Positions 1-64,000 of a DNA stretch of 64,000 nucleotides are shown here, one piece after another. The stretch lies in the IMG/VR virus record IMGVR_UViG_3300009068_000024, positions 32,001 to 96,000 of that record. The stretch is one strand, 5' to 3'. The notes under the pieces are model-generated. The model was not told the origin of the DNA, searched no databases, and saw nothing but the letters and a program-made list of their open reading frames with translations. The first letter of the stretch is position 1, and each line of letters opens with the position of its first letter. The position numbers were made by a program, and so were the translations under genes. Origin of the DNA: a virus.

Positions 1-2
1 CT

Positions 3-335
3 AACGCTGTCGGTGTTGTTCTATCAGAGGCGTTGCTCTCACGATTTACAGCACAGGTAGAAATCACTACCGATTGGGTGCTTGCTAAGAAGTTGGGCGT
101 TCCTGCCATTATCACAACTGCTAGTCAGAACTTAGCTAAGAAGTTTAGTTCTGGCGAAGTTTCTTGGTGTCCTCAAATGCGAGAGCTACTTGCTTTTAGA
201 GATCTGGAAAAAGTGTTCGGAACTAAGTGGGCTGTTAGCAACCTAATCTCGTCAGCACCCGAACTAGATAGACCTATCGTTGCCGAAGTTCTATCTAGGG
301 TTTATGGCGAGGAAGTAAAAACTGCCAAAATCTAG
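3..335 (+). CDS. MoxR/CbbQ-like AAA+ ATPase, C-terminal part (truncated by window start)
   Basis: Frame is open from base 3 (NAVGVVLSEALLSRF), typical of the MoxR AAA sensor/arginine-finger region; directly upstream of a vWA gene. Confidence 0.7.
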   Translation, partial: NAVGVVLSEALLSRFTAQVEITTDWVLAKKLGVPAIITTASQNLAKKFSSGEVSWCPQMRELLAFRDLEKVFGTKWAVSNLISSAPELDRPIVAEVLSRVYGEEVKTAKI

Positions 336-466
336 GTCGTGTCCTACCTAGCGTTTTGGTCGGGGGTAGGTAGTTATGGTTGGCTACCTACCCTCAATTT
401 CCAACTTGACAAAATCTAAATCAACCCTCTAAAATCTAAATACGACAACTGAAAGGAAAAAATCTT

Positions 467-2305
467 ATGTCGCATTTCGGAACTAACTCAAATGGCGTAA
501 AGAATACACCGAAAGAGTGGCTACCTATTGGTAAGACCATTGGTGAGCTTGCTAACAAGTGGTCAGGTAGAACTGACTTGATCGCTTATGTTGGAACAAA
601 ACTAGACGCACCCGTTCCTGCTCTATACAACCCTATTTCGTCAGAGATAGAAGTAAATACGGAAATTGCTTTTGGCACTATTCCACCTAGTTTTATTACT
701 GACTTGTCCGATAGAGATAACCAATACGAGTTTCCAAAGGCAGTAGGGGCTATCTACCACGAGGCTTGCCACGCTAAGTTCTCTCGTTGGTCATTGGAAC
801 AAAGTTCTAAGGACTTGACTAGAAAACAAAATCAAGCTCTCCACTTGTTAGAGGAAAGTCGCATTGAGAAGTTTGGTGCTATGGCTATTCCAACTAATCG
901 TTATTTCCTAACCTCTTGTGCCTTAGAGATCGTATTAGCCGAGTGTGATGTTGATACGCTTTCTAAGATGTCTGAAACTAGGGCATTAGCACAACTATCA
1001 GGGTTAGTGTTGGCAAGAGTAGATGCTGGTATTCTTTACAGAAGTGATGTTGAGGGTATTGCTGAAATGCTAGAAACAAAGTTGGGTCTTGACTTTATTG
1101 AGAAGTTGAGAGAACTATGGCTAAAAGCACAAGCTCATACTGACCACCACAACGCTACTGAACTTTACCCTCTCGCTATTGAGTGGGACAGACTTGTATC
1201 TGAACGAGCCAAAGAAAAGGGCGAGGACGATACAGGTTGTTCTTGGGGCGAGGGCGAGGGCGAAAGTTCTGGCGAGGGCGAGGGCGAGGGCGAGGGCAAG
1301 AGCAAGGGTCGCAGTAAGACCATTGAGGAAATGCTAAAAGAAGTTCAGAACGCCAAAGAGAACGCTGAAACTACTGCTAATGACGAACTATCAGAACAGC
1401 AGACAGGCGAGAAGTCCAAAGAAAAGGCAAAAGCACGATCTAGTGAAAATGCCGAAAAGCAGAAACACCAACAGGTAGGTCAGCGTGTATTTGGTGAGCC
1501 TGAAACTACAAGAGCAAGTGGTTCAGGTTCTAGTCTTGTAGAAACTCGTAAGCCTACTTCTGCCGAAAGAGCTAGTGCTGTTCTAATCTCTAAGTTGCTT
1601 ATGAAAGCAAAATACAGGAACAGAACTGAAACTAAGATCAACTCGGTTCTGCCACAGGGTAGGTTGCGTTCTAGGGCTATGGTTCAGCGTGAGGCTCTTA
1701 GGTCTAAGGGCGTTATGTCGCAGGTAGAAACTTGGCGACACAAAACTCGTAAGCACACCGAAACACCTAACTTGTCTATCGGGATTATGGTAGATGTTTC
1801 AGGTTCTATGGGTTCTGCTATGAAACCTATGGGTTCTACTGCTTGGATTTTGAGTGAGGCAGGTAGGCGTGTTCAGGCTAAAACTGCTATGGTCTATTTT
1901 GGTTCAGGCGTGTTTCCAACCTTGCGTGTTGGACAACACTTAGAGGAAGTTAGTATCTACACAGCACCAGACGGAACTGAAAAGTTTGACTTGGGCTTTC
2001 AGGCACTAGACGGACAACTAAACCTACTTGGTGGCAATAGTGCTAGGTTGCTAGTTGTTGTTTCTGACGCTTGCTACACCAACGAGGAAATCCGAGCTTG
2101 TAAGTCTTGGCTACAACGCTGTAAGCAAGTTGGCGTTGGTGTTGTTTGGATTACTTACGATCAGGGCGTTTATGCTAGTGCTGTTATTGAGGGTTCAGGG
2201 GCAGAACTCGTAAAGGTCAAAGGTGCGATTACCGAAGTTGCTGAAATCGTTGGCAAGGCAGGGGCAGAGGCTCTTACCAAAGCAGGTATGCGAGTAGGGC
2301 GATAG
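467..2305 (+). CDS. CobT-like vWA-domain protein with N-terminal HExxH
   Basis: HEACH motif, G/E-rich linker, MIDAS motif DVSGSM, VVVSD; RBS gaaagga; promoter TTGACA at about 406. Confidence 0.85.
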   Translation: MSHFGTNSNGVKNTPKEWLPIGKTIGELANKWSGRTDLIAYVGTKLDAPVPALYNPISSEIEVNTEIAFGTIPPSFITDLSDRDNQYEFPKAVGAIYHEACHAKFSRWSLEQSSKDLTRKQNQALHLLEESRIEKFGAMAIPTNRYFLTSCALEIVLAECDVDTLSKMSETRALAQLSGLVLARVDAGILYRSDVEGIAEMLETKLGLDFIEKLRELWLKAQAHTDHHNATELYPLAIEWDRLVSERAKEKGEDDTGCSWGEGEGESSGEGEGEGEGKSKGRSKTIEEMLKEVQNAKENAETTANDELSEQQTGEKSKEKAKARSSENAEKQKHQQVGQRVFGEPETTRASGSGSSLVETRKPTSAERASAVLISKLLMKAKYRNRTETKINSVLPQGRLRSRAMVQREALRSKGVMSQVETWRHKTRKHTETPNLSIGIMVDVSGSMGSAMKPMGSTAWILSEAGRRVQAKTAMVYFGSGVFPTLRVGQHLEEVSIYTAPDGTEKFDLGFQALDGQLNLLGGNSARLLVVVSDACYTNEEIRACKSWLQRCKQVGVGVVWITYDQGVYASAVIEGSGAELVKVKGAITEVAEIVGKAGAEALTKAGMRVGR

Positions 2306-2454
2306 CACAAAAGTTCCGAGCAAGTCAAGTTTCTATTTCCTTTCTCTTGGCTTGCTCGGAAATCGTTATCAAAAAAGAATTGGAAAAATCCTTGACAAAT
2401 CTTTATTAGGAAAAGTAAAGTTGGATTACAACCCGAAATGGAAGGAACTACCAA

Positions 2455-2778
2455 ATGTGCGACAACCCGAACCACGACCACAGCTCTAACGAGAACTTGT
2501 TAGACCTAATCAAACAAGAGATCAACGAACCAGAGGACATAGCCTCGGTTGCTATCCAAATCTTTTGTGCTATGTCCTCGGCTCTAATCCAAATTGACCA
2601 GCCGAACCCTGCTATCTATTCTGCTTTTGAGCCTATGAAACTTCTAGCTGAAAAGTTAGGCGATCAGGAACTAAGCGACATAGTTATCACTTGCGAAATG
2701 GAACACCACGAGGCTATTTCTAAGCTGATTTCTAAAATGGGACACCCTGCCAACAAGAGAAAGAAGTGGGGTAAATAA
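2455..2778 (+). CDS. hypothetical protein
   Basis: ORF with RBS ggaagga and upstream TTGACA...TAAAGT. Confidence 0.7.
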   Translation: MCDNPNHDHSSNENLLDLIKQEINEPEDIASVAIQIFCAMSSALIQIDQPNPAIYSAFEPMKLLAEKLGDQELSDIVITCEMEHHEAISKLISKMGHPANKRKKWGK

Positions 2779-3579
2779 ATGCCAAATTGGGTCTATAACA
2801 CGCTAACTATTTCAGGCAAGCCTGACGAGATAAAAGCCTTTACGGAAAAAGCTGATAAGGCAATACCGACAAGTAATAACAATGGCAAGACTATTGAGTT
2901 AGGGGAAACTGACGGACTTTCTTTCTGGAACTTCATAGCACCACCCGAGGAAAAATACGATCTCTATTTCGCCACTTCTGACGGAACAGCAGACCAAACT
3001 TGGGGCTGGTATGGCTGGAACAGCGAGAATTGGGGAACTAAGTGGGACGCTAACGATACGAGTATGTCCCCGTCCCCTGACGAGATAACCGAACATACCG
3101 GTAGTGTGATTTATTATTTCTCTACTGCTTGGAGTTATCCTGAACCTGTTTTTAGAGCTATGGCAGAACAGCACCCGAACTTACACTTTCACTTGCGTTC
3201 CGTTGAGGAACAAGGCTGGGGTGCTGAACTATCGGGAGCTGACGGAAAAATCTACACCGATAAGACCTGGGACATACCGAGTAGTCATCAGGAGTGGGTT
3301 GATACCGACCAAGAGGGAAGTTGCTCTTGCCAAAATGACGATGAGGAAAATTGGTATGATGACTGCCCGAGAGATGATCAAGAGTTTATTGTTGTTATTC
3401 AGAAGTCTTACCGAGTAAGAACCAACACAGCAGAAAACGCTTACGAGCTTGCTATGGAACAGGGGAACGACCCTGACGAGCAAATGGAAGTTCTTGACGA
3501 AACGATAGCTTGGGTTCTTGACGATCAGAGAGTTAGGCAGTATCCTCTTTTGAGCAATAAAGTTCCTGAATTGGAATAA
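2779..3579 (+). CDS. DUF1281/YubB ferredoxin-like family phage protein
   Basis: MPNWVYNTL start, WYGWNSENWGTKWDA and FSTAWSYP motifs. Confidence 0.7.
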   Translation: MPNWVYNTLTISGKPDEIKAFTEKADKAIPTSNNNGKTIELGETDGLSFWNFIAPPEEKYDLYFATSDGTADQTWGWYGWNSENWGTKWDANDTSMSPSPDEITEHTGSVIYYFSTAWSYPEPVFRAMAEQHPNLHFHLRSVEEQGWGAELSGADGKIYTDKTWDIPSSHQEWVDTDQEGSCSCQNDDEENWYDDCPRDDQEFIVVIQKSYRVRTNTAENAYELAMEQGNDPDEQMEVLDETIAWVLDDQRVRQYPLLSNKVPELE

Positions 3580-3762
3580 ACAAACTTCGGTGAGTTTATG
3601 CTTTCTCTCACCGAGAACGGATAGTCATTTCCCCTCTGCTATCCGTTCAGGGACTAGGTAATTTTTTGGTGGTTCTCTTTCTTACCTAGTCCCTCACTAA
3701 ACTTGACAAAACTTGACACAGGGGTATAGGCTAAACAAACCGAAACCGAAAAGGAAAATGAA

Positions 3763-4047
3763 ATGCTATTTAGACAAGCTCTCGGACACATAATCGCTGA
3801 CCACCGATACGACAACAAGCTCACACTACGCCAAGTAGTAAATAGAGGATCAGGGCGTATCTCACTTACTTACCTATGGGAGATAGAGAAAGCTCGCAAA
3901 GAAGTCAGTAGTGAAATGCTTATAGAAGTTGCTCAATGTTTAGCTATCGAGCCTAGTGATCTAGTAATCAAAATCGGTATGGTTATGTGTGGTGGAGTTC
4001 CAAACTACTTGCCGAAAGAACTTGACGAACAGCTTGTAAATCTATAA
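3763..4047 (+). CDS. XRE-family HTH regulator, ClgR-like
   Basis: LTLRQV...ISLTYLWEIEKARKEVSSEML resembles actinobacterial ClgR (TLRQV..SLGYLSEVERGQKEASSE); own promoter and RBS. Confidence 0.7.
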   Translation: MLFRQALGHIIADHRYDNKLTLRQVVNRGSGRISLTYLWEIEKARKEVSSEMLIEVAQCLAIEPSDLVIKIGMVMCGGVPNYLPKELDEQLVNL

Positions 4048-4078
4048 ACTGAACTTATCCAACTGAAAGGAAATCAAA

Positions 4079-4498
4079 ATGGATAACAGAACTGAACCAC
4101 AGGCAACAGAAATGAAAATGTCTAACACTTGCTCTTGCGAGGTCGAGGACGAAACAACAGGCGAAATGACTTGGAGTGAGGAGTGTTTCGGTTGTTTTGA
4201 TGATGATAAGCAATACTTCACAGACGAGTTCCTAATGCCATACCTGACCAGTAAAGGTTGGGACGAGGACACGATCATCAGAGTTGTTGGCGAGAAAATG
4301 AATTGGGACAACACGAGTGGTTGGACAGAAGTTCCTGCTAAGGACTTACTAAAAGCTCTTGCCATAAATGGCGAATACACACTAAGCGTTGAGATTACGC
4401 CTGAAAAGGAAATGGTAATTACCCGATCAAGCCACGATGAATACGGAGCTAGTTTTAGATTTGAGTTATCACCTGAACAGGACTATAATCCTGAATAG
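4079..4498 (+). CDS. hypothetical protein
   Basis: ORF with RBS gaaagga. Confidence 0.7.
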   Translation: MDNRTEPQATEMKMSNTCSCEVEDETTGEMTWSEECFGCFDDDKQYFTDEFLMPYLTSKGWDEDTIIRVVGEKMNWDNTSGWTEVPAKDLLKALAINGEYTLSVEITPEKEMVITRSSHDEYGASFRFELSPEQDYNPE

Positions 4499-4499
4499 G

Positions 4500-4830
4500 A
4501 TAACTAAATAAACTTTCATTAGGCATACCGAAACCTAAACCTAGAAGTCTTAGTTTTAGGTGGAGAACCAGAGGTGTTCGTAGAACCGATGTTGGTGGTA
4601 TGGGGATTACTACCCTGAAAACCTAGTGAAATCCGACCAATGTATGTCGCTAAACTACGCTTGTTCCTTAGCAAGAGAAAAAACTAAGGGTCTTGACTTC
4701 CAGACCTAAACTATAAGCCCTATTGGAGTTGATGGTAAGAACTATCCGGTTTTCTTTTTTTGTATTTTATTCTCTCTCCCTAAAAGAAAAAAATGCTAAA
4801 CCTGAGTAAGTTGATAAACTGCTCACCTAA
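4500..4830 (+). ncRNA. candidate structured non-coding RNA
   Basis: About 330 nt with no ORF in the track, several hairpins, possible gaagtc/gacttc long-range pairing, and two pseudoknot-motif copies. Confidence 0.35.
4799..4825 (+). ncRNA. H-type pseudoknot motif, copy 1
   Basis: AAC/GTT and TGAGT/GCTCA stems. Confidence 0.6.
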
Positions 4831-4850
4831 CTTCTTAGAAAAGGAAATCT

Positions 4851-5150
4851 ATGAAATACGATCTATACGCAAATGAGGACAACAACTTTATCCCTGATGT
4901 AGTCATTACAAAAGTTGAGGGAGCTTGGCTAGAAAATGCTGGCAGACAGATTTGGTTTGAGTGGCGAGAAACTGAACAATGGTGTCAAATGGAAATTGAC
5001 GAGGGCTTTTGGCTAATCACCAACATAAAATACACACCGGATTTTGAGGAATGGCTTGACGAAAACCTAGACCAATACGACAGCTTAGAGTTTATGTTTG
5101 ACCTAAATGACCTAGTGCCGAACCACTACAAGATAGAGCTTGATAAGTGA
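4851..5150 (+). CDS. hypothetical protein
   Basis: ORF with RBS aaagga. Confidence 0.7.
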   Translation: MKYDLYANEDNNFIPDVVITKVEGAWLENAGRQIWFEWRETEQWCQMEIDEGFWLITNIKYTPDFEEWLDENLDQYDSLEFMFDLNDLVPNHYKIELDK

Positions 5151-5290
5151 TCAATTGCGAAACCTGTAAGGGCAGACCCCTAGTTTGTAAAATGTATGCT
5201 CACGCTAATCGGTGGTATTACTTCTGGTGGTGGCGTGGAGTTGATAGCTTGTTTTGGAAAATCCATCAAAAACTTTGTAAAGAAATTTGA
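5147..5290 (+). CDS. small hypothetical protein (CxxC, Trp-rich)
   Basis: GTGA start/stop overlap with the previous gene, 47 codons, read by hand. Confidence 0.45.
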   Translation: MINCETCKGRPLVCKMYAHANRWYYFWWWRGVDSLFWKIHQKLCKEI

Positions 5291-5347
5291 TTTATTCTTG
5301 GTTATCTGCTAATTTGGAAACATAACCCGAATGAAAGGAAAACAAAA

Positions 5348-5863
5348 ATGGGTATGGATGTTTATGGAAAAAATCCAAAAAGCGAAAAGGGAACTTACTT
5401 CCGTAGAAATGTATGGGGTTGGAGACCACTATGGGACTATTGCGTAGATAGATACGAGGACTTAGTTGGTGATGTTTCAGGACACTACAACGATGGTGAT
5501 GGCTTAGACGATACAGGTTCATTAGAACTAGCTAAAAGAATAAAAGCCGATCTAGCAGACGGAACAGCAAAAACTTACATAACAGCAAGGAACATTCACC
5601 TTTCTATCTTGCCGAGAGAAACTTGCGAACTCTGTAAAGAAACAGGTATTAGAACCGATAAGGTTGGCGTGGAAAATGGTATGCCTGAACAAAAGCTAGA
5701 ACCCGAAATGGCTATTTTGCTAGGTAGAGAACAGGGTTGGTGTAATGGCTGTAATGGCGAGGGCAAGAAAGATAGTTGGGAAACTAACTACGATTTGGAG
5801 CTTGATGACATAAAAGAGTTTGCCGAGTTTCTAGCCGATAGTGGTGGATTTGAAATTTGCTAG
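5348..5863 (+). CDS. hypothetical protein with DnaJ-type CxxCxxxG Zn motifs
   Basis: MGMDVYG...YFRRNVWGWRPLW, CELCKETG and CNGCNGEG. Confidence 0.75.
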   Translation: MGMDVYGKNPKSEKGTYFRRNVWGWRPLWDYCVDRYEDLVGDVSGHYNDGDGLDDTGSLELAKRIKADLADGTAKTYITARNIHLSILPRETCELCKETGIRTDKVGVENGMPEQKLEPEMAILLGREQGWCNGCNGEGKKDSWETNYDLELDDIKEFAEFLADSGGFEIC

Positions 5864-5900
5864 TGAAACCACTACACTAAGACCATAGGCTTACGCCTGA

Positions 5901-5928
5901 ACACCTAAGCAAGTGTCTAAACTGCTTA
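5901..5928 (+). ncRNA. H-type pseudoknot motif, copy 2
   Basis: ACAC/GTGT and TAAGC/GCTTA stems. Confidence 0.65.
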
Positions 5929-5955
5929 CCAAAACAACAACCAATTAGGAGCAAA

Positions 5956-6363
5956 ATGGAACAAAAAATAAGTGTTGCTGGATTAGTAGCAACAACACCA
6001 AGACACCTAGTAACAGCAGACGGACTAGACATTGTTAGTTTCCGTCTAGCGTCTAGCAGTAGAACTTATGACCGAGCAAAAGGTAGATGGGTTGATGGAA
6101 ATACAAATTGGTTCACTATCACAGGGTTCAAAAGTTTAGCAACTACCACAAGTGCGAGTGTTGGCAAAGGCGATAGAGTTATCGTCATTGGAAGTGTCAG
6201 AGTTAGAGATTGGGATAATGGCGATAGAGCAGGAACTAGCGTTGAAATTGAAGCTGACGCCATTGGACACGATCTAAATTGGGGAACGAGTAAGTTTGAG
6301 AGAACTATTCCTAGCAGACTAGACCCTGAACCAGACCGAGAAGATTTGACCCTAGAAGTTTAG
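5956..6363 (+). CDS. ssb: single-stranded DNA-binding protein (actinobacterial type)
   Basis: SFRLASSSR...WVDGNTNWFTI...KGDRVIVIG...VEIEADAIGHDL, OB-fold SSB motifs. Confidence 0.9.
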   Translation: MEQKISVAGLVATTPRHLVTADGLDIVSFRLASSSRTYDRAKGRWVDGNTNWFTITGFKSLATTTSASVGKGDRVIVIGSVRVRDWDNGDRAGTSVEIEADAIGHDLNWGTSKFERTIPSRLDPEPDREDLTLEV

Positions 6364-6477
6364 GGACAGAAAAGAATTCGCCAAACTAAAAACTTGGCGA
6401 ATTTTTTTTGCCGACACGCTTGACTTACCGATACCGATAAGGAACAATAGAACTATCCCGAAACTAAGGAGAAAAAA

Positions 6478-6861
6478 ATGGGAGAACAAAAGCAAGCCCT
6501 AGTTATCAAGACAGCAGGGGACATTGAGGTTGTGAGCTTTACTGCCGAAACCGAATACGAAGTTATCAAGGAAGTCGTTGGCGGTTATTTAGAGATCGTT
6601 AGATTATCGCCAACTATGACTATGTGGATAAACGAGGAAGGCAAATTAGACAAACTGCCTTACAACCACAGAGCAACTGCTATTTGGAACTTTTATTTTG
6701 GAGCTACGGACATAATCGCTGGTAATGTAATCATCACCGGTGGAACTGATACTAACGGAAACTGCTTAGGACTAAGCTTGGCAGACGGAAACAAAATTCA
6801 GGTTTTAGTATCGGCTACTAGACTAGAAAAAGCCGAGATGAAAAAAGGGGAAACCAAGTGA
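6478..6861 (+). CDS. DUF3846-like protein
   Basis: VVGGYLE...INEEGKL..LPYNHRAT...DIIAGNVIITG. Confidence 0.75.
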   Translation: MGEQKQALVIKTAGDIEVVSFTAETEYEVIKEVVGGYLEIVRLSPTMTMWINEEGKLDKLPYNHRATAIWNFYFGATDIIAGNVIITGGTDTNGNCLGLSLADGNKIQVLVSATRLEKAEMKKGETK

Positions 6862-7127
6862 AAGTGGATTACGAAGTATCAAGAATAGCGATCTGGAAAG
6901 TAGAGAACGCTAAGACAAAGTTAGAACTTACCTATTCTGCCGAGTATGGAGCAGAGATAAAAGCAAGCTTGACTTACCGAACACTAGGGGGAGAGTGGAT
7001 AAAAACTATCAGGTATTACAACCGAGCCGAGTGTCTAATGGATTTCGCTACCCTAACCAATAATAAAAAACTGATCAGGGTAATAGAGAGAACAGAGCAG
7101 TATCAAAGCTATTTAGAGAATAGTTAG
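6858..7127 (+). CDS. hypothetical protein
   Basis: GTGA overlap with the upstream gene. Confidence 0.65.
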   Translation: MKVDYEVSRIAIWKVENAKTKLELTYSAEYGAEIKASLTYRTLGGEWIKTIRYYNRAECLMDFATLTNNKKLIRVIERTEQYQSYLENS

Positions 7128-7240
7128 ACACGCCAAAAAATAAATGAAAATAAACTTGACTTAGATTAGACAAAAGACTAAGTTAGAAGTATTGGAAGTT
7201 CCAATAGCCAAAATCGGCACAGAACTAAGGAAGTAAATAA

Positions 7241-7552
7241 ATGGAAAATCAAGAACCACAAGAACCACAAGAAGTAAAAATCACAAGCAAGAAAGCAAAA
7301 GAAGCTTACGCTTTACTAAAAGCCATAAAGGAACAAATGGCAGACTTGGAAAAGCAGAAAGCACAGGCTAACGAAATCTTGGCACAGGCTCTAAATGGTG
7401 CCAAGCGTGGAGTTGTTGCTGGACAGGGATCGTTTATTATGGCAAGTGGTAAAAACACTAGTTTTGACCGAACCCTGATGAAAGAGAAGTTTCCGTTGGC
7501 GTTCCAAGAGTGCCTAAGAACTACGGAATACGAATACATCAAGCTTGTCTAA
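7241..7552 (+). CDS. hypothetical coiled-coil phage protein
   Basis: Own promoter (TTGACT 7156, TAAGTT 7179), RBS and downstream hairpin. Confidence 0.7.
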   Translation: MENQEPQEPQEVKITSKKAKEAYALLKAIKEQMADLEKQKAQANEILAQALNGAKRGVVAGQGSFIMASGKNTSFDRTLMKEKFPLAFQECLRTTEYEYIKLV

Positions 7553-7663
7553 CAAGAAGTAGTTATCCCCTAATAAACCACACCGAGAGTTTGGATTAGG
7601 GGATTTACTTTTTACCGAGAGAAGTGGTAATGTAGAGATACCACCGAAAATGAAAGTAGAAAA

Positions 7664-7846
7664 ATGACCAAGTATGTAAAACACCTAAACAATGATGAAC
7701 TACTACAACGCCTAGCAGACGAGTTAGTTCAGGCACACAAGGAAACAGGCATAGACCTAGGCTATTGGGAAACAGCCAGAGAAGTTGTAGAACGCTTTTA
7801 CAGCGTGGAAGTAAAACTAACTATCAGGAAAGCAAAGAAAAAATGA
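7664..7846 (+). CDS. hypothetical protein
   Basis: ORF following a promoter-like region. Confidence 0.6.
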   Translation: MTKYVKHLNNDELLQRLADELVQAHKETGIDLGYWETAREVVERFYSVEVKLTIRKAKKK

Positions 7847-8106
7847 CCGAACAGGAAAAGCCGAAAGGCGATTTTAGTGATCCAAAAAGTTTCTATTTCA
7901 ATGACTACCTAAGCAACCACATAGGACACAAGCTTGAAGTTGTTGAGTATTGTTGTGGAGTGTGTGGAAAGACCACCGACTTTATGCTCCGTTGTTTCCA
8001 AGATGACATAGATGATACTTGTTTCAACGACCCTGCCGGTATTGCTAGGGAATGGGTGAAACCACATTGCGAGTGTAATCACAGCCCTTGGACAAAAAAT
8101 GACTAA
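7843..8106 (+). CDS. Cys-rich hypothetical protein
   Basis: ATGA overlap places the start at 7843. Confidence 0.6.
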   Translation: MTEQEKPKGDFSDPKSFYFNDYLSNHIGHKLEVVEYCCGVCGKTTDFMLRCFQDDIDDTCFNDPAGIAREWVKPHCECNHSPWTKND

Positions 8107-8275
8107 GTGTAAGTGTTGTAATGGCGAAAATGTATTCACTTGCGAGAGTTGTGGAAACGGATTAGCAAGTGAAAGAAAAGCTTTTACCGATAGTTCAGGG
8201 ATAGAGTTTGACCCGACTACCGAACACGCTATTTATGTTTGTGTAGATTGTAAAAAAGAACTTGACAAAAAATAA
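8099..8275 (+). CDS. small Zn-finger protein
   Basis: MTKCKCC...CESC...CVDC, read by hand. Confidence 0.55.
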   Translation: MTKCKCCNGENVFTCESCGNGLASERKAFTDSSGIEFDPTTEHAIYVCVDCKKELDKK

Positions 8276-8322
8276 TCAAGTTTAGTAAAGTGGAACTACC
8301 ACCGAAAAACAAGGAGTAAAAA

Positions 8323-8562
8323 GTGGAACTAAATGAAACCGAACAAAAGACCATAAAGCGTATTTATGATTTCTACGCTACTAAGGAAATCAACGCTGAT
8401 GAAGCTTTACAAAAGTTAGAAATGCTGATCAACGAAAATGAAATCTGTCAGGGTTGTCTTGCCGAGATAGACGAGAATAATCCACTCATAGACGCTGAAC
8501 GCTATGCTGTAAGCGACAAAATCGGTTATTGCGATAATTGCTATGACCCGACACCAGACTAA
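8323..8562 (+). CDS. small Zn-finger protein, paralog of 13315-13521
   Basis: Shared NPLIDAERY...GYCxNCYDPTP; RBS aaggag. Confidence 0.7.
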   Translation: MELNETEQKTIKRIYDFYATKEINADEALQKLEMLINENEICQGCLAEIDENNPLIDAERYAVSDKIGYCDNCYDPTPD

Positions 8563-8637
8563 AAACAAGCTTGGCAGTTAGTCCCCCCTAACACTACTGC
8601 CAACGAGCAAGGGTTTTTCTCATTTCTCCCTTGCTCC

Positions 8638-8665
8638 ACACCTAAGCAAGTGTATAAAAGGCTTA
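8638..8665 (+). ncRNA. H-type pseudoknot motif, copy 3
   Basis: ACAC/GTGT and TAAGC/GCTTA stems. Confidence 0.65.
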
Positions 8666-8773
8666 TTTTTATTTAGGGAACACACCGAGAAATAATCTTG
8701 ACTAATCTTAGGCAGTTGTGGTTAGATTAGTTAGCACCAAAAAAAATAAACCACCGAAAAAGGAGAAACAAAA

Positions 8774-9133
8774 ATGGGCGATAGAGCAACTATCCACATC
8801 ACAAGCCAGAGCTTTAGTTCACCGATAGAACTTTATGGGCATTGGTCAGGAACAGATAACGCCAAAGCAGTTGCCAAGGTATTAGAGAGAACCGACAGAA
8901 TTGGAGATGCCAATTATCTAACAGCACAGGTATTCTATGAATACGCTGTAATTCTAGGTGGTTATACAGGACACCTAAGTTTTGGCATTAGAGCAACTAA
9001 CGCTGAACCTAGCGACACTTGGGACGATAATCCGGTCGTTATCCTAAATGCCGATACAGGTTCAGTTGAGTATGACGGACAGACTTACACAGCTAATCAG
9101 TTTGCGTTAGCGTATGCCGATAAGGTAAGTTAG
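8774..9133 (+). CDS. conserved phage hypothetical protein
   Basis: MGDRA...LYGHWSG type N-terminus; RBS aggag. Confidence 0.75.
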   Translation: MGDRATIHITSQSFSSPIELYGHWSGTDNAKAVAKVLERTDRIGDANYLTAQVFYEYAVILGGYTGHLSFGIRATNAEPSDTWDDNPVVILNADTGSVEYDGQTYTANQFALAYADKVS

Positions 9134-9199
9134 AACTACACCGATAAGGGTGGTAATCCATAAGGGTTATCACCTTTATCACTAACAAGGGAAAGAAAA

Positions 9200-9448
9200 A
9201 TGGACGAGCAATTAGAACAACTAAAAGAAAAATTACTAGATCTAAAATCTAGACGAGCAGGGTTGTTATCTTTATTGGAAGGTATTACCGAGCAAGTAAA
9301 AACAACACCAAATAAAGACCTAGCGTTTCTAGACAACTTGCTAGCACAGCTAGAACAGGCAACAATAAAATCTAATCAACTAGGCGAGATAATTGCCGAA
9401 ACTAGATTAGAAATTGCTAAGTTTAGAAAAGAGTTTGGCTTAGACTAG
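9200..9448 (+). CDS. coiled-coil hypothetical protein
   Basis: Leu heptads, RBS. Confidence 0.65.
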   Translation: MDEQLEQLKEKLLDLKSRRAGLLSLLEGITEQVKTTPNKDLAFLDNLLAQLEQATIKSNQLGEIIAETRLEIAKFRKEFGLD

Positions 9449-9491
9449 CCAAGCTGGTAAAGTTAGAACACAACCAAAAGAGGAGAACCAA

Positions 9492-9782
9492 ATGAAAACA
9501 CTTGCCGAATTCAAAAGAGTATTGGCTCAACCAGACACCACACTAACTATCATCAAATACCTAAACACCAAAACAGGTGCCGAGATGAACCACAAGTTTC
9601 TAAATCAGGTTAGAACTATCGGGAAACTACAAACCAATAGCGTTGCCCTGAAAGACAAGGCAGGGAAACTATCGTGGTTAGATCTTGATAAAGCTAGTAA
9701 GTGGAGTTTCACCGAGAACATAGCAACTTTCGCTGATGAGTATGTAATTCTGGTTTATCGGGTTGAGAAACACGCTGAATAA
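9492..9782 (+). CDS. hypothetical protein
   Basis: RBS gaggag. Confidence 0.7.
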   Translation: MKTLAEFKRVLAQPDTTLTIIKYLNTKTGAEMNHKFLNQVRTIGKLQTNSVALKDKAGKLSWLDLDKASKWSFTENIATFADEYVILVYRVEKHAE

Positions 9783-9784
9783 GC

Positions 9785-9840
9785 TTGACTATTCCCGAAT
9801 AGGTTTAGTAAAGTTGAGAGTAGTTAGGTAATCGCCTAAC
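9785..9840 (+). promoter_or_regulatory. sigma-A-like promoter plus conserved 5' hairpin (cassette header)
   Basis: TTGACT-N18-TAAAGT followed by AGTTAGGTAATCGCCTAAC. Confidence 0.8.
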
Positions 9841-9863
9841 CTAAATGAGAGTAAGGAACTCAA

Positions 9864-10337
9864 ATGAACATAACACTTATCGCAGTAATGCCATTGGTTT
9901 ATCTGGCTGTTGTTGCTATCCCCCTAATCACCATAGACATTAGAGAACACCGACTACCGAACAAAATTGTTCTCCCTTTTGTTGCTATGGGTCTGGTTAC
10001 CGACATTGGTGCTAGTTTCGCTGGTGGAGAGTGGTGGAGATTAGGACTAGCTCTGGCAGTTGCGTTCGGTATCGGTATCTTAGGTATGTTTGCTAACTAC
10101 TTTGACTTTATCGGTATGGGGGACATCAAACTATTCTTTGGTAGTTCCCTAGTAATCGGCTGGTTCGTCTGGTGGTTGCCGTTGGTATTGGTAATCGCAA
10201 CGCTCATTACCGGTAGTATCGCAATTTTCTATCAGGTATTTATTCGTAAGGCTAATGCTGGAACTAGCGTTCCACTAGGACCTTATGCCATTGTTCTAGC
10301 CCTAATCATTGGAACTTACGGAGTTATGAGTATCTAG
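9864..10337 (+). CDS. prepilin peptidase (A24 family)
   Basis: DIREHRLPN, GMGDIKL and VPLGP motifs; several TM segments. Confidence 0.85.
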   Translation: MNITLIAVMPLVYLAVVAIPLITIDIREHRLPNKIVLPFVAMGLVTDIGASFAGGEWWRLGLALAVAFGIGILGMFANYFDFIGMGDIKLFFGSSLVIGWFVWWLPLVLVIATLITGSIAIFYQVFIRKANAGTSVPLGPYAIVLALIIGTYGVMSI

Positions 10338-10446
10338 GGAAGTAAGCCGAACCCCTTAGCCTAAATGGTTAGGGGGTTTAGCTTTACCCGAAAAAAGACG
10401 ATCTGGTGAAACTTGCGACACGCCAAAAAATAAATAATCTAAATAC

Positions 10447-10502
10447 TTGACTATTTCCATACGGAGAGAGTAATCTGGAAGTAGTTAGGCAAACGACCTA
10501 AC
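10447..10502 (+). promoter_or_regulatory. promoter plus 5' hairpin
   Basis: TTGACT-N18-TAATCT, then AGTTAGGCAAACGACCTAAC; GACACGCC upstream. Confidence 0.8.
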
Positions 10503-10519
10503 AGAATACGGAGATAAAA

Positions 10520-10729
10520 ATGAGTGGATACGACATTGGTGGTGGCTATGATGGCTGGAAACTATCTACCCCTTGGGATAACGAGCGAGAGATTAGCGTT
10601 AGCTTTGAGTGTGCCGAGTGTGAAGTTGAGAATGAAACCGAAGTTGTCGTTGGTGGCAGGTCGGGAGATGTTGATGTTGAGTGTGCCGAGTGTGGCAAGA
10701 ACAACAGCGTCAGTTTTGGTGATGACTAA
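10520..10729 (+). CDS. small Zn-ribbon protein
   Basis: Two ECAEC motifs; RBS ggag. Confidence 0.7.
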   Translation: MSGYDIGGGYDGWKLSTPWDNEREISVSFECAECEVENETEVVVGGRSGDVDVECAECGKNNSVSFGDD

Positions 10730-10867
10730 ATGGACGAGTTTATCAGAACTACAACAGGACAGATAGCACTTTGCCCTAAATGCGAAACAGAACTAGATGT
10801 ATTCTGTGTTTGCGCAAACAGCAACCCTATTGCTTGCGATAACTGCTGTGGATGTGAACAGCACTAA
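10730..10867 (+). CDS. small Cys-rich protein
   Basis: Abuts the previous stop; CPKC...CVC...CDNCCGC. Confidence 0.5.
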   Translation: MDEFIRTTTGQIALCPKCETELDVFCVCANSNPIACDNCCGCEQH

Positions 10868-10876
10868 CTAGCAACA

Positions 10877-10904
10877 ACACCCGAGCAAGTGTCTAAAAGG
10901 CTCA
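10877..10904 (+). ncRNA. H-type pseudoknot motif, copy 4
   Basis: ACAC/GTGT and GAGC/GCTC stems. Confidence 0.6.
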
Positions 10905-10928
10905 ACCTAAATCTTTGGAAAGGCAAAA

Positions 10929-11105
10929 GTGAAAGATAGAAAATCTAAGATCGCTTGTTGGTCTTGTGGCAAACTCACCGAAGTAAAATACATTGGTGAA
11001 AACACACATAAACAAGAGTGCCAAGAGTGTAAAAATTGGCGAGCTGAACGCTATGCTGTATTGTGTAAGAACACCGAAAAAGAAAGATCTAAAAATGCTA
11101 AATAA
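10929..11105 (+). CDS. small Zn-finger protein
   Basis: RBS ggaaagg, GTG start, CWSC...CQEC, read by hand. Confidence 0.55.
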   Translation: MKDRKSKIACWSCGKLTEVKYIGENTHKQECQECKNWRAERYAVLCKNTEKERSKNAK

Positions 11106-11223
11106 AGTTGCGAGATTACTTAGGGGAATTAGTAAAGTGCTAATGACCACAGGACACCGACTTAGTTGGTATGCGAACAAGCTTGACAGCACAGCAAGAA
11201 AAATTAGAAACGCTAGAAAATAA
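11095..11223 (+). CDS. small basic protein
   Basis: ATG overlapping the end of the previous gene. Confidence 0.4.
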   Translation: MLNKVARLLRGISKVLMTTGHRLSWYANKLDSTARKIRNARK

Positions 11224-11285
11224 ACTTGACAAAGTTTCCATACAGCAACTAAACTAAATACATCAAGACGAAAAGAGGTGAGAAA

Positions 11286-11513
11286 ATGGGAAAAAAAGTT
11301 GATACTTGGACTTGGTTTGTTGCTCGCTATGAGCAACAGGGATACAAATCTCTAAACCAATTCGCTATCGCAACAGGCTTACAAAAGTCTAGCCTTAGCC
11401 GATACTTTCATAATCAACGACACATTCCGTCAAATACTTTGGCTGTGTTGTGTCGTGAGCTGGAAGTTTCTCCAACTGAACTACTGATCGCAATTGGCGA
11501 GAAAGTAAAGTAA
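11286..11513 (+). CDS. XRE-family HTH DNA-binding protein
   Basis: SLNQFAIATGLQKSSLSRYF...LCRELEVSPTELL. Confidence 0.85.
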   Translation: MGKKVDTWTWFVARYEQQGYKSLNQFAIATGLQKSSLSRYFHNQRHIPSNTLAVLCRELEVSPTELLIAIGEKVK

Positions 11514-11518
11514 GTGCC

Positions 11519-11546
11519 GAACCTGAGCAAGTTCTAAAAAGGCTCA
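11519..11546 (+). ncRNA. H-type pseudoknot motif, copy 5
   Basis: GAAC/GTTC and TGAGC/GCTCA stems. Confidence 0.65.
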
Positions 11547-11579
11547 ACTAAAAAACTAATAGAAAGTTGCTGTGAAGTT

Positions 11580-11771
11580 ATGAAAACATTTTTGTTGTTG
11601 CTAGGTCTATGGTCTGCTGGTTGCGGTGTTTATTGGGGGATTATAGTTGAGCATAATCACCGAGCATTAGAAATAGGTCTTAGTCTGGCGTTCCTGATAC
11701 TATTTGTTGATACACTATTAGCAGTTGCCGAGCTTCCTAGATTTATTGGAAAGCGTAATAGGCGTAAATAG
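11580..11771 (+). CDS. small two-TM membrane protein
   Basis: Two hydrophobic segments and a basic tail. Confidence 0.6.
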   Translation: MKTFLLLLGLWSAGCGVYWGIIVEHNHRALEIGLSLAFLILFVDTLLAVAELPRFIGKRNRRK

Positions 11772-11810
11772 ACTTGGTAGAGGGTTTCTTTCATTTCCCC
11801 TCTGCCGAAC

Positions 11811-11838
11811 ACACCTGAACAAGTGTCTAAAAGGTTCA
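11811..11838 (+). ncRNA. H-type pseudoknot motif, copy 6
   Basis: ACAC/GTGT and TGAAC/GTTCA stems. Confidence 0.65.
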
Positions 11839-11918
11839 TTTATTTTTTAGAGATCGGGAATTTTTTATGCCGATTAGAAGTTATTATTTATGTAATGACT
11901 AACTACAAAGGAGACAAA

Positions 11919-12077
11919 ATGAAAAGAACTAAATTCACACCAGAACGAGTTGTTGAGCTGGACAGACTAGACAGACTTAGAACCTATGACTTACTTTATA
12001 GGGCTATGTTTGCCGGTCTAATCCCCTTTGAGCCGAACCTAAGACTAAAGCGTATGGTCAGGGTAAAGAAGTCTTAG
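11919..12077 (+). CDS. hypothetical protein
   Basis: RBS aaggag places the start at 11919. Confidence 0.6.
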   Translation: MKRTKFTPERVVELDRLDRLRTYDLLYRAMFAGLIPFEPNLRLKRMVRVKKS

Positions 12078-12116
12078 AGAGATTTCTAGAGATCCAAAAA
12101 ATAAATGCCGACACGC

Positions 12117-12172
12117 TTGCTTATTTCCATTTGGAAATGCTAAAGTTGTATTAGTTAGGTAAATCGCCTAAC
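12117..12172 (+). promoter_or_regulatory. promoter plus 5' hairpin
   Basis: GACACGC-TTGCTT-N18-TAAAGT, then AGTTAGGTAAATCGCCTAAC. Confidence 0.75.
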
Positions 12173-12188
12173 AGATACGGAGATAAAA

Positions 12189-12377
12189 ATGAAAAAAGCA
12201 TTAGACAACATTGGGCTTGATAAAGAAAACTTTGAGAGCAACCTTGATGATGGAATTACGATCACCGATAATCAGTGGGAAAAAATTGCCGGTGAGATAG
12301 ATGGCAGAGTTGAGAACTTTGTTTTGGAACTGCTAAACATTTTGGCAGCCGAAGTCCAAGAAGGAAATTGGGACTAA
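12189..12377 (+). CDS. small acidic hypothetical protein
   Basis: Cassette header and RBS ggag. Confidence 0.7.
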   Translation: MKKALDNIGLDKENFESNLDDGITITDNQWEKIAGEIDGRVENFVLELLNILAAEVQEGNWD

Positions 12378-12395
12378 AAATAAATTGCGACACGC

Positions 12396-12451
12396 TTGAT
12401 TATTTCCATACGGAGATGCTAAAGTTGGAGTAGTTAGGTAAGTTGCCTAGC
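12396..12451 (+). promoter_or_regulatory. promoter plus 5' hairpin
   Basis: GACACGC-TTGATT-N18-TAAAGT, then AGTTAGGTAAGTTGCCTAGC. Confidence 0.75.
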
Positions 12452-12466
12452 AGTTACGGAGTAAAA

Positions 12467-12745
12467 ATGAGCAAGCAAGATTACAAGGTATTCTGGTGGA
12501 TACAGATTTATCCATACGGATACGAAAAGGACAGCGAACTTAGAAACATTGAGTTCTCTGGTGTTATTAGTGCCGATAATGAAGATGATGCTATGGATCA
12601 GGTTAGGGAAGATAACGACATTATTGGTGATGATTTCATTGGCTATCCTGAACCTGACTACATTGATAGTCACCCCGACATTGAGATAGTTTGGACAGAG
12701 GATATGTCTGCCGAGCCTGTGTTGGACTTGACTAAAGACGAGTAA
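12467..12745 (+). CDS. highly acidic hypothetical protein
   Basis: RBS ggag places the start at 12467; D/E-rich. Confidence 0.7.
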   Translation: MSKQDYKVFWWIQIYPYGYEKDSELRNIEFSGVISADNEDDAMDQVREDNDIIGDDFIGYPEPDYIDSHPDIEIVWTEDMSAEPVLDLTKDE

Positions 12746-12814
12746 GCCCTGCGAGTAGAAAGCCCTTAGCCGAAACGCTAGGGGTTTTTTACTGCTGAAC
12801 ACGCCTAGATAATC

Positions 12815-12869
12815 TTGACTAAATGCCGATAAGTGATCTAGGATTTTAGTAGTTAGGTAATCGCCTAAT
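12815..12869 (+). promoter_or_regulatory. promoter plus 5' hairpin
   Basis: TTGACT-N18-TAGGAT, then AGTTAGGTAATCGCCTAAT. Confidence 0.75.
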
Positions 12870-12890
12870 AAAAATAAAGAAAGTAGAAAA

Positions 12891-13169
12891 ATGAAACTAC
12901 AAGCAACCAAGTCAAGTCCAGTCTGGCAAAAGATTATTGCCGATAATAAAGAGTGGTTTTCTAAATCAACACTGGAGTTTTTCAAATCAACTATTTTTTG
13001 GTCAAGCCTGAAAGAAACTGAACAGGGTCTAAAGTTTGTAACTAGCGAGTGGGATTACCAGCAGGAGACTAAGGTATTCACCATTAGGTTAGTTACCGAT
13101 AGGGGCATAGAAACTATCAGTCTATACGGAGAGTATTCCAGCCTTATAGAAGCCTTACGAGCCTTATAG
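12891..13169 (+). CDS. conserved phage hypothetical protein
   Basis: WFSKSTLEFFKS...FVTSE...FTIR motif; cassette context. Confidence 0.7.
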   Translation: MKLQATKSSPVWQKIIADNKEWFSKSTLEFFKSTIFWSSLKETEQGLKFVTSEWDYQQETKVFTIRLVTDRGIETISLYGEYSSLIEALRAL

Positions 13170-13251
13170 AGATCGTAAAACTGAACCCTTGCCGAAGCTC
13201 AGGCAGGGGTTTAGTTCTATCTAGACACGCCAAAATAAATTAGTTAGATAC

Positions 13252-13310
13252 TTGACGGAATAAAATTGGTGGTGGTAGAGTTTTATTATTAGTTAGGTAA
13301 GTTGCCTAAC
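13252..13310 (+). promoter_or_regulatory. promoter plus 5' hairpin
   Basis: TTGACG-N18-TAGAGT, then AGTTAGGTAAGTTGCCTAAC. Confidence 0.75.
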
Positions 13311-13314
13311 GGAA

Positions 13315-13521
13315 ATGAGAAAAATGGAAAACTTTCTAGACATCAACAAGGTTGCTAAAATTGTTGGACTGCCAGCAACACAGGAAACTTGCCCAGGCTG
13401 TTCCGAACTTATTACGGACACTAATCCCCTAATTGACGCTGAACGCTACACCGTAAATTCTTACACTGGTTATTGTGAGAACTGCTACGACCCAACCCCT
13501 TACTATCCCAAGATAGATTAG
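13315..13521 (+). CDS. small Zn-finger protein, paralog of 8323-8562
   Basis: CPGC...NPLIDAERY...CENCYDPTP; start may be at 13324. Confidence 0.7.
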   Translation: MRKMENFLDINKVAKIVGLPATQETCPGCSELITDTNPLIDAERYTVNSYTGYCENCYDPTPYYPKID

Positions 13522-13581
13522 GGGGGGGGGGATAATCCAGATCTGGTTTATCAACACGCCAAAACTAAATAAAGAAAATGT

Positions 13582-13638
13582 TTGACTATTCCCAGCTGGA
13601 ACCGATAAGATTTTATTAGTTAGGAAAAATCACCTAGC
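13582..13638 (+). promoter_or_regulatory. promoter plus 5' hairpin
   Basis: TTGACT-N18-TAAGAT, then AGTTAGGAAAAATCACCTAGC. Confidence 0.75.
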
Positions 13639-13652
13639 GGAAATGAGAAAAA

Positions 13653-13832
13653 ATGTTTTACTTACAGACAACATCAACCCTAGTAAGACTTTCTAATGGA
13701 GAAACTTTTACTCAATGCGAAATCTGCGGTAGATGTTATGAGAACGAACACTGGGACAGAACCAAGATAACCAGGACTGACTGGGCTTGGACTTGCGACC
13801 ACAGCGACCAGGACACCGGAATACTAGATTAG
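13653..13832 (+). CDS. small Zn-binding hypothetical protein
   Basis: 59 aa read by hand after the cassette header; CEIC...CDH. Confidence 0.6.
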   Translation: MFYLQTTSTLVRLSNGETFTQCEICGRCYENEHWDRTKITRTDWAWTCDHSDQDTGILD

Positions 13833-13962
13833 CCTGGTTGCCGATAAGTCCCCTGGTAGAGATACCGGGGGATTTATCTTTACCAGGTGCGACCTGGTGC
13901 CAGGATCTAAAATCCAGGGACAAGCTTGCCAGGATAAATTATTAGACACGCCAGGAAAAGAT

Positions 13963-14019
13963 TTGACTATTCCCAGGTGGAACTGGTAGATTTTTATTAG
14001 CCAGGTAAAACCCCCTGGC
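13963..14019 (+). promoter_or_regulatory. promoter plus covariant 5' hairpin
   Basis: TTGACT-N18-TAGATT, then AGCCAGGTAAAACCCCCTGGC. Confidence 0.75.
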
Positions 14020-14031
14020 AGAAAGAAAAAA

Positions 14032-14379
14032 ATGAACCAGGAACAAATTGAATTGTTTGGAATGATAGCTGATGACGCCGGTATGTCTATTGACTACTGG
14101 GCAGACACAGCGCACCACGACACAGAAAAGCACACTTACCAGATTACTTTATTACCGGACTGCGTTGATGAAACTGCCGGTGTTGTGAGCAAAACAATTT
14201 CTTACCAGGATTTACTAGACGCTACCAGGAAGCTAGCAACCGGTGAAGTAAGCGTGAACCCGGCCACCAAGTCAGTTTGCCAGGCTATCATTAGCGACCC
14301 GGCAGACGTTGATTATGACGCTACTGATACCGATGTTATTGTCCAGGTTGCGATGTTTGGTGAAATCGTATTCGGCTAG
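14032..14379 (+). CDS. conserved actinophage hypothetical protein
   Basis: IDYWA...DYDATDTDVIVQVAMFGEIVFG C-terminus. Confidence 0.75.
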   Translation: MNQEQIELFGMIADDAGMSIDYWADTAHHDTEKHTYQITLLPDCVDETAGVVSKTISYQDLLDATRKLATGEVSVNPATKSVCQAIISDPADVDYDATDTDVIVQVAMFGEIVFG

Positions 14380-14630
14380 ACAGCTAAGAGATGTCCCCCT
14401 GGTGAGAGCCGGGGGGGGGGGGATTATTTCTATTCTGGCCAGGACTGCCAGGGCGAGCTAGCCAGGAGCCAGGAGCCAGGAGCTAGATACGGATAATAAA
14501 CCAGGAACCAGGATCTAAATAATTAACCAGGTCAAGCCGGACACACTAGGTTTAGATTAAAGCCGGTTAGGTTAGTTATTATATGCTTAGATTATTAAGC
14601 AACTTTATTTAGTTATACGGAAGGTATAAA

Positions 14631-14852
14631 ATGAAAAAATTTATTACAAGAGCTGCAATTGCTTTACTACTAGCTATTGCCGGAATTCTTTCAACACAGA
14701 TATCCAGGCTTTATCTAGAGCAATATGTTTTCTTTGATGACAATGCCGAAACCCTGGCTATGTACGCCAGGTGGCAAGTTGGTACCTGGATTTTTGCCAG
14801 CCTATCTTTGATCTCCCTGGCCTGGGCTATTGTTTCTACCAGGAAAGATTAG
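14631..14852 (+). CDS. small membrane protein
   Basis: Two hydrophobic segments; RBS ggaagg. Confidence 0.65.
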   Translation: MKKFITRAAIALLLAIAGILSTQISRLYLEQYVFFDDNAETLAMYARWQVGTWIFASLSLISLAWAIVSTRKD

Positions 14853-14975
14853 CCTGGAGTACCTGGTTTAATGCGGTAGATTATATAAATCTAAGTTACT
14901 CCCCTGGGGCGTGTTCGCCCTGGGGGATTACCTCTATTCGGTATAAGGTAAAATGTATTGAGATTGGAGTGTGCT

Positions 14976-15182
14976 ATGGAAATACCGAGCCCGAAACTTA
15001 ACGCCGCTTATCAAGAATATAAGAATGGAACTCTTGACCCTAAAGAGCTAACCATAGAAGAAAGTCTTGATCTGCAGTATGAATACTTTTTACATCAAAA
15101 GCAAATTAATGATGCCGATGTGATAAAGTTTGTAAAGCTTGTGATGATTGCTTCAGAATCTGAAGTAAACGATCAAGAGTAG
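14976..15182 (+). CDS. hypothetical protein
   Basis: RBS ggag before the ATG at 14976. Confidence 0.55.
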   Translation: MEIPSPKLNAAYQEYKNGTLDPKELTIEESLDLQYEYFLHQKQINDADVIKFVKLVMIASESEVNDQE

Positions 15183-15298
15183 CTATTAACAGTGCTACAA
15201 TCTAAAAATACCGTTTAAAGACAAACGGTTATGGGAGAACCCAACCAATAACGACCGAGTACTAACTCACCTCAAAAATCAGGAAAGGTAGGTCGCCA

Positions 15299-15874
15299 AT
15301 GAGAAAGTTCGCAACATTACTAATAGCGGTGGTATTAACCATTGCCGGATGCTCAGCCTCTGCAGCTATAGCATCCAAATATCCAGTAGCGAAAACAACA
15401 GAAACACCGGTGGTTGTCGTAGAAACACAGCCGCTACCTGTCAGTCAGTTAAAGCTAATGCAAAAAACATCTAACTTTAAAGAGGTTAGAAATTATGCAC
15501 GAATGAATCTGATTGTTAGGTATCTGAAGACACGCGTCGGGAAGACATCATATGTTTTCTCTGGCTCGTCAACCAGAGGATGGGACTGTTCCGGAATGGT
15601 TCGCTGGACTTATAAACAGTTCGGTATAACTCTTCCTCACTCTGCTAATAAACAAGGTCATCTTGGTAGCCGAGTATCTAACCCTAACGTTGGAGATATC
15701 GTTGTGTTTGCATACAACGGTAGCACCAACTTCTATCATGCTGCCATCTATATTGGCAACAATAAAATAGTTAACGCTAACTACGCATACGGTACAACTA
15801 TCATTGAACCGTTATCTAACTACAAACACAGTCAGATCCGCTTTGTTCGTGTTATCAGGCAGCAGAAGAACTAA
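15299..15874 (+). CDS. secreted NlpC/P60 (C40) peptidoglycan endopeptidase
   Basis: Signal peptide; GWDCSGMV, GDIVVF and YHAAIYIG motifs. Confidence 0.9.
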   Translation: MRKFATLLIAVVLTIAGCSASAAIASKYPVAKTTETPVVVVETQPLPVSQLKLMQKTSNFKEVRNYARMNLIVRYLKTRVGKTSYVFSGSSTRGWDCSGMVRWTYKQFGITLPHSANKQGHLGSRVSNPNVGDIVVFAYNGSTNFYHAAIYIGNNKIVNANYAYGTTIIEPLSNYKHSQIRFVRVIRQQKN

Positions 15875-15907
15875 GGTGGAACGGCTATAAGCTGCTTAGA
15901 TTCTAGG

Positions 15908-15938
15908 GAAGGCCTTCGGTGTAATGCCGGGGGCCTTC
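15908..15938 (+). terminator. hairpin terminator
   Basis: gaaggccttcgg...ccggggccttc inverted repeat. Confidence 0.55.
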
Positions 15939-15987
15939 TCACATTTTTGAACACACTATAGAATTAGTACATACGAGAGGATGATCG

Positions 15988-16134
15988 ATGGATCCCATAT
16001 ATGCATTAGCCATTGCCGTAACTATTACCATAGCTGTGGTGGGTTCAATCGCTCTACTTGGGCTAGCAATTGTTAGTCTTACAATCAATAGAACGGTAGA
16101 CAATGCCGACTTTATATCTGACATCGAGGAGTGA
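15988..16134 (+). CDS. small single-TM protein
   Basis: RBS gagagga, hydrophobic segment, read by hand. Confidence 0.55.
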   Translation: MDPIYALAIAVTITIAVVGSIALLGLAIVSLTINRTVDNADFISDIEE

Positions 16135-16135
16135 C

Positions 16136-16411
16136 ATGGAAATATTTATTAACCTAGGTCTACTGGCATTAGCCGTAGGCTTTGTATCTGCAGTGCTATA
16201 CAGCTTTGTATATCGCACTCGGAATAAGAAGATCAAAACTGTAAACATTACTATCGAGGTGCCAAAATGTGCTTGCGGTGGCAATTGTGCTTGCGGTAGT
16301 AAGAAGCCGAAAGGCAAGAAGGTTCAGCCTTTGCTTGGCGTAGTTGCACCTAAGCTAGAAGACTCATACGGTCCAATAGTTTCAACACCTAAGAAGAAGG
16401 CGGTCAAGTAA
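16136..16411 (+). CDS. membrane-anchored protein with CACGGNCACG motif
   Basis: RBS gaggag, N-terminal TM segment. Confidence 0.65.
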   Translation: MEIFINLGLLALAVGFVSAVLYSFVYRTRNKKIKTVNITIEVPKCACGGNCACGSKKPKGKKVQPLLGVVAPKLEDSYGPIVSTPKKKAVK

Positions 16412-16581
16412 TGCCGGGCTGGTTCATTAAACTTAGAGACATCGTTTGGCCTTCAGTTGCATCTGTAGTACTTGCGGTAGTCGCTATTGTGCTTGCGGTA
16501 GCAAGTGTCGGATCTCCAGTACTCCCAATTGTATTTGGACTAACTTCGATCTCGATGGCCCTACTCGCTCAGCGGGTATAA
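16411..16581 (+). CDS. small two-TM protein (holin candidate)
   Basis: TAATG overlap, 56 mostly hydrophobic aa, read by hand. Confidence 0.5.
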   Translation: MPGWFIKLRDIVWPSVASVVLAVVAIVLAVASVGSPVLPIVFGLTSISMALLAQRV

Positions 16582-16610
16582 TAAAGATCTAATCTTACAA
16601 AGGAGGCCTT

Positions 16611-17183
16611 ATGGCAGAGAAGAAAACAGATGCGGCTCAAGAAGCCGTCATTGAAGAAGTCGTAGCAGTGGTTGAAGAGCCAGCTGCTGTCGAAGAAGTA
16701 GTAGTTGAAGATGCGGTAGAGCCTACAGTCGAAGCTGTTGTCGAAGAACCTGTAGTTGAAACTATTACTGAATCCGTAGTTGAAGAAGCGGTAGTAGAAC
16801 CTACTGTAGATTCAGTTGAAGATCTCAAGTATGCTGTTCCAGTTGCAGTAACTAGAGAGGACATCGAGAACTATCTACCTACACCAGCTGGCCCAGCTGT
16901 AGTTGGAACTGGCGTAGTTGATGATGTAATCCTATCTTCATGCGTCTACAAGAATGATGCAAACCGTAGATCACTAACCGTGTATCACGTTCAGCGTAGG
17001 CTGATCGAGCTAGAGCTATTGCAAGATGGCTTAGTCAAAGCCGGTTACTATGGAGATCTAACTAAGCAAGCGGTAGCTGTGTTTCAATCTAATAATGGCA
17101 TTGTAGGCGATGGCCTTATGAATGCGGAGACCTTTACTGCATTGTTTGATGGCGATCCAAACGTAAACGTAGTGCTTGCTTAA
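16611..17183 (+). CDS. acidic-linker protein with C-terminal peptidoglycan-binding domain
   Basis: VQRRL...GYYGDLTKQAVAVFQ...GDGLMNAETF, PGBD pattern. Confidence 0.75.
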   Translation: MAEKKTDAAQEAVIEEVVAVVEEPAAVEEVVVEDAVEPTVEAVVEEPVVETITESVVEEAVVEPTVDSVEDLKYAVPVAVTREDIENYLPTPAGPAVVGTGVVDDVILSSCVYKNDANRRSLTVYHVQRRLIELELLQDGLVKAGYYGDLTKQAVAVFQSNNGIVGDGLMNAETFTALFDGDPNVNVVLA

Positions 17184-17251
17184 GCTGCACACCTTAGAGG
17201 CGGTCCTGCTAATGCGGGGCCGTTTCTACTATCATGGATGTAGGAGACTAA

Positions 17252-18649
17252 ATGGCTAAAAGTATCATGGAGCAGATCGCAATGCTTCCACCTGAAGAAC
17301 AGGCTAAAGTGCTATCCGGTATGGATGCAGACTCACTCATGTGGGACTGGTCAGTCTGGGGTAGGCCAGAGCAGCAAGCACCTGAAGGTGACTGGAACAT
17401 CTGGGCTTATATAGCCGGTCGTGGTGCTGGTAAGACTAGAACTGCTGCTGAGTGGGTTCGTGAAGAAGCTAAGTACACAACTACAGGGCAGAGACGCTTT
17501 GCTCTGGTTGCTCGTACTGCAGCTGACGTACGTGACGTTATCGTTGAAGGTGAGTCTGGCATTATGAATGTCACTCCACCTAGCGAGAGGCCATTGTATG
17601 AGCCATCTAAGCGAAGACTAACTTGGCCTAATGGCAATACGGCTACTTGTTTCACTGCTGATGAACCTGACTCACTTCGTGGTCCTCAGTTTACTCATTC
17701 CTGGGGTGACGAGATTGCAGCCTGGAGACAGACTCCTGATGCTGCAGGTATGACTGCCTTTGACAACCTTCGTGTTGGTACTCGTCTTGGATCTAATCCT
17801 AAGATCATGGTCACTACTACACCTAAGCGTGTACCTTTGCTTTATAAGCTTATCGAAGAAGCTAAGACCGGTCGTGTTGTGATTACTCGTGGTTCTACTC
17901 TTGACAATTCAGGTAACCTATCCGGTGCTTATCTTGATGCTATTACAGGAGTCTATGCGGGTACTCGTTTAGCTCAGCAGGAAATCTATGGAGAGATGCT
18001 TGACGATGTCGAAGGTGCACTTTGGACTTCTGAAGTTATTGATCTAGGTAGACAGTCCGGTATGCCTCTTGGAACTCCACTTAGAGTTATTGGAGTAGAC
18101 CCTAGCGTTGCTGAGAATCCTAGAGATGAATGCGGCATTGTTGTATGTGCCTCTACTTCTGAAAGAGATCTTTATAAGCGTCAGGCTTGGGTGCTTGAGG
18201 ACGCTAGCGTTCTTGGCTCTCCAACTGTTTGGGCTGAGAAAGTCGTTGAGATGGCTCGTAAGTGGGGCTGCCCTGTTGTTGCTGAGGTAAACCAAGGTGG
18301 AGCATTAGTGAAGAATGCTATTCACACTATCGACCCGAACATTGTAGTTCTTGAGGTTCATAGTAAATACGGTAAGGCTCTTCGAGCTGAGCCTGTTACT
18401 CTTGCCTACGAGCAAGGTCGTGTCCATCACGTTGGCTTCTTGGCAGACTTAGAGTCTCAAATGTATTCTTGGATTCCAGGCGAAGGCAAGTCGCCAGACA
18501 GAGTTGACGCATTGGTCCATGCTATGACTGCTCTACTTATCAAACCTCCTTCAGGCTTTACAGGTGGAAAGATTACTGCCCGTTCTATGGGAAGCCGAAA
18601 GATAGACACAGGCAGCAAGACTAGCCGATCAATCTTTAGGCTTAGATAA
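17252..18649 (+). CDS. terL: terminase large subunit
   Basis: Walker A AGRGAGKT, LRGPQF, GDE, VTTTP, RNase H-like IGVDPS, SPDRVDA. Confidence 0.95.
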   Translation: MAKSIMEQIAMLPPEEQAKVLSGMDADSLMWDWSVWGRPEQQAPEGDWNIWAYIAGRGAGKTRTAAEWVREEAKYTTTGQRRFALVARTAADVRDVIVEGESGIMNVTPPSERPLYEPSKRRLTWPNGNTATCFTADEPDSLRGPQFTHSWGDEIAAWRQTPDAAGMTAFDNLRVGTRLGSNPKIMVTTTPKRVPLLYKLIEEAKTGRVVITRGSTLDNSGNLSGAYLDAITGVYAGTRLAQQEIYGEMLDDVEGALWTSEVIDLGRQSGMPLGTPLRVIGVDPSVAENPRDECGIVVCASTSERDLYKRQAWVLEDASVLGSPTVWAEKVVEMARKWGCPVVAEVNQGGALVKNAIHTIDPNIVVLEVHSKYGKALRAEPVTLAYEQGRVHHVGFLADLESQMYSWIPGEGKSPDRVDALVHAMTALLIKPPSGFTGGKITARSMGSRKIDTGSKTSRSIFRLR

Positions 18650-18773
18650 ACTAAACCCCCTAGCCTAGTAAGGCTAAGGGGCTTAGTGTCTAAGGATAAA
18701 TGAAAGTAAAACCTTAGACTTTTGGGGGAGAGATTAGTCCCCCTGCCTATTAGCAAGGGGACTAACCCAACGC

Positions 18774-18995
18774 TTACTTATCTAGTATTGGAGCTAAGGC
18801 AAACACTAGGCTAAACATTCCACCGAATAGCAAGCCGTTGCTAATTATTTCATTCATAGTTGATGACTGCCCTGCTCCATAGGCTACTAGTAACCCATAG
18901 CCTAAGACATAGGCAATTGCTATAACAGGGGTGATAACTATCCCTGCTAGTAATCTTCTAACTACTACAACTGAGGTTCTAACTTCTCTGCTCAT
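18774..18995 (-). CDS. small two-TM protein
   Basis: Minus-strand cassette with header at 19019-19080. Confidence 0.65.
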   Translation of the reverse strand: MSREVRTSVVVVRRLLAGIVITPVIAIAYVLGYGLLVAYGAGQSSTMNEIISNGLLFGGMFSLVFALAPILDK

Positions 18996-19196
18996 TTTTT
19001 AGTCCTTATCATTTATTTAGTTAGGCACTTTACCTAACTAAGTCCAGACTAATCTAATGCGGTGAGCCTGTCAAGCGTGTTTCATAACATTTAGATAACA
19101 ACCTAGAATTTGGATCTCGCAACTAAGGCAGGGCAGGGCAGGGCAGGGTAAAGAATAACCCCCCTATTGCTAGGGGGGCTATCTATTTATTTAGAC

Positions 19197-19415
19197 TTAT
19201 CTAAGTCCTAAGCGTTCCTCTGCCTGAGCCTCTAAATAGGAAACTTCCTCAGCATCATTAGTCCCCTGAGCATTACCAAATAGTTCCCAAGTAAAGAGTT
19301 CATTGGTTAGTTCCTGAGTTGCCTTGATAATTTCCTGAGCCTTCTCCCAACTATGAACTTCATAGACAGGGGCAACGCCATCAGCAGTAGTAATTGTTAG
19401 TGAATAGATTTTCAT
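19197..19415 (-). CDS. hypothetical protein
   Basis: RBS aaagga; promoter TTGACT-N17-TAAGTT and hairpin at 19441-19496. Confidence 0.7.
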   Translation of the reverse strand: MKIYSLTITTADGVAPVYEVHSWEKAQEIIKATQELTNELFTWELFGNAQGTNDAEEVSYLEAQAEERLGLR

Positions 19416-19560
19416 TTTTATTCCTTTTCATTTTTGGATAGTTAGGCAACTTACCTAACTACTTACTAACTTAGTCCCTATAAGGCAATAAGTCAAGTTT
19501 ATTTGATAACAATTTGATAACAGAAGCTAGCCGCCAATACCGAACCTAATGCCGAACTAA

Positions 19561-19630
19561 CTAGGCAGGGCTAGGCAGAACAGGGCTAGGCAGAACAGGG
19601 CTAGGCAGAACAGGGCTAGGCTCACAGGGT
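19561..19630. repeat. tandem repeat (CAGGGCTAGGCAGAA)x3
   Basis: Read directly from the sequence. Confidence 0.85.
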
Positions 19631-19677
19631 AAAGAATAAACCCTGCCTATTACTAGGCAGGGCTTAGACTTAGTTCC

Positions 19678-19866
19678 CTAGCGTGTCTTAGGGAATTCCT
19701 GAGTTTCCCTAGCCTGAGCCTCACACTGCTCACAGGCTAACTGCTTAGGCTCAGGGTCTAAATAATCTTCCCATAAGATAGCCTTAGCAAGGTTGGCACA
19801 GCCAAGAGTGTCGCAAGTCTTGACTTGGTTGTTGAATGAGTAGATATTTATTTGACTGATAAACAT
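19678..19866 (-). CDS. small Zn-finger protein
   Basis: RBS gaaagg; CDTLGC...CEQC; cassette header at 19891-19945. Confidence 0.6.
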   Translation of the reverse strand: MFISQINIYSFNNQVKTCDTLGCANLAKAILWEDYLDPEPKQLACEQCEAQARETQEFPKTR

Positions 19867-20086
19867 TTGGAGCCTTTCATTTTTTTGGACATTAGGCAAT
19901 TACCTAACTACTATCAACATTAGGGCTATGCGGTTAGTAAGTCAAGTTTATTTGATAACAATTTAGTAAAGCTATTCGATCCAAACTGCCGAACCTAATG
20001 CCGAATTAGACAGGCTTAGGCAGATAGGCACAGGCTCAGGCTCAGGCTTAGACAGGGTTAGGCTCAGGCTCACAGGCTAAACAGGG

Positions 20087-20176
20087 TTAGGGCTTATGCG
20101 GTTAGGGCTTATGCGGTTAGGGCTTATGCGGTTAGGGCTTATGCGGTTAGGGCTTATGCGGTTAGGGCTTATGCGG
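20087..20176. repeat. perfect tandem repeat (TTAGGGCTTATGCGG)x6, flanked by CAGGCT/CAGGCA hexamer arrays (about 20010-20316)
   Basis: Read directly from the sequence. Confidence 0.9.
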
Positions 20177-20215
20177 ACAGGCTCAGGCTCAGGCTTAGAC
20201 AGGCTCAGGCTTAGA

Positions 20216-20247
<32 letters not shown>

Positions 20248-20377
20248 CAGGCACAGGCTCACAGGCACAGGCTCACAGGCACAGGCTCAGGCACAGGCAC
20301 AGGCTCAGGCTCACAGGGTAAAACTAAACCCTGCCTATTGCTAGACAGGGTTTAGGCTTGTTGGTTAGGCTTGTTGC

Positions 20378-20641
20378 CTAATCACAGGCACAAGGCACAG
20401 CGCCAGAACAGCAATCGAAACAGGCAGGGACACCCTGTTCCAAGTGCCTGTCGCAAAAAGCTTCGACAGACACCTTAGAACGCTCACAGGCAGACATTCC
20501 ACACTTAAACTGAGAGTTGGCAGGGGTTAGGTTGCCTGAGTAGTGAGTGAAACACAAGCCTGAGATAAACCTGTTGTCTAGGCAGTTAGCAACTGAGCAA
20601 GTGATAGGTGAAACTGAGTTCTTAGACTTAGTAGAGAACAT
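20378..20641 (-). CDS. Cys/His-rich protein (repeated C..C...C..H knuckles)
   Basis: CSVANC...CFTH and CGMSAC...CDRH; leader nearly identical to that of 19678-19866. Confidence 0.65.
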   Translation of the reverse strand: MFSTKSKNSVSPITCSVANCLDNRFISGLCFTHYSGNLTPANSQFKCGMSACERSKVSVEAFCDRHLEQGVPACFDCCSGAVPCACD

Positions 20642-20762
20642 TTTGGAGCCTTTCATTTTTTTGGACATTAGGCAATTACCTAACTAATACAACAATACCA
20701 ATTTTTAGGCAGATAGCAAATTGAAACACCAATTTTTTATTACAAATTGATAACAACTATTC

Positions 20763-20810
20763 TCGAACACTTGTTCGAAATTCGATACAAACTTTCGAAC
20801 ACTTGTTCGA
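20763..20810. promoter_or_regulatory. two LexA (SOS) box-like palindromes TCGAACACTTGTTCGA
   Basis: Copies at 20763-20778 and 20795-20810 match the actinobacterial TCGAAC-N4-GTTCGA consensus. Confidence 0.75.
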
Positions 20811-20940
20811 AGCTGGAAACAAATTTGGACAAGCCGAAATATACCCATTGGCGGATCGCAGGCCAAAGTCAAAAAAAGTTAAGGTATCATTTTTAAATAA
20901 AGTACGTAAACTTAGGACGAAAAGATGATACACTAGATCC

Positions 20941-21447
20941 ATGACTAGACGTTTAGCAAGAGATCTTCCTCTCCCCCAATCCGAAGTCGACCTCCTCAAC
21001 AAACTGGACCGACGTCGACTACTTTCCAGAGTCCACCAGCTCTATCACGCCGGCTGGACTCTTTCGGCTATTGGGAATGCCTTCACGCCCCCAAAGGGTC
21101 GCTCGACCATCAAGGCTTGGGTTGATCAGAACGACACGTTCAACCAGATCGACGTCCCCATTCCAAATCCTACTCACAAGACCCCTAAAAACGGTTACCA
21201 ACGTCTGACTCCCGTTTCTCCCGGAGTTCCTCCGATCACCGCTGAGCAGCTACGCCAACTAGCCCCCGTTGCCCAACAGTATCGAGCCCGTACTCCAAGC
21301 GGATCTAAACCTGCTATTGCAAACGCCCTTATGAACCAGATCATCCGCGATCTACGTTCCATCGACGTCTCTATTGCCGACATTGCTCGTGCAGCTGGAG
21401 TTACTCACCGTGCAATCGCAAAACGAGTTTCTAAGCTAGGATTGTGA
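20941..21447 (+). CDS. double HTH DNA-binding protein
   Basis: GWTLSAIGNAF...RSTIKAW and VSIADIARAAGVTHRAI. Confidence 0.75.
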   Translation: MTRRLARDLPLPQSEVDLLNKLDRRRLLSRVHQLYHAGWTLSAIGNAFTPPKGRSTIKAWVDQNDTFNQIDVPIPNPTHKTPKNGYQRLTPVSPGVPPITAEQLRQLAPVAQQYRARTPSGSKPAIANALMNQIIRDLRSIDVSIADIARAAGVTHRAIAKRVSKLGL

Positions 21448-21448
21448 C

Positions 21449-21817
21449 ATGCAAATACTTCACGACGTTTTCCCAGCTCACGTTGCTTTAGTTCCGGCAA
21501 ACGCTATCACCGACGTCCACACCTTAGTTTCCTATCCGAACTCTCTCGGAAGCTACTACATTCAGACTGCCCGAGTCATTGTTACCGACACTAGCATCAC
21601 CATTGCAGCAGATGCCCCTGAAGGCCCGCAAATAGTTTTCAACGAACGTTATACGTTCTTTGAAAAGGCAGTAACTCCAGAAACAGACTCATACGTTATC
21701 ACCGAATCTGGAAAAATGCTTGCCTACAAGAAAGACACCAACTGCGGTTGTGGATCACGTCTACGTTCTTGGAATCCATATAAAACCCTAACATCGAATC
21801 GAGACCCAATTGCTTAA
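21449..21817 (+). CDS. hypothetical protein (CGCGSRLRSW motif)
   Basis: ORF in the head operon. Confidence 0.7.
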   Translation: MQILHDVFPAHVALVPANAITDVHTLVSYPNSLGSYYIQTARVIVTDTSITIAADAPEGPQIVFNERYTFFEKAVTPETDSYVITESGKMLAYKKDTNCGCGSRLRSWNPYKTLTSNRDPIA

Positions 21818-22097
21818 TGATCCATACTTGACGTTTATCATCCTTGCTCTAGCCAGTTTTAGATTGACGCGACTAGTCACCACCGACGTAATTTTTGACG
21901 CCCCTAGACAATGGATTTGGAAAAAATTTCCGCCTTCCACAACGCTAGGCTACCTCTTTACCTGCGACTGGTGTACAAGCATTTGGGTTGCATCAGCTAT
22001 CACAATTTCGTATACAATAGTACCAACGATAACTTTGATCGGGGCATTACCTTTTGCTCTATCTGCAGTTGTCGGAATATTGGCCGCACGTGTTTAA
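21810..22097 (+). CDS. DUF1360-like membrane protein
   Basis: LASFRLTRLVTTD...LFTCDWCTSIW. Confidence 0.75.
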   Translation: MLNDPYLTFIILALASFRLTRLVTTDVIFDAPRQWIWKKFPPSTTLGYLFTCDWCTSIWVASAITISYTIVPTITLIGALPFALSAVVGILAARV

Positions 22098-22135
22098 CCA
22101 TAACAACGTTCCGCTACTAATGACAGGAGAAAATT

Positions 22136-23941
22136 TTGGGCATCTTTAGCCGTAACCAGGATGATAAAAATCCTCAAAAGCCACGCCAAGGCATTCGAGC
22201 AACCTCTGCCAATCAGCGTACTACCACCAACCCAACCGGTCTCCCGTCTAACTCAGTTTTTCTAAACCCAAACTACACTCCTGTTGAGCCAACCGCTTAT
22301 TCAGCCTTACGTCCACTTACTGCAGCTGCAGTTCAAGTACCGCTTAATGACCGTGGTGAAGCAGAACGCTTCCGTAGCCGTAGAACTTCAACATCTTCTA
22401 GCTGGCAATCAGACGCCTGGGAGTATTACGATGCAATTGGCGAGATCAAGTACGCTTTTAACCTAGTTTCTAGCGTTGTTTCTCGTATTCGCCTTTACGC
22501 AGCCGTTATTCAAGACCCTGCAGAAGCTCCAACTCCTGTACGTCTAGCAGATAACATCTCCCCCGACCTAGCTTCTGCTGCAGAACGTGCCCTAGCTCGC
22601 CTAGACTCTGCCTACGGAGGTCAGGCAGGTCTTCTTCGCGACGCTGCTTTGAACCTTGCAGTTGCTGGAGAATGCTATTTAGTCCAATCTCCTGCTCGTG
22701 TTGGCTCAAACGTTCCAGAATCTTGGGATATTCGCTCTGTAGACGAACTTAGCGTTGACGGAAAAGGCAATTATTTGATTGCTGGACGTCGAGACTACAA
22801 TCAGGGTAACTCGGCGATGTCTTCTACTAACAAAAACATCATCAAACTTGCTCCAAACGCATTTGTTGGACGTATTTGGCGAGCTCACCCACGTTTTTCT
22901 GATGAAGCTGACTCCAGTTTGAAGGGTATGCTCGATCTTTGCGCTGAATTGTTGCTTCTAAACCGCACATTCCGTGCAACTGCAAGAAGCCGACTAAACG
23001 CAGGTGCTCTATACCTACCAGATGGCCTTTCTGTAGCCTCTACACCGGACCCAAACTACCCTTACGAGGATGCTGACGGCCTTTATTCTGACCCAACTCC
23101 TGAAGAATTGCAAGATGAGTTCGAAGATCAGCTAATTGACGCGATGACAACCCCGATTCGTGACGAAGATTCAGCTTCAGCAGTTGTTCCACTGATTATT
23201 CGTGGTCCAGCAGACCTTGGAGACAAGATTAAGCAGTTCAAGTTCGAGCGTAGCTTCGATCCAGCCCTTGCAGAGCGTTCAGATCGTGTTTTAGAGCGTA
23301 TTTTGCAAGGAATCGACGTCCCTAAGGACATTGTTACCGGTCTAGCCAACGTAAAGTATTCAAATGCGATGCAAATCGATGAATCTCTCTACAAAGCACA
23401 CATTGAACCTCTAATGTTGCTCATTGCAGACGCTTTTACCGTTGTTTACCTACGTCCTTACCTCTTAGCTAACGGTTACAACCCTGCAGACGTTGACAGA
23501 CTCGTAATTTGGTACGATCCAAGTGCTGTAGCGACTCGTAATGACCGCGCAATGGATGCTGACTCTGGTTTTGACAAGATGGCAGTGTCTTACGACACTT
23601 GGAGACGTGCTCATGGCTTTACTGACCAGGATGCACCGGGCCCAACAGAGCTTGGATTGCGTCTTTTGGTCGAAAAGGGTGTAATTACCCCAGAATTGAC
23701 GGAAGCTTTGCTTTCGGCAGTAGCTCCGGAGATGATGGCAAAGGCTAGAGAGGCTCAACAAGCCTCTAGCGTTGCTCCAATGCCTCAGGATGTGTCACAG
23801 ATGCTCCAGGGCGTCCAGCCAGGCGCAGAAGCTCCTACAGGGGCACCTGAAGCAGCTCCTGCCGCCCCTGAAGCGGCTGCACCAGCTGAAGAGGTTACTC
23901 CAATTCAGTTAGCGGAACCAACAACAACCCCTCAACAATAA
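22136..23941 (+). CDS. portal protein (actinophage cluster-B-like)
   Basis: WQSDAWEYYDAIGE, NLAVAGECY, RSRLNAGALYLP, SAVVPLIIRGP; position after TerL. Confidence 0.85.
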   Translation: MGIFSRNQDDKNPQKPRQGIRATSANQRTTTNPTGLPSNSVFLNPNYTPVEPTAYSALRPLTAAAVQVPLNDRGEAERFRSRRTSTSSSWQSDAWEYYDAIGEIKYAFNLVSSVVSRIRLYAAVIQDPAEAPTPVRLADNISPDLASAAERALARLDSAYGGQAGLLRDAALNLAVAGECYLVQSPARVGSNVPESWDIRSVDELSVDGKGNYLIAGRRDYNQGNSAMSSTNKNIIKLAPNAFVGRIWRAHPRFSDEADSSLKGMLDLCAELLLLNRTFRATARSRLNAGALYLPDGLSVASTPDPNYPYEDADGLYSDPTPEELQDEFEDQLIDAMTTPIRDEDSASAVVPLIIRGPADLGDKIKQFKFERSFDPALAERSDRVLERILQGIDVPKDIVTGLANVKYSNAMQIDESLYKAHIEPLMLLIADAFTVVYLRPYLLANGYNPADVDRLVIWYDPSAVATRNDRAMDADSGFDKMAVSYDTWRRAHGFTDQDAPGPTELGLRLLVEKGVITPELTEALLSAVAPEMMAKAREAQQASSVAPMPQDVSQMLQGVQPGAEAPTGAPEAAPAAPEAAAPAEEVTPIQLAEPTTTPQQ

Positions 23942-23958
23942 ACTAAGGAAATATTCAA

Positions 23959-25116
23959 ATGGATATGATAATTAACCCAGAAGGAGCTTCAAGCAAGCAA
24001 GATCTTGCTCAGATGCTAGCTGTTCTGTTGTCAGATACAGTAACCTTCAAATTCCTAGCCCATGGCTATCACTGGAACGTACGTGGAATTAATTTTCCGC
24101 AGTTCCACGACAAATTCGCTGAGATTTACGAAGATGCAGACGATGCAATTGACCCATTTGCAGAAAATATTCGTAAGCTAGGATTTGACGCACCATTCTT
24201 GCTAACTGACTACGTATCTCTTACAGGAATTCAAGCAACTCCAGTTTCAGCCGATCCAGTTGATATGTCTGCTTCGCTTTACCAAGCAAATGCTTACATT
24301 ATTAGCGTAATCAGGGCTACTTTTGAGATTGCCAATGCTCTTAACGAGCAGGGTATTGCAAACTTCCTTGCAGAACGTGATGACCAGCACAACAAGTGGG
24401 CATGGCAGCTAGGCACAATCATTGGAGCTGATTCAACAGCTCAGGGCGACTTGGGAAAATCTGAGGCTGACCTACCTATAACAGCATCGCAAGATGTGGT
24501 AGATCAGCCTGAAACTCCTGTTTACGTTTCAGCTGCAAAGAATGATGATGCTTATCCAACTAAGAAAGTAACCTTCTCGAATGAAACCGAGAAGCAACTT
24601 TCAAGTTTGACTAAGGAACATAATGCCGGAAAAGATCTAGACGATCTTGTTTCAATTGCAACTTTGCGTGCAGTGTATAGACGAGGTGTTCGTGCTTTCA
24701 CTGCTAGTGGTAAGCCAGACACTGAACTCTCCGTTTGGGCAGAAGCTAGAGTAAAAGCATTCTTGTCTTTAGTAGAAAACAAACGTCCATCAAATGCGCG
24801 TTACACGCAGGATAACGATCTGCTACCTACTAGCCACCCTTGCAGCACAGTAGACACTAGTCAAGGCTTGACTGCATCTATTGCTGCTAGTAGAGATCTT
24901 GCTATCTCTATTAAATCTGAATTGGAATATAACGGTCCAGAAGACGCAATCTATTCTCTAGCTGAATATTCAGGATTGGGATATGAAGTAGTTCCAGCAC
25001 TGCGTGCTGTTTGGAAGAGGGCTATCGACGAGTTCGAGCCTCCTTTTGATAGAGCAGTCGGACTAGCTACTAAACTGTATCAAAGTAAAGACGCTGACCT
25101 TCTACCGACTAAATAG
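23959..25116 (+). CDS. dps: Dps/ferritin-like domain fused to phage head-associated domains
   Basis: AHGYHWNVRG..F...H..F...YE.....D..AE.IRKLG ferroxidase signature; C-terminal VYRRG...WAEARV...DNDLLP domain. Confidence 0.85.
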   Translation: MDMIINPEGASSKQDLAQMLAVLLSDTVTFKFLAHGYHWNVRGINFPQFHDKFAEIYEDADDAIDPFAENIRKLGFDAPFLLTDYVSLTGIQATPVSADPVDMSASLYQANAYIISVIRATFEIANALNEQGIANFLAERDDQHNKWAWQLGTIIGADSTAQGDLGKSEADLPITASQDVVDQPETPVYVSAAKNDDAYPTKKVTFSNETEKQLSSLTKEHNAGKDLDDLVSIATLRAVYRRGVRAFTASGKPDTELSVWAEARVKAFLSLVENKRPSNARYTQDNDLLPTSHPCSTVDTSQGLTASIAASRDLAISIKSELEYNGPEDAIYSLAEYSGLGYEVVPALRAVWKRAIDEFEPPFDRAVGLATKLYQSKDADLLPTK

Positions 25117-25133
25117 TAAGAAAGATCTCCCCA

Positions 25134-28100
25134 GTGAGTAAGAAAATTAATCTAATTAAGCAGTTTGATGACCAACTAGCAGTCGAGATGCCCGAAGATA
25201 TTTCGGTATCAGAACTAATATTCAACTTCACCCTAGAACAAAACGCTAGAGTGGAAGAGATTCGTCGTGTCACCGAACAGCAATTAGAAACTGTTGCGCT
25301 GAGATCACTCACTGCTTCTGCGACAGAAAATCTTACTACCGACGTACGTTATTTCAACGTTCTACGTGAACTTTCGCATTTCCTTAGTTTGGCTACAGAA
25401 GGTCCACGTCCAAACGGTGAAGACCGTAATACTGATCTACTCCCTGAATACCACCCAAGTTCTACGGCTGAGCTATCACTTGATCCAATCACGTTTCGTG
25501 CTCGCCGTGGGGCTTGGTACTCAGCCGACCCACGAATTGAAGACGAAGAAGTTCGCTCACTAGTTGCATCTGTCTATGGCTCCCACCCGATGGATGTACA
25601 GTTCCAACACGCTTATACACGTCTGCTAGCTCTTCCAGCTGGAAGTCTTCCAGTTGACATTATCGTCAGCCCGCTTACAGCCGGTGTTTGGGGTAAAGTA
25701 AAAAGCACATACAGCAAAGCAATGAATGTTTTTAAAGGAAAGAACTCTAGTTTCTGGCGTTCACTTCGTGCCAAGCGTCAGCTCCGTGACTCTAAGGGTC
25801 GCTGGATCGAGATGGGCGGCGGAGGCCAAGTAAACGTTCGTTTCCCTAGAGGAAATGTTAGAGCTGTCTCAGGTAAAGTTGCTGGCTACTCTACAAAGGG
25901 TGGATATATTGATTTTGAAGTTACAGACATCCCAGGGCTAAAGAATGGTCTGTATAGAGTTCCAGCCGCAGCCTTTGAAGGTGTTGCCGCTATTCTTCCT
26001 GCAGAAGCAGTTAAGGGTCTTCCAGTCGGAAATGCAATTCCTGATGACAACCAGATTATTGACATTAAAGATCTTGTTCCTGCAGAAATGCCTGAGGGCT
26101 GGGTAAAAAGTCCATACACTCCAACCAGCTCGGTTTTTGACAACAATGAACTTGATTCTGACTCAGTTTATGACTCTGCAGACGGCTACACAGCTACTGT
26201 AGTAAATAAGCCAGGGAAAGTTTCTGAAGGATTTGTAAACAAGGCTAAAGAAACATATGGCGATACTCTAGAAATTGTTGGCTCAGATGGTACTGAAAAC
26301 CTAGACATGAGTAAGCCACTAATCACAGTTTGGGCATCAAAGCGTGGTAAAGGAGCCAAGAGCCCTATTGGTTTTGCTCAGGACTGGGCTGGCGTACAAA
26401 AAATTGCTGGAGATGAAGACGATAGATTTGGTGACAAAGATAACCAAGATCTAACTCCAGAAGAAAAGCCTAAGGCTATGATTCCTGCTCAGCCTAGCCA
26501 AAGAAGGGAAAAGCCTGAAGACGAGGGAGAGCCTAATAAGCCGTATGACGATGGATCTAATCCAGACGCTTCTATGCCAGAAGGTTGGAACAAGATCGGC
26601 GATCACACTTACCTATCTAAGGATCGTAGATTCCGAGTAACTTATGGATTTGGCCAGTCTGATGTTGTTTTGGTGTATGACCAAAGAACTGGAAACGTTT
26701 CATTCCAACCAATTATGTCTGACGGTGTGTATACCCTAACCGAACGTGACGGCAATGGTGACTTCACTATGGACACTCAGATTCCATTCTTTAACTGGGA
26801 GCAGGTTGAAGACCAGGTCCATGCTATTAAATATCTAGAAGCTTTAGACCCGCTGTTTAACCCTAACATTGCCAACGTTCCGGACTACCAAAGAGAGATG
26901 TATTCTAAGCTAGACCCATCAGAACGTTTCCAGTACGATTACTTCGGCCCAGGTTCTGACATGATCAAGAAAGCTGATGCAATTATTGCACAGTTCCTGC
27001 AAGACTTCTATCCTGGAGACTTCACCTCACCAAAATTCAATGACAATGGTTTCTGGTCTGGAAAAGGAGCAAGGTCTGATACTTCTGCAAGAATTGTAGA
27101 TTCTGGAGATAACCTAAGAAGCGTTCAAATTATAGACAAACGCATAGGTCCTCTCAAGACACACCCTATCTACCCTGGAGAAGACGAGAATGAGGTTCTT
27201 ACACAGGCTCTTAGGGATTGGTTCGTACTTCCAGATAATCTACAAAGGTTCAGTTTGTATTCAGAGTTTAAAGACTTTGACATTACTAACGGTAGAAGTG
27301 CAGAAAAAACTCGAAAAGCTGTTGCAGAAATATACTACGAGATGCATGTTGCTTCCGAGAATGAACCGAACAAATTTAATGATGATACTTATTATGTATC
27401 TAGACTACATTCAGGGCTAAGAAAATATGTAGACTCTAAAGAAGCAAAAAATACAGATCTAGGTCCTTCTCAGAATAGAGCCAATGATGATTTCATTCCT
27501 AACGAGGGTCAGGTCCGTCGTCTAGTTGCAATCCTAAACTCTAGATACGTTCAAGATGAGCCAGAGCTTTGGGATAAAGTTAGAGCGATCAGAAAGAATC
27601 CTGAAGAGCACACTGTAAAAGAAGTAAATGATCTTGCAGCGTATATTGAAAAGAACTTCCGTGAACTGACCTCACCTGAAAAGGGTCTGGCTTCATGGCT
27701 ACAAAAGTCTTATCTCAAGTGGGCTCTAGATAACAAAAACTGGAGCAAAGAAGAAGCAGAAGAGATCAGAAAAAAGATCGATAACAATACTCTAACTAGA
27801 GCAGAATATGATCAGCTTCACGAGAGAGCTTATAATCTACCTTTTAAACCACTTCAGGCTCCAGAACCTACGCCAGAAGAAATAGCTGAATTAGAAAAAC
27901 TTAGAGCAGCCGAGAACACTGTAAACGGTAAGCCTGACTACTGGCTAGCAGATCAGCCAACTGAAAGCCCTAAATACCTTCGCAGTAATATTCCGCAAGA
28001 GGCTATGGGGCCTAGCGATGGGCAACTGGTTGGTATCGAAAGATTCTTAGAGGATAGAAATATTCCTGAAGAGTTAGTCCAAGAGTTTATGGACAACTAC

Positions 28101-31100
28101 AAGGACATGAATGCTCGTGAAATCCGTGAATGGTATTACACCTTTAAGGAGCACCCTTTTAAAGATCAGTACAAGCCTAAGAACAAGTATGGCCTAGTTG
28201 CTAGAGATTTTGACGGTGCATCTGACAGGATGCTTGCCAGCATTGAACGTATCTTTGACAAAGGATTAGCAAGCGATCGAGAGATAGCTGCAATTGTTAA
28301 GTCTGTTCCTAGAATGAACAAGTACGAGGTAAGCACTCAGATCATGTCTGAGCTTAAAGCTCGTGAAGATGCTTATGACAGCGTTCTAATCAAGAAGGCC
28401 GTTGAAGGCGGAAAGTCAATCAATGATCTAGATTTAGTAGATCTTATCGGCAGACCTAATGCACCTGAAGGCTGGGAAGATTTCAAGCCAAACGATGAAG
28501 CTCGTAAAGAGATTCTCGCTGATCAAAAAGACGAGGAAGAGGTCAAGCAGTTTGTTGACAAGCAAGCTCGTAAGAATGCTGCCCGCAGATCTCGATACGC
28601 TCTAGCTCGTCTAGCAGCTTTTATTGCTAACAATAGGGACCTAGTTAATGCTGATGGCAAGAGAATTATCGACGGAGCACTCGACGACATTAGAGACCTT
28701 AAGCGTATGCTTGACCTACGTAGAAAGTATGTAATCAAGCCTGCTAAGGTTATGGAACGTCTAGAGACCATTAAGAAGGGTCTAACTGATTCAGACAATG
28801 CTCACACTTATGGACGTCTTAAGAATAAGAAGCCTAAGACAGTAGACACTCTTGAAAGACTTGCAGCTGAAGTTGGATCTGTAATTGGAAGAGACGGTTA
28901 CCACAACGGTCCTTACGAAAACGACTATGACCCATCTCTAGAAGATGAAGTAGATCACAGCACATCGGCAGAAGTATTTGAGCCAAACCCTGCTGAATCT
29001 CCAGAGATTCCAGCTGTTGATGATCCAGTTCCTGGACTTATTGACTACTCTAACCACCCAAACAGACCTAGAGGTCCAAGAAGACTTAAGCCTAAGGCTT
29101 TCTGGGGTGTAGTAAGAGATTGGGTAGCCGGAGCTAAGACATTTGACGATGTTGAGAATGCCCTTAAAGATAAAGAACTGCATTTCATAGACTTCGAAAC
29201 TACTGGAGTTTTTGACCCGCTACAGCCACACGTTAAGAACGACCCTATCCAGATTGCTATCTACAAAGTTAAAAACGGAGAAATTCTTGACAAGTTTGTA
29301 GCTTACATGAACCCTGGATCTATCCCAAGTTCCTGGGCTATGACAACTCTGAGAGATGACAAAGGTAATCGAATTACTCCAGAATGGCTAGCAAGTCTTC
29401 CAAGTAAAAGCGAGGTTATAGCTAAGGCCGTAGAATTCCTAGGTCCAAATGCTGTACTAGCCGGACATAATATTGCTGATTTTGACTTAGAGGTTCTAAA
29501 CAGAACTCTTAGAGAAGCAGGGCTAAATGAATACTCTCCTGCCGGAATGGTTGATACTCTAGGTTTAGCTGACTACATTTATAACGTATTTAGTAAGATT
29601 AACCCTAGCGGTCCTTACAAGATGGACACCTTTGGACCATTCGGTTCAACTGCTATCGAAGCTCTAGCTAGATATGAAGGAATTCCTTTCCAAGAGTTGC
29701 ACGACTCTGCTAAGGATCTAGAAATCAACATTCAGCTTCTAGACAAGATGCTTCAGAGAGCTAAATCTGGGACTGACTTGATTAAAGACAATGTCTTTGA
29801 CCTCGACGCTTCAGATAAAGATTACGATGCAAAACTTCCTAAATACCTTGCAGGTAGAGAAGCCTTTATTGAACGTGCTGTTAAGTTCATAGCTGATATG
29901 GCAGTTAAAGAAGCACTTAAGGGCTCGGAACCTGATCCTAAGGATCTTGAAGAAGAAGTACGCAATGCTTTGAATGGAGGGGCGGCTGATGGAAACCCTC
30001 AGGGAGATGGTCCTCCTGCGATTATCCTTCCAGTAGTCGACGGTGAGCAACCTATCACCGAGAGCAACGTTATTCCAGACCCTATTAACAGAATCAAGCC
30101 TCCAAGCCCTAAGCAGCTAAAGAGCGTTGAAAGACGTCTTCTAGACACTAGAGGTCTAGTTTCAGCTGAAAGAGCAGCCGAGATCTGGGATCTTCTACCT
30201 AACGTCAACTCCAACGAGATCGGTGATCTAGTTCGAGAGATGGATGCAGCGGAACTTGACTATGCTATTGCAAACAACTTGCCAATAGATAATTTCCGTA
30301 TTCCACTTGACTACGACATGGAGAAACTTGAGGCTTACAAGGATAAGATGTATCCTGACCGCAACAAGAAAGATGGCCCTAGCCAACTACGTCAAGGTCT
30401 AAACTCACAGAGCGTTTTGTCTGAGATTTCATATGCTATGACTAACTTGCAAGATGCTTTAGGTTCTACTAGTAGTCCAGCAGAAAAGCGTGTTATCAAC
30501 TCTGCCATTAAAAAGCTAGAACAAGCTGCTCAAGACGAGATCAATAATCCATCTCAGAACAGAGAGCGTCCTGCAGATACCAAGGATAAGGCTGAACTGG
30601 CTACAGGTAGACACGACATTGGATTCTTGGATAAGGAATACACTGCACAGCAACAAGATGCTATTGAAGCCGGTATTCGCGGTTGGTCAGTTGTTATCAA
30701 GGCTCTAGCCGGTACAGGTAAGACTACCACTTTGATCGGTCTTGCAAAAGCAATACTTCACTACTTCCCTAAGAAGAGAATTCTTGCTATGGCTTTCAAC
30801 AAAGCTATTGCAGATGAAAACAGACTTAAGTTCCCTGGAAATACTGAAATTAGAACTATGGACTCTGTATCTTTCAAAGCTCCTGTAAATAGCAAACTTT
30901 CTAAGAAGTTTACTGCTATGAAGAAGCAGTCGGATGCAAAAAATAGACCGATCAATGGCTTTTTGGACATAGCTGATTACTTCAAGATTCCAAACGAAGT
31001 AGAGCTAAGTAATGGACAAAGAATTTCTAAGTTCTTAGCAGTAAAAATTACACTTAAGGGTCTAAACAACTGGACTATTAGTGCAGATGACATGATCGAA

Positions 31101-34100
31101 AGAAAACACTTCGACGATGCAATTGGAGAAAGAATAGGCGGTCCTGAGGCTTATACCCCATTCTTCCTAGAGCTAGCTCAGAAAATATGGAAAGAAAAAC
31201 TAGAGCCGCACGATGACAGCGTTCGTCAGATTCCTGTAACTTTCAACGATATGATGAAGAACTTCGCTCTTAGCCACCCTAATCTAAAAGAAGTTAACTC
31301 TAAGGGAGAAAGCGCCCACGGTCTTGGTGCAATCCCAGACATTATTCTGATTGATGAGGCTCAGGACGTTAACGGAGTATTCTTTAGACTTATGGATGAG
31401 CAAGAGACTCTACACAACAATGGCATACAACTTGTTGTTGTTGGAGATCCTCACCAATCTATCTATCAGTTCCGTGGAGCCGTCAACAGCCTAAATATGT
31501 TTAGAAGAATGGTAACCCTACCTCTAACCATGATGTTCCGTGCCGGACAAGATGTTGCTGATTTTGCTAACCAGGTTTTGGAGATTAAGGACGAGGATGA
31601 CGAACGTCTAGTCGGAAATCCAAATAAGACTTCAAGTCTTGCAACTCCTGGAAGTATGACAGATGCAGACATGATTCTTACCACAACCAACGCTGATGCT
31701 CTACTAGAAATTATGACTATGGTTGGTAGAGGTCAACGTGCTGGTGTTATTAGAGAATTTAAAGCTGAAATGAATAGTTTCTTGGCTACAGCTAAGTGGC
31801 TATTCTTCGGTGCTAACCCTAAGTACCGCCCATCAAATGCGCATGAGGACTTAGATTCCTACGACAGCTGGAAGCAAATGCTTGAACTTCACCAAGAAGA
31901 TTCTGATCCAGCAGTAGGAAGATTGCTAGGCATTATGGAGTTGACTCAAGCTCGCCTAGAGGAGCAAGAAAGAGACAGCGATGGTAAGGCAGTATTTGCT
32001 GAACTAAAGCGAACAGTCGACGGTGCAAGAATCATTGGTATTCAAGGATTCAAAAAGCCGTTGGATGGCGACTGGGGCGATGAAGGTGATCTTGGTAACT
32101 TTATAAGTTATAAGATTGAAAATGGAGTTATCCGTCTATACAATACTGGAGACGCTAAGCCTTGGACACCTGAGCTTAAGAATCCTAATAATGGAACTAA
32201 GAATAACTCTGACACCTTATCTTCAATGGGCTACACATGGGATACAGGTAAGACTTGGGACTGGACCACTCCTGTTCAAGGAAATGGATCTGAGCAACTA
32301 AGCGCTCTTGTAGACGCTCTAAGTGGTGCAGATGTCGACAGCGTAGTTCTAACTGCTCACCGAGCCAAGGGACTAGAAGCTAAACAAGTTAAACTTTCAG
32401 GAACATGGTTCAAGCCTAACCCACAAAAAGATGCTGACGCTATCGAGAAGGGCAATATGCCTAGATCTCTTACTACAGAAGCATTGAACCTTATGTATGT
32501 TGCTGCAACTAGAACTATGGATGAATTAGATCCTGGAATGTTGGATTGGCTAGATGGTAAGACAGAAGAATTCAAGTCAAAGCGTAAGGATTACCTACGC
32601 CAGCTAGAAGCTAGGTCTGATAAGAGCCCTGATCAACCTACTTCAAAGAATGTTGAAAGCTCAGGACCTGAAATTGTAGAAGTAGATCCTAATACTCTAC
32701 AAAAGGGTGACACTGTAGTTACTGCTAAGGGAAACAAGAGAATTAAGATGATAAGTCGTCACGATTCCGATGAAGTTAGTGTATTCTTTGAAGCTATTGA
32801 TGGCGGTGGCGGTATGACATATCGTAACGGTGGAATGGCTAAAAAGGTTATTGGAGGACCGTCACAGAACCGTGAAGGAGCTACTAACCCTGACACCAAG
32901 TATGACTACACTGCTGACTGGAACACCGAATACCTTGGTGGACCTAACGGCGACTCATATAAGCACACTTGGAGCTCTCCAGATGGTAAGTATGAAGCAG
33001 ATATCACTAACGACTCTATTGCAGTTCGTAAGAATGGTAAAACTATATTCCAAGGAGATAACGGTCTGGATGCTAAGTCAGACCCAGAGAACGTCAGAGA
33101 ATCTAGCTTAGATATAGTTGCAAAGGCTATTGAATCAGATTCAGATATTAGCCCTAATAGATCCACTCCTGAGCAACCAGTAATGTCTCAGGAAGAGATT
33201 AATGCAGCCTACGACGAAGCTATCCAAGCCGAGTACGACTACCAGATGTCTCTTGAACCTATTTCTCGTGATCCTCGGTTCCCTGGCGGAGAGCGTGGTC
33301 TTAAGGAGCTTACAGAGGCAGTTCACGCTGCTGAAAGAATGGCAGCCGAAATCGAGACCCCTGTTCTTGACCCTATCCCTAACGGATTAGACCCAGAAGA
33401 GTACGTGGCTCAACTCAGATCAGCTTTGCCAAATAAAAAAATAGAACTTTATACTGACGAAAATGGTAATAAGTTTGTAAAGGTCTCTGAAGTAGCAAAT
33501 AGATCTGGAATCTTTGGAGCATCTCAAGCAATTTTTGGTATGAAAGACCTAGAAGACAACGGTCCTTCTCAAAACCGCGAAAATAACAAACCTATAAAGA
33601 GCAATAAAGATGCTGTAGATCAGGTTATGGCTCAGATTACCGAAGCTATGGATAAGGGAATTATTCCTTGGAAGAAGCCTTGGACTGGCGGCGGATCTTG
33701 GCTACCAACATCTGGTGCTACCGGTAAGAACTACAAGGGTGGAAACCTAATCATCCTGCAAGTTCTAGGTCAGTTTAGAGGCTATGAAGGAACACGCTGG
33801 TATACAAAGAACGCTATTGCTAAGCTTGGTGGCTACGTCGACGAGAACGATGGCGTGCTTATCACCAAGGTTGTGAAGAGTAAGTACACTGTAAAGCCAG
33901 ACGAGACCAAGACTATCATTGACCCAAAGACTGGTGATCAAAAGCCGGATGATGGTTCTAGAACCAAGACTAGACTCGACATTGATGTTGTCTATAACGA
34001 AGATGTGGTTAAGGGTATTACTATTCCACCACTTCCTAGAAAAGACCCACCTCCTATGCACGAAGTAGAAGATATTATTCTAGATTCTTACACAAATGGA

Positions 34101-34823
34101 CCTAATATCAAATACAGCCCTGGAGACTCGGCTTTCTGGTCACCTGATACTGACACAATCAGCTTGCCTCTGAGAGAACAGTTCAATAGCACTGAAGAGC
34201 ACCTAGATACTTTGTTCCATGAACTTACCCACAGTACTGGTGCCTCGGACAGACTAGACCGTAAGGATCTTCTAGAAAACTACGGCAAGCACAAGGATGT
34301 TCGTGCTCGTGAAGAACTTATTGCAGAAATTGGAGCAGCTATTCTAGCTTCTATGTTTGGGATCAACACTAGCATCGAAAACGTAGCTGCTTATGTTCAG
34401 TCTTGGAAGAGATTCCTAGAAACAGAGCCGAACGCTCTATTCGAGGCTGCTTCTATGGCAAGCAAGGCGGTTGATTACATCCTAGCCGGCTACTATGAAG
34501 ACAATCCAGATGAAGAGTATGATCCAAATAGCCAACCTGGAGCTACTTCTATGCCAATCGAACCGATTACTGGTGAAGATGGTTCTTCAGGAGGTCTTGG
34601 AGGCGGTGTCAACTATCGAATCGAAGGTAACCGAATCTTCCTGATGGGCGATACTATGGCTGCTAAGGATCTGATCAAGAGCATCTCTCTAGTTCCTAAA
34701 GATAAGAAGATCCCATTCTCATTCTTCTGGGACAGAAAAGCGAACAACTGGAGTATTAGCCTAGGTGATCCTGAGGATAGAGTAAATATTCTTAACCAAC
34801 TTAAAGCACTCCTAGGTGGTTAA
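25134..34823 (+). CDS. 3229-aa polyvalent protein: DEDDh exonuclease, UvrD-like SF1 helicase, ArdC-like ssDNA-binding domain plus zincin metallopeptidase
   Basis: FIDFETTG (about 29183); ALAGTGKTT, IDEAQD, VGDPHQSIYQFRGA, TAHRAKGLE, YVAATR (30700-32510); PWKKPW...YKGGN; HELTH...EELIAE (about 34218). Confidence 0.85.
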   Translation: MSKKINLIKQFDDQLAVEMPEDISVSELIFNFTLEQNARVEEIRRVTEQQLETVALRSLTASATENLTTDVRYFNVLRELSHFLSLATEGPRPNGEDRNTDLLPEYHPSSTAELSLDPITFRARRGAWYSADPRIEDEEVRSLVASVYGSHPMDVQFQHAYTRLLALPAGSLPVDIIVSPLTAGVWGKVKSTYSKAMNVFKGKNSSFWRSLRAKRQLRDSKGRWIEMGGGGQVNVRFPRGNVRAVSGKVAGYSTKGGYIDFEVTDIPGLKNGLYRVPAAAFEGVAAILPAEAVKGLPVGNAIPDDNQIIDIKDLVPAEMPEGWVKSPYTPTSSVFDNNELDSDSVYDSADGYTATVVNKPGKVSEGFVNKAKETYGDTLEIVGSDGTENLDMSKPLITVWASKRGKGAKSPIGFAQDWAGVQKIAGDEDDRFGDKDNQDLTPEEKPKAMIPAQPSQRREKPEDEGEPNKPYDDGSNPDASMPEGWNKIGDHTYLSKDRRFRVTYGFGQSDVVLVYDQRTGNVSFQPIMSDGVYTLTERDGNGDFTMDTQIPFFNWEQVEDQVHAIKYLEALDPLFNPNIANVPDYQREMYSKLDPSERFQYDYFGPGSDMIKKADAIIAQFLQDFYPGDFTSPKFNDNGFWSGKGARSDTSARIVDSGDNLRSVQIIDKRIGPLKTHPIYPGEDENEVLTQALRDWFVLPDNLQRFSLYSEFKDFDITNGRSAEKTRKAVAEIYYEMHVASENEPNKFNDDTYYVSRLHSGLRKYVDSKEAKNTDLGPSQNRANDDFIPNEGQVRRLVAILNSRYVQDEPELWDKVRAIRKNPEEHTVKEVNDLAAYIEKNFRELTSPEKGLASWLQKSYLKWALDNKNWSKEEAEEIRKKIDNNTLTRAEYDQLHERAYNLPFKPLQAPEPTPEEIAELEKLRAAENTVNGKPDYWLADQPTESPKYLRSNIPQEAMGPSDGQLVGIERFLEDRNIPEELVQEFMDNYKDMNAREIREWYYTFKEHPFKDQYKPKNKYGLVARDFDGASDRMLASIERIFDKGLASDREIAAIVKSVPRMNKYEVSTQIMSELKAREDAYDSVLIKKAVEGGKSINDLDLVDLIGRPNAPEGWEDFKPNDEARKEILADQKDEEEVKQFVDKQARKNAARRSRYALARLAAFIANNRDLVNADGKRIIDGALDDIRDLKRMLDLRRKYVIKPAKVMERLETIKKGLTDSDNAHTYGRLKNKKPKTVDTLERLAAEVGSVIGRDGYHNGPYENDYDPSLEDEVDHSTSAEVFEPNPAESPEIPAVDDPVPGLIDYSNHPNRPRGPRRLKPKAFWGVVRDWVAGAKTFDDVENALKDKELHFIDFETTGVFDPLQPHVKNDPIQIAIYKVKNGEILDKFVAYMNPGSIPSSWAMTTLRDDKGNRITPEWLASLPSKSEVIAKAVEFLGPNAVLAGHNIADFDLEVLNRTLREAGLNEYSPAGMVDTLGLADYIYNVFSKINPSGPYKMDTFGPFGSTAIEALARYEGIPFQELHDSAKDLEINIQLLDKMLQRAKSGTDLIKDNVFDLDASDKDYDAKLPKYLAGREAFIERAVKFIADMAVKEALKGSEPDPKDLEEEVRNALNGGAADGNPQGDGPPAIILPVVDGEQPITESNVIPDPINRIKPPSPKQLKSVERRLLDTRGLVSAERAAEIWDLLPNVNSNEIGDLVREMDAAELDYAIANNLPIDNFRIPLDYDMEKLEAYKDKMYPDRNKKDGPSQLRQGLNSQSVLSEISYAMTNLQDALGSTSSPAEKRVINSAIKKLEQAAQDEINNPSQNRERPADTKDKAELATGRHDIGFLDKEYTAQQQDAIEAGIRGWSVVIKALAGTGKTTTLIGLAKAILHYFPKKRILAMAFNKAIADENRLKFPGNTEIRTMDSVSFKAPVNSKLSKKFTAMKKQSDAKNRPINGFLDIADYFKIPNEVELSNGQRISKFLAVKITLKGLNNWTISADDMIERKHFDDAIGERIGGPEAYTPFFLELAQKIWKEKLEPHDDSVRQIPVTFNDMMKNFALSHPNLKEVNSKGESAHGLGAIPDIILIDEAQDVNGVFFRLMDEQETLHNNGIQLVVVGDPHQSIYQFRGAVNSLNMFRRMVTLPLTMMFRAGQDVADFANQVLEIKDEDDERLVGNPNKTSSLATPGSMTDADMILTTTNADALLEIMTMVGRGQRAGVIREFKAEMNSFLATAKWLFFGANPKYRPSNAHEDLDSYDSWKQMLELHQEDSDPAVGRLLGIMELTQARLEEQERDSDGKAVFAELKRTVDGARIIGIQGFKKPLDGDWGDEGDLGNFISYKIENGVIRLYNTGDAKPWTPELKNPNNGTKNNSDTLSSMGYTWDTGKTWDWTTPVQGNGSEQLSALVDALSGADVDSVVLTAHRAKGLEAKQVKLSGTWFKPNPQKDADAIEKGNMPRSLTTEALNLMYVAATRTMDELDPGMLDWLDGKTEEFKSKRKDYLRQLEARSDKSPDQPTSKNVESSGPEIVEVDPNTLQKGDTVVTAKGNKRIKMISRHDSDEVSVFFEAIDGGGGMTYRNGGMAKKVIGGPSQNREGATNPDTKYDYTADWNTEYLGGPNGDSYKHTWSSPDGKYEADITNDSIAVRKNGKTIFQGDNGLDAKSDPENVRESSLDIVAKAIESDSDISPNRSTPEQPVMSQEEINAAYDEAIQAEYDYQMSLEPISRDPRFPGGERGLKELTEAVHAAERMAAEIETPVLDPIPNGLDPEEYVAQLRSALPNKKIELYTDENGNKFVKVSEVANRSGIFGASQAIFGMKDLEDNGPSQNRENNKPIKSNKDAVDQVMAQITEAMDKGIIPWKKPWTGGGSWLPTSGATGKNYKGGNLIILQVLGQFRGYEGTRWYTKNAIAKLGGYVDENDGVLITKVVKSKYTVKPDETKTIIDPKTGDQKPDDGSRTKTRLDIDVVYNEDVVKGITIPPLPRKDPPPMHEVEDIILDSYTNGPNIKYSPGDSAFWSPDTDTISLPLREQFNSTEEHLDTLFHELTHSTGASDRLDRKDLLENYGKHKDVRAREELIAEIGAAILASMFGINTSIENVAAYVQSWKRFLETEPNALFEAASMASKAVDYILAGYYEDNPDEEYDPNSQPGATSMPIEPITGEDGSSGGLGGGVNYRIEGNRIFLMGDTMAAKDLIKSISLVPKDKKIPFSFFWDRKANNWSISLGDPEDRVNILNQLKALLGG

Positions 34824-34891
34824 TTAAGTCTTTATTCAGATACTTTGGTATACTATTTACAGACTTATTAATAACTTAGAGGAGTATTTAC

Positions 34892-35044
34892 ATGGAAAAT
34901 TATTTGAACCCTGATCACTATACTCCTGAAGATGAAGAGTATTGGACTGCTATCTCTTTCCCAAACCCCGATCCAGATTTCCTATATGATAGTGGTGAAG
35001 AGGATGTAGCAGAGCCTACTCCTAAAAACACTCCGTCAGAATAA
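34892..35044 (+). CDS. small acidic protein
   Basis: RBS gaggag, 50 codons, read by hand. Confidence 0.55.
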   Translation: MENYLNPDHYTPEDEEYWTAISFPNPDPDFLYDSGEEDVAEPTPKNTPSE

Positions 35045-35061
35045 CTACGTAGGATATATAA

Positions 35062-35265
35062 ATGGACGAAAATAAAAAGTCTAAGGCCGAGCCTATGCTT
35101 ACCGTAGAGTCTTATAGAAATGACGAGCACATCATTAAAGAAGTGCCGTACTCATCTCTTAGCATCGAGCAATTAGTCAATCTAGCTCTAGGTGGATCTA
35201 AAGCTGCCAATGAAGAACTGCAGCGTTTGGTTGGAGTAGACATCCTTAAGGGTGGCGAAGAGTAG
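35062..35265 (+). CDS. hypothetical protein
   Basis: ORF whose stop overlaps the start of the giant gene. Confidence 0.65.
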   Translation: MDENKKSKAEPMLTVESYRNDEHIIKEVPYSSLSIEQLVNLALGGSKAANEELQRLVGVDILKGGEE

Positions 35266-38200
35266 TGGATTTTGAATACCTAAAACCTATCGTAGCTGAC
35301 GGCTCGGGAGATGGAGACGGCGAGTACACCTCTGCCGAACGTCGTGCCGACGTTGCTACTCAGTTCCGTGACAAATACGGACGCTGGGTTGAGATGGGTC
35401 GAGGTATTAAAGGTAAGATCCGTCTAGGTAAGCGTAGAGGTTCTGATGCAGGTAGAACTGCACGTATTGTCGGTAAGTTTATCAATGCAACTCCTGACGG
35501 TAAGTATGCAAGAGTTTTGGTTGACCCTAGTGATCCTTATTTTGCTGGAAAAGTTGCTTACATTAGGTATGACAATGCTGAAGAAGTACTTGCAACACTA
35601 GACCCTGAATACCTAAAAAAGCGTGGAATTGAGCTAGGGAAAAATACTGAAGGGTATGAAGTTGGAGACGGTGGCATTCAAGATGAAGACACTCTTAGAA
35701 TAGAAGACCCGACTCCACAGGATCTTAAAGATGCCGAAGCCGATCTTCCGGACCCGGGTGATTATAGGGAAGAAGCCGCTAAAAGAACTGCAACTGCACT
35801 CACTGGTAAAGATCTAGCTGTTGGAAATATTGTTTACGATCAGGGAGCTGATCAGTACGGAAAAATTACTCAGGTTAGAACTCTAGCTGACGGTACTAAG
35901 CAGATATTTATTCAGTTCCAAAATGGACGTCGTGCCATTATGAACATTGCTGCTGATCACCCTATTCAAGCTTGGTTAGGTGAAGAAGAGGCTAAACCTA
36001 CTCCAGAAGTTACACCTTCTCAGAGTAGAGAAGGATCTTCGATTGCTGATTTAGGTATTGACCTACAGCCAGCAACTATGGATGCCAACGGTGCACGCCT
36101 ACCTACCCCTGGTGCTTTTACTGGAGTTCTACAAAGAATCCTAGGCGGAGCCAAAAACTGGGCAGACGTTGCTAAAAGGCTATTAAACCAAACAATAACA
36201 TACTTTGACTTTGAAACAACTGGTATTAGCAACTACGATGGTGACGGAATTAAGAACTCTCCTATCCAGCTTGGCGCAGTAAAAGTTAAAAATGGAAAGA
36301 TTATTGGTAGATTCAATGTCTACATTAATCCTGGTAGTAAGCTTTCTGAATGGTCTGCAGATAACCTTAAGCGTGATGTTATTGATGAAAACGGAAACGT
36401 AGTTTTAGATGAAAACGGTAAGCCAGTAACTATTCCTGTAACTGCAGAGTGGCTTTCCGAGCAGATGAGCCCTGAAGAAGCTCTTAGGCAGTTCTTAGAG
36501 TTTATAGGTCCTAACGCTATTCTTGGTGGACAAAACGTCCCGTTCGATCTAGAGATTCTACAGCGTATGGCCGATGATGCAGGTATCGAACTAAAAATTG
36601 CTGGAACTGTAGATTCTAAAGACCTAGCCTCACTGCTGCCTACGTACGATCCTGAAAAAGGTATTGACGGTCCTAAGCAAATAGCAGACAAAGAAACTGG
36701 CCGTATGCGACCTAGCTCTAGCCTTGGTCCAGTTGCCAACTTCTTAGGTTTTGAACCTGCTAACTGGCACTCAGCTGATGGCGATGCAGAAGATTCTTAC
36801 AACCTTGTTCGAGAAATTATTGCTCGTGCTGCTAGAGAAAATAATCCAGACATGCGTCTACTTGACTTCCCGGAAATGCAGAGACTATACAAAGAACGTA
36901 TGGCTGCATTTAAAAACTCGATATCTTCAAATAACCCAGTTACCGAAGCTCAGCTAAACGCTCTTAATGAACTTGCTAATTCAGACAATCAGGAGATTGC
37001 AACAGAAGCTAGAAAAGCCATCAATGAAGCAACCACTAGAGGTAAGGCTGCAGAAGTACTAGCTCGTTTGAATAATGCTAAGGATAGACCTAACAACAAC
37101 CCTAGCCAGTTTAGGATCGGTGGTGGCGGAGATGTCGGCGATGGCAACGGCATCCCAAATAAAAAAGAATTAGCTATTCTAGAAAGACTCAAGTATTTCT
37201 TAAAGAAGAAATTTACAAAGAAGCCTAAGCAATATATTCCGGTTGGATATGATCGCATTGATAACTGGGGTATGTACCCTCAGTGGTATAAAGATGTTTA
37301 TGAATCTGCTGGAAATCTAGATGACTTTGTAAAGTTATTCTGGAAAGCCCTTAGAGAGTCTTATAAAGGTACCCGTCTTGAAGATCCAGAAGGCAGAACC
37401 GATATAAATGAGACAGAGTATGCTGTAGCAGCTGCTATCTACAAGAATCTACAAGGTATCGGTGAAAAGGTCATACTTCGCTATGGCGAGTTTACAATCG
37501 AGTTTGATAAGCAATCAGATATAAATGGTCAGCTTCTAGACGAACTTAAACCTTACCTAGACACTGCAAGAAAGCTTGGACTTAAGCTTCCGGTAAGAAT
37601 AAAAATTGCTAAGCAAGGGGATCCAGCTTTCACTGAAGGCGAAGTTATTGGCTTTGACAAAAATAATCCTGACATTGGAGTTTTGACTGGAGAGGCTCAC
37701 ACCGAGCCTGATGGCACTATGCATATGATTCTTTGGGATCAGCTTCATAACATGGAAAAGCTTGATGAAAGAAGACTATTTAAAGGATTAAACGAACAGG
37801 GTCAGGAAGAGTATTACGGTCAAAACCCTGGAGGATTTATTCCTGCACTTCAGTATGTATTTTTCCACGAACTAGGTCACCTATGGAATAGAGAAAAGCA
37901 CGGTAGACAGGTAAACTCTCCTGTTTGGGGCGAACTTAAGAAGATGTTCTGGGGCACTGATGCTAAGCCATTCAAGAGATTTGATGTTACCCCAAACTCT
38001 GGCAAAGATTTTGATGAAAGAATGGCTGAACTATTTATGGCAGCCGTTGTCGCATTCCACAATAAAGAGGGTGGTGTTCTACCAAACATCGGCCAGTTCT
38101 GGAAAGTCGCCATCGAGCCTTACATCCACGGAGAGCCGATCAACTGGACTGCAAACTCTACAAGAATTAACCCACCTAAAAAAGAAGAAAAAGGTAAGGG

Positions 38201-41200
38201 TAAAAAGACTACTACTGAAGAAACTAGAACTCCACGAGGCGGAAAAGCTAGAACTCCAGATGTAAAAAAACCTGAAGATGTTAAACCTGGAGACATTCTT
38301 TACGACAAGGACGGAAACCTTCACGGTAAAGTTATAAGAATAAGTAAAGACAGAAACGGTAACTGGCATTACTGGGTAGAAGGTAAAGACTACAAACCTG
38401 GAGATGTATTTCCAACAGGTCTAGATGAGTACGTTATTCACAAAAATGGAGTTGCTTATCTTACTAAAGCGGGAGCTAACTTTGTACCTGATGAAGGCCC
38501 AGACTTTGTCTATCCTTTGCCAGAAAAACTTGACTCTTCTAATGCTGACGGTGTAAAAGCTGAAGATCTTAAACCTGGAATGGTTTACGACAGCCCAGAC
38601 GGTCCAGCCAACGTTGTTAACGTTATCGAGCACGGTATCGGTGTGCCTGATGTTAAAAAGTCTAGCGATCGAGTTGTTGTTTACGTAGGTAAAGATGGTG
38701 AAGTCAAGCACGAAGTTGTTCCAGTTGGAACCTTCAAAAAAGTACTAACTTCCTCTAAGTCAAATGTTCCTGCACCTGCACCTGCTCCTGCACCTGCTCC
38801 TGCACCTGAAAATGAGAATCAAGGTGGAGAAGGTAATGGCAATGGTAGCGACAGAGGCGGAGAAGGTAGTGGTGGCGGTGGAGGTGGACGCGGCGGTAAC
38901 GCTCCAGAACCTGTCTCTGAAGAGCCTGAAGTTAAACCAGAGGCTGCCCCTGAAACTGAATCTAAACCAGAATCAGAAGTAACAAGAGAAGATCCTGTCG
39001 GCAAGGGAAAAATTGACCCTAAGGGTTATGCAGAAAAAGGCTATGTGCCAATGGTACATCCTAAGCCAGAATTCCCTGCCGAAACCGACGAGAAAAAGCT
39101 CATTGAAAAAGGCTTTGAGATTGAAGAGCAAGACAATAGGGGAGAACCTTCTCAAAACCGTGAAGAAGAAGAAGAGGGCGAAGAAGGTGCTCTTCCTACT
39201 GAAGATACTTCAGACTTTGGTGCAGGTAAAAAAGTAGTTATTCTTTGGCACAACAAAGACTTCAGTGCTCCAGGTGCTCGTATAAAGATTACTTTCACAA
39301 GAAAAGCTGACGGATCTTTAGATAAAAGATTTACTCAAATTCAGTGGAAGAACTGGGATGGAACTATATCGGGAGATGAATACGGTCCTTCAGAAGTATT
39401 GAATATAGGAGATTCTGAATCAGAAATCTTCAGAATGGAGTTCAAGCATACTGTAGGAATTCTTGCAAGAAGAAATGAAGAATATAACGATGGAGAACTA
39501 CCTGGAACAGTTCCTCACTTCTTTAGAAAAGTTGGAGACGACTACATTTGGAGAGCTGTAAAAGATCCTAAGACTGGAAAATGGAAAGCAGCTAGAGATC
39601 AAAAAATAGATTTAGTGAAGAAGCCTCCATTTGGAGCTATTATATCTAACAAGGATGGTAAGTGGACCGCTACCATTCTAGATCCAAAGGGTAATACAGT
39701 TGCAACTTTTGAAGTTGATGGCGATGAGAATGACAAGTCAGCTCTAGAGAATCTTATAAACCAGTCTTACGTTGAACTTGCTAAGAGATATAGAAACATT
39801 AATGCTCCAGCTACTGCACCTGCTCCAGCTGCAAGACCTGCCGGTAAAGCAACAGACGAGCACAGTTTCCCTCTACCTGATGACGTAAAGATGTGGAAAA
39901 TTAGAGACGGCAGAATGACTGAATATCTTATGGGTTATGAAGAGGGTGTAGATGAGTTTGGGAAGCATTACATTAAAATCCCTAAAGATTCAAGATTTGC
40001 TGCAATACTTCAATATATTGAAAGTCTAGGCCATTGGTATGTTGGATTAGCAGATGTTAATAGTTCCTTGGATCGAGAAAGAGGTATAAAAGAAGCTTTA
40101 TCTATTTCTGACAGTTCTAAAGTCGTTAAAGGTGATATAGATGACCCTAAAGTTTGGGAAGAAGCTTTAAAAGAAGCTAGAAAACTTATATCTGATGCAA
40201 TAGCCAATCGTGATGGTAAAAATGTTCGTTATGGATATGAACATCGTTCAATAGAATCTTTAGATGATATTAGGGTAAATGACTATATAATTTTTAGAAC
40301 TAGCTACCCACCTTCCATAAACTATGCTGACACTGATCGTCCGGAAGAATATATTTCAGGCATTATAGGTAAAGTACTATCCATCGGTAAAGATAAAGAA
40401 GGCAATCGTACTTTTAAAATCCAAGGAAAAGACGGTAAAATTAAAAATCTTACCGACAAAAAACTAGATTATGTCGGCGGTGCAGTAAGATTCTCTGATG
40501 ATGACCCAAATATTAATGTATCTACAACTGAAATCGTTAAAAAACGACTTGCAAAACGTGAAATGAGAGAATTACGTTTTTCTATTGAAATGGATATAGA
40601 TAAAGATCCTAATAAGTCTGAAGATTCTTTAGAAAAAATTTATAAAGCTGTAGAAGATAAAATTGGACCTGATCTTAGTGAAGATCATATATTTGTTCAA
40701 GGGTTGCAAAAAGCTCTTTCCAAAAAAATGTATGATAAGTCAAATACTAAAGCTTACCTCACCGAAGAAGAAATCTACGAAATAGTTGATAATTTTATAA
40801 AAGAATACTCCACTGAAAAGAAGTCTAAGGCAACCCCTGTTCAGCCTGTTGAGGAAAAAGAAGCTATCCCTACAACTAGCCCAGCAGGATTAGTAGGTGA
40901 GCACAACCACCCGCTTCCAGAAGACGTACAGATGTTCCCTGCAGGTGTGGGAGAACCTTACGCTAAATATGTAATAAATGGAGAAGGATTCCAGCACGAA
41001 TCGGACTACCCTGACGTTCGTGTAAAAGATGGGCTTCGCTATGGAGTAGAGATTTATTATGAAGAAGCAATTGAGCCTAATAGCTACAACAAAAAGGGAA
41101 GAGTTGCTGGTTGGAGAATAAGTTTATTAAATAACAAATGGCGAGAAGATATGTCTAGACGTAGACTTATTGACTATAGAAATGCCGAGGTTCCAGGAGA

Positions 41201-44200
41201 TATTAATGATCCGGAAGTTTGGAAGAAAGCTGTAGAAGAAGCCAGAAAAATGTTGGCTAATGCAATAGCTGAAAACGGTGGAAATAATAACCCTTACACA
41301 TCCGAATACATTCCTTTAAAATCTTTGGATCAAATTCAAGCTGGCGACTATCTAATGTATGGTGGGCACTTCCCTCCAACTACTAGATGGAGGGGAACTA
41401 AAAGCGAAGAAACTAGTCCTAACTTCTATGCACAAGTTGTATCCGTTAAGACCGATGAAAACGGAAATAGAGTTTTTGAAATTAAAGAACCTAACCGTGC
41501 ACAGGGCGGGTATTACGATAATGTCTTTGTTAATGATGAAGAATTTTTAGATAAATTTGGTGGAATAACCGGCCTAGCTCGTTACTCTGACGAGAACTCA
41601 AACGTTAAGCCTGCTGCCGAACCTGTAGCCGAAGCTCAGGTAGAAGAAGAGCCTAAAGAACTTACCGAGGAAGAACGTCAGGCTAACCGAGATGCTTGGA
41701 CCGAGGCTGGAAAACTTTACAGAGAATATAAAGCTGCAAGCCGAGCAAAGAATAAAAAGCGTGAAGCTAAGCGCCTAAGACAAGAACTAGAGCAGTTCCC
41801 TGTTGTAGTGCTACACGAGAAACTTAGAGAACTTAGAGATATTCTAGACAACACTAGAAACTCTTCAACAGATGAAAATGAAAGAAAAGCGGCATCTAAG
41901 AGAGCCGCTGAAGTAACTGACGCTATGAAGCAGCTTAATGTACTTACTAACGAGGGTATGAAAGAGGGATCTGTAAAACCAACTGATCCTCTAAAGTTTA
42001 ACTTTGACGATCTTTTCAAAGAAGTAGAAGCACAGGATGGCATTTCTGAATCTGACGTTGAAGAAGCTGCAGAAGAGCCAGAAGTTGTAGAAGAACCAGC
42101 AGCCGAACCTACAGAAGAACCTAAGAAAAACGTCATTGAGACTGCTGGCGGAGTTCTAGATTTTGATGCTTTATCTCCAATGCAACTAGGAAAAATTAAA
42201 GCCCACCTTGACAAGAAAGTTCGCTGGAATGGCGAGGTAATGACCTACCATGAACTTTATAGCAGATTTGCTATCGGTAGACACAAGAGCCAAAACCTTA
42301 AAGATGTTGACTATGTAAAAGGTGAGTCAGTTAAGTCTTGGGGACCTATTAAGTATTTCCTTTTTGTAGATGAAAACGGTGGCATGATCGATGTTCCTAA
42401 GATGGTCTACGATGCTTTCAAGCCAAACAGCGATGATCCAAAATTGGATTCAGATGCCACTGCTCCAGTTCAAGAAGCTGAAATGGCTGAAAGACAAAGA
42501 AAGTGGGATGAGCAAGCTAAGGCAAAAGCAGAAGCTGAAGCTGCTAAACCTGCTGAAGAAAAGCCAGAGGAACCTGTTGAAGCTAAGCCGGAAGAGCCTG
42601 CTGCAGCTCCTGCAACTCCAGTAGAAACTCCTAAAGATCTTGGACCGGTTCAAATAACCAAAGATACAGCTAAGCAATATCTAGCCGAAAAGGTAGATGT
42701 TGGGTGGACTATCTATGGTCCAGATGGTTATGCTCTTGGAGTTGTAGTTAAGAAAGATACTCTAGGTAGAGTTGTTCAGCTAACCGTAAGAGGTCCTAAC
42801 GGGAAAGAAACTACATATAACTTCAACATGCTTACTAAGCTCAATGCCTTTAGTCCTAAAGACAAAAAAGATATCGAGAAAGCTAATAAGGCTAAGCCGG
42901 CTCAACCTAAGCCAGAACCTAAGCCAGAAGTTGTAGAAGAACCTACTTCAGAAGAAGCTCCAGATAAGATCTCCCGTGAAGACGGTTACAGACTGTTCAA
43001 TGCTGTTAAAGAAGTCTATGATTTCATCCACAGAATGAAAAGGACTGACGATCCCGACGCTGCAAAGAAAGATGCAAACGACAAGGTCAATCAGTTAGCA
43101 AAGATCTTAAATCCTGAAGATGTAGATGATTTTATTAGGTATGTAAATGCTATAAATAAAGAACCAGCACTTATAATGTCTAGCATAGATTATCAAAAGA
43201 ATTTTAGTGATTACTTAGACAAATATGCTTCAGGTCAGGGAGTTGCTAACAACCCTATCTACAGATCAGCTGACGGAAAAGAAATCAAAGAAGGTGATTT
43301 CTTGATGGTTGTAGGTGCAGATGGTGCTTTAAAGAAAATACAACTTAGAATCTTTAGAAGACCTAACCCTAGAGCACTCTCAGATAAGACAGACTTCATC
43401 GAGACAGGCTACTATCTTGAATTTTATAGGGATAAAGATCCTAGAATTGTAAGGATAGGTGACCCTAAAGAGTCATACTCACTAGATAAGGTATTCCACA
43501 GTCAAAATGAAGCTGAAATTAGAAATTTCATCCTCAATGGACGTAAGAGCGAGTCCACACCTGCAACTGCTGCTCCTATTGAATTCATACCTTCTTCAAA
43601 AATAAGAGGGCTTCAAGCTGGGGATCTTTTCTATATCTATGAAGCTGGCAACGGCTATGCCAAGCAATACATAGTTGGTTCTAATGGAGAGAGTGTATAT
43701 GAAGCAGTAAATGGGGAACTTCCAGGAGGGGCTGAAGAAAATGTTATAAGACCTGACGATCTAGACTCTATTGCAGAAAGAGTAGCTACCGGTAGTGGAG
43801 AAGAAGTTTACAGAGGACTTATCCCCACAGATGAAAATGGGAACCCTCTCTCAGCTAGGCAGCACAAAGCTAGACTTGAGTCGGCTGCTACTAGTGCTCC
43901 TGAGATTAAACCTGAAACTAAACCTGAGCCTGAAGCATCTAAGTCTTACAACAAAGACCTAGAAAATGATCTAGCTGTATTTAAAAATGTTCTAGAGAAT
44001 GCAATTGAAAACTTTAGAAACCAGCCTGGTGCAGACAAGAATATCTACAAAGCTGCAGCTAAAGAACTTTACAATGAACTTAAAAAGCTGAACTCACTTT
44101 ACGAAGATTCCACTACAAGTGGTGATGATCTAGAGCAAATTCGTAACGTTTATGACGATAAAATCCGTGATCTAGGCGACGTTCAATCAGCTAAAGAAAA

Positions 44201-47200
44201 GTCTAACCCTAGCCAAAACCGTGAGGGCGATCAAAGAAATATTACTCAAGATACCGATCAAGTTTCAATTGCAGCTATAGCAGATGCTTTAGCAAATGGC
44301 GATATTAATAATGTAAATTCTAATGAAGACCCGTCTGACATATTTGCATCAAAAACCAATTTCGGAGTAAGCATGTTGCTCAAGCAGGTAACAGCTATGA
44401 GACTTCTCAACTATATGCCAGATGCCAAGTTTGACGATCTACTCAAAGCTTCTATAGAAGTAGATACACATCCGTTGTTTAGACAAGGTGGCGGTCTAGC
44501 TATCTATTACATGGACTTTAATTCTGGACAAGCATCATATTCACCACTTCCAGGCCAAAGAAATCCTGTGTGGATATACAATGCCCTCAATGCAGATATG
44601 TCAGATATAAAAGAAGGAACAGAACTTCTAGTTACCGATGCTAATGGTAGCGATAGTCTTTCAAATGTATCAATAATTACTGTAAATAAAGAGCTTTTAA
44701 ATTCCGTTCTTAAAACAATGGGAGATACCAATTCAAACAGTATCGTGAGATTTATAAACGATGAGCTCTTCCTTAGAGTGCACTCAAGTTCTAGTCAAGA
44801 AGATGTTGACGATATAAAGAAGATAATGATATCTCACTTGATTCACAGCTGGGCAATATCTTCTAATGATAGAAGCCTAAAGTCTCATGCTTTGCAAAGT
44901 TTAGCTAGAGAAATATTTGCTATGGACTCTAATTCAACAGCTGGCTGGAATTTTACTTCAAATCTTGCTGATTCTGATCTTGATATGTATAGGGACAGAG
45001 GGTATATACCTTATGAAGTAAAAGATTTAGTAGATTTCAATAATTATCTAAAGGGATTTATTGATCAAGAAATTAACGATCACAGGACCGTTTATGCTCA
45101 GTTCTTACATGCAATGTACAATGCTACCCAGGATCTACTAAAGGATCAGGGAATAGATGGTTTCGTTCTATACAGAGGAACTACTTCCAAAGAACTTACT
45201 GAAACCTCTCAAAGTCTAGGATCTACTGGAATATTTAGATCTAATGTTAAGCAGAGACCGATGTCTTCATGGTCAACTGATATCTATCAGGCTGGTAGCT
45301 TTGCATCTAGAGCTTCTGGCAAAGATACAATAGTTATGGCTACAGTAATTCCGGCTGACAAAATTATTTCATTTTCCGGATCTGGATTTGGATCTTACGA
45401 CGAGCGTGAGGTTGTTGTTTTAGGTGGAGAGATTAGAGAAGCTTTTGCTATTAGTCATGGATACCCTGGAGTTGTAGATCAAAGTCTTCAAAATCTCAAG
45501 ACTGAGGTTGTGGATCAACTTGCAAATAGTAGAAAGGTTCTAGATACTGACCGAGCAAGTGGCCAGCAGGTAGTTCAGGAACAAAGCAAGCCGTCTCAAA
45601 ACAGAGAAAACACTATAAACATTGATGACAATGATGGAAACTCAGACTGGATTAAGACAGTAGGCTGGGACCTACCTATCAACGTTGATAATTTCTTAAA
45701 GATGTTTAATGACAGGGAGCATCTTTCAAACTTTATGTCTAAGCCTACTGCTGAAGGTATGCCTGAAGAAATGCTACGCAACCTATGGCCGGCTGCTGAC
45801 AAGTATTTTGACAAGATAGAGTCTGCTCCTAAAGAAGAAGAGCCTAAATACCTACCAGAGCCTTTTGATCCAAGAAACCCTCAAATCGATCTAGATGAGT
45901 ATTACAACTACGACTACACCAGAATGCCTGATGGAACTCCGTTTAACTCTGAAGATCAGCAGCAGATGGATGCGGTAGAGAGAAAATTAAAAAATATTCT
46001 TAAAGGTAGCGATGGCTATGTCAATCCATCTGCTCTAAAAAATACAAAGAACTTTAGAAGAACTATTTACCAGCAGATAATTGCTAAACCTAATGAAAAC
46101 TCTTCTACTACAAGAGAGAGCATTCTTAAGCAAATAGAGTTTAGCGATAAACCTGCTGTTGAGTACTACGATGAAACTAGCGGAGTTAACTACATTAGAT
46201 ATGTAGACACATTCACAGATAAATATGGAAGAAAATACTATCTATCAACTAATATTGATAAGAGTTCTGGTCGTCAAACTGTAATTGCTTACGATGCACA
46301 AAACTATGAAAACATGGCTCTTCCGGAAGACTACGTAAGAAATGATCAGCCTGTATCTGGAATTAGTGACGTTGGTGTGCTTAGAAGTTCTGTCTATGAA
46401 GATCCATCTAAATCTGAAATTCAAAGTGCGTTAGTCAGCTATAACTACCAAAGAAGAGGTCTAGCAACAGCTATGGTGGCTGCTCTAGAGAAGAGAATAG
46501 GTATGCCAGTAGTTCACTCGGAGCACCTGTCTACCATGGGATTTGCTTTCTCTAACAGCATCGACCCTGGCAAGCCTGAGCTACACAATAACGAGAAATC
46601 TATAAAACTACAGGAAGACAATGCTCCTTCTCAGAATCGTGAAGGATTCTTCAAGAGAAACAAAGCCAAGAAGGAACCTTTTGACCCTACAGATCCTACC
46701 GTTGATCTAGAAAAGTATTACAACTATGACTACACTAAGCTACCTGATGGCACCCCATTTAGTGTCTATCAGCAGCAGCAGATGGATATTCTTAAAGATG
46801 CAATTGACAACGAAACCGATAACTTTGAAAGAAAACTACGTATCGATGAGAGAAGACGCATCTATCAGGGATATACTGCTAAGCCAAACTTAAAGTCCGG
46901 CACTAATCTTGAAAGTATTGAAAACCAGGTGGGACTTCTAGATGAAAATACTTCTAGAATGAGCTATAGCGGTGCCGGTAAGCCTTACGCAGATCTTTCA
47001 CCAGAATACAAGCAGAGCACTCAGTATATTGATGAGTTCACTGATAAATATGGTAGACAGTATTGGGTAGTTACCAAGGTAGTAAACGGCCTCGGTATGT
47101 CAAACGTAAAGATCTACGATAAGAGTAAAAACTCAGTGCAGGATCTTCAAGATAATTCAGAGGATAGAACTCCTGTATCTATGCTAGATGTCTTTAATAA

Positions 47201-50200
47201 CAAAATTAGTATGGTTTACACCTCAGATAGATACCTAAGAAGAGGATTAGCTACTGCGGCCCTTTACCTAGCAAGAAAGCGTTCTGGAAAAGAAGTTCAG
47301 CATTCAGAAATGCTAACTAATTTTGGTAGAGCATTCTCCCTTTCAGTTGACCCTAACCCTGATCTTCACAGAAACAGTGAGTCAAAAGATGCCCTATCTA
47401 ACAACCAGCCTTCTCAGAACCGTGAAAGAGAATACCTGCCAGAACCTTTTGACCCTAGTGATCGTAAAATTGATATGGATATTATCTATAACTACGATTA
47501 CACTAAGCTACCTGATGGCACTCCATTCAACGATAAGCAACAAAAAGCAATGGATCACGAGAATAAAATTCTTGAAGAAGCTATAGCTTCCGGAGATGAA
47601 TCAAAAATACGTGCAGCTAAAATTTCTAGAAGACATACATATAATACATTTATAACTGTAGCTAACCCAGACTCCAAAACAAACACTGAAACTATAGCTG
47701 ATCAGATTACTTTAGGTAAATCTAAACCTAAAAAGTTCACCGGGTTTGTCCGTTACACAGATAATTTTACAGATAAATACGGTAGAAAATATGTGATGTT
47801 TACTGACATAAGAACCGATGATAAGGGAGATAATTCTGCAATTGTAACAGTGCATGATATGAAGAGTATGTTCCTTGAGAAAATTTTTGTTCCTGAGGGT
47901 ATGGAAAATGTTGATCAATTTGGAGGAAAAAGTCTCCACTCAGCTGCGTTAAAAGTTGTCGATGATAATAGAAAAGATCCAGATGCTGCTGCTTATATTG
48001 GTATGGTACTTACTGATGATGCGTATAGACGCCGCGGTCTTGCAACAGCAATGCTGTACTTAGCTCGTAAGCACTACAGTAAACCTGTTAACCACTCAAG
48101 CACTCTTACCATGTACGGTAAAGCTTTCTCTAACTCTGTGGATGCTGGAAAACCAGACGTGCACGATTCTTTAGAATCTAAGCAGCTACAGATTGATCTT
48201 CTTAAGGAGAAGGGTCTTCCTGTAGAAGAGTCTGAACTTGATGGCGATGAAATTGATTACGGGCCTAGCCAAAATAGAGAAGGTACTTCAGAACCATCTA
48301 TTCTTAATGAATATCGTGAAGTAATTCCTTTAAATAATTCCTATAGAGATAAGAATGACCCTAATTTAGACATTACTGAATGGACTGGCGAAGGTGTCAA
48401 AATATATGGAATAGGTAATGGCGGTAATCCACTGGGCTATGTAAAAACTGAAAAGCTTGCTACAATGAAAGGCAATCTTGCAGATATGGAGAGCAGTACA
48501 TCTTCTATAGCTCGGGATCTTGAAGACGGTACTGGCTATTTAGAGCCAGTACTAGTTTGGTACAACCCTCTTACTGGAAAAGCTTTTATTGCAGAGGGAA
48601 ATCACAGGGTTGAAGCTGCACGTATAGCTGGAAGAGAATATGTGCCTGTTGTAGTTGGCGTTAGCACTGTAAAGTTTAAAAATCCAACTAAAATGGAGAG
48701 AGCCGGGGGGGTTGGAGATGCATTTTTAAATAAGGATGGAAGTTTAGATAACTTTGAAAATGTTAAAGATGGATCTCTTATAAATCCATACCACTTATTT
48801 AATGATGAAGATCTTTTATATCCTAAAACTAATTTAGATTCAAGCAATGTTTCTGGACTTACAGATGTACTCAAAATACAATCAGATCTTTTAGATGAAC
48901 TTATGGCTGAAAAGAAAGAACCCGGACCTAATGATATTGTTTATTGGCACGATCCTGACAGTTTTAATGCCAATAGCTCGATTGGGCATATGGGACATGC
49001 TTCAGAAAAATTAAAAAGTATTACTGCTAAAAACATAAGTGAAAACATGCTGTCTTCCGCTAAAGATATGCTAGATGCGGTTCACTACGCCATAACACTT
49101 AGTGAAGCTGTACGTAATAGAATTGGTTCGATAACCTCAGATACCTCGGAAATAGCTAAAAAAGCTATGCAAACTAGAGTAGATAGTTTAAATAGAGATT
49201 CTATTGTACTAATAATAGATGACTCTTATGATTCTCCATATGAAGGATTACGTTTAGAAACTTTAGGGGAGATATTGGATAATGTGGATCCTCACGAGGA
49301 GGGGGCTTACGGAGATAAATATGATGATCAAAGTATTGATTACAAAGCTCTTTTAAATGATTATTACGACGATTGGGATAGAAAAACATTATTTTTTGAT
49401 AATCCAAAAGATATGGAAGCACTAAAAGAAAAGGTAGCTTCAATTCTTGTTTCACAGTGGGCAGAAACATCTAACGGTAATGATATGGTTTCTCACGCTC
49501 TTCAAATGGCTGCAACTGAAGTATTTAAAATGCCTAATGGATCGTGGGCGGAGTGGAGATTCCCTAAAGGTCAGTATGGGGATCAAATTAAAGAAAATGC
49601 GGAATATCATTATGGAATATACGGAACAGTACTTAAAGATTTCTTAAAAACTATGTACGACCTTACTCAGGATCGGTTTAAAAACTATGGAATAAAGTAT
49701 TTAACCCTTTACAGAGGTACTGGAGTAGATGAAGAAGCTTTAAAAATGAACATTGATGTTGAACGTTATGGTGTAGGAGATATTGAAGTATTGCAAAGAC
49801 CTATGTCATCATGGTCTTGGCTTAATGGCAGTGCTTTCCAGTTTGCTACTAGTAGAATAAAACATAGAGCAGGAATGTTTATGGGAGCTATAATTCCCGT
49901 TGATCAGGTTCTTTCTATTCCTGGAACTGGTTTTGGTTGTTTTGAAGAAGCTGAAGTAGTTCTACTAGCAGGAAAAAATAGACTAGTAAGAGCTGTAATT
50001 AGTGATGATTCTCATAAAGTACTTGACCAAAAAACTTTTATTGCTGAAAATGTGGATAAAATACTTTCTTACTTATCAGATGAACTTCCTAAAGATAAAA
50101 ATGCTTTTTACAATTTAATAGAGTTCAACAGCAGTTCTTTTAATGATTCTAAGCCTTCTCAAAACCGTGAAAACAAGTCGGTTGACATTGACAGTAGCAC

Positions 50201-53200
50201 AGAAAACTCTGACTGGATTAAACCTTTTAGATGGGATCTAACTACTAACGTAAAGAGCTTCCTAAATAAATTTAAGACCAAAAAAGATGTCAAAGACTTT
50301 ATGGAACTTCCAGCAGCCGAGGCTATTCCAGAAGATCTAAAGAAAGAGCTAGATGCCAAGGAATCAAGTCTTCCAGAAGATTCTTCAGAATCTGGTGAAA
50401 AAGATACACCGATTTCTCTACAAGAATTGCACAGAACATTTATTACTTCTATATTAATGGGAGCGGGGGATCAGAGAACTAGGCCTATCCCTGGGATTGG
50501 ACCTGAATGGCTACCGGCTAGCGTTAATGAGGATAAGTTAACTAACCTTGAAAGACTTTCCATACATATGTGGTATATGGATGTTATGACTAATGGAGGA
50601 GCTTCTAATGCAACTCTCACCTCTAAAGCAGCTGATTATCTGACTAAATATGTTATCCCTCTTATTGATAGACATAAAGAAGAGTTTATGCTTCTCCCTA
50701 ACCATGACATTTATATCAACAAAGACAATAATGCCGCTATTAAAGTTCTTAGATTTATAACTAATCCAACTAAGAAAAATGGAAAAACTAACGTAAATAC
50801 TGACTATAGGGCAGCCTCTGCTGCTGGAGTAGCTAAATTTGCAAATAAACTTTCAAAAGTTTTAGCTAAAACAAGATTTAAATTCCCTGTCAAAGAACTT
50901 CAGGTAATAATTACTCACCCTAATATTGAAGATTTCTTTAAGAGAATAGATAATGGTGATGGAACTCATAGGCAAAGATTAGCTGGAATAGCTTTCCCTA
51001 ACCTCTTTATTCATGGTCAGATTTTAAACGAAGACGATAAAGCTCCTAGTCGTAAACTTACCGAAAACCCTAGACCGGATGCTACCGATTTAGAGGCCAC
51101 CATTGCTCACGAAATAGGTCATATTCTCCACCAAAAAGGTATCATCAATACAGCTGATCCAGCTACAAAAGACACTATTCGTAGATTTATGAATGAATAC
51201 CCTCTAACCGATTATGCAAATACAGACGAAGACGAGTATTTAGCTGAGGCATATGCTGGAATGATGTTGTCTGAAGATGGCATTGGCCGATACAAAGAAG
51301 TTGCTGATTGGATTAATAACCAGATCGACACTGTTGATGAAAGAAAAGAAAAAGCTGCTATAGATCTTCTTAAGACTATGCTAGATAAACTTGGTATTCC
51401 AGGTAGCAGCAAGCCTAGCCAAAATAGGGAAGGTTCTAGAGAACAGATTATTGCGTCTGCTGCAAAAGACATTGCTTCTAGCGGAATAGGTTTTGTGCCT
51501 GGAAAAGTTAAAAATGATATAAGCATAGCAACTGACGGTCCTGTAATAAATATCGAAGGATCTCCTAAAAAAGATGCAGTAGCTCCATCTGATCAGGCTA
51601 CCGCTATTAAAAATGAAATAATCGATCTAGGACATATGATTCTAGATGATGCTAGAGCTATTTCAGATGAGCAAGCTAGATCTGAAGGTCTTATCCCTGA
51701 AGGATTTACTGCTGAAGAATATAGAAAAAAACTAAAGAATGATGCTAGAACTGCAGAACTAAATATACTTATAGCAGAAAGTAAGTTTAAGGCTATGTCT
51801 CAGGATCTTATGAGAAATGCTTTTAATAGACTTTCTTACGAAGATAAAGAAGAGGTTTTCCAAAGCTTCAAAAAAGAAAATTCTAAAAATAGCATATTGT
51901 CAGGTAAAGATAAAAATACTTTTGATGCAGAAGAAACTTTTAATATGCTTCTAGTCGAGTATGGTGATGATCTTTCTCATAAGCTTGCTTACGATTACAG
52001 TACTCGATATCCAGAGTTTACTTTTGATACCGGTAAAACTGTACTACAAAGAACTAGAAACAGGAGCGGAAAACTAACTAAAGAAGTAGAAGAAAGAAAG
52101 ACTTTAGTAGACGTTACTTGGGCACATGAGGGACCTGACACTATTCTAAGTATGCTTACCAAGTGGGCAATTCAAACAGGCAAAATTGACATGTCAGATT
52201 TTGCTCAAAAAGCAGCTGAGATAAAAGAGCTAAGAGATCAGCTCAGAACTTCTCCAAAAGCAGAAGATTTTGTAGAAAAGTATCACTCTATAATTGGTAA
52301 AAATATTAAATCTCAGATGGAAAAAGCGGGAGTTGAATTTGACTCGGTGCCTGCACATGAGTTTTTTAATCAGTATAAGGACTACAAATATGTTAATAGT
52401 AATGAAAAATTCCAGGATATTAGAATAGATAGAAATAAGAACCTTATTAAAAATCTAGAAGAAACTCTTAGTTTTATTCCTAAAGATATTATTCTAGCTG
52501 GAATGGAATATCTAGCTAATACTGGTGGAAAACTTGGGGTTCAAATTTCCGACGCACGTGCGCAATTTAAACAGCACTGGAAAAATAAAAATTTAATAAA
52601 TTCATTGAGATGGAAAAAAGAGCAGGGAGATGGAGGATTCTTCCGTGGGAGATCAACTGACGACTACCTACACGAAGTTTGGCATTTCTTCCAGATGATC
52701 AACCATGATATTGCAGCTTTAGAGCACGCTTTCTCTTATGACAGAATTAAAGCATCTGACAACACTAATATCATTCCGTCAATGGAACTTTATGGAAATT
52801 GGGTAGAAGAATCCTTCTCCGGGGCAAAGGTGGCAGATCCTTATACTGTGAAGGTATATCCTCGTTCAACCAGTAAGTTTACTACCTTCAGTCCGAACAA
52901 CCACAGTGCCGAAGTTATAACTACTACAATGCAGGATCTATTTACTTCTCCTGGTAGCTTCTCTACTCCTAAGGGAGTTACGGTTAAAACTGGAAAAGGC
53001 AAAAATACTACGTTGTTTAGCGATGCTCATATGGATATAGCTACTGGCATTTGGTATACTGATGCCACCATGACAACTAAAATTGACCCTAAGCTGATCA
53101 CTGGAATTGAAGGACTAGATCCTTCGAATGACACTGACTGGGATCTAAAAGCTTTTGGAATCGGTCTACTGATGTCGCTATTGAACTGGGAGAATAAGTA

Positions 53201-58589: not shown

Positions 58590-60638
58590 GTGGACCACAT
58601 TAAATCACAGGTAGATCGCCTGTCAGAGCTAGATAATGAACAACTATCAGCTCTTCAGGATCAGATCATTGGTGAATTTGAGACGGTCGAAGGCCAAGAG
58701 CCTACCGCTGAATCAGTTGACGCTATGACGTCACTTGCCGATATGCTTGACGCCTGCAGAGGCGAATCTAAGCGTCGCGAGATGGCCGCCCAGGAGCTTG
58801 CACAGCAAGCTGCCGAGGCTGCTATGCGCGTTAAGGGTAGTGACGAGGAGAATATGGATGGTGCAATGCCAGCTGAGGATATGCCTGTAGAGGATATGCC
58901 AGTTGAGGAAGTTCCTGCAGAGGAAGTTCCAGCAACTCCAGAAGAAGCCCCAGTAGAGGGAGAACCTGTTGAAGGTACTCCTGAAGAAGAAATGGGCGAG
59001 ACTCCTGAGGAAGAGGATGACGAGAAGAAGAAGAAGGCAACTGAATCTACTTACTCCACCGAATCTGTCGATGCGTCTGCTACTGCGGTAGAGGGTTCTG
59101 AACTTTCAACCGATGAAAATCCAACCGTTGAGGTCGTCGAAGACGTCCCAGCACAAGAACCAGAAGAGGCTCCAGTTGAGGTCGTCGAAGACGTCCCAGC
59201 AGAAGTCCCAGCAGAAGACACAGCGTTTTCTACTGAAGAACCAGCACAAACAACTATTGCTCCAGAAGAGCAGGAAGGGCAGGCCCCAGTGACCGCCACA
59301 GCAGAACAGCCTTTCGAGGCTCCAGCTGACCGTCAGCCTGTAGTTCAGGTTTCAGAGCCAGCACCGGTAGCAATTACCGCTGGTGCTGACATTCCTGGCT
59401 ACACAGCCGGCAGCGAAATTAAAGACATGAGCGAGGTAGCAGTAGCTATGGAGAAGCGTCTCCACTCACTTCGCCGTGTTAACGGAGGAGACGGAGAGCA
59501 GCACATCGTTGCATCTTTCTCAACCTCTTACCCAGAGTCACGTACTCTATCATCAAATGCAGAAGAGAACACACTTAAGATTGCAGCTGTTGCAGGCCCA
59601 CAGGCCCTTGTTGCTTCCGGTGGTCACGCTGCTCCATTTGAAGTAAAGTATGACATCTACTCAATCGGTTCAACCAACGTTCGTCCAGTTCGCGATGCTT
59701 TGCCTCGCTTCCAGGCTGATCGCGGTGGTATCCGATACATCACTCCACCGAGCCTAGCTCTAGGTTTTAGCAACAACACCACGATTGCTACATCTAGACT
59801 AGCCTACGACAATGCTGTAGGACAGTGGACTGCTTCTACCGATCTAACTCCTAGCACCTCAACAAAGACCAGCTTGACAATCACTTCATCATATGAGAAC
59901 ACAGTGGCTACCTATGCTATGACTCTACAGTTGAAGTTTGGTAACTTGATGACTCGTGCTTACCCAGAGTTGATTGCTCGTCACAACGAACTTGCTCTAG
60001 TACAGCACGCTCGTGAAGCTGAGCAGAACCTTGTCTCTAGAATCGCAACAGAGTCTACCTCTGTAAGCACTTCTAGCTTGCTTGGTTTTGGTCGCGACTT
60101 CTTGGTACAGGTTCGTCGTGCTGCAACTGCATATCGTCAGCGCCACCGCATTGCTCCAGACACCCAGCTACAGGCAGTAATTCCTGTTTGGTTCTACGAT
60201 GCAATGGCAGCTGACTTGACTCTGTCTATGCCAGGCGACGGTACTCTAGATCTATCAAAAGCTGAAATTAATGGCTATCTAGAGCACGTCAACGTAACAG
60301 TTGTCCCTTACATGGACTCAGACACAAGCTCAAACACAATGATCACAACTCAGAGTGCTAACGCTTTACTAAATGGTTTCCCGAACACTCTAGTTTGGTA
60401 CCTATTCGCTGAAGGTACATTTATCTTCCTTGATGGCGGTACTCTAGACCTAGGTATCGTTCGTGACAGCACCCTTGTTGGCACCAACGACTACATTATG
60501 TTCCTAGAAACATTTGAAAACGTAGCGAAGGTTGGTATCGAGTCTCTCGCGATCACCTCAACCATCAACGTCAACGGTGCTGCTGCAGCTCTACGTGACG
60601 TCCTTGGTGGCGTTACTGCTGCAACAATCGAGTACTAA
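58590..60638 (+). CDS. major capsid (hexamer) protein with N-terminal acidic scaffold-like region
   Basis: ALVASGG...VRDALPRFQADRGGI...GTLDLGIVRDSTLVGTNDY, like cluster-B actinophage capsids. Confidence 0.85.
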   Translation: MDHIKSQVDRLSELDNEQLSALQDQIIGEFETVEGQEPTAESVDAMTSLADMLDACRGESKRREMAAQELAQQAAEAAMRVKGSDEENMDGAMPAEDMPVEDMPVEEVPAEEVPATPEEAPVEGEPVEGTPEEEMGETPEEEDDEKKKKATESTYSTESVDASATAVEGSELSTDENPTVEVVEDVPAQEPEEAPVEVVEDVPAEVPAEDTAFSTEEPAQTTIAPEEQEGQAPVTATAEQPFEAPADRQPVVQVSEPAPVAITAGADIPGYTAGSEIKDMSEVAVAMEKRLHSLRRVNGGDGEQHIVASFSTSYPESRTLSSNAEENTLKIAAVAGPQALVASGGHAAPFEVKYDIYSIGSTNVRPVRDALPRFQADRGGIRYITPPSLALGFSNNTTIATSRLAYDNAVGQWTASTDLTPSTSTKTSLTITSSYENTVATYAMTLQLKFGNLMTRAYPELIARHNELALVQHAREAEQNLVSRIATESTSVSTSSLLGFGRDFLVQVRRAATAYRQRHRIAPDTQLQAVIPVWFYDAMAADLTLSMPGDGTLDLSKAEINGYLEHVNVTVVPYMDSDTSSNTMITTQSANALLNGFPNTLVWYLFAEGTFIFLDGGTLDLGIVRDSTLVGTNDYIMFLETFENVAKVGIESLAITSTINVNGAAAALRDVLGGVTAATIEY

Positions 60639-60649
60639 AAATCCTGGTG

Positions 60650-60673
60650 TGCCCGGGGCTTCGGCCCCGGGTA
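60650..60673 (+). terminator. GC-rich hairpin after the capsid gene
   Basis: cccggggcttcggccccggg. Confidence 0.7.
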
Positions 60674-60709
60674 CTCCAACTAAAAACTTATAGACTTTAA
60701 GGAAAATAA

Positions 60710-61861
60710 ATGGCTTTTGATGGAGCTTTTAAGGCCCCCGCTATCGTACCCTCTGCGTTCGGCCTATTTTCTATATTCCCTCCAACTAATCCTACTTCAG
60801 GAGAAAAATGGGTTAGAGGATTTGATCAGTGGTGGGACACTACCCCTAGCTACGTTAGAGTATTAGACGCTAACTACACATCATATACAGTTGCTACAGT
60901 AGACTCTAACCCTACTGTACCTCTATATAGTCGCCACATCCCATTCTTTATTGAAGTTCAAGATGACAGATCTACTCTAGGTCTCCTTGGTGAAGAACGT
61001 ATGGCTCGAGTTCTACGTCAGCTAGAAGGTGTATCACAGAAAGCCTGTGAACTTGAGCTTTGGGACGGTGCCGTTGCTTTGCAAGGATCTTCAACAGATC
61101 TTGTAAACCCGTACCTATCTAAAGGTACTACCCTAACTATTCTTCCTGGACGTAAGTCTGACGGATCGGTTGCAGATTCAACTTCTGATGGAGCTGCTAT
61201 TTCTGTTAAACACGGTATTGCTGTTCTAGAGCAGAATATCGGACTCTACTCTTCTGCCGGTGAGCAAGGCTGGATTCACCTTACTCGCGACTCTGCCGCT
61301 GTTCTTAGCTCTTATAATCAAATGGTAGTTGACTATTATGACCCTAATAAAGGTTCTCGCCAACACCTACAAACTTTTGGCGGAACTCCGCTAGTACTCG
61401 GCTCTGGCTATTCAGGTAACGGTCCCGTTGTAAACGTAACTAACAAAGCTGCTGATGGAACTAACGCAACACTAACTACAGCTAATAACCATGGTCTTGC
61501 TGTTGGTGACACTGTAACTGTTACTGGCGTTGACGCTACTTTCAATGGTACTTACACCACAATAACTGGTACCACTGCAACTACTATTAAGTATGCAAAA
61601 GCGGCAACTGTGTCGACTGTTGCTACTACAGGCGGAACTGCACAAATGCAGGCTAACAGCCGCTACAAATGGATTTACGCGTCAGGTGAAGTACGAGTCT
61701 ATCTCGGTGACTCTGATCTTGTAAATGATAGTTTAGGTCAAGGCCTTTCTGTCAGCTCAAACCAAAATGACATGAGAATCAAGGCTACCCGCCCTGCTGC
61801 GGTCTACTTTGATACATCCATCCACCTAGGTGTCAAGGTTGACTTGACTCTAACTAACTAA
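60710..61861 (+). CDS. probable capsid pentamer / minor capsid protein
   Basis: Follows the capsid gene; FGLFS, ELELWDG, GTPLVLGSGY and WIYASG motifs. Confidence 0.6.
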   Translation: MAFDGAFKAPAIVPSAFGLFSIFPPTNPTSGEKWVRGFDQWWDTTPSYVRVLDANYTSYTVATVDSNPTVPLYSRHIPFFIEVQDDRSTLGLLGEERMARVLRQLEGVSQKACELELWDGAVALQGSSTDLVNPYLSKGTTLTILPGRKSDGSVADSTSDGAAISVKHGIAVLEQNIGLYSSAGEQGWIHLTRDSAAVLSSYNQMVVDYYDPNKGSRQHLQTFGGTPLVLGSGYSGNGPVVNVTNKAADGTNATLTTANNHGLAVGDTVTVTGVDATFNGTYTTITGTTATTIKYAKAATVSTVATTGGTAQMQANSRYKWIYASGEVRVYLGDSDLVNDSLGQGLSVSSNQNDMRIKATRPAAVYFDTSIHLGVKVDLTLTN

Positions 61862-61876
61862 TAAGGAGAATAGGTA

Positions 61877-63421
61877 ATGCCTACTCAAGAATATGCAGCC
61901 AGCATCCAAGGTGTGTCGATCCGTGTCACCCGCCTAGACGCAGCTGGCAACCTACAAACAGGTCCGGGTGATAGCTACACTACATCAGCTTTCATGCGTC
62001 TGTCATTCACCCCAGAGTACGAAGAAGGCGATGAAATCACCGAGAAGGGTGCCAATGGTGCCGTTTGTGTGACTTTCAAGTCTCCTGACACTCTAAAAAG
62101 AATCACAATGGAACTTGCTATCTGTGAGCCAGACCCTGAGCTTTCTGCACTTCTTTCAGGTGGTCTATTGCTTCGCAAGAACGTGGGAACCTTTGCTTCA
62201 GCTAACAACCTATCAGTAGGTTGGGCTTCACCTGCAGTTGGCGATGACCCAGCTGGTTTCGGTGTTGCTATCGAAGCTTGGTCATGGGCTGTCAAGGATG
62301 GTAAGCGTGCTGGTACACGTCCATACTTCCACTGGGTATTCCCATTCGTTAAGCTACGTCAGTCTGGTGACCGTGTAATTGAGAATGGTGTTCTTGCTAA
62401 CACATTCCAGGGTTATGGTCTAGGAAATTCCAACTTCTCATCAGGTATTGATGGTCGTTGGGAGTTCCCAACTGCTTCTGAGCGTCCATATGCATACTCA
62501 CGTGCTACATGGGCTCCAGTTGGTCTAAATGGTTTCTACACCTGGAACTACGCTGGTGAAGGCACTACTGAGCTTGGTACTCCAAACTACTCAGCTGTTA
62601 CTTCTCTTGAGGGTATTAACTACAGCCTATCTACTGAAGCAATCACAACTGCTGGTGCGATCACTCTAGTTACTTCAGCTAGCCACACTTACAGCGTTGG
62701 TGACAGCATTACAGTCGGTAACGCAGATACTACTTACCTAGTAACTAACAAGGCTGCTACTACTTCTACTGTAACTTTGACACTTGCGTCTGGTCACGGT
62801 GTTGTAGTTGGTGACAAGATCATCGTAGCAATTGGTGACAGTGCATTTGATGGTACTTATGGTGTAGCTACAGTGTCGACTAACGACATTACCTACGCTA
62901 AGACCAATGCGGTTGCTGTGACTAGCGTTGCTGTAAACAGTTCTTCTGCTGTTGTTACCCGTAACATCTTCAACGGTACATTCACTGCTCTTGCAGGTAC
63001 AACTGGAACTAGCATTTCTGTTGCTCGTCGTGTTGCAATTTCAGCATGTACAGGCGCTACAACTACGGGTACATACACTGCTACAGCTCACGGTCTAGTT
63101 ACTGGTCAGCTTGTTACTGTTACTGGATTCTCAACTAACGCAGCATTCAACGTTACCGCTGCTGCTATTACAGTAACTGGTGTAAACACCTTCACTGCAA
63201 CTATCTCAAGCACAACCGCTACAGAAACTATTGCGGCCGTTGCTCAGGTAACTCGTGGTACTGCAATCACAACTACTACAGTTCCTTACGGTGCTAGCGT
63301 ATCGTCAGCTGTTGCAGGTACTTCATCTACAACTGGATACAACGTTCCTGGAAGCCTGCTCTACAACGCTGATCAGCCAGTTGACCGCGTAATCAAGTCA
63401 AACGAGGACCCAACCTCTTAA
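61877..63421 (+). CDS. major tail tube protein with C-terminal Thr-rich beta-repeat domains
   Basis: IRVTRLD...PEYEEGDEI..KGANG.VC..LKR...ICEPDP. Confidence 0.8.
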   Translation: MPTQEYAASIQGVSIRVTRLDAAGNLQTGPGDSYTTSAFMRLSFTPEYEEGDEITEKGANGAVCVTFKSPDTLKRITMELAICEPDPELSALLSGGLLLRKNVGTFASANNLSVGWASPAVGDDPAGFGVAIEAWSWAVKDGKRAGTRPYFHWVFPFVKLRQSGDRVIENGVLANTFQGYGLGNSNFSSGIDGRWEFPTASERPYAYSRATWAPVGLNGFYTWNYAGEGTTELGTPNYSAVTSLEGINYSLSTEAITTAGAITLVTSASHTYSVGDSITVGNADTTYLVTNKAATTSTVTLTLASGHGVVVGDKIIVAIGDSAFDGTYGVATVSTNDITYAKTNAVAVTSVAVNSSSAVVTRNIFNGTFTALAGTTGTSISVARRVAISACTGATTTGTYTATAHGLVTGQLVTVTGFSTNAAFNVTAAAITVTGVNTFTATISSTTATETIAAVAQVTRGTAITTTTVPYGASVSSAVAGTSSTTGYNVPGSLLYNADQPVDRVIKSNEDPTS

Positions 63422-63504
63422 TAACCACTAAATGATGAAGGCGGCGTGCCTTGGTGTGCGAGACATGCCAGCACGCCGCTTAATTCATATCTAGGAGATA
63501 TACT

Positions 63505-63999
63505 ATGGGAACTTCACTATGGGTCCAACCAGAAGAGCTTGGATCATATGCAAACACTGAGTTCGCTCAGGAGGCTTGCCAGACTGCATCATATTTGATG
63601 TGGACTATGTCTGGCCGTAAGTTTACTGGTGAAACAACTGTAACTGAGCGTTACGTTTGTGCTAAACGAGCTTATCGCCTTGGACCATCTTCTAGAAACT
63701 ATTATGGAACTTTAATTACTGGTCAGCTCTACAATATTCCTGTAGCTGACTTTAATGAATACACAGAACTTGTGTCCGACGGTCTTTCTCCCGAATCAAG
63801 AATCAAACTGCGCGGACGTCCTGTAACTAAGATTCACACCGTTAGAAATATGAACGGTGAGATCATTAGCCCAGATCTTTACTACCTTGTAGATCACTCT
63901 ACCATTCAAGCTTCCGCTGGTATTCCATGGACTCCTTGCAACGTTGAAGTTACCTACACCTACGGGTCTCCGATCCCTATGGCTGGAAAAATGGCTGCT
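63505..63999 (+). CDS. probable head-to-tail adaptor (truncated by window end)
   Basis: RBS aggag; ASYLMWTMSGRKFTG...VTYTYGSPIP. Confidence 0.65.
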   Translation, partial: MGTSLWVQPEELGSYANTEFAQEACQTASYLMWTMSGRKFTGETTVTERYVCAKRAYRLGPSSRNYYGTLITGQLYNIPVADFNEYTELVSDGLSPESRIKLRGRPVTKIHTVRNMNGEIISPDLYYLVDHSTIQASAGIPWTPCNVEVTYTYGSPIPMAGKMAA

Positions 64000-64000
64000 C

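Follow-up and report, generated by a model that had tools for sequence, protein, structure and literature searches.

In the uncultured lake phage described here, copies of the word CCWGG crowd into a dense island where a palindrome-poor early-gene block reaches its downstream border. The window, meaning the whole 64-kb stretch of DNA analysed (positions 32,001 to 96,000 of IMG/VR record IMGVR_UViG_3300009068_000024), contains 104 CCWGG words, 39 of them at 13393-14923 and 65 in the remaining 62.4 kb. The sites are far denser than expected, they are conserved and yet turn over, and codons are selected to contain them. Recognition of the word is strand symmetric, the sites are not phased, the island stands at a border, and the word found there goes with the clade of phage. 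Our leading explanation, held tentatively, is that the island is a high-capacity array for a putative reader of the restriction/methylation type, and that it gates the passage between early DNA, which is proof against restriction, and late DNA, the role proposed for the repeat-rich first-step-transfer (FST) border of T5.

Extent and content of the CCWGG island

The original prediction had put about 39 sites, by manual count, at 13390-14925, in an interval where one to three would be expected. The count of 39 stands, and base composition gives an expectation of 2.1, so the excess is about 19-fold. The claim that the first 13 kb hold a single CCWGG is also right; the lone site is at 3266. The dense cluster is therefore real, but its left limit had to be moved. 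From the CCAGG at 13393..13397 to the next site is a gap of 378 bp, and ORF A (13315-13521), in which this CCAGG falls, has 1 site where 0.9 is expected. Since this site is isolated and ORF A is not enriched, the real island is the core at 13771..14923, which comprises 38 CCWGG in 1,153 bp (33 per kb) spread over three small gene cassettes and their spacers.

Two trivial explanations had been raised with the prediction, namely that the counts might not exceed the genome background and that the island might be an assembly artefact. The first fails on the k-mer counts. The whole genome (137,503 bp) has 193 CCWGG, and the 153 elsewhere occur at the expected frequency. In a density scan of the genome, the best 1-kb window outside the island is far lower, the next-highest 2.5-kb bin has 12 sites, and the Poisson probability of the island against the rest of the genome is ~3e-37. 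The second is ruled out by independent sequencing runs and by related loci. Logan contigs from three other runs contain the island: the island contig of run X2, from another study, is identical with no differences, and runs X3 and X8 hold variant strains with the island. Among 80 related IMG/VR loci, the set fetched with the terminase, six carry 20-43 CCWGG per 1.5 kb at the same place. A nucleotide search of GenBank phages with the island gave no match. In the closest named relative, DSL-LC01 (57% G+C), the 21 kb that run up to and include the terminase hold no island, with at most 7 sites per 1.5 kb.

About 60% of the island is coding. As predicted, sites fall in coding and non-coding DNA alike, with 15 in the ~960 bp of coding and 24 in the ~555 bp of non-coding sequence at 13393-14923. 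All of the genes and spacers are on the plus strand. ORF B (13653..13832; 59 aa) is Cys-rich, belongs to no Pfam or PHROG family, and looks zinc-ribbon-like from its CxxC pattern. It has 2 CCWGG out of at most 5 that its amino-acid sequence would allow, a count with a probability of 0.03-0.08 under synonymous resampling. The spacer that follows (13833..14031) has 11 sites and consists of a terminator hairpin, scattered sites, a promoter-like site (TTGACT-18-TAGATT at 13963-13992) and a leader hairpin. Relatives have their own versions of this spacer, such as one with six tandem CCAGGTT in locus L007. ORF C (14032..14379; 115 aa) is acidic (pI 4.05) and has 5 sites. Nine sites lie in the spacer between ORF C and ORF D (14380..14630), where the terminator includes 12 consecutive G, AGCCAGG (x3.4) and AACCAGG (x2.1) are repeated in tandem, and ATACGG occurs as a motif. 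ORF D (14631..14852; 73 aa) is hydrophobic and membrane-like and has 7 sites, using both CCAGG and CCTGG. The spacer after it (14853..14957) has 4 CCTGG in hairpin stems and forms the right end of the island. The large terminase subunit is encoded 2.3 kb downstream of the island (17252..18649, plus strand) and is 77% identical to that of Actinomycetia phage DSL-LC01 and ~62% identical to those of large Microbacterium phages.

ORF C is a member of phrog_2355, a family with no assigned function. We found 32 homologues, and in most relatives the homologue is the final gene before the palindrome-poor block ends. Its predicted structure (pLDDT 94) has no clear structural relative, the best Foldseek match having an E value of 0.68 and the best VIA match a Z score of 4.0. 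The acidity of the protein might suggest a DNA mimic, but these matches to the model decide nothing either way about function.

The selected unit and its turnover

When the 39 sites are aligned, only CCWGG is common to them, and no longer motif appears. There is a weak preference for a purine at -1 (29 of 39), and A directly follows the word in 15 of 39. The central letter is A in 26 sites and T in 13. Since CCAGG and CCTGG are swapped as codons permit, the pattern fits recognition of the duplex and not of a single-strand motif. Nor are the sites spaced on a helical lattice: in a periodicity test, the best period was 8.0 bp with r of 0.176, against a mean of 0.178 for the maximum under the null. 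These observations support the bare 5-bp palindrome in duplex DNA as the selected unit. Type II restriction and methylation enzymes read DNA in just this way, as bare short palindromes, and CCWGG is the Dcm/EcoRII word.

The data also support the number of sites as the target of selection, the codon options being close to saturated and the sites turning over at a maintained density. ORF C realises 5 of the 6 CCWGG that its protein sequence makes possible (0.7 expected) and ORF D realises 7 of 10 (0.4-0.6 expected); in neither case did any of 5000 synonymous resamplings reach the observed number. The prediction that hairpins and terminators had been rewritten to contain the word also proved correct. 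In the ORF C cassette, the arms of the 5' leader hairpin are AGCCAGG..CCTGGC where neighbouring cassettes have AGTTAGG..CCTAAC or CCTAGC, and the terminator stems of the island contain CCWGG. In L007, it is the hairpin of the ORF B cassette that is likewise rewritten on both sides. That locus keeps 17 of 21 window sites (81%) at a background 5-mer identity of 31% and adds 12 sites of its own. Over five relatives, there are 41 site columns, of which 11 are common to all and 17 are private to one. An origin as a simple tandem repeat or microsatellite was considered and rejected, since 33 of the 38 sites lie outside head-to-tail arrays. The two arrays that do occur (24 and 15 bp) account for the other 5.

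The early-gene block and the border arrays of related phages

The island closes, at its downstream border, a 16.1-kb block of early genes at 29.6-45.8 kb of the genome. The block begins 2.4 kb before the window and takes up positions 1..13770 of it (plus strand). It is nearly devoid of most palindromes of 4 and 5 bp, CCWGG included. At 30-45 kb of the genome, the observed-to-expected ratio is 0.29 for 4-bp palindromes and 0.07-0.3 for 6-bp palindromes, with values elsewhere of ~0.85-1.0. Within the block, ACGT, TGCA and GTAC are each absent against 58 expected, TTAA is absent against 113, GANTC is absent against 58, and CCWGG occurs twice against 17. Other short palindromes are still scarce where the island starts and return to normal density from ~14500-15000. 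Restriction-type sites are thus depleted in the early block while they are not in the rest of the genome, which is the pattern of T5. The left edge of the block has no array and no visible terminus.

The purge of CCWGG and the island go together in the early blocks that were compared. The two phages with the island have 2 CCWGG (this phage, G000) and 1 (G003) against 17 expected in each, and G001, which has no CCWGG island, has 37 against 39. Avoidance extends further in some relatives. G009 (135 kb) and G013 (133 kb) have zero GATC and zero AGCT, as do 33 of the 80 related loci. That such words are wholly missing from relatives means that restriction shapes this phage group strongly, and restriction avoidance is supported as the setting of the island. 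We consider the border position, next to the palindrome-poor early block, to be the main clue; the original prediction does not mention it.

G001 represents a sister clade in which the same border, directly after the ORF C homologue, has 47 GATC in 460 bp of non-coding DNA. It also encodes a phage-type Dam methylase (117 bits). This link between Dam and the GATC array comes from one near-complete genome, and two other Dam-positive records end before the border. Depending on the clade, the border array is made of CCWGG, GATC or AGCTC, and ATACGG is common to all three, lying also beside the AGCTC and GATC arrays of L010 and L098. Locus L097 has ORF C at the border but no palindrome array.

A search for an equivalent methylase in the CCWGG phages was negative for six families. 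G000 and G003 gave no match to PF00145, PF01555, PF02086, PF05869, PF02384 or PF07669, with controls that worked, and G000, the one genome searched for Vsr, gave none to it. Searches with MT-A70 (PF05063), EcoRII-C and EcoRII-N were blank in the phage and equally blank in the controls, and so carry no information. The search for a CCWGG methyltransferase or nuclease that had been proposed with the prediction is therefore answered in the phage for the six families and Vsr. At the place of the G001 Dam gene, G000 has a 161-aa protein with a DnaJ-type zinc finger (below the Pfam cut-off) and an acidic protein of 164 aa, neither with a methylase signature. There are 46 open frames, some of them spurious, that are present in G000 and G003 and absent from G001, G009 and G013. 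They include a 145-aa HTH_17 protein, small Cys-rich proteins and an HNH endonuclease. None of them, the HNH endonuclease included, is tied to CCWGG.

Several other clusters in the related loci were inspected and set aside. An apparent TGCA island in L007 and L008 and ACGT clusters downstream of the terminase in other loci are not islands; the palindrome-poor DNA simply ends there and palindromes return to normal density. Clusters of AGCT, AGSCT and CTSAG after the terminase are G-rich microsatellites (CAGGCT, CAGGG, AGCTC, GGGCTT) and not islands of a restriction word. These microsatellites precede leftward cassettes, and many contigs break there. In L010, GATC and CCGG are enriched 0.7-1.7 kb upstream of the terminase, partly as a by-product of an Asp-Pro repeat and partly, in a membrane-protein gene, as a real enrichment.

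Readings of the island

In the explanation that we tentatively prefer, the reader would come either from the host, as a methylase or endonuclease, or from the phage, as a similar protein that escaped recognition. The island would sit at the changeover from restriction-proof early DNA to unprotected late DNA and act there as a gate or sink. During early gene expression, the reader would be held at the border, or its mark laid there, ahead of exposure of the late DNA. We infer the identity of the reader, the staged exposure of the genome and the gating itself, and staged entry is read solely from the avoidance of sites being limited to one region. The original prediction had offered three options: that the island is a decoy or sink for an enzyme, that it works as a switch governed by methylation, or that a phage DNA-binding protein loads there. 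The results narrow this field but do not choose among the three. The duplex palindrome, the selection on number, the setting of avoidance and the sister clade with Dam are all in line with the prediction; the lack of a phage methylase in the families searched, and the awkwardness of a decoy, are not.

The closest parallel is with T5-like phages, an unrelated lineage. In these, restriction is described as acting only at sites in the first-step-transfer DNA, and the leading block of small early genes must be without restriction sites while sites elsewhere are tolerated (PMC10644984). That block ends in a 1.2-1.7-kb stretch of short repeated boxes and palindromes with no proven function (bioRxiv 10.1101/866236), much as the 16-kb palindrome-poor block here ends in a 1.15-kb island. 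The T5 region differs in being non-coding and in having DnaA boxes and long inverted repeats. The island here is built on one 5-bp word of restriction type, which also runs through three genes, and it has no DnaA boxes. Contig depth here shows nothing to suggest that a repeat ends at the island, and a two-step entry that depends on pre-early proteins would be an extrapolation from T5.

Other systems share single features with the island. Type II palindromes in virulent phages are reported to be under selection as restriction-site avoidance (PMC6286503). The same class of word is selected in the genome studied here, but with the sign reversed in one place, where an avoided word rises ~19-fold above expectation. 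The parC/ParR system of plasmid R1 also lines up many short sites at a control point, but the sites here lack helical phasing and overlap genes. In E. coli, the clusters of methylase sites at oriC and in the dnaA promoter act as switches that are read by SeqA.

What makes the island worth pursuing is this reversal. Phages are known to delete restriction sites, and this one does so over 16 kb and then has the ~19-fold rise in the next 1.15 kb. Enrichment at the cost of codon freedom shows that a restriction word can itself serve a purpose. Should the reader prove to be a restriction or methylation enzyme of the host, the island would be a counter-defence or timing device at the level of DNA and would be new to print; no title or abstract opening that our literature searches returned describes one. 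If it is a phage protein, the island would offer an accessible candidate for the signal that acts in cis at the border when a genome enters in stages, a process whose mechanism is described as still unexplained even in T5 (PMC10644984). In either case, the phages with a CCWGG island, those with a GATC array and Dam, and the relatives without GATC or AGCT form a natural experiment relating words to readers.

In the alternative with the best though still poor prospects, the array serves to dock or titrate a sequence-specific DNA-binding protein that the phage encodes and that has nothing to do with restriction. Such a protein would govern the switch from early to late or make genome entry resume, like an injection-stop signal, and its co-evolution with the sites would make the word differ from clade to clade. 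The location suits this, with early cassettes on one side and late genes for lysis and packaging on the other, and so do the selection on density, the clade-specific arrays (CCWGG, GATC, AGCTC) and the ATACGG common to the arrays of three clades. The 46 frames specific to G000 and G003 could supply the protein, for instance the HTH_17 or small Cys-rich ones, and the proposed injection-stop region of T5 is also described as an array of short boxes (bioRxiv 10.1101/866236). However, a 5-bp word with neither flank preference nor phasing is unusually short for a dedicated regulator, the word recurs 153 times elsewhere at its expected frequency, and no candidate protein is tied to CCWGG.

It is also unlikely that the island is a counter-defence encoded in the DNA itself, that is, a sacrificial or titrating array of a host restriction word placed at the gate. 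The swap of the word between lineages (CCWGG, GATC) would then occur as they meet different host systems. Our preferred explanation itself has to face the objection that a simple decoy fits poorly with a cluster of cleavable sites. Were a host endonuclease to cut CCWGG, 38 sites close together would put the phage at a disadvantage, and it is not obvious what would be gained by a sink on the same molecule.

We give a rather low probability to a role of the island in packaging or end processing (as a pac site or as the inner end of a terminal repeat) or as a replication origin, possibly with methylation as the gate, as in P1. The large terminase gene is only 2.3 kb away. The pac site of P1, 161 bp within the pacA coding sequence with seven TGATCA/G Dam sites, is described as a cluster of Dam sites in coding DNA beside packaging genes (PMC10028697). 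It has in common with the CCWGG array, which has 38 in 1,153 bp, that many methylase-target words fall in a short stretch. The sister clade strengthens the likeness with its TGATCA and GATC arrays and its Dam gene. In a cultured relative, Microbacterium phage A3Wally, small rightward genes make up a direct terminal repeat of 15,503 bp, and the non-coding stretch at its end has arrays of short motifs and runs of G. Placing terminal-repeat ends here by synteny with A3Wally was rejected; the endolysin-like and peptidoglycan-binding genes that lie in its repeat are outside the block here.

The differences from a packaging signal or origin are considerable. The word here is CCWGG, the CCWGG phages have no match in six methylase families, and 38 sites over 1.15 kb and three genes go far beyond the needs of known pac sites, P1 having 7 in 161 bp. 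There is no step in contig depth over the island (7.5 vs 6.9 in X2, 7.4 vs 6.5-7.1 in X3 and 12.7 vs 14.8 in X8). Although Logan depths are per-contig means and a weak measure, the lack of a two-fold step means that the island is probably not the end of a terminal repeat. A gene for a likely small-terminase-like HTH protein (20941-21447) is 6 kb off. As for an origin, GC skew does not turn at the island, none of the 4 matches in the window to E. coli-type DnaA boxes (TTWTNCACA) fall in it, and it has no AT-rich unwinding core beside ordered iterons.

Action at the RNA level, with transcripts of the three cassettes serving as a sponge or structured RNA through CCAGG/CCUGG pairing or protein binding, is very improbable. 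Many sites are in the stems of leader and terminator hairpins, all 8 loci have a 2:1 excess of CCAGG on the transcribed-sense strand, and CCAGGA, which 15 of 39 sites could form given the A after the word, holds a Shine-Dalgarno-like AGGA. However, the interchange of CCAGG and CCTGG as codons permit fits the duplex, the flank preference is weak, and no Rfam family reaches threshold (the best, NsiR1, scores 26 bits against 39).

Very-short-patch repair, of which Vsr in E. coli is the example, fixes changes of CAA to CAG in the context C-CAA-G. Such changes are seen in the sequence comparison and two short tandem arrays exist, but a neutral by-product of biased repair of this type, of repeat slippage or of recent import from CCWGG-rich DNA is already disfavoured and just as improbable as the RNA reading: no Vsr was found in the phage (G000), tandem arrays hold only 5 of 38 sites, the cassette architecture is native, many sites require two changes, hairpins are rewritten on both arms, sites are conserved far above background (81% vs 31%), and the one-off words CTWGG and CCWAG are not depleted, at 4.6 per kb in the island against 4.7 in the rest of the window.

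The CCWGG island and its recurrence

The original prediction counted about 39 sites for the Dcm/EcoRII target word CCWGG in the island and one upstream, and a pattern search returns the same numbers: the window holds 104, with 39 at 13393-14923 and one in the first 13 kb. Base composition predicts 2.1 in 13390-14925, and the G+C content of the island (44.8%) is slightly higher than that of the window (42.6%). The site at 13393 is 378 bp from the others and is the only one in ORF A (13315-13521), a small gene without enrichment, so we take the island proper as 13771-14923, with 38 sites in 1,153 bp. The whole IMG/VR phage record (137,503 bp, of which the window is genome 32,001-96,000) has 193 sites, and its next-densest 2.5-kb bin has 12. 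Compared to the rest of the genome, the Poisson P for the island is ~3e-37. A minor cluster of 12 sites in 1.7 kb lies before the window, at genome 25602-27330.

An assembly artefact, raised at the outset as a possible refutation, is ruled out by contigs from other sequencing runs and by related loci. Four Logan contig pieces from run X2, which belongs to a different study, span the island with zero differences, and the Logan contigs of runs X3 and X8 carry it in diverged strains. Among 80 IMG/VR loci fetched by terminase, six (L002, L003, L005, L006, L007 and L008; terminase identity 92-98%) have 20-43 CCWGG per 1.5 kb in the same place, and the remaining 74 have at most 11. Fetching by ORF C, a gene within the island, gave 17 loci, and we looked at the eight with at least 82% identity (L083-L090). 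L090 duplicates the DNA of L089 and was left out of the count; the other seven have 24-35 per kb.

Three small-gene cassettes, each self-contained and on the + strand, make up the island together with their spacers. ORF B (13653-13832, +) encodes 59 aa and contains 2 sites; ORF C (14032-14379, +) encodes an acidic protein of 115 aa (pI 4.05) and contains 5; ORF D (14631-14852, +) encodes a hydrophobic protein of 73 aa and contains 7. The spacers contribute 11 between ORFs B and C, 9 between ORFs C and D, and 4 on the 3' side of ORF D. Promoter-like sites are found upstream of ORFs A, B and C. No Pfam family matched ORFs B, C or D. ORF C matches phrog_2355, a family of unknown function; the protein is conserved, and its 32 homologues all lack both a Pfam family and an informative name. 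The structural model of ORF C is confident (pLDDT 94, pTM 0.88), and two PDB searches with that model gave no clear structural relative. There are runs of 11 G at 13521-13531 and 12 G at 14411-14422; the latter is length-variable, being short by 1 or 6 bases in X2, X3 and X8.

Selection on the pentamer

When the 39 sites are aligned in one orientation, the only feature they share outside CCWGG is a weak tendency towards a purine at -1 (29/39). CCSGG is far less common in the island (4 sites), and the one-off words CTWGG and CCWAG are at background frequency. The central base gives 26 CCAGG and 13 CCTGG, a ratio that stays near 2:1 over eight loci, and both forms occur in the Leu-/Trp-rich ORF D. 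The only tandem arrays are two short ones, AGCCAGG x3.4 and AACCAGG x2.1, accounting for 5 of the 38 sites.

Synonymous codons were resampled for 5,000 rounds using the phage's own codon usage. ORF C was expected to have 0.7 sites and has 5, where its protein allows at most 6; ORF D was expected to have 0.4-0.6 and has 7, where at most 10 are allowed. For each, 0/5000 rounds reached the observed number. Compared with the ORF C homologue of the related locus L010, which has zero CCWGG, four of the five ORF C sites fall at conserved Gln codons, where CAA has become CAG and the adjacent codons are altered to supply the preceding C and the following G. An alignment of five relatives has 41 site columns, of which 11 are occupied in every member and 17 in just one. 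In it, L007 retains 17 of 21 window sites, with aligned 5-mers only 31% identical, and has 12 additional CCWGG of its own. In the hairpins, both arms are rewritten. A helical period in the site spacing was tested for and not found. From these sequence patterns, we conclude that it is duplex DNA that is read, that the unit is the bare pentamer, and that the number of sites counts and their geometry does not.

The palindrome-poor block and the arrays of related phages

The island forms the downstream end of an early-gene block of 16.1 kb (genome 29.6-45.8 kb) that comprises ~45 small rightward genes and from which most short palindromes are almost missing. ACGT, CATG, TGCA, GTAC and GANTC are each observed 0 times where 58 are expected, GGCC and CGCG each 0 where 30 are expected, TTAA 0 where 113 are expected, and CCWGG 2 where 17 are expected. 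The block tolerates AATT, AGCT, CTAG and GATC, and outside it palindromes occur about as often as expected. Palindromes other than CCWGG are scarce in the island up to ~14100 and reach normal density by ~15000. Relatives have the same layout of block plus border. Two copies of TTCGAACACTTGTTCGAA lie at 20763-20810, before the HTH/portal operon, where palindrome-poor DNA gives way to normal DNA for a second time.

Phages are documented generally to avoid restriction sites (PMC6286503). Site avoidance confined to one region, as in this block, is a feature of the T5-like phages, where restriction is described as hitting only sites in the first-step-transfer DNA, whose end is a long border, rich in repeats and of unknown mechanism (PMC10644984; bioRxiv 10.1101/866236).

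Other clades have other words at this place. The clade of L009, L098 and L099 has 47 GATC in a 460-bp non-coding stretch after the terminator of the ORF C homologue, followed by an AGCTC array and then normal DNA. The L010 clade has AGCTC arrays and a shorter TGATCA stretch in the corresponding place, and the three clades have an ATACGG motif in common within their arrays. In L091 and L092, ORF C lies within palindrome-poor DNA with no array, and L097 likewise lacks a palindrome array, with its ORF C at the border. The border is therefore where the arrays are found, although some lineages have none, and which word is used depends on the clade. Elsewhere in L010, 30 GATC lie in ~1 kb (6435-7458) upstream of the sister-clade terminase; eight fall within 90 bp of a membrane-protein gene, via Ile ATC after G-ending codons, and the remainder come mostly from Asp-Pro repeats.

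A gene for a phage-type Dam methylase (PF05869, 117 bits) is present in G001, the 94%-complete record that carries the 47-GATC array. Dam was found in 3 of 25 related records searched, and not in any of the five other records at least 90% complete nor, in a separate search, in this phage (G000). Neither G000 nor the related record G003 matched PF00145, PF01555, PF02086, PF05869, PF02384 or PF07669, and Vsr was searched for in G000 and not found; searches with PF05063, EcoRII-C and EcoRII-N were uninformative, their controls being blank too. CCWGG is purged from the early blocks of the two island genomes (2/17 and 1/17, observed/expected) but not from that of G001 (37/39).

In L100 (G001:119866-123276), the Dam gene of G001 is flanked by genes for a Cys-rich protein of 159 aa and a protein of 82 aa. 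The interval between their homologues in G000 (L101 4050-5645; genome 23049-24644) encodes a 164-aa acidic protein and one of 161 aa with a zinc finger of the DnaJ type, which scores below the Pfam cut-off. A 134-aa HNH endonuclease (PF01844, 30 bits; L131 3623-4027, G000 genome 12623-13027) is encoded in both CCWGG-island genomes and not in G001 or the related records G009 and G013.

GATC and AGCT, which this phage tolerates, are subject to an extreme, lineage-specific purge in relatives. Neither word occurs in G009 (135 kb) or G013 (133 kb), where ~500 of each would be expected, and G009 additionally has 0 ACGT and 0 GCGC. Both GATC and AGCT are missing from 33 of the 80 terminase loci (L027-L035, L037-L046, L049, L052, L054-L059, L061, L066, L067, L069, L073 and L074).

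Possible roles of the island

Our tentative first choice, though we hold it at well under even chances, is that the island offers a restriction- or methylation-type reader an array of targets and works as a gate or sink where the restriction-proof block ends. Its strongest points are what kind of word this is, that selection favours number, the surrounding pattern of avoidance, the association with clade, and the occurrence of Dam together with a GATC array. It is weakened most by the failure to find a reader and by the danger of clustered cleavable sites. Full-text searches, judged by titles and the starts of abstracts, found no published description of a restriction-word island in a phage. 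Second, and rather unlikely, the island would serve as an array on which a private phage regulator docks, one that controls entry or the early-to-late switch.

Still less likely is a packaging, end-processing or origin signal. The large terminase (17252-18649) shares 77% identity with its counterpart in Actinomycetia phage DSL-LC01, which came from a lake, and ~62% with the terminases of large Microbacterium phages. In Microbacterium phage A3Wally (MZ150783.1; L082, L130), small rightward genes (genes 1-41, recurring as genes 355-394) make up a perfect direct terminal repeat of 15,503 bp, whose inner end is non-coding with short-motif arrays of the CCTAGG/AGGCCT/TAGCTC type and long G runs. 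That repeat resembles the block of this phage, and the island likewise has G runs (13521, 14411). Synteny with A3Wally did not fix the limits of a repeat here, and Logan contig depth (per-contig means) has no two-fold step over the island in three runs. An RNA-level role and a neutral by-product are each very improbable.

Downstream of the terminase, ahead of leftward cassettes, are G-rich microsatellites (19100-20340) with units GGCAGGG, CAGGCT, a 15-bp unit x6, GGGCTT and GGTCAGG. Many related contigs break off inside G-rich arrays (ends of L015, L017, L020, L024 and L025).

Follow-up and report, generated by a model that had tools for sequence, protein, structure and literature searches.

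A recurrent linker peptide, rewritten between sister clades, in two giant modular proteins encoded among phage head genes

Two giant proteins and their modules

The window analyzed here is a 64,000-nucleotide stretch (positions 32,001 to 96,000) of IMG/VR record IMGVR_UViG_3300009068_000024, the 137.5-kb genome, with terminal repeats, of an uncultured lake phage. Between the portal gene and the head-protease and capsid genes lie two very large open reading frames; these and all features below are on the plus strand, in window coordinates. Giant protein A (25134..34823) has 3229 aa and carries six copies of the short peptide P-S-Q-x-R, and giant protein B (35265..53201) has 5978 aa and carries ten. 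Divided at these copies, A consists of seven modules of 459, 324, 971, 57, 770, 235, and 413 aa, and B of eleven modules of 256, 362, 682, 1687, 461, 345, 261, 285, 630, 420, and 589 aa.

Several modules could be assigned with confidence. Pfam matches in A comprise RNase_T, UvrD, ArdcN, and MPTase-PolyVal. Module A5 (30567..32876) is a UvrD/Rep-type superfamily 1 helicase (PF00580, E 4.8e-18), and PDB helicases match it as well. Module A7 (33582..34820) matches ArdC-N (PF08401, E 3.6e-17) and MPTase-PolyVal (PF18818, E 1.2e-29), contains an HELTH motif, and aligns to solved ArdC (PDB 6i89, residues 7-284, E 6.4e-28). Judged from these matches, A7 is a complete ArdC-like anti-restriction unit, with ArdC-N, an ssDNA-binding type of domain, at its N-terminus and an HExxH metallopeptidase domain at its C-terminus. 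Module B2 (36033..37118) is a DnaQ/RNase_T-type exonuclease, with a paralogous domain in A3 (aa 1351-1536).

Other assignments are weaker. B6, B7, and B8 (45609..48281) are mutual paralogs with an invariant RRG[LI]ATA and resemble GNAT acetyltransferases; their Pfam matches are sub-threshold (17-17.6 bits against a 20.7-bit cut-off), their AF2 model returned many GNAT chains in the top rows of VIA at Z 5-6.4 (below 8, thus middling), and Foldseek returned no match at E <= 0.001. B10 (50172-51431) has an HExxH and weak M78/M48 matches, as in zincins, and B11 (51432..53198) carries a C-terminal HExxH...EH, making it another candidate zincin; A7 and B3 are the remaining HExxH modules. The ParB-like assignment comes from one weak PHROG match and the ART assignment from a language-model lead only. 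For the unassigned modules, PHROG and NCBIfam scans gave weak matches only, and PDB sequence searches with B and with the 1514-aa protein downstream of it gave nothing useful.

That downstream gene (53902..58446) encodes a head-protease fusion protein without the junction motif. It shares with the giants a second, invariant motif, QxRDxxG[RK][FW]. Each giant has one N-terminal copy, QLRDSKGRW in A1 (25779..25805; module A1 spans 25134..26510) and QFRDKYGRW in B, 33 aa into the protein (35361..35387); the fusion protein has two, QSRDYGGKF (54991..55017) and QPRDYTGRF (57958..57984). This motif may be a loading signal, and its presence in both giants and the protease protein makes co-loading possible. 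From gene position and this common motif only, we infer that A and B are packaged in the virion. The combination of several conflict domains per chain with a location among head genes supports the proposal, made in an earlier sequence-only reading of this DNA, that A and B are polyvalent conflict proteins of a head operon.

A junction peptide in linkers and its rewriting in relatives

All 16 copies of P-S-Q-x-R listed by the sequence-only reading were recovered by motif scan, and a six-frame scan of the window found none elsewhere. In A, the copies are PSQRRE at the A1-A2 joint (26493..26510), PSQNRA at A2-A3 (27465..27482), PSQLRQ at A3-A4 (30378..30395), and PSQNRE at A4-A5 (30549..30566), A5-A6 (32859..32876), and A6-A7 (33564..33581). 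The helicase Pfam match begins 30 aa beyond the A4-A5 copy, and the ArdC match begins 8 aa past the final Glu of the A6-A7 copy. In B, PSQSRE at B1-B2 (36015..36032) and PSQFRI at B2-B3 (37101..37118) are followed by PSQNRE at B3-B4 (39147..39164), B4-B5 (44208..44225), B5-B6 (45591..45608), B6-B7 (46626..46643), B7-B8 (47409..47426), B8-B9 (48264..48281), B9-B10 (50154..50171), and B10-B11 (51414..51431). Exact PSQNRE thus accounts for 11 of the 16 copies. In the window and in the genome alike, PSQxR and its relaxed variants were confined to A and B, and a back-translated PSQNRE search of the whole 137,503-bp genome gave 11 forward hits, no reverse hits, and none for the reversed control.

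This recurrence is far above expectation. Composition alone predicts 0.048 copies of P-S-Q-x-R, and 500 shuffles of A plus B never produced more than one; the most frequent 4-mer reached at most 6 copies in the shuffles and 12 in the real sequence. The 11 PSQNRE copies are written in 10 distinct DNA versions, with Ser as TCT, TCA, or AGC and Arg as AGA, AGG, CGT, or CGC. Such codon variation implies selection on the peptide, as had been proposed from the sequence, and the use of both AGC and TCN serine codons bears this out. It also speaks against a DNA- or RNA-level role, such as internal ribosome sites or recombination sites. Such a role was rejected on further grounds as well: the PSPKEE counterpart found in relatives (see below) is written with GAA-GAA rather than anything resembling AAGGAGG, and the motif is not followed by an in-frame start codon.

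The motif lies in linkers. Within 12 residues on either side of it, the hydrophobic fraction is 0.185 compared with a background of 0.29, and 20,000 random draws of 16 positions never gave a value as low. Identity to genomes with PSPKEE is 0.41 in these flanks versus 0.54 in module interiors. Whether motifs fall inside folds could be read at the three sites covered by structural models, and all three have pLDDT below 50, next to cores at 80-94: the A1-A2 copy sits in the low-confidence tail (436-459) of the A1 model, and the other two are the B6-B7 and B7-B8 copies in AF2 models. The linker placement anticipated by the sequence-only reading therefore holds, as does the bracketing of the helicase, the ArdC-plus-peptidase unit, and the exonuclease; the bracketed GNAT, zincin, ParB, and ART domains are less firmly identified.

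Comparison with relatives shows that the peptide changes while its positions stay. Of the 16 aligned sites, 15 carry PSPKEE in genome G001 and 14 carry PSPK[EQK]E in G002; the remaining sites in these two genomes fall within deletions. PSQxR is absent from the giants of G001 and G002, and PSPKEE is absent from the giants of the window and of G003, its PSQNRE relative. At the A1-A2 joint, loci L014 and L016 both have PSPKEE; at A3-A4, L014 has PSPKEE and the site is deleted in L016. A relic, SAPKEE, persists within module B6 of the window (45822..45839); the G002 sequence aligned to it is a live joint, GPSPKEE. Although PSQNRE is missing from two close relatives, an outcome that the sequence-only reading had named as refuting its proposal of a cleavage site or tag, PSPKEE stands in its place at the same sites, and this replacement strengthens a functional reading.

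The modules themselves also vary. Inserted modules found only in G001 are bordered by PSPKEE, the motif of their own clade, and A of the window terminates in KALLGG at a stop codon where A of G002 runs on through GGGGG-PSPKQE and about 400 further residues. The description of these proteins as a plug-and-play array is borne out by such differences. We considered whether the motif might be a functionless remnant of linker duplication, since the three GNAT-like modules are paralogs and might have copied their linkers along with them. This is highly improbable: the majority of joints link unrelated modules with unrelated flanks, the codons are scrambled while the peptide is retained, and every site has been rewritten together in sister clades.

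Other repeated peptides occur in the giants of more distant relatives. GF[AS]Q (GFAQxPG) has 19 copies in G005 and 14 in G006, EDLG has 13 in G007, [IL]D[RK]MA has 5 in L051, and SERKPGKATE has 4 in G008, in each case with varied codons and unrelated flanks. These motif classes match clades of the portal tree, with the proviso that the classes for the 32 portal-anchored loci were chosen post hoc from the same loci. In 15 of the 32, none of the 11 tested patterns reached three copies within the first 1.4-3.1 thousand residues per giant. The metagenome-assembled Actinomycetia phage DSL-LC01 encodes a 3289-aa giant in the same place, in which we found no PSQxR and no clear repeated motif. In gp82 of Microbacterium phage Pumpernickel (2235 aa), only V-K-R recurs (six copies), which is too short to trust. 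The one giant-protein module common to all examined clades is A1, at 29-41% identity between clades.

Candidate readers of the junction peptide

The concerted rewriting of all joints points to one sequence-specific reader. That reader is most likely an endopeptidase, and the junction peptide in A and B is accordingly most likely a cutting signal, so far as comparative sequence evidence can indicate. We lean toward a model in which A and B are head cargo polyproteins whose joints are read by a co-evolving factor of this kind. Both giants would be chains of self-contained enzyme modules, which between them comprise the ArdC anti-restriction unit, the UvrD-type helicase, the two DnaQ-type exonucleases, and the three GNAT-like modules, along with several zincins and modules of ART-like and ParB-like type. 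Disordered linkers would separate the modules, each linker bearing one copy of a genome-wide junction peptide, here P-S-Q-N-R-E. A single factor would read this peptide and evolve alongside it, and the endopeptidase would split the chains into 7 plus 11 individual proteins, whether in the procapsid or once they have been injected. Loading would probably proceed through the conserved A1 and the invariant QxRDxxG[RK][FW], such that one signal carries many effectors. As a guess from the P-S-x-x-x-E common to both sister codes, the cut would fall after the final Glu.

One candidate, named by the sequence-only reading, is the neighboring S78 (HK97-type) prohead protease, which could cut the joints inside the procapsid. 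Its gene adjoins B in the head operon, PHROG head maturation protease profiles match the 1514-aa protein, and a Peptidase_S78 domain spans about aa 779-912 (nt 56236-56637; Pfam match at aa 813-911). The Pfam match, at E 5.7e-4 and 20.5 bits, falls just short of the 21-bit cut-off; in homolog P0015 the domain reaches 26.4 bits, and His813 and Ser861 are invariant in 12 homologs. Co-loading of the giants and the protease protein through the shared QxRDxxG[RK][FW] is possible, and PSQNRE and PSPKEE both end in Glu, like the sites of T4 gp21 and of gp245. Nonetheless, the S78 domain does not track the code: it is 92% identical to the window in G001, a PSPKEE genome, and 88% in G003, a PSQNRE genome. 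Between clades with unrelated codes it remains about 70-95% conserved, and its code-consistent changes are conservative (L/M, K/R, L/I). A complex prediction that paired residues 771-1140 of the protease protein, using a 12-row alignment, with a joint peptide of 35 aa scored 0.00 against a mark of 0.32, which counts neither for nor against cutting. In eight genomes, the clade's own junction code is absent from the portal, protease-fusion, and capsid-like proteins, and the codes of the seven relatives are absent outside their giants, except for two chance-like single 4-mers (GFSQ, once in the portal of G006 and once in a G005 ORF of 296 aa); gp21 and gp245 motifs, by contrast, are common to many head proteins. 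The S78 enzyme is thus a poor fit as the co-evolving reader, although it could still be a cutter, and we regard cutting by it as unlikely overall. Overall, the sequence-only reading is partly supported: the peptide-level linker signal, the modular array, and the polyvalent character of the giants hold, whereas the S78 domain of the 53902 protein does not co-vary with the motif.

Peptidases within the giants were considered as well. Internal zincins are possible junction enzymes, and B11 is 86% identical in the PSQNRE relative versus 34-35% in the PSPKEE relatives. A universal zincin was rejected: the G008 giants lack HExxH altogether, and G001 lacks B10 yet keeps its code. The C-terminal zincin of A belongs to the complete ArdC unit, and tblastn found no ArdC-MPTase match in the fetched stretches of G007 and G008. 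Across the code-bearing clades, no peptidase module is common to all. The conserved A1 was also rejected as a cis-acting protease. Its AF2 model (pLDDT 74.6) is a helical domain with small beta-barrels and no protease signature; searches of the model against PDB gave nothing at E <= 0.001, and BFVD matches were weak and local.

The joints might instead remain uncut, with the peptide serving as a docking motif that attaches each module to a partner such as the capsid interior, a scaffold, or a further cargo protein. Known docking peptides include the capsid-targeting sequence of T4 and the peptides that load encapsulin cargo, which bind an HK97-fold shell protein on its luminal face. One short, uniform peptide per module, placed in exposed linkers, would suit multivalent binding equally, most of the same data fit binding as well as cutting, and no protease covarying with the junction peptide was found. 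However, the conserved virion partners, namely the portal (85-97% identical), the 682-aa capsid-like protein (78-87%), and the protease protein, do not change with the code. The 383-aa capsid-like protein at 60710 at first appears to do so, with 78-86% identity within a code class and 42-43% between classes, but a GFAQ-class genome (L132, the G006 record) has the window-type form too, at 78% identity. This occurrence marks the association as mosaicism, and the protein was rejected as reader or partner. Moreover, a truly conserved motif, QxRDxxG[RK][FW], is already available for loading, and docking leaves unexplained why an ORF end in one phage is a joint in another. Docking therefore seems improbable to us, to about the same degree as cutting by the S78 protease, and an endopeptidase remains the preferred reader.

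A host endopeptidase could likewise free the effectors in the cytoplasm after injection, with the code shifting as the host changes. There is precedent in staphylococcal phage 80alpha, whose head proteins carry a site mimicking ribosomal protein L27 at which the host protease Prp cuts, and our searches found no phage-encoded reader covarying with the code. Against this, sister clades with 85-89% identical portals would need host proteases differing in preference at three of six positions, and we know of no actinobacterial protease of such specificity. We consider a host enzyme quite doubtful, more so than either the S78 protease or docking.

Comparison with known systems and implications

Polyproteins of eukaryotic viruses follow a similar logic. 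For picornavirus 3C, coronavirus Mpro, and African swine fever virus (ASFV) pp220/pp62, one protease acts on a short consensus at each junction, and site and enzyme co-evolve; the products here would be accessory effectors, not proteins of replication or of the structural core. Among tailed phages, phiKZ gp175 and T4 gp21 are prohead proteases that cut internal or ejection proteins, T4 has a capsid-targeting sequence, and the window resembles this type in encoding a prohead protease (Peptidase_S78) in its head module. A junction code shared by cargo and other head proteins, as in the T4/phiKZ type, was not found in the window, the genome, or the seven relatives. For SPN3US the enzyme is gp245, which has A-x-E as its cutting site in head and ejection proteins (PMC10052503). 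The arrangement proposed here would share with these phages a phage protease that cuts head cargo at a short consensus and an N-terminal loading element. The sites in those phages are three residues long, occur in many head proteins, and mostly serve removal of N-terminal propeptides, whereas the motif described here has six residues, is confined to two giants, marks 16 joints between modules, and is rewritten between sister clades that have nearly the same head protease.

For the polyvalent proteins of phages and conjugative elements, Iyer et al. (2017, PMC5512222) predicted proteolytic processing and named zincin-like or assemblin-like peptidases as the enzymes. A and B resemble them, as described in the accessible part of that work, in joining many conflict domains per chain, in being encoded among late or virion genes, and in having ArdC-N and MPTase-PolyVal. 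That same part does not describe a conserved junction or cleavage peptide or its lineage-specific rewriting, both of which are seen here; in addition, the MPTase here lies within a complete ArdC unit, and a peptidase common to all clades is absent. MARTX toxins of Vibrio reach about 5200 aa and carry swappable effector arrays that are proteolytically released after delivery (PMC2900308, PMC6315884). From what these sources cover, MARTX toxins are bacterial, have eukaryotic targets, and rely on an internal cysteine protease activated by inositol hexakisphosphate. No such domain appears in the giants (Pfam listed no Peptidase_C80 or other cysteine peptidase for any of the 18 modules at E <= 0.1), and delivery would be through capsid and tail. 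Our search, which covered literature outside subscription journals and supplementary files, found no published junction code or polyprotein processing of this kind in tailed phages.

If the joints are cut, a single loading signal would deliver about 18 enzymes into the host at infection, with anti-restriction, nuclease, helicase, acetyltransferase, and peptidase activities. This would explain how polyvalent proteins of 3,000-7,000 residues are able to function, and what Iyer et al. (2017, PMC5512222) predicted would become a testable problem of site and enzyme. A more tentative extension, suggested by the clade-wise pattern, is that large phages of freshwater actinobacteria possess a fast-evolving, clade-level junction code of 4-10 residues with a dedicated co-evolving endopeptidase. 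The genome-wide rewriting from PSQNRE to PSPKEE in sister clades raises the further possibility that the code acts as a compatibility barrier. If so, a captured foreign module would be freed only once it had gained the code of its new genome, and the cargo would be safe from premature processing by foreign or host proteases. Polyprotein processing in the style of eukaryotic viruses or MARTX toxins would then exist in tailed phages, with a programmable site.

Joints that mark module borders could also allow thousands of unannotated giant phage proteins to be split into functional units. The clade codes provide natural specificity swaps, as between PSQNRE and PSPKEE in phages with 85-89% identical portals, and a short, orthogonal, programmable pair of protease and site would be a useful tool.

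Organization of the head module and a peptide at its module junctions

The window spans bases 32001-96000 of a virus record that is complete at 137,503 bp and carries direct terminal repeats. Its head module opens with the terminase large subunit (17252-18649) and continues with the portal (22136-23941), a ferritin-like/DUF5824 protein (23959-25116), giant ORF A (25134-34823, 3229 aa) and giant ORF B (35265-53201, 5978 aa). On the 3' side of B lie a 1514-aa protein that includes a head-protease domain (53902-58446), a 682-aa protein with a 'major head protein' match (58590-60638), and a 383-aa capsid-like protein (60710-61861), ahead of the tail genes. Among named phages, the closest are Actinomycetia phage DSL-LC01, assembled from a lake metagenome, and several large Microbacterium phages, Pumpernickel among them, at a DNA identity of only 63-69% over the terminase and portal genes.

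The peptide P-S-Q-x-R, proposed from the sequence alone to segment both giants, was found at all 16 claimed positions, 6 in A and 10 in B, 11 of them being exact PSQNRE. Six-frame translation of the window gives no further copy outside A and B. Across the whole genome, back-translated PSQNRE gave 11 forward and 0 reverse hits, and a reversed control pattern gave 0. Composition predicts 0.048 copies, and 500 shuffles never produced more than 1 copy of the motif. The claim of selection at the peptide level is sound, because the 11 exact copies are encoded by 10 different DNA strings, with serine codons of both families and four arginine codons.

The junctions have the character of linkers. Within 12 positions of a copy, in both directions, hydrophobic residues are scarce (0.185 versus 0.29; a value this low turned up in 0 of 20,000 random draws of 16 positions), and these flanks are less conserved than module interiors when compared to two genomes with a PSPKEE-type peptide (0.41 versus 0.54 identity). 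Two AlphaFold2 models were built from alignments of relatives, and the copies in both fall in linkers with pLDDT below 50, which bears out the placement expected from sequence. In the model of A1, the first module of A (mean pLDDT, 74.6), the first motif copy sits in such a tail at residues 436 to 459; in that of module B7 plus flanks (mean, 78.5), both flanking copies occupy the sole two stretches below 50 (1-25 and 274-284), with a core at 80-94. Module A7 is a complete ArdC homolog, in which residue 7 of the solved ArdC structure (6i89) aligns to residue 2825 of A, 8 residues past the motif glutamate, and the helicase Pfam match begins 30 residues beyond its motif copy. As to the further claim that the copies bracket whole domains, module contents are secure for the exonucleases, the helicase, and the ArdC unit but weaker for the GNAT-like trio, the B10 zincin, and the ParB-like match, and ART is no more than a lead. 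Module B4 (39165-44225; 1687 aa) has no internal joint and no family assignment, with only a sub-threshold match to the SAVED domain (E value of 5.9e-4; 19.4 bits against a cut-off of 33).

Rewriting of the junction peptide across relatives

A search with the ArdC module recovered 9 related viral contigs. Retention of the motif in close homologs, expected under the sequence-only reading, was seen in five of the nine (93-97% identity in this search), whereas no PSQxR was present in the contigs of 86% and 71% identity. Instead, alignment of A places PSPKEE at the same positions, at 6/6 sites in one contig and 5/6 in the other, in which the sixth site is deleted. We compared in full the two PSPKEE records, G001 and G002, and G003, a complete PSQNRE genome. 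The B protein of G001 (6850 aa) carries 13 PSPKEE copies, and that of G002 (6148 aa) carries 13 PSPK-type copies. At the 10 sites of the window's B, nine are PSPKEE in G001 and nine are PSPK[EQK]E in G002, the rest being deleted, and G003 keeps its sites with slight variants (PAQNKE, PNQNRE, and PNQFRI). The codes are not mixed: PSQxR is absent from G001 and G002, as is PSPKEE from the window and G003. PSPKEE flanks the modules unique to G001, and the window's B6 holds a dead SAPKEE that aligns to a live GPSPKEE joint in G002. The window's A ends in KALLGG, at the position where A of G002 runs on through GGGGG-PSPKQE into a further module. The PSPKQE joint coincides exactly with the window's stop codon, and the extra C-terminal module (residues 3130 to 3542; loci L026-L028) contains an HEYGH motif.

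That some 20 sites changed in concert implies a single sequence-specific reader. The motif classes track viral clades in a 33-row portal tree. Our survey of further clades, comprising 80 portal-anchored loci and 4 further records, recovered other joint peptides with unrelated flanks and varied codons. G-F-[AS]-Q-x-[PAS]-G occurs in 19 copies over the two giants of G005 and in 14 copies in the single 4801-aa giant of G006, [DE]-E-D-L-G in 13 copies in G007, [IL]-D-[RK]-M-A in 5 copies in locus L051, and S-E-R-K-P-G-K-A-T-E in 4 copies in G008; PIVD, PIIK, VEES, and LVDA are weaker candidates with 3-4 copies each. At least 3 copies of one of 11 patterns, picked post hoc, were present in 17 of 32 loci and not in the other 15, counting the first part of each giant only. 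The PSQ, PSPK, and GFAQ clades have in common a D-R-P that precedes one joint, and that site therefore predates the codes. In the cultured phage Pumpernickel, a 2235-aa protein, gp82 (L204, 3384-10091), follows the portal, and a 1534-aa protein occupies the position expected of the protease fusion; the sole repeated word in gp82, V-K-R, occurs six times in unrelated contexts and is too short for a code. Phage isolations on 'Ca. Nanopelagicales' or Microbacteriaceae hosts are reported in PMC10202952.

Proposed mechanism and candidate readers

The best-supported mechanism, which we hold to be somewhat probable, is a cargo polyprotein system in which the joints are sequence-specific cleavage sites. 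The whole giant chain would be loaded through a single signal, and the joints would be cut by a sequence-specific enzyme. A candidate loading signal is Q-x-R-D-x-x-G-[RK]-[FW]. Six-frame translation of the entire 137.5-kb genome yields exactly four copies: one in A1 (25779-25805), one 33 residues from the start of B (35361-35387), and two in the protease-fusion protein (54991-55017 and 57958-57984). In seven other genomes it is present in each first giant and in all protease proteins, the latter with one copy in G005 and G006 and two in the rest, and it marks the N terminus of the second giant in 4 of the 6 genomes having one, missing in G005 and G008. Across 27 A1 homologs the motif does not vary, and in the A1 model it lies partly in a low-confidence stretch (180-215), its last residues opening a better-scored part. 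Such constancy, one per polypeptide, fits a signal through which the whole chain may be loaded. That the joints instead stay uncut and serve in docking is unlikely, a reader supplied by the host seems very improbable to us, and a functionless remnant is excluded. Overall, the observation made from sequence is confirmed, and its reading as processed virion polyproteins is supported in part.

The protease encoded at 53902, which had been put forward as a candidate enzyme acting on the motif, did not hold up as reader of the code. Residues 813 to 911 of the 1514-aa protein resemble Peptidase_S78 slightly below the cut-off, homolog P0015 scores above it, and 1815 metagenomic homologs were found at an E value of ≤1e-5. 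However, the S78 domain is closer to that of G001, which has a different code (92% identity), than to that of G003, which has the same code (88%). Class-consistent changes are few and conservative, the domain is very similar even in clades with unrelated codes, and no code was found in head proteins other than the giants in the window genome and the relatives examined. As domain identity does not follow the code and the codes are confined to the giants, we rejected this protease as the code's explanation; it may cut the joints, a form of the cleavage reading that the data disfavor and that we consider doubtful. When the protease region (12-row alignment) was modeled in complex with a joint peptide, the score was 0.00 against a mark of 0.32, which counts neither for nor against cutting. 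Residues 916 to 1140 of the same protein (56647-57321) are the most conserved stretch of the head module (91-97% identity in relatives) and near-invariant across clades; they match no Pfam family and carry the PHROG labels 'head maturation protease' or 'virion structural protein'.

HExxH motifs are present in the giants themselves, in A7 (the ArdC unit), B3, B10, and B11. Identity to G003, G001, and G002 is 86, 35, and 34% for B11 and 84, 49, and 37% for B3, a sharp divergence between sister codes, and B11 of G001 and G002 is only 43% alike. Among code-bearing genomes, B10 is missing in G001, the ArdC-MPTase is unmatched in the stretches of G007 and G008 covered, and the G008 giants have no HExxH. 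A1 is the sole module common to all clades, and no protease fold was seen in it. The 383-aa capsid-like protein followed the two sister codes but was rejected as reader, as a window-type form (78% identity) in a GFAQ genome breaks the association.

Polyvalent proteins were defined by Iyer et al. 2017 (PMC5512222), who predicted processing by their own zincins or assemblin-like peptidases; the portions of that paper covered here name no site, whereas a junction peptide marks the joints in our proteins. In SPN3US, nine head proteins are cleaved at A-x-E by gp245, in most cases with loss of an N-terminal propeptide (PMC10052503), and MARTX toxins free swappable effector domains through an internal cysteine protease (PMC2900308, PMC6315884). 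No phage junction code was found described in the openly searchable literature, subscription journals and supplements lying outside that search. The nearest known kind is that of processed polyvalent or ejection proteins, to which the proteins here would add a multi-site, fast-evolving junction code.

Other features of the head module

The 383-aa protein (60710-61861) resembles a second HK97/P22-type capsid protein in its language-model features (0.90-0.92; a lead only), with a threonine-rich Ig-like insert. It is mosaic, at 42-43% identity to the close relatives G001 and G002 yet 78% to the distant G006. Between A and B (34880-35262), and again between B and the protease gene (53198-53815), lie open frames of 54, 67, 125, and 69 aa in all that are kept in relatives at 46-91% identity, the 69-aa frame being without a match in G001. 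The product of 23959-25116 fuses a ferritin-like domain (PF00210; E value of 8e-15) to DUF5824; a ferritin-like fold between the portal and the first giant is an unusual location for iron storage and is reminiscent of the ferritin-like cargo of encapsulins.
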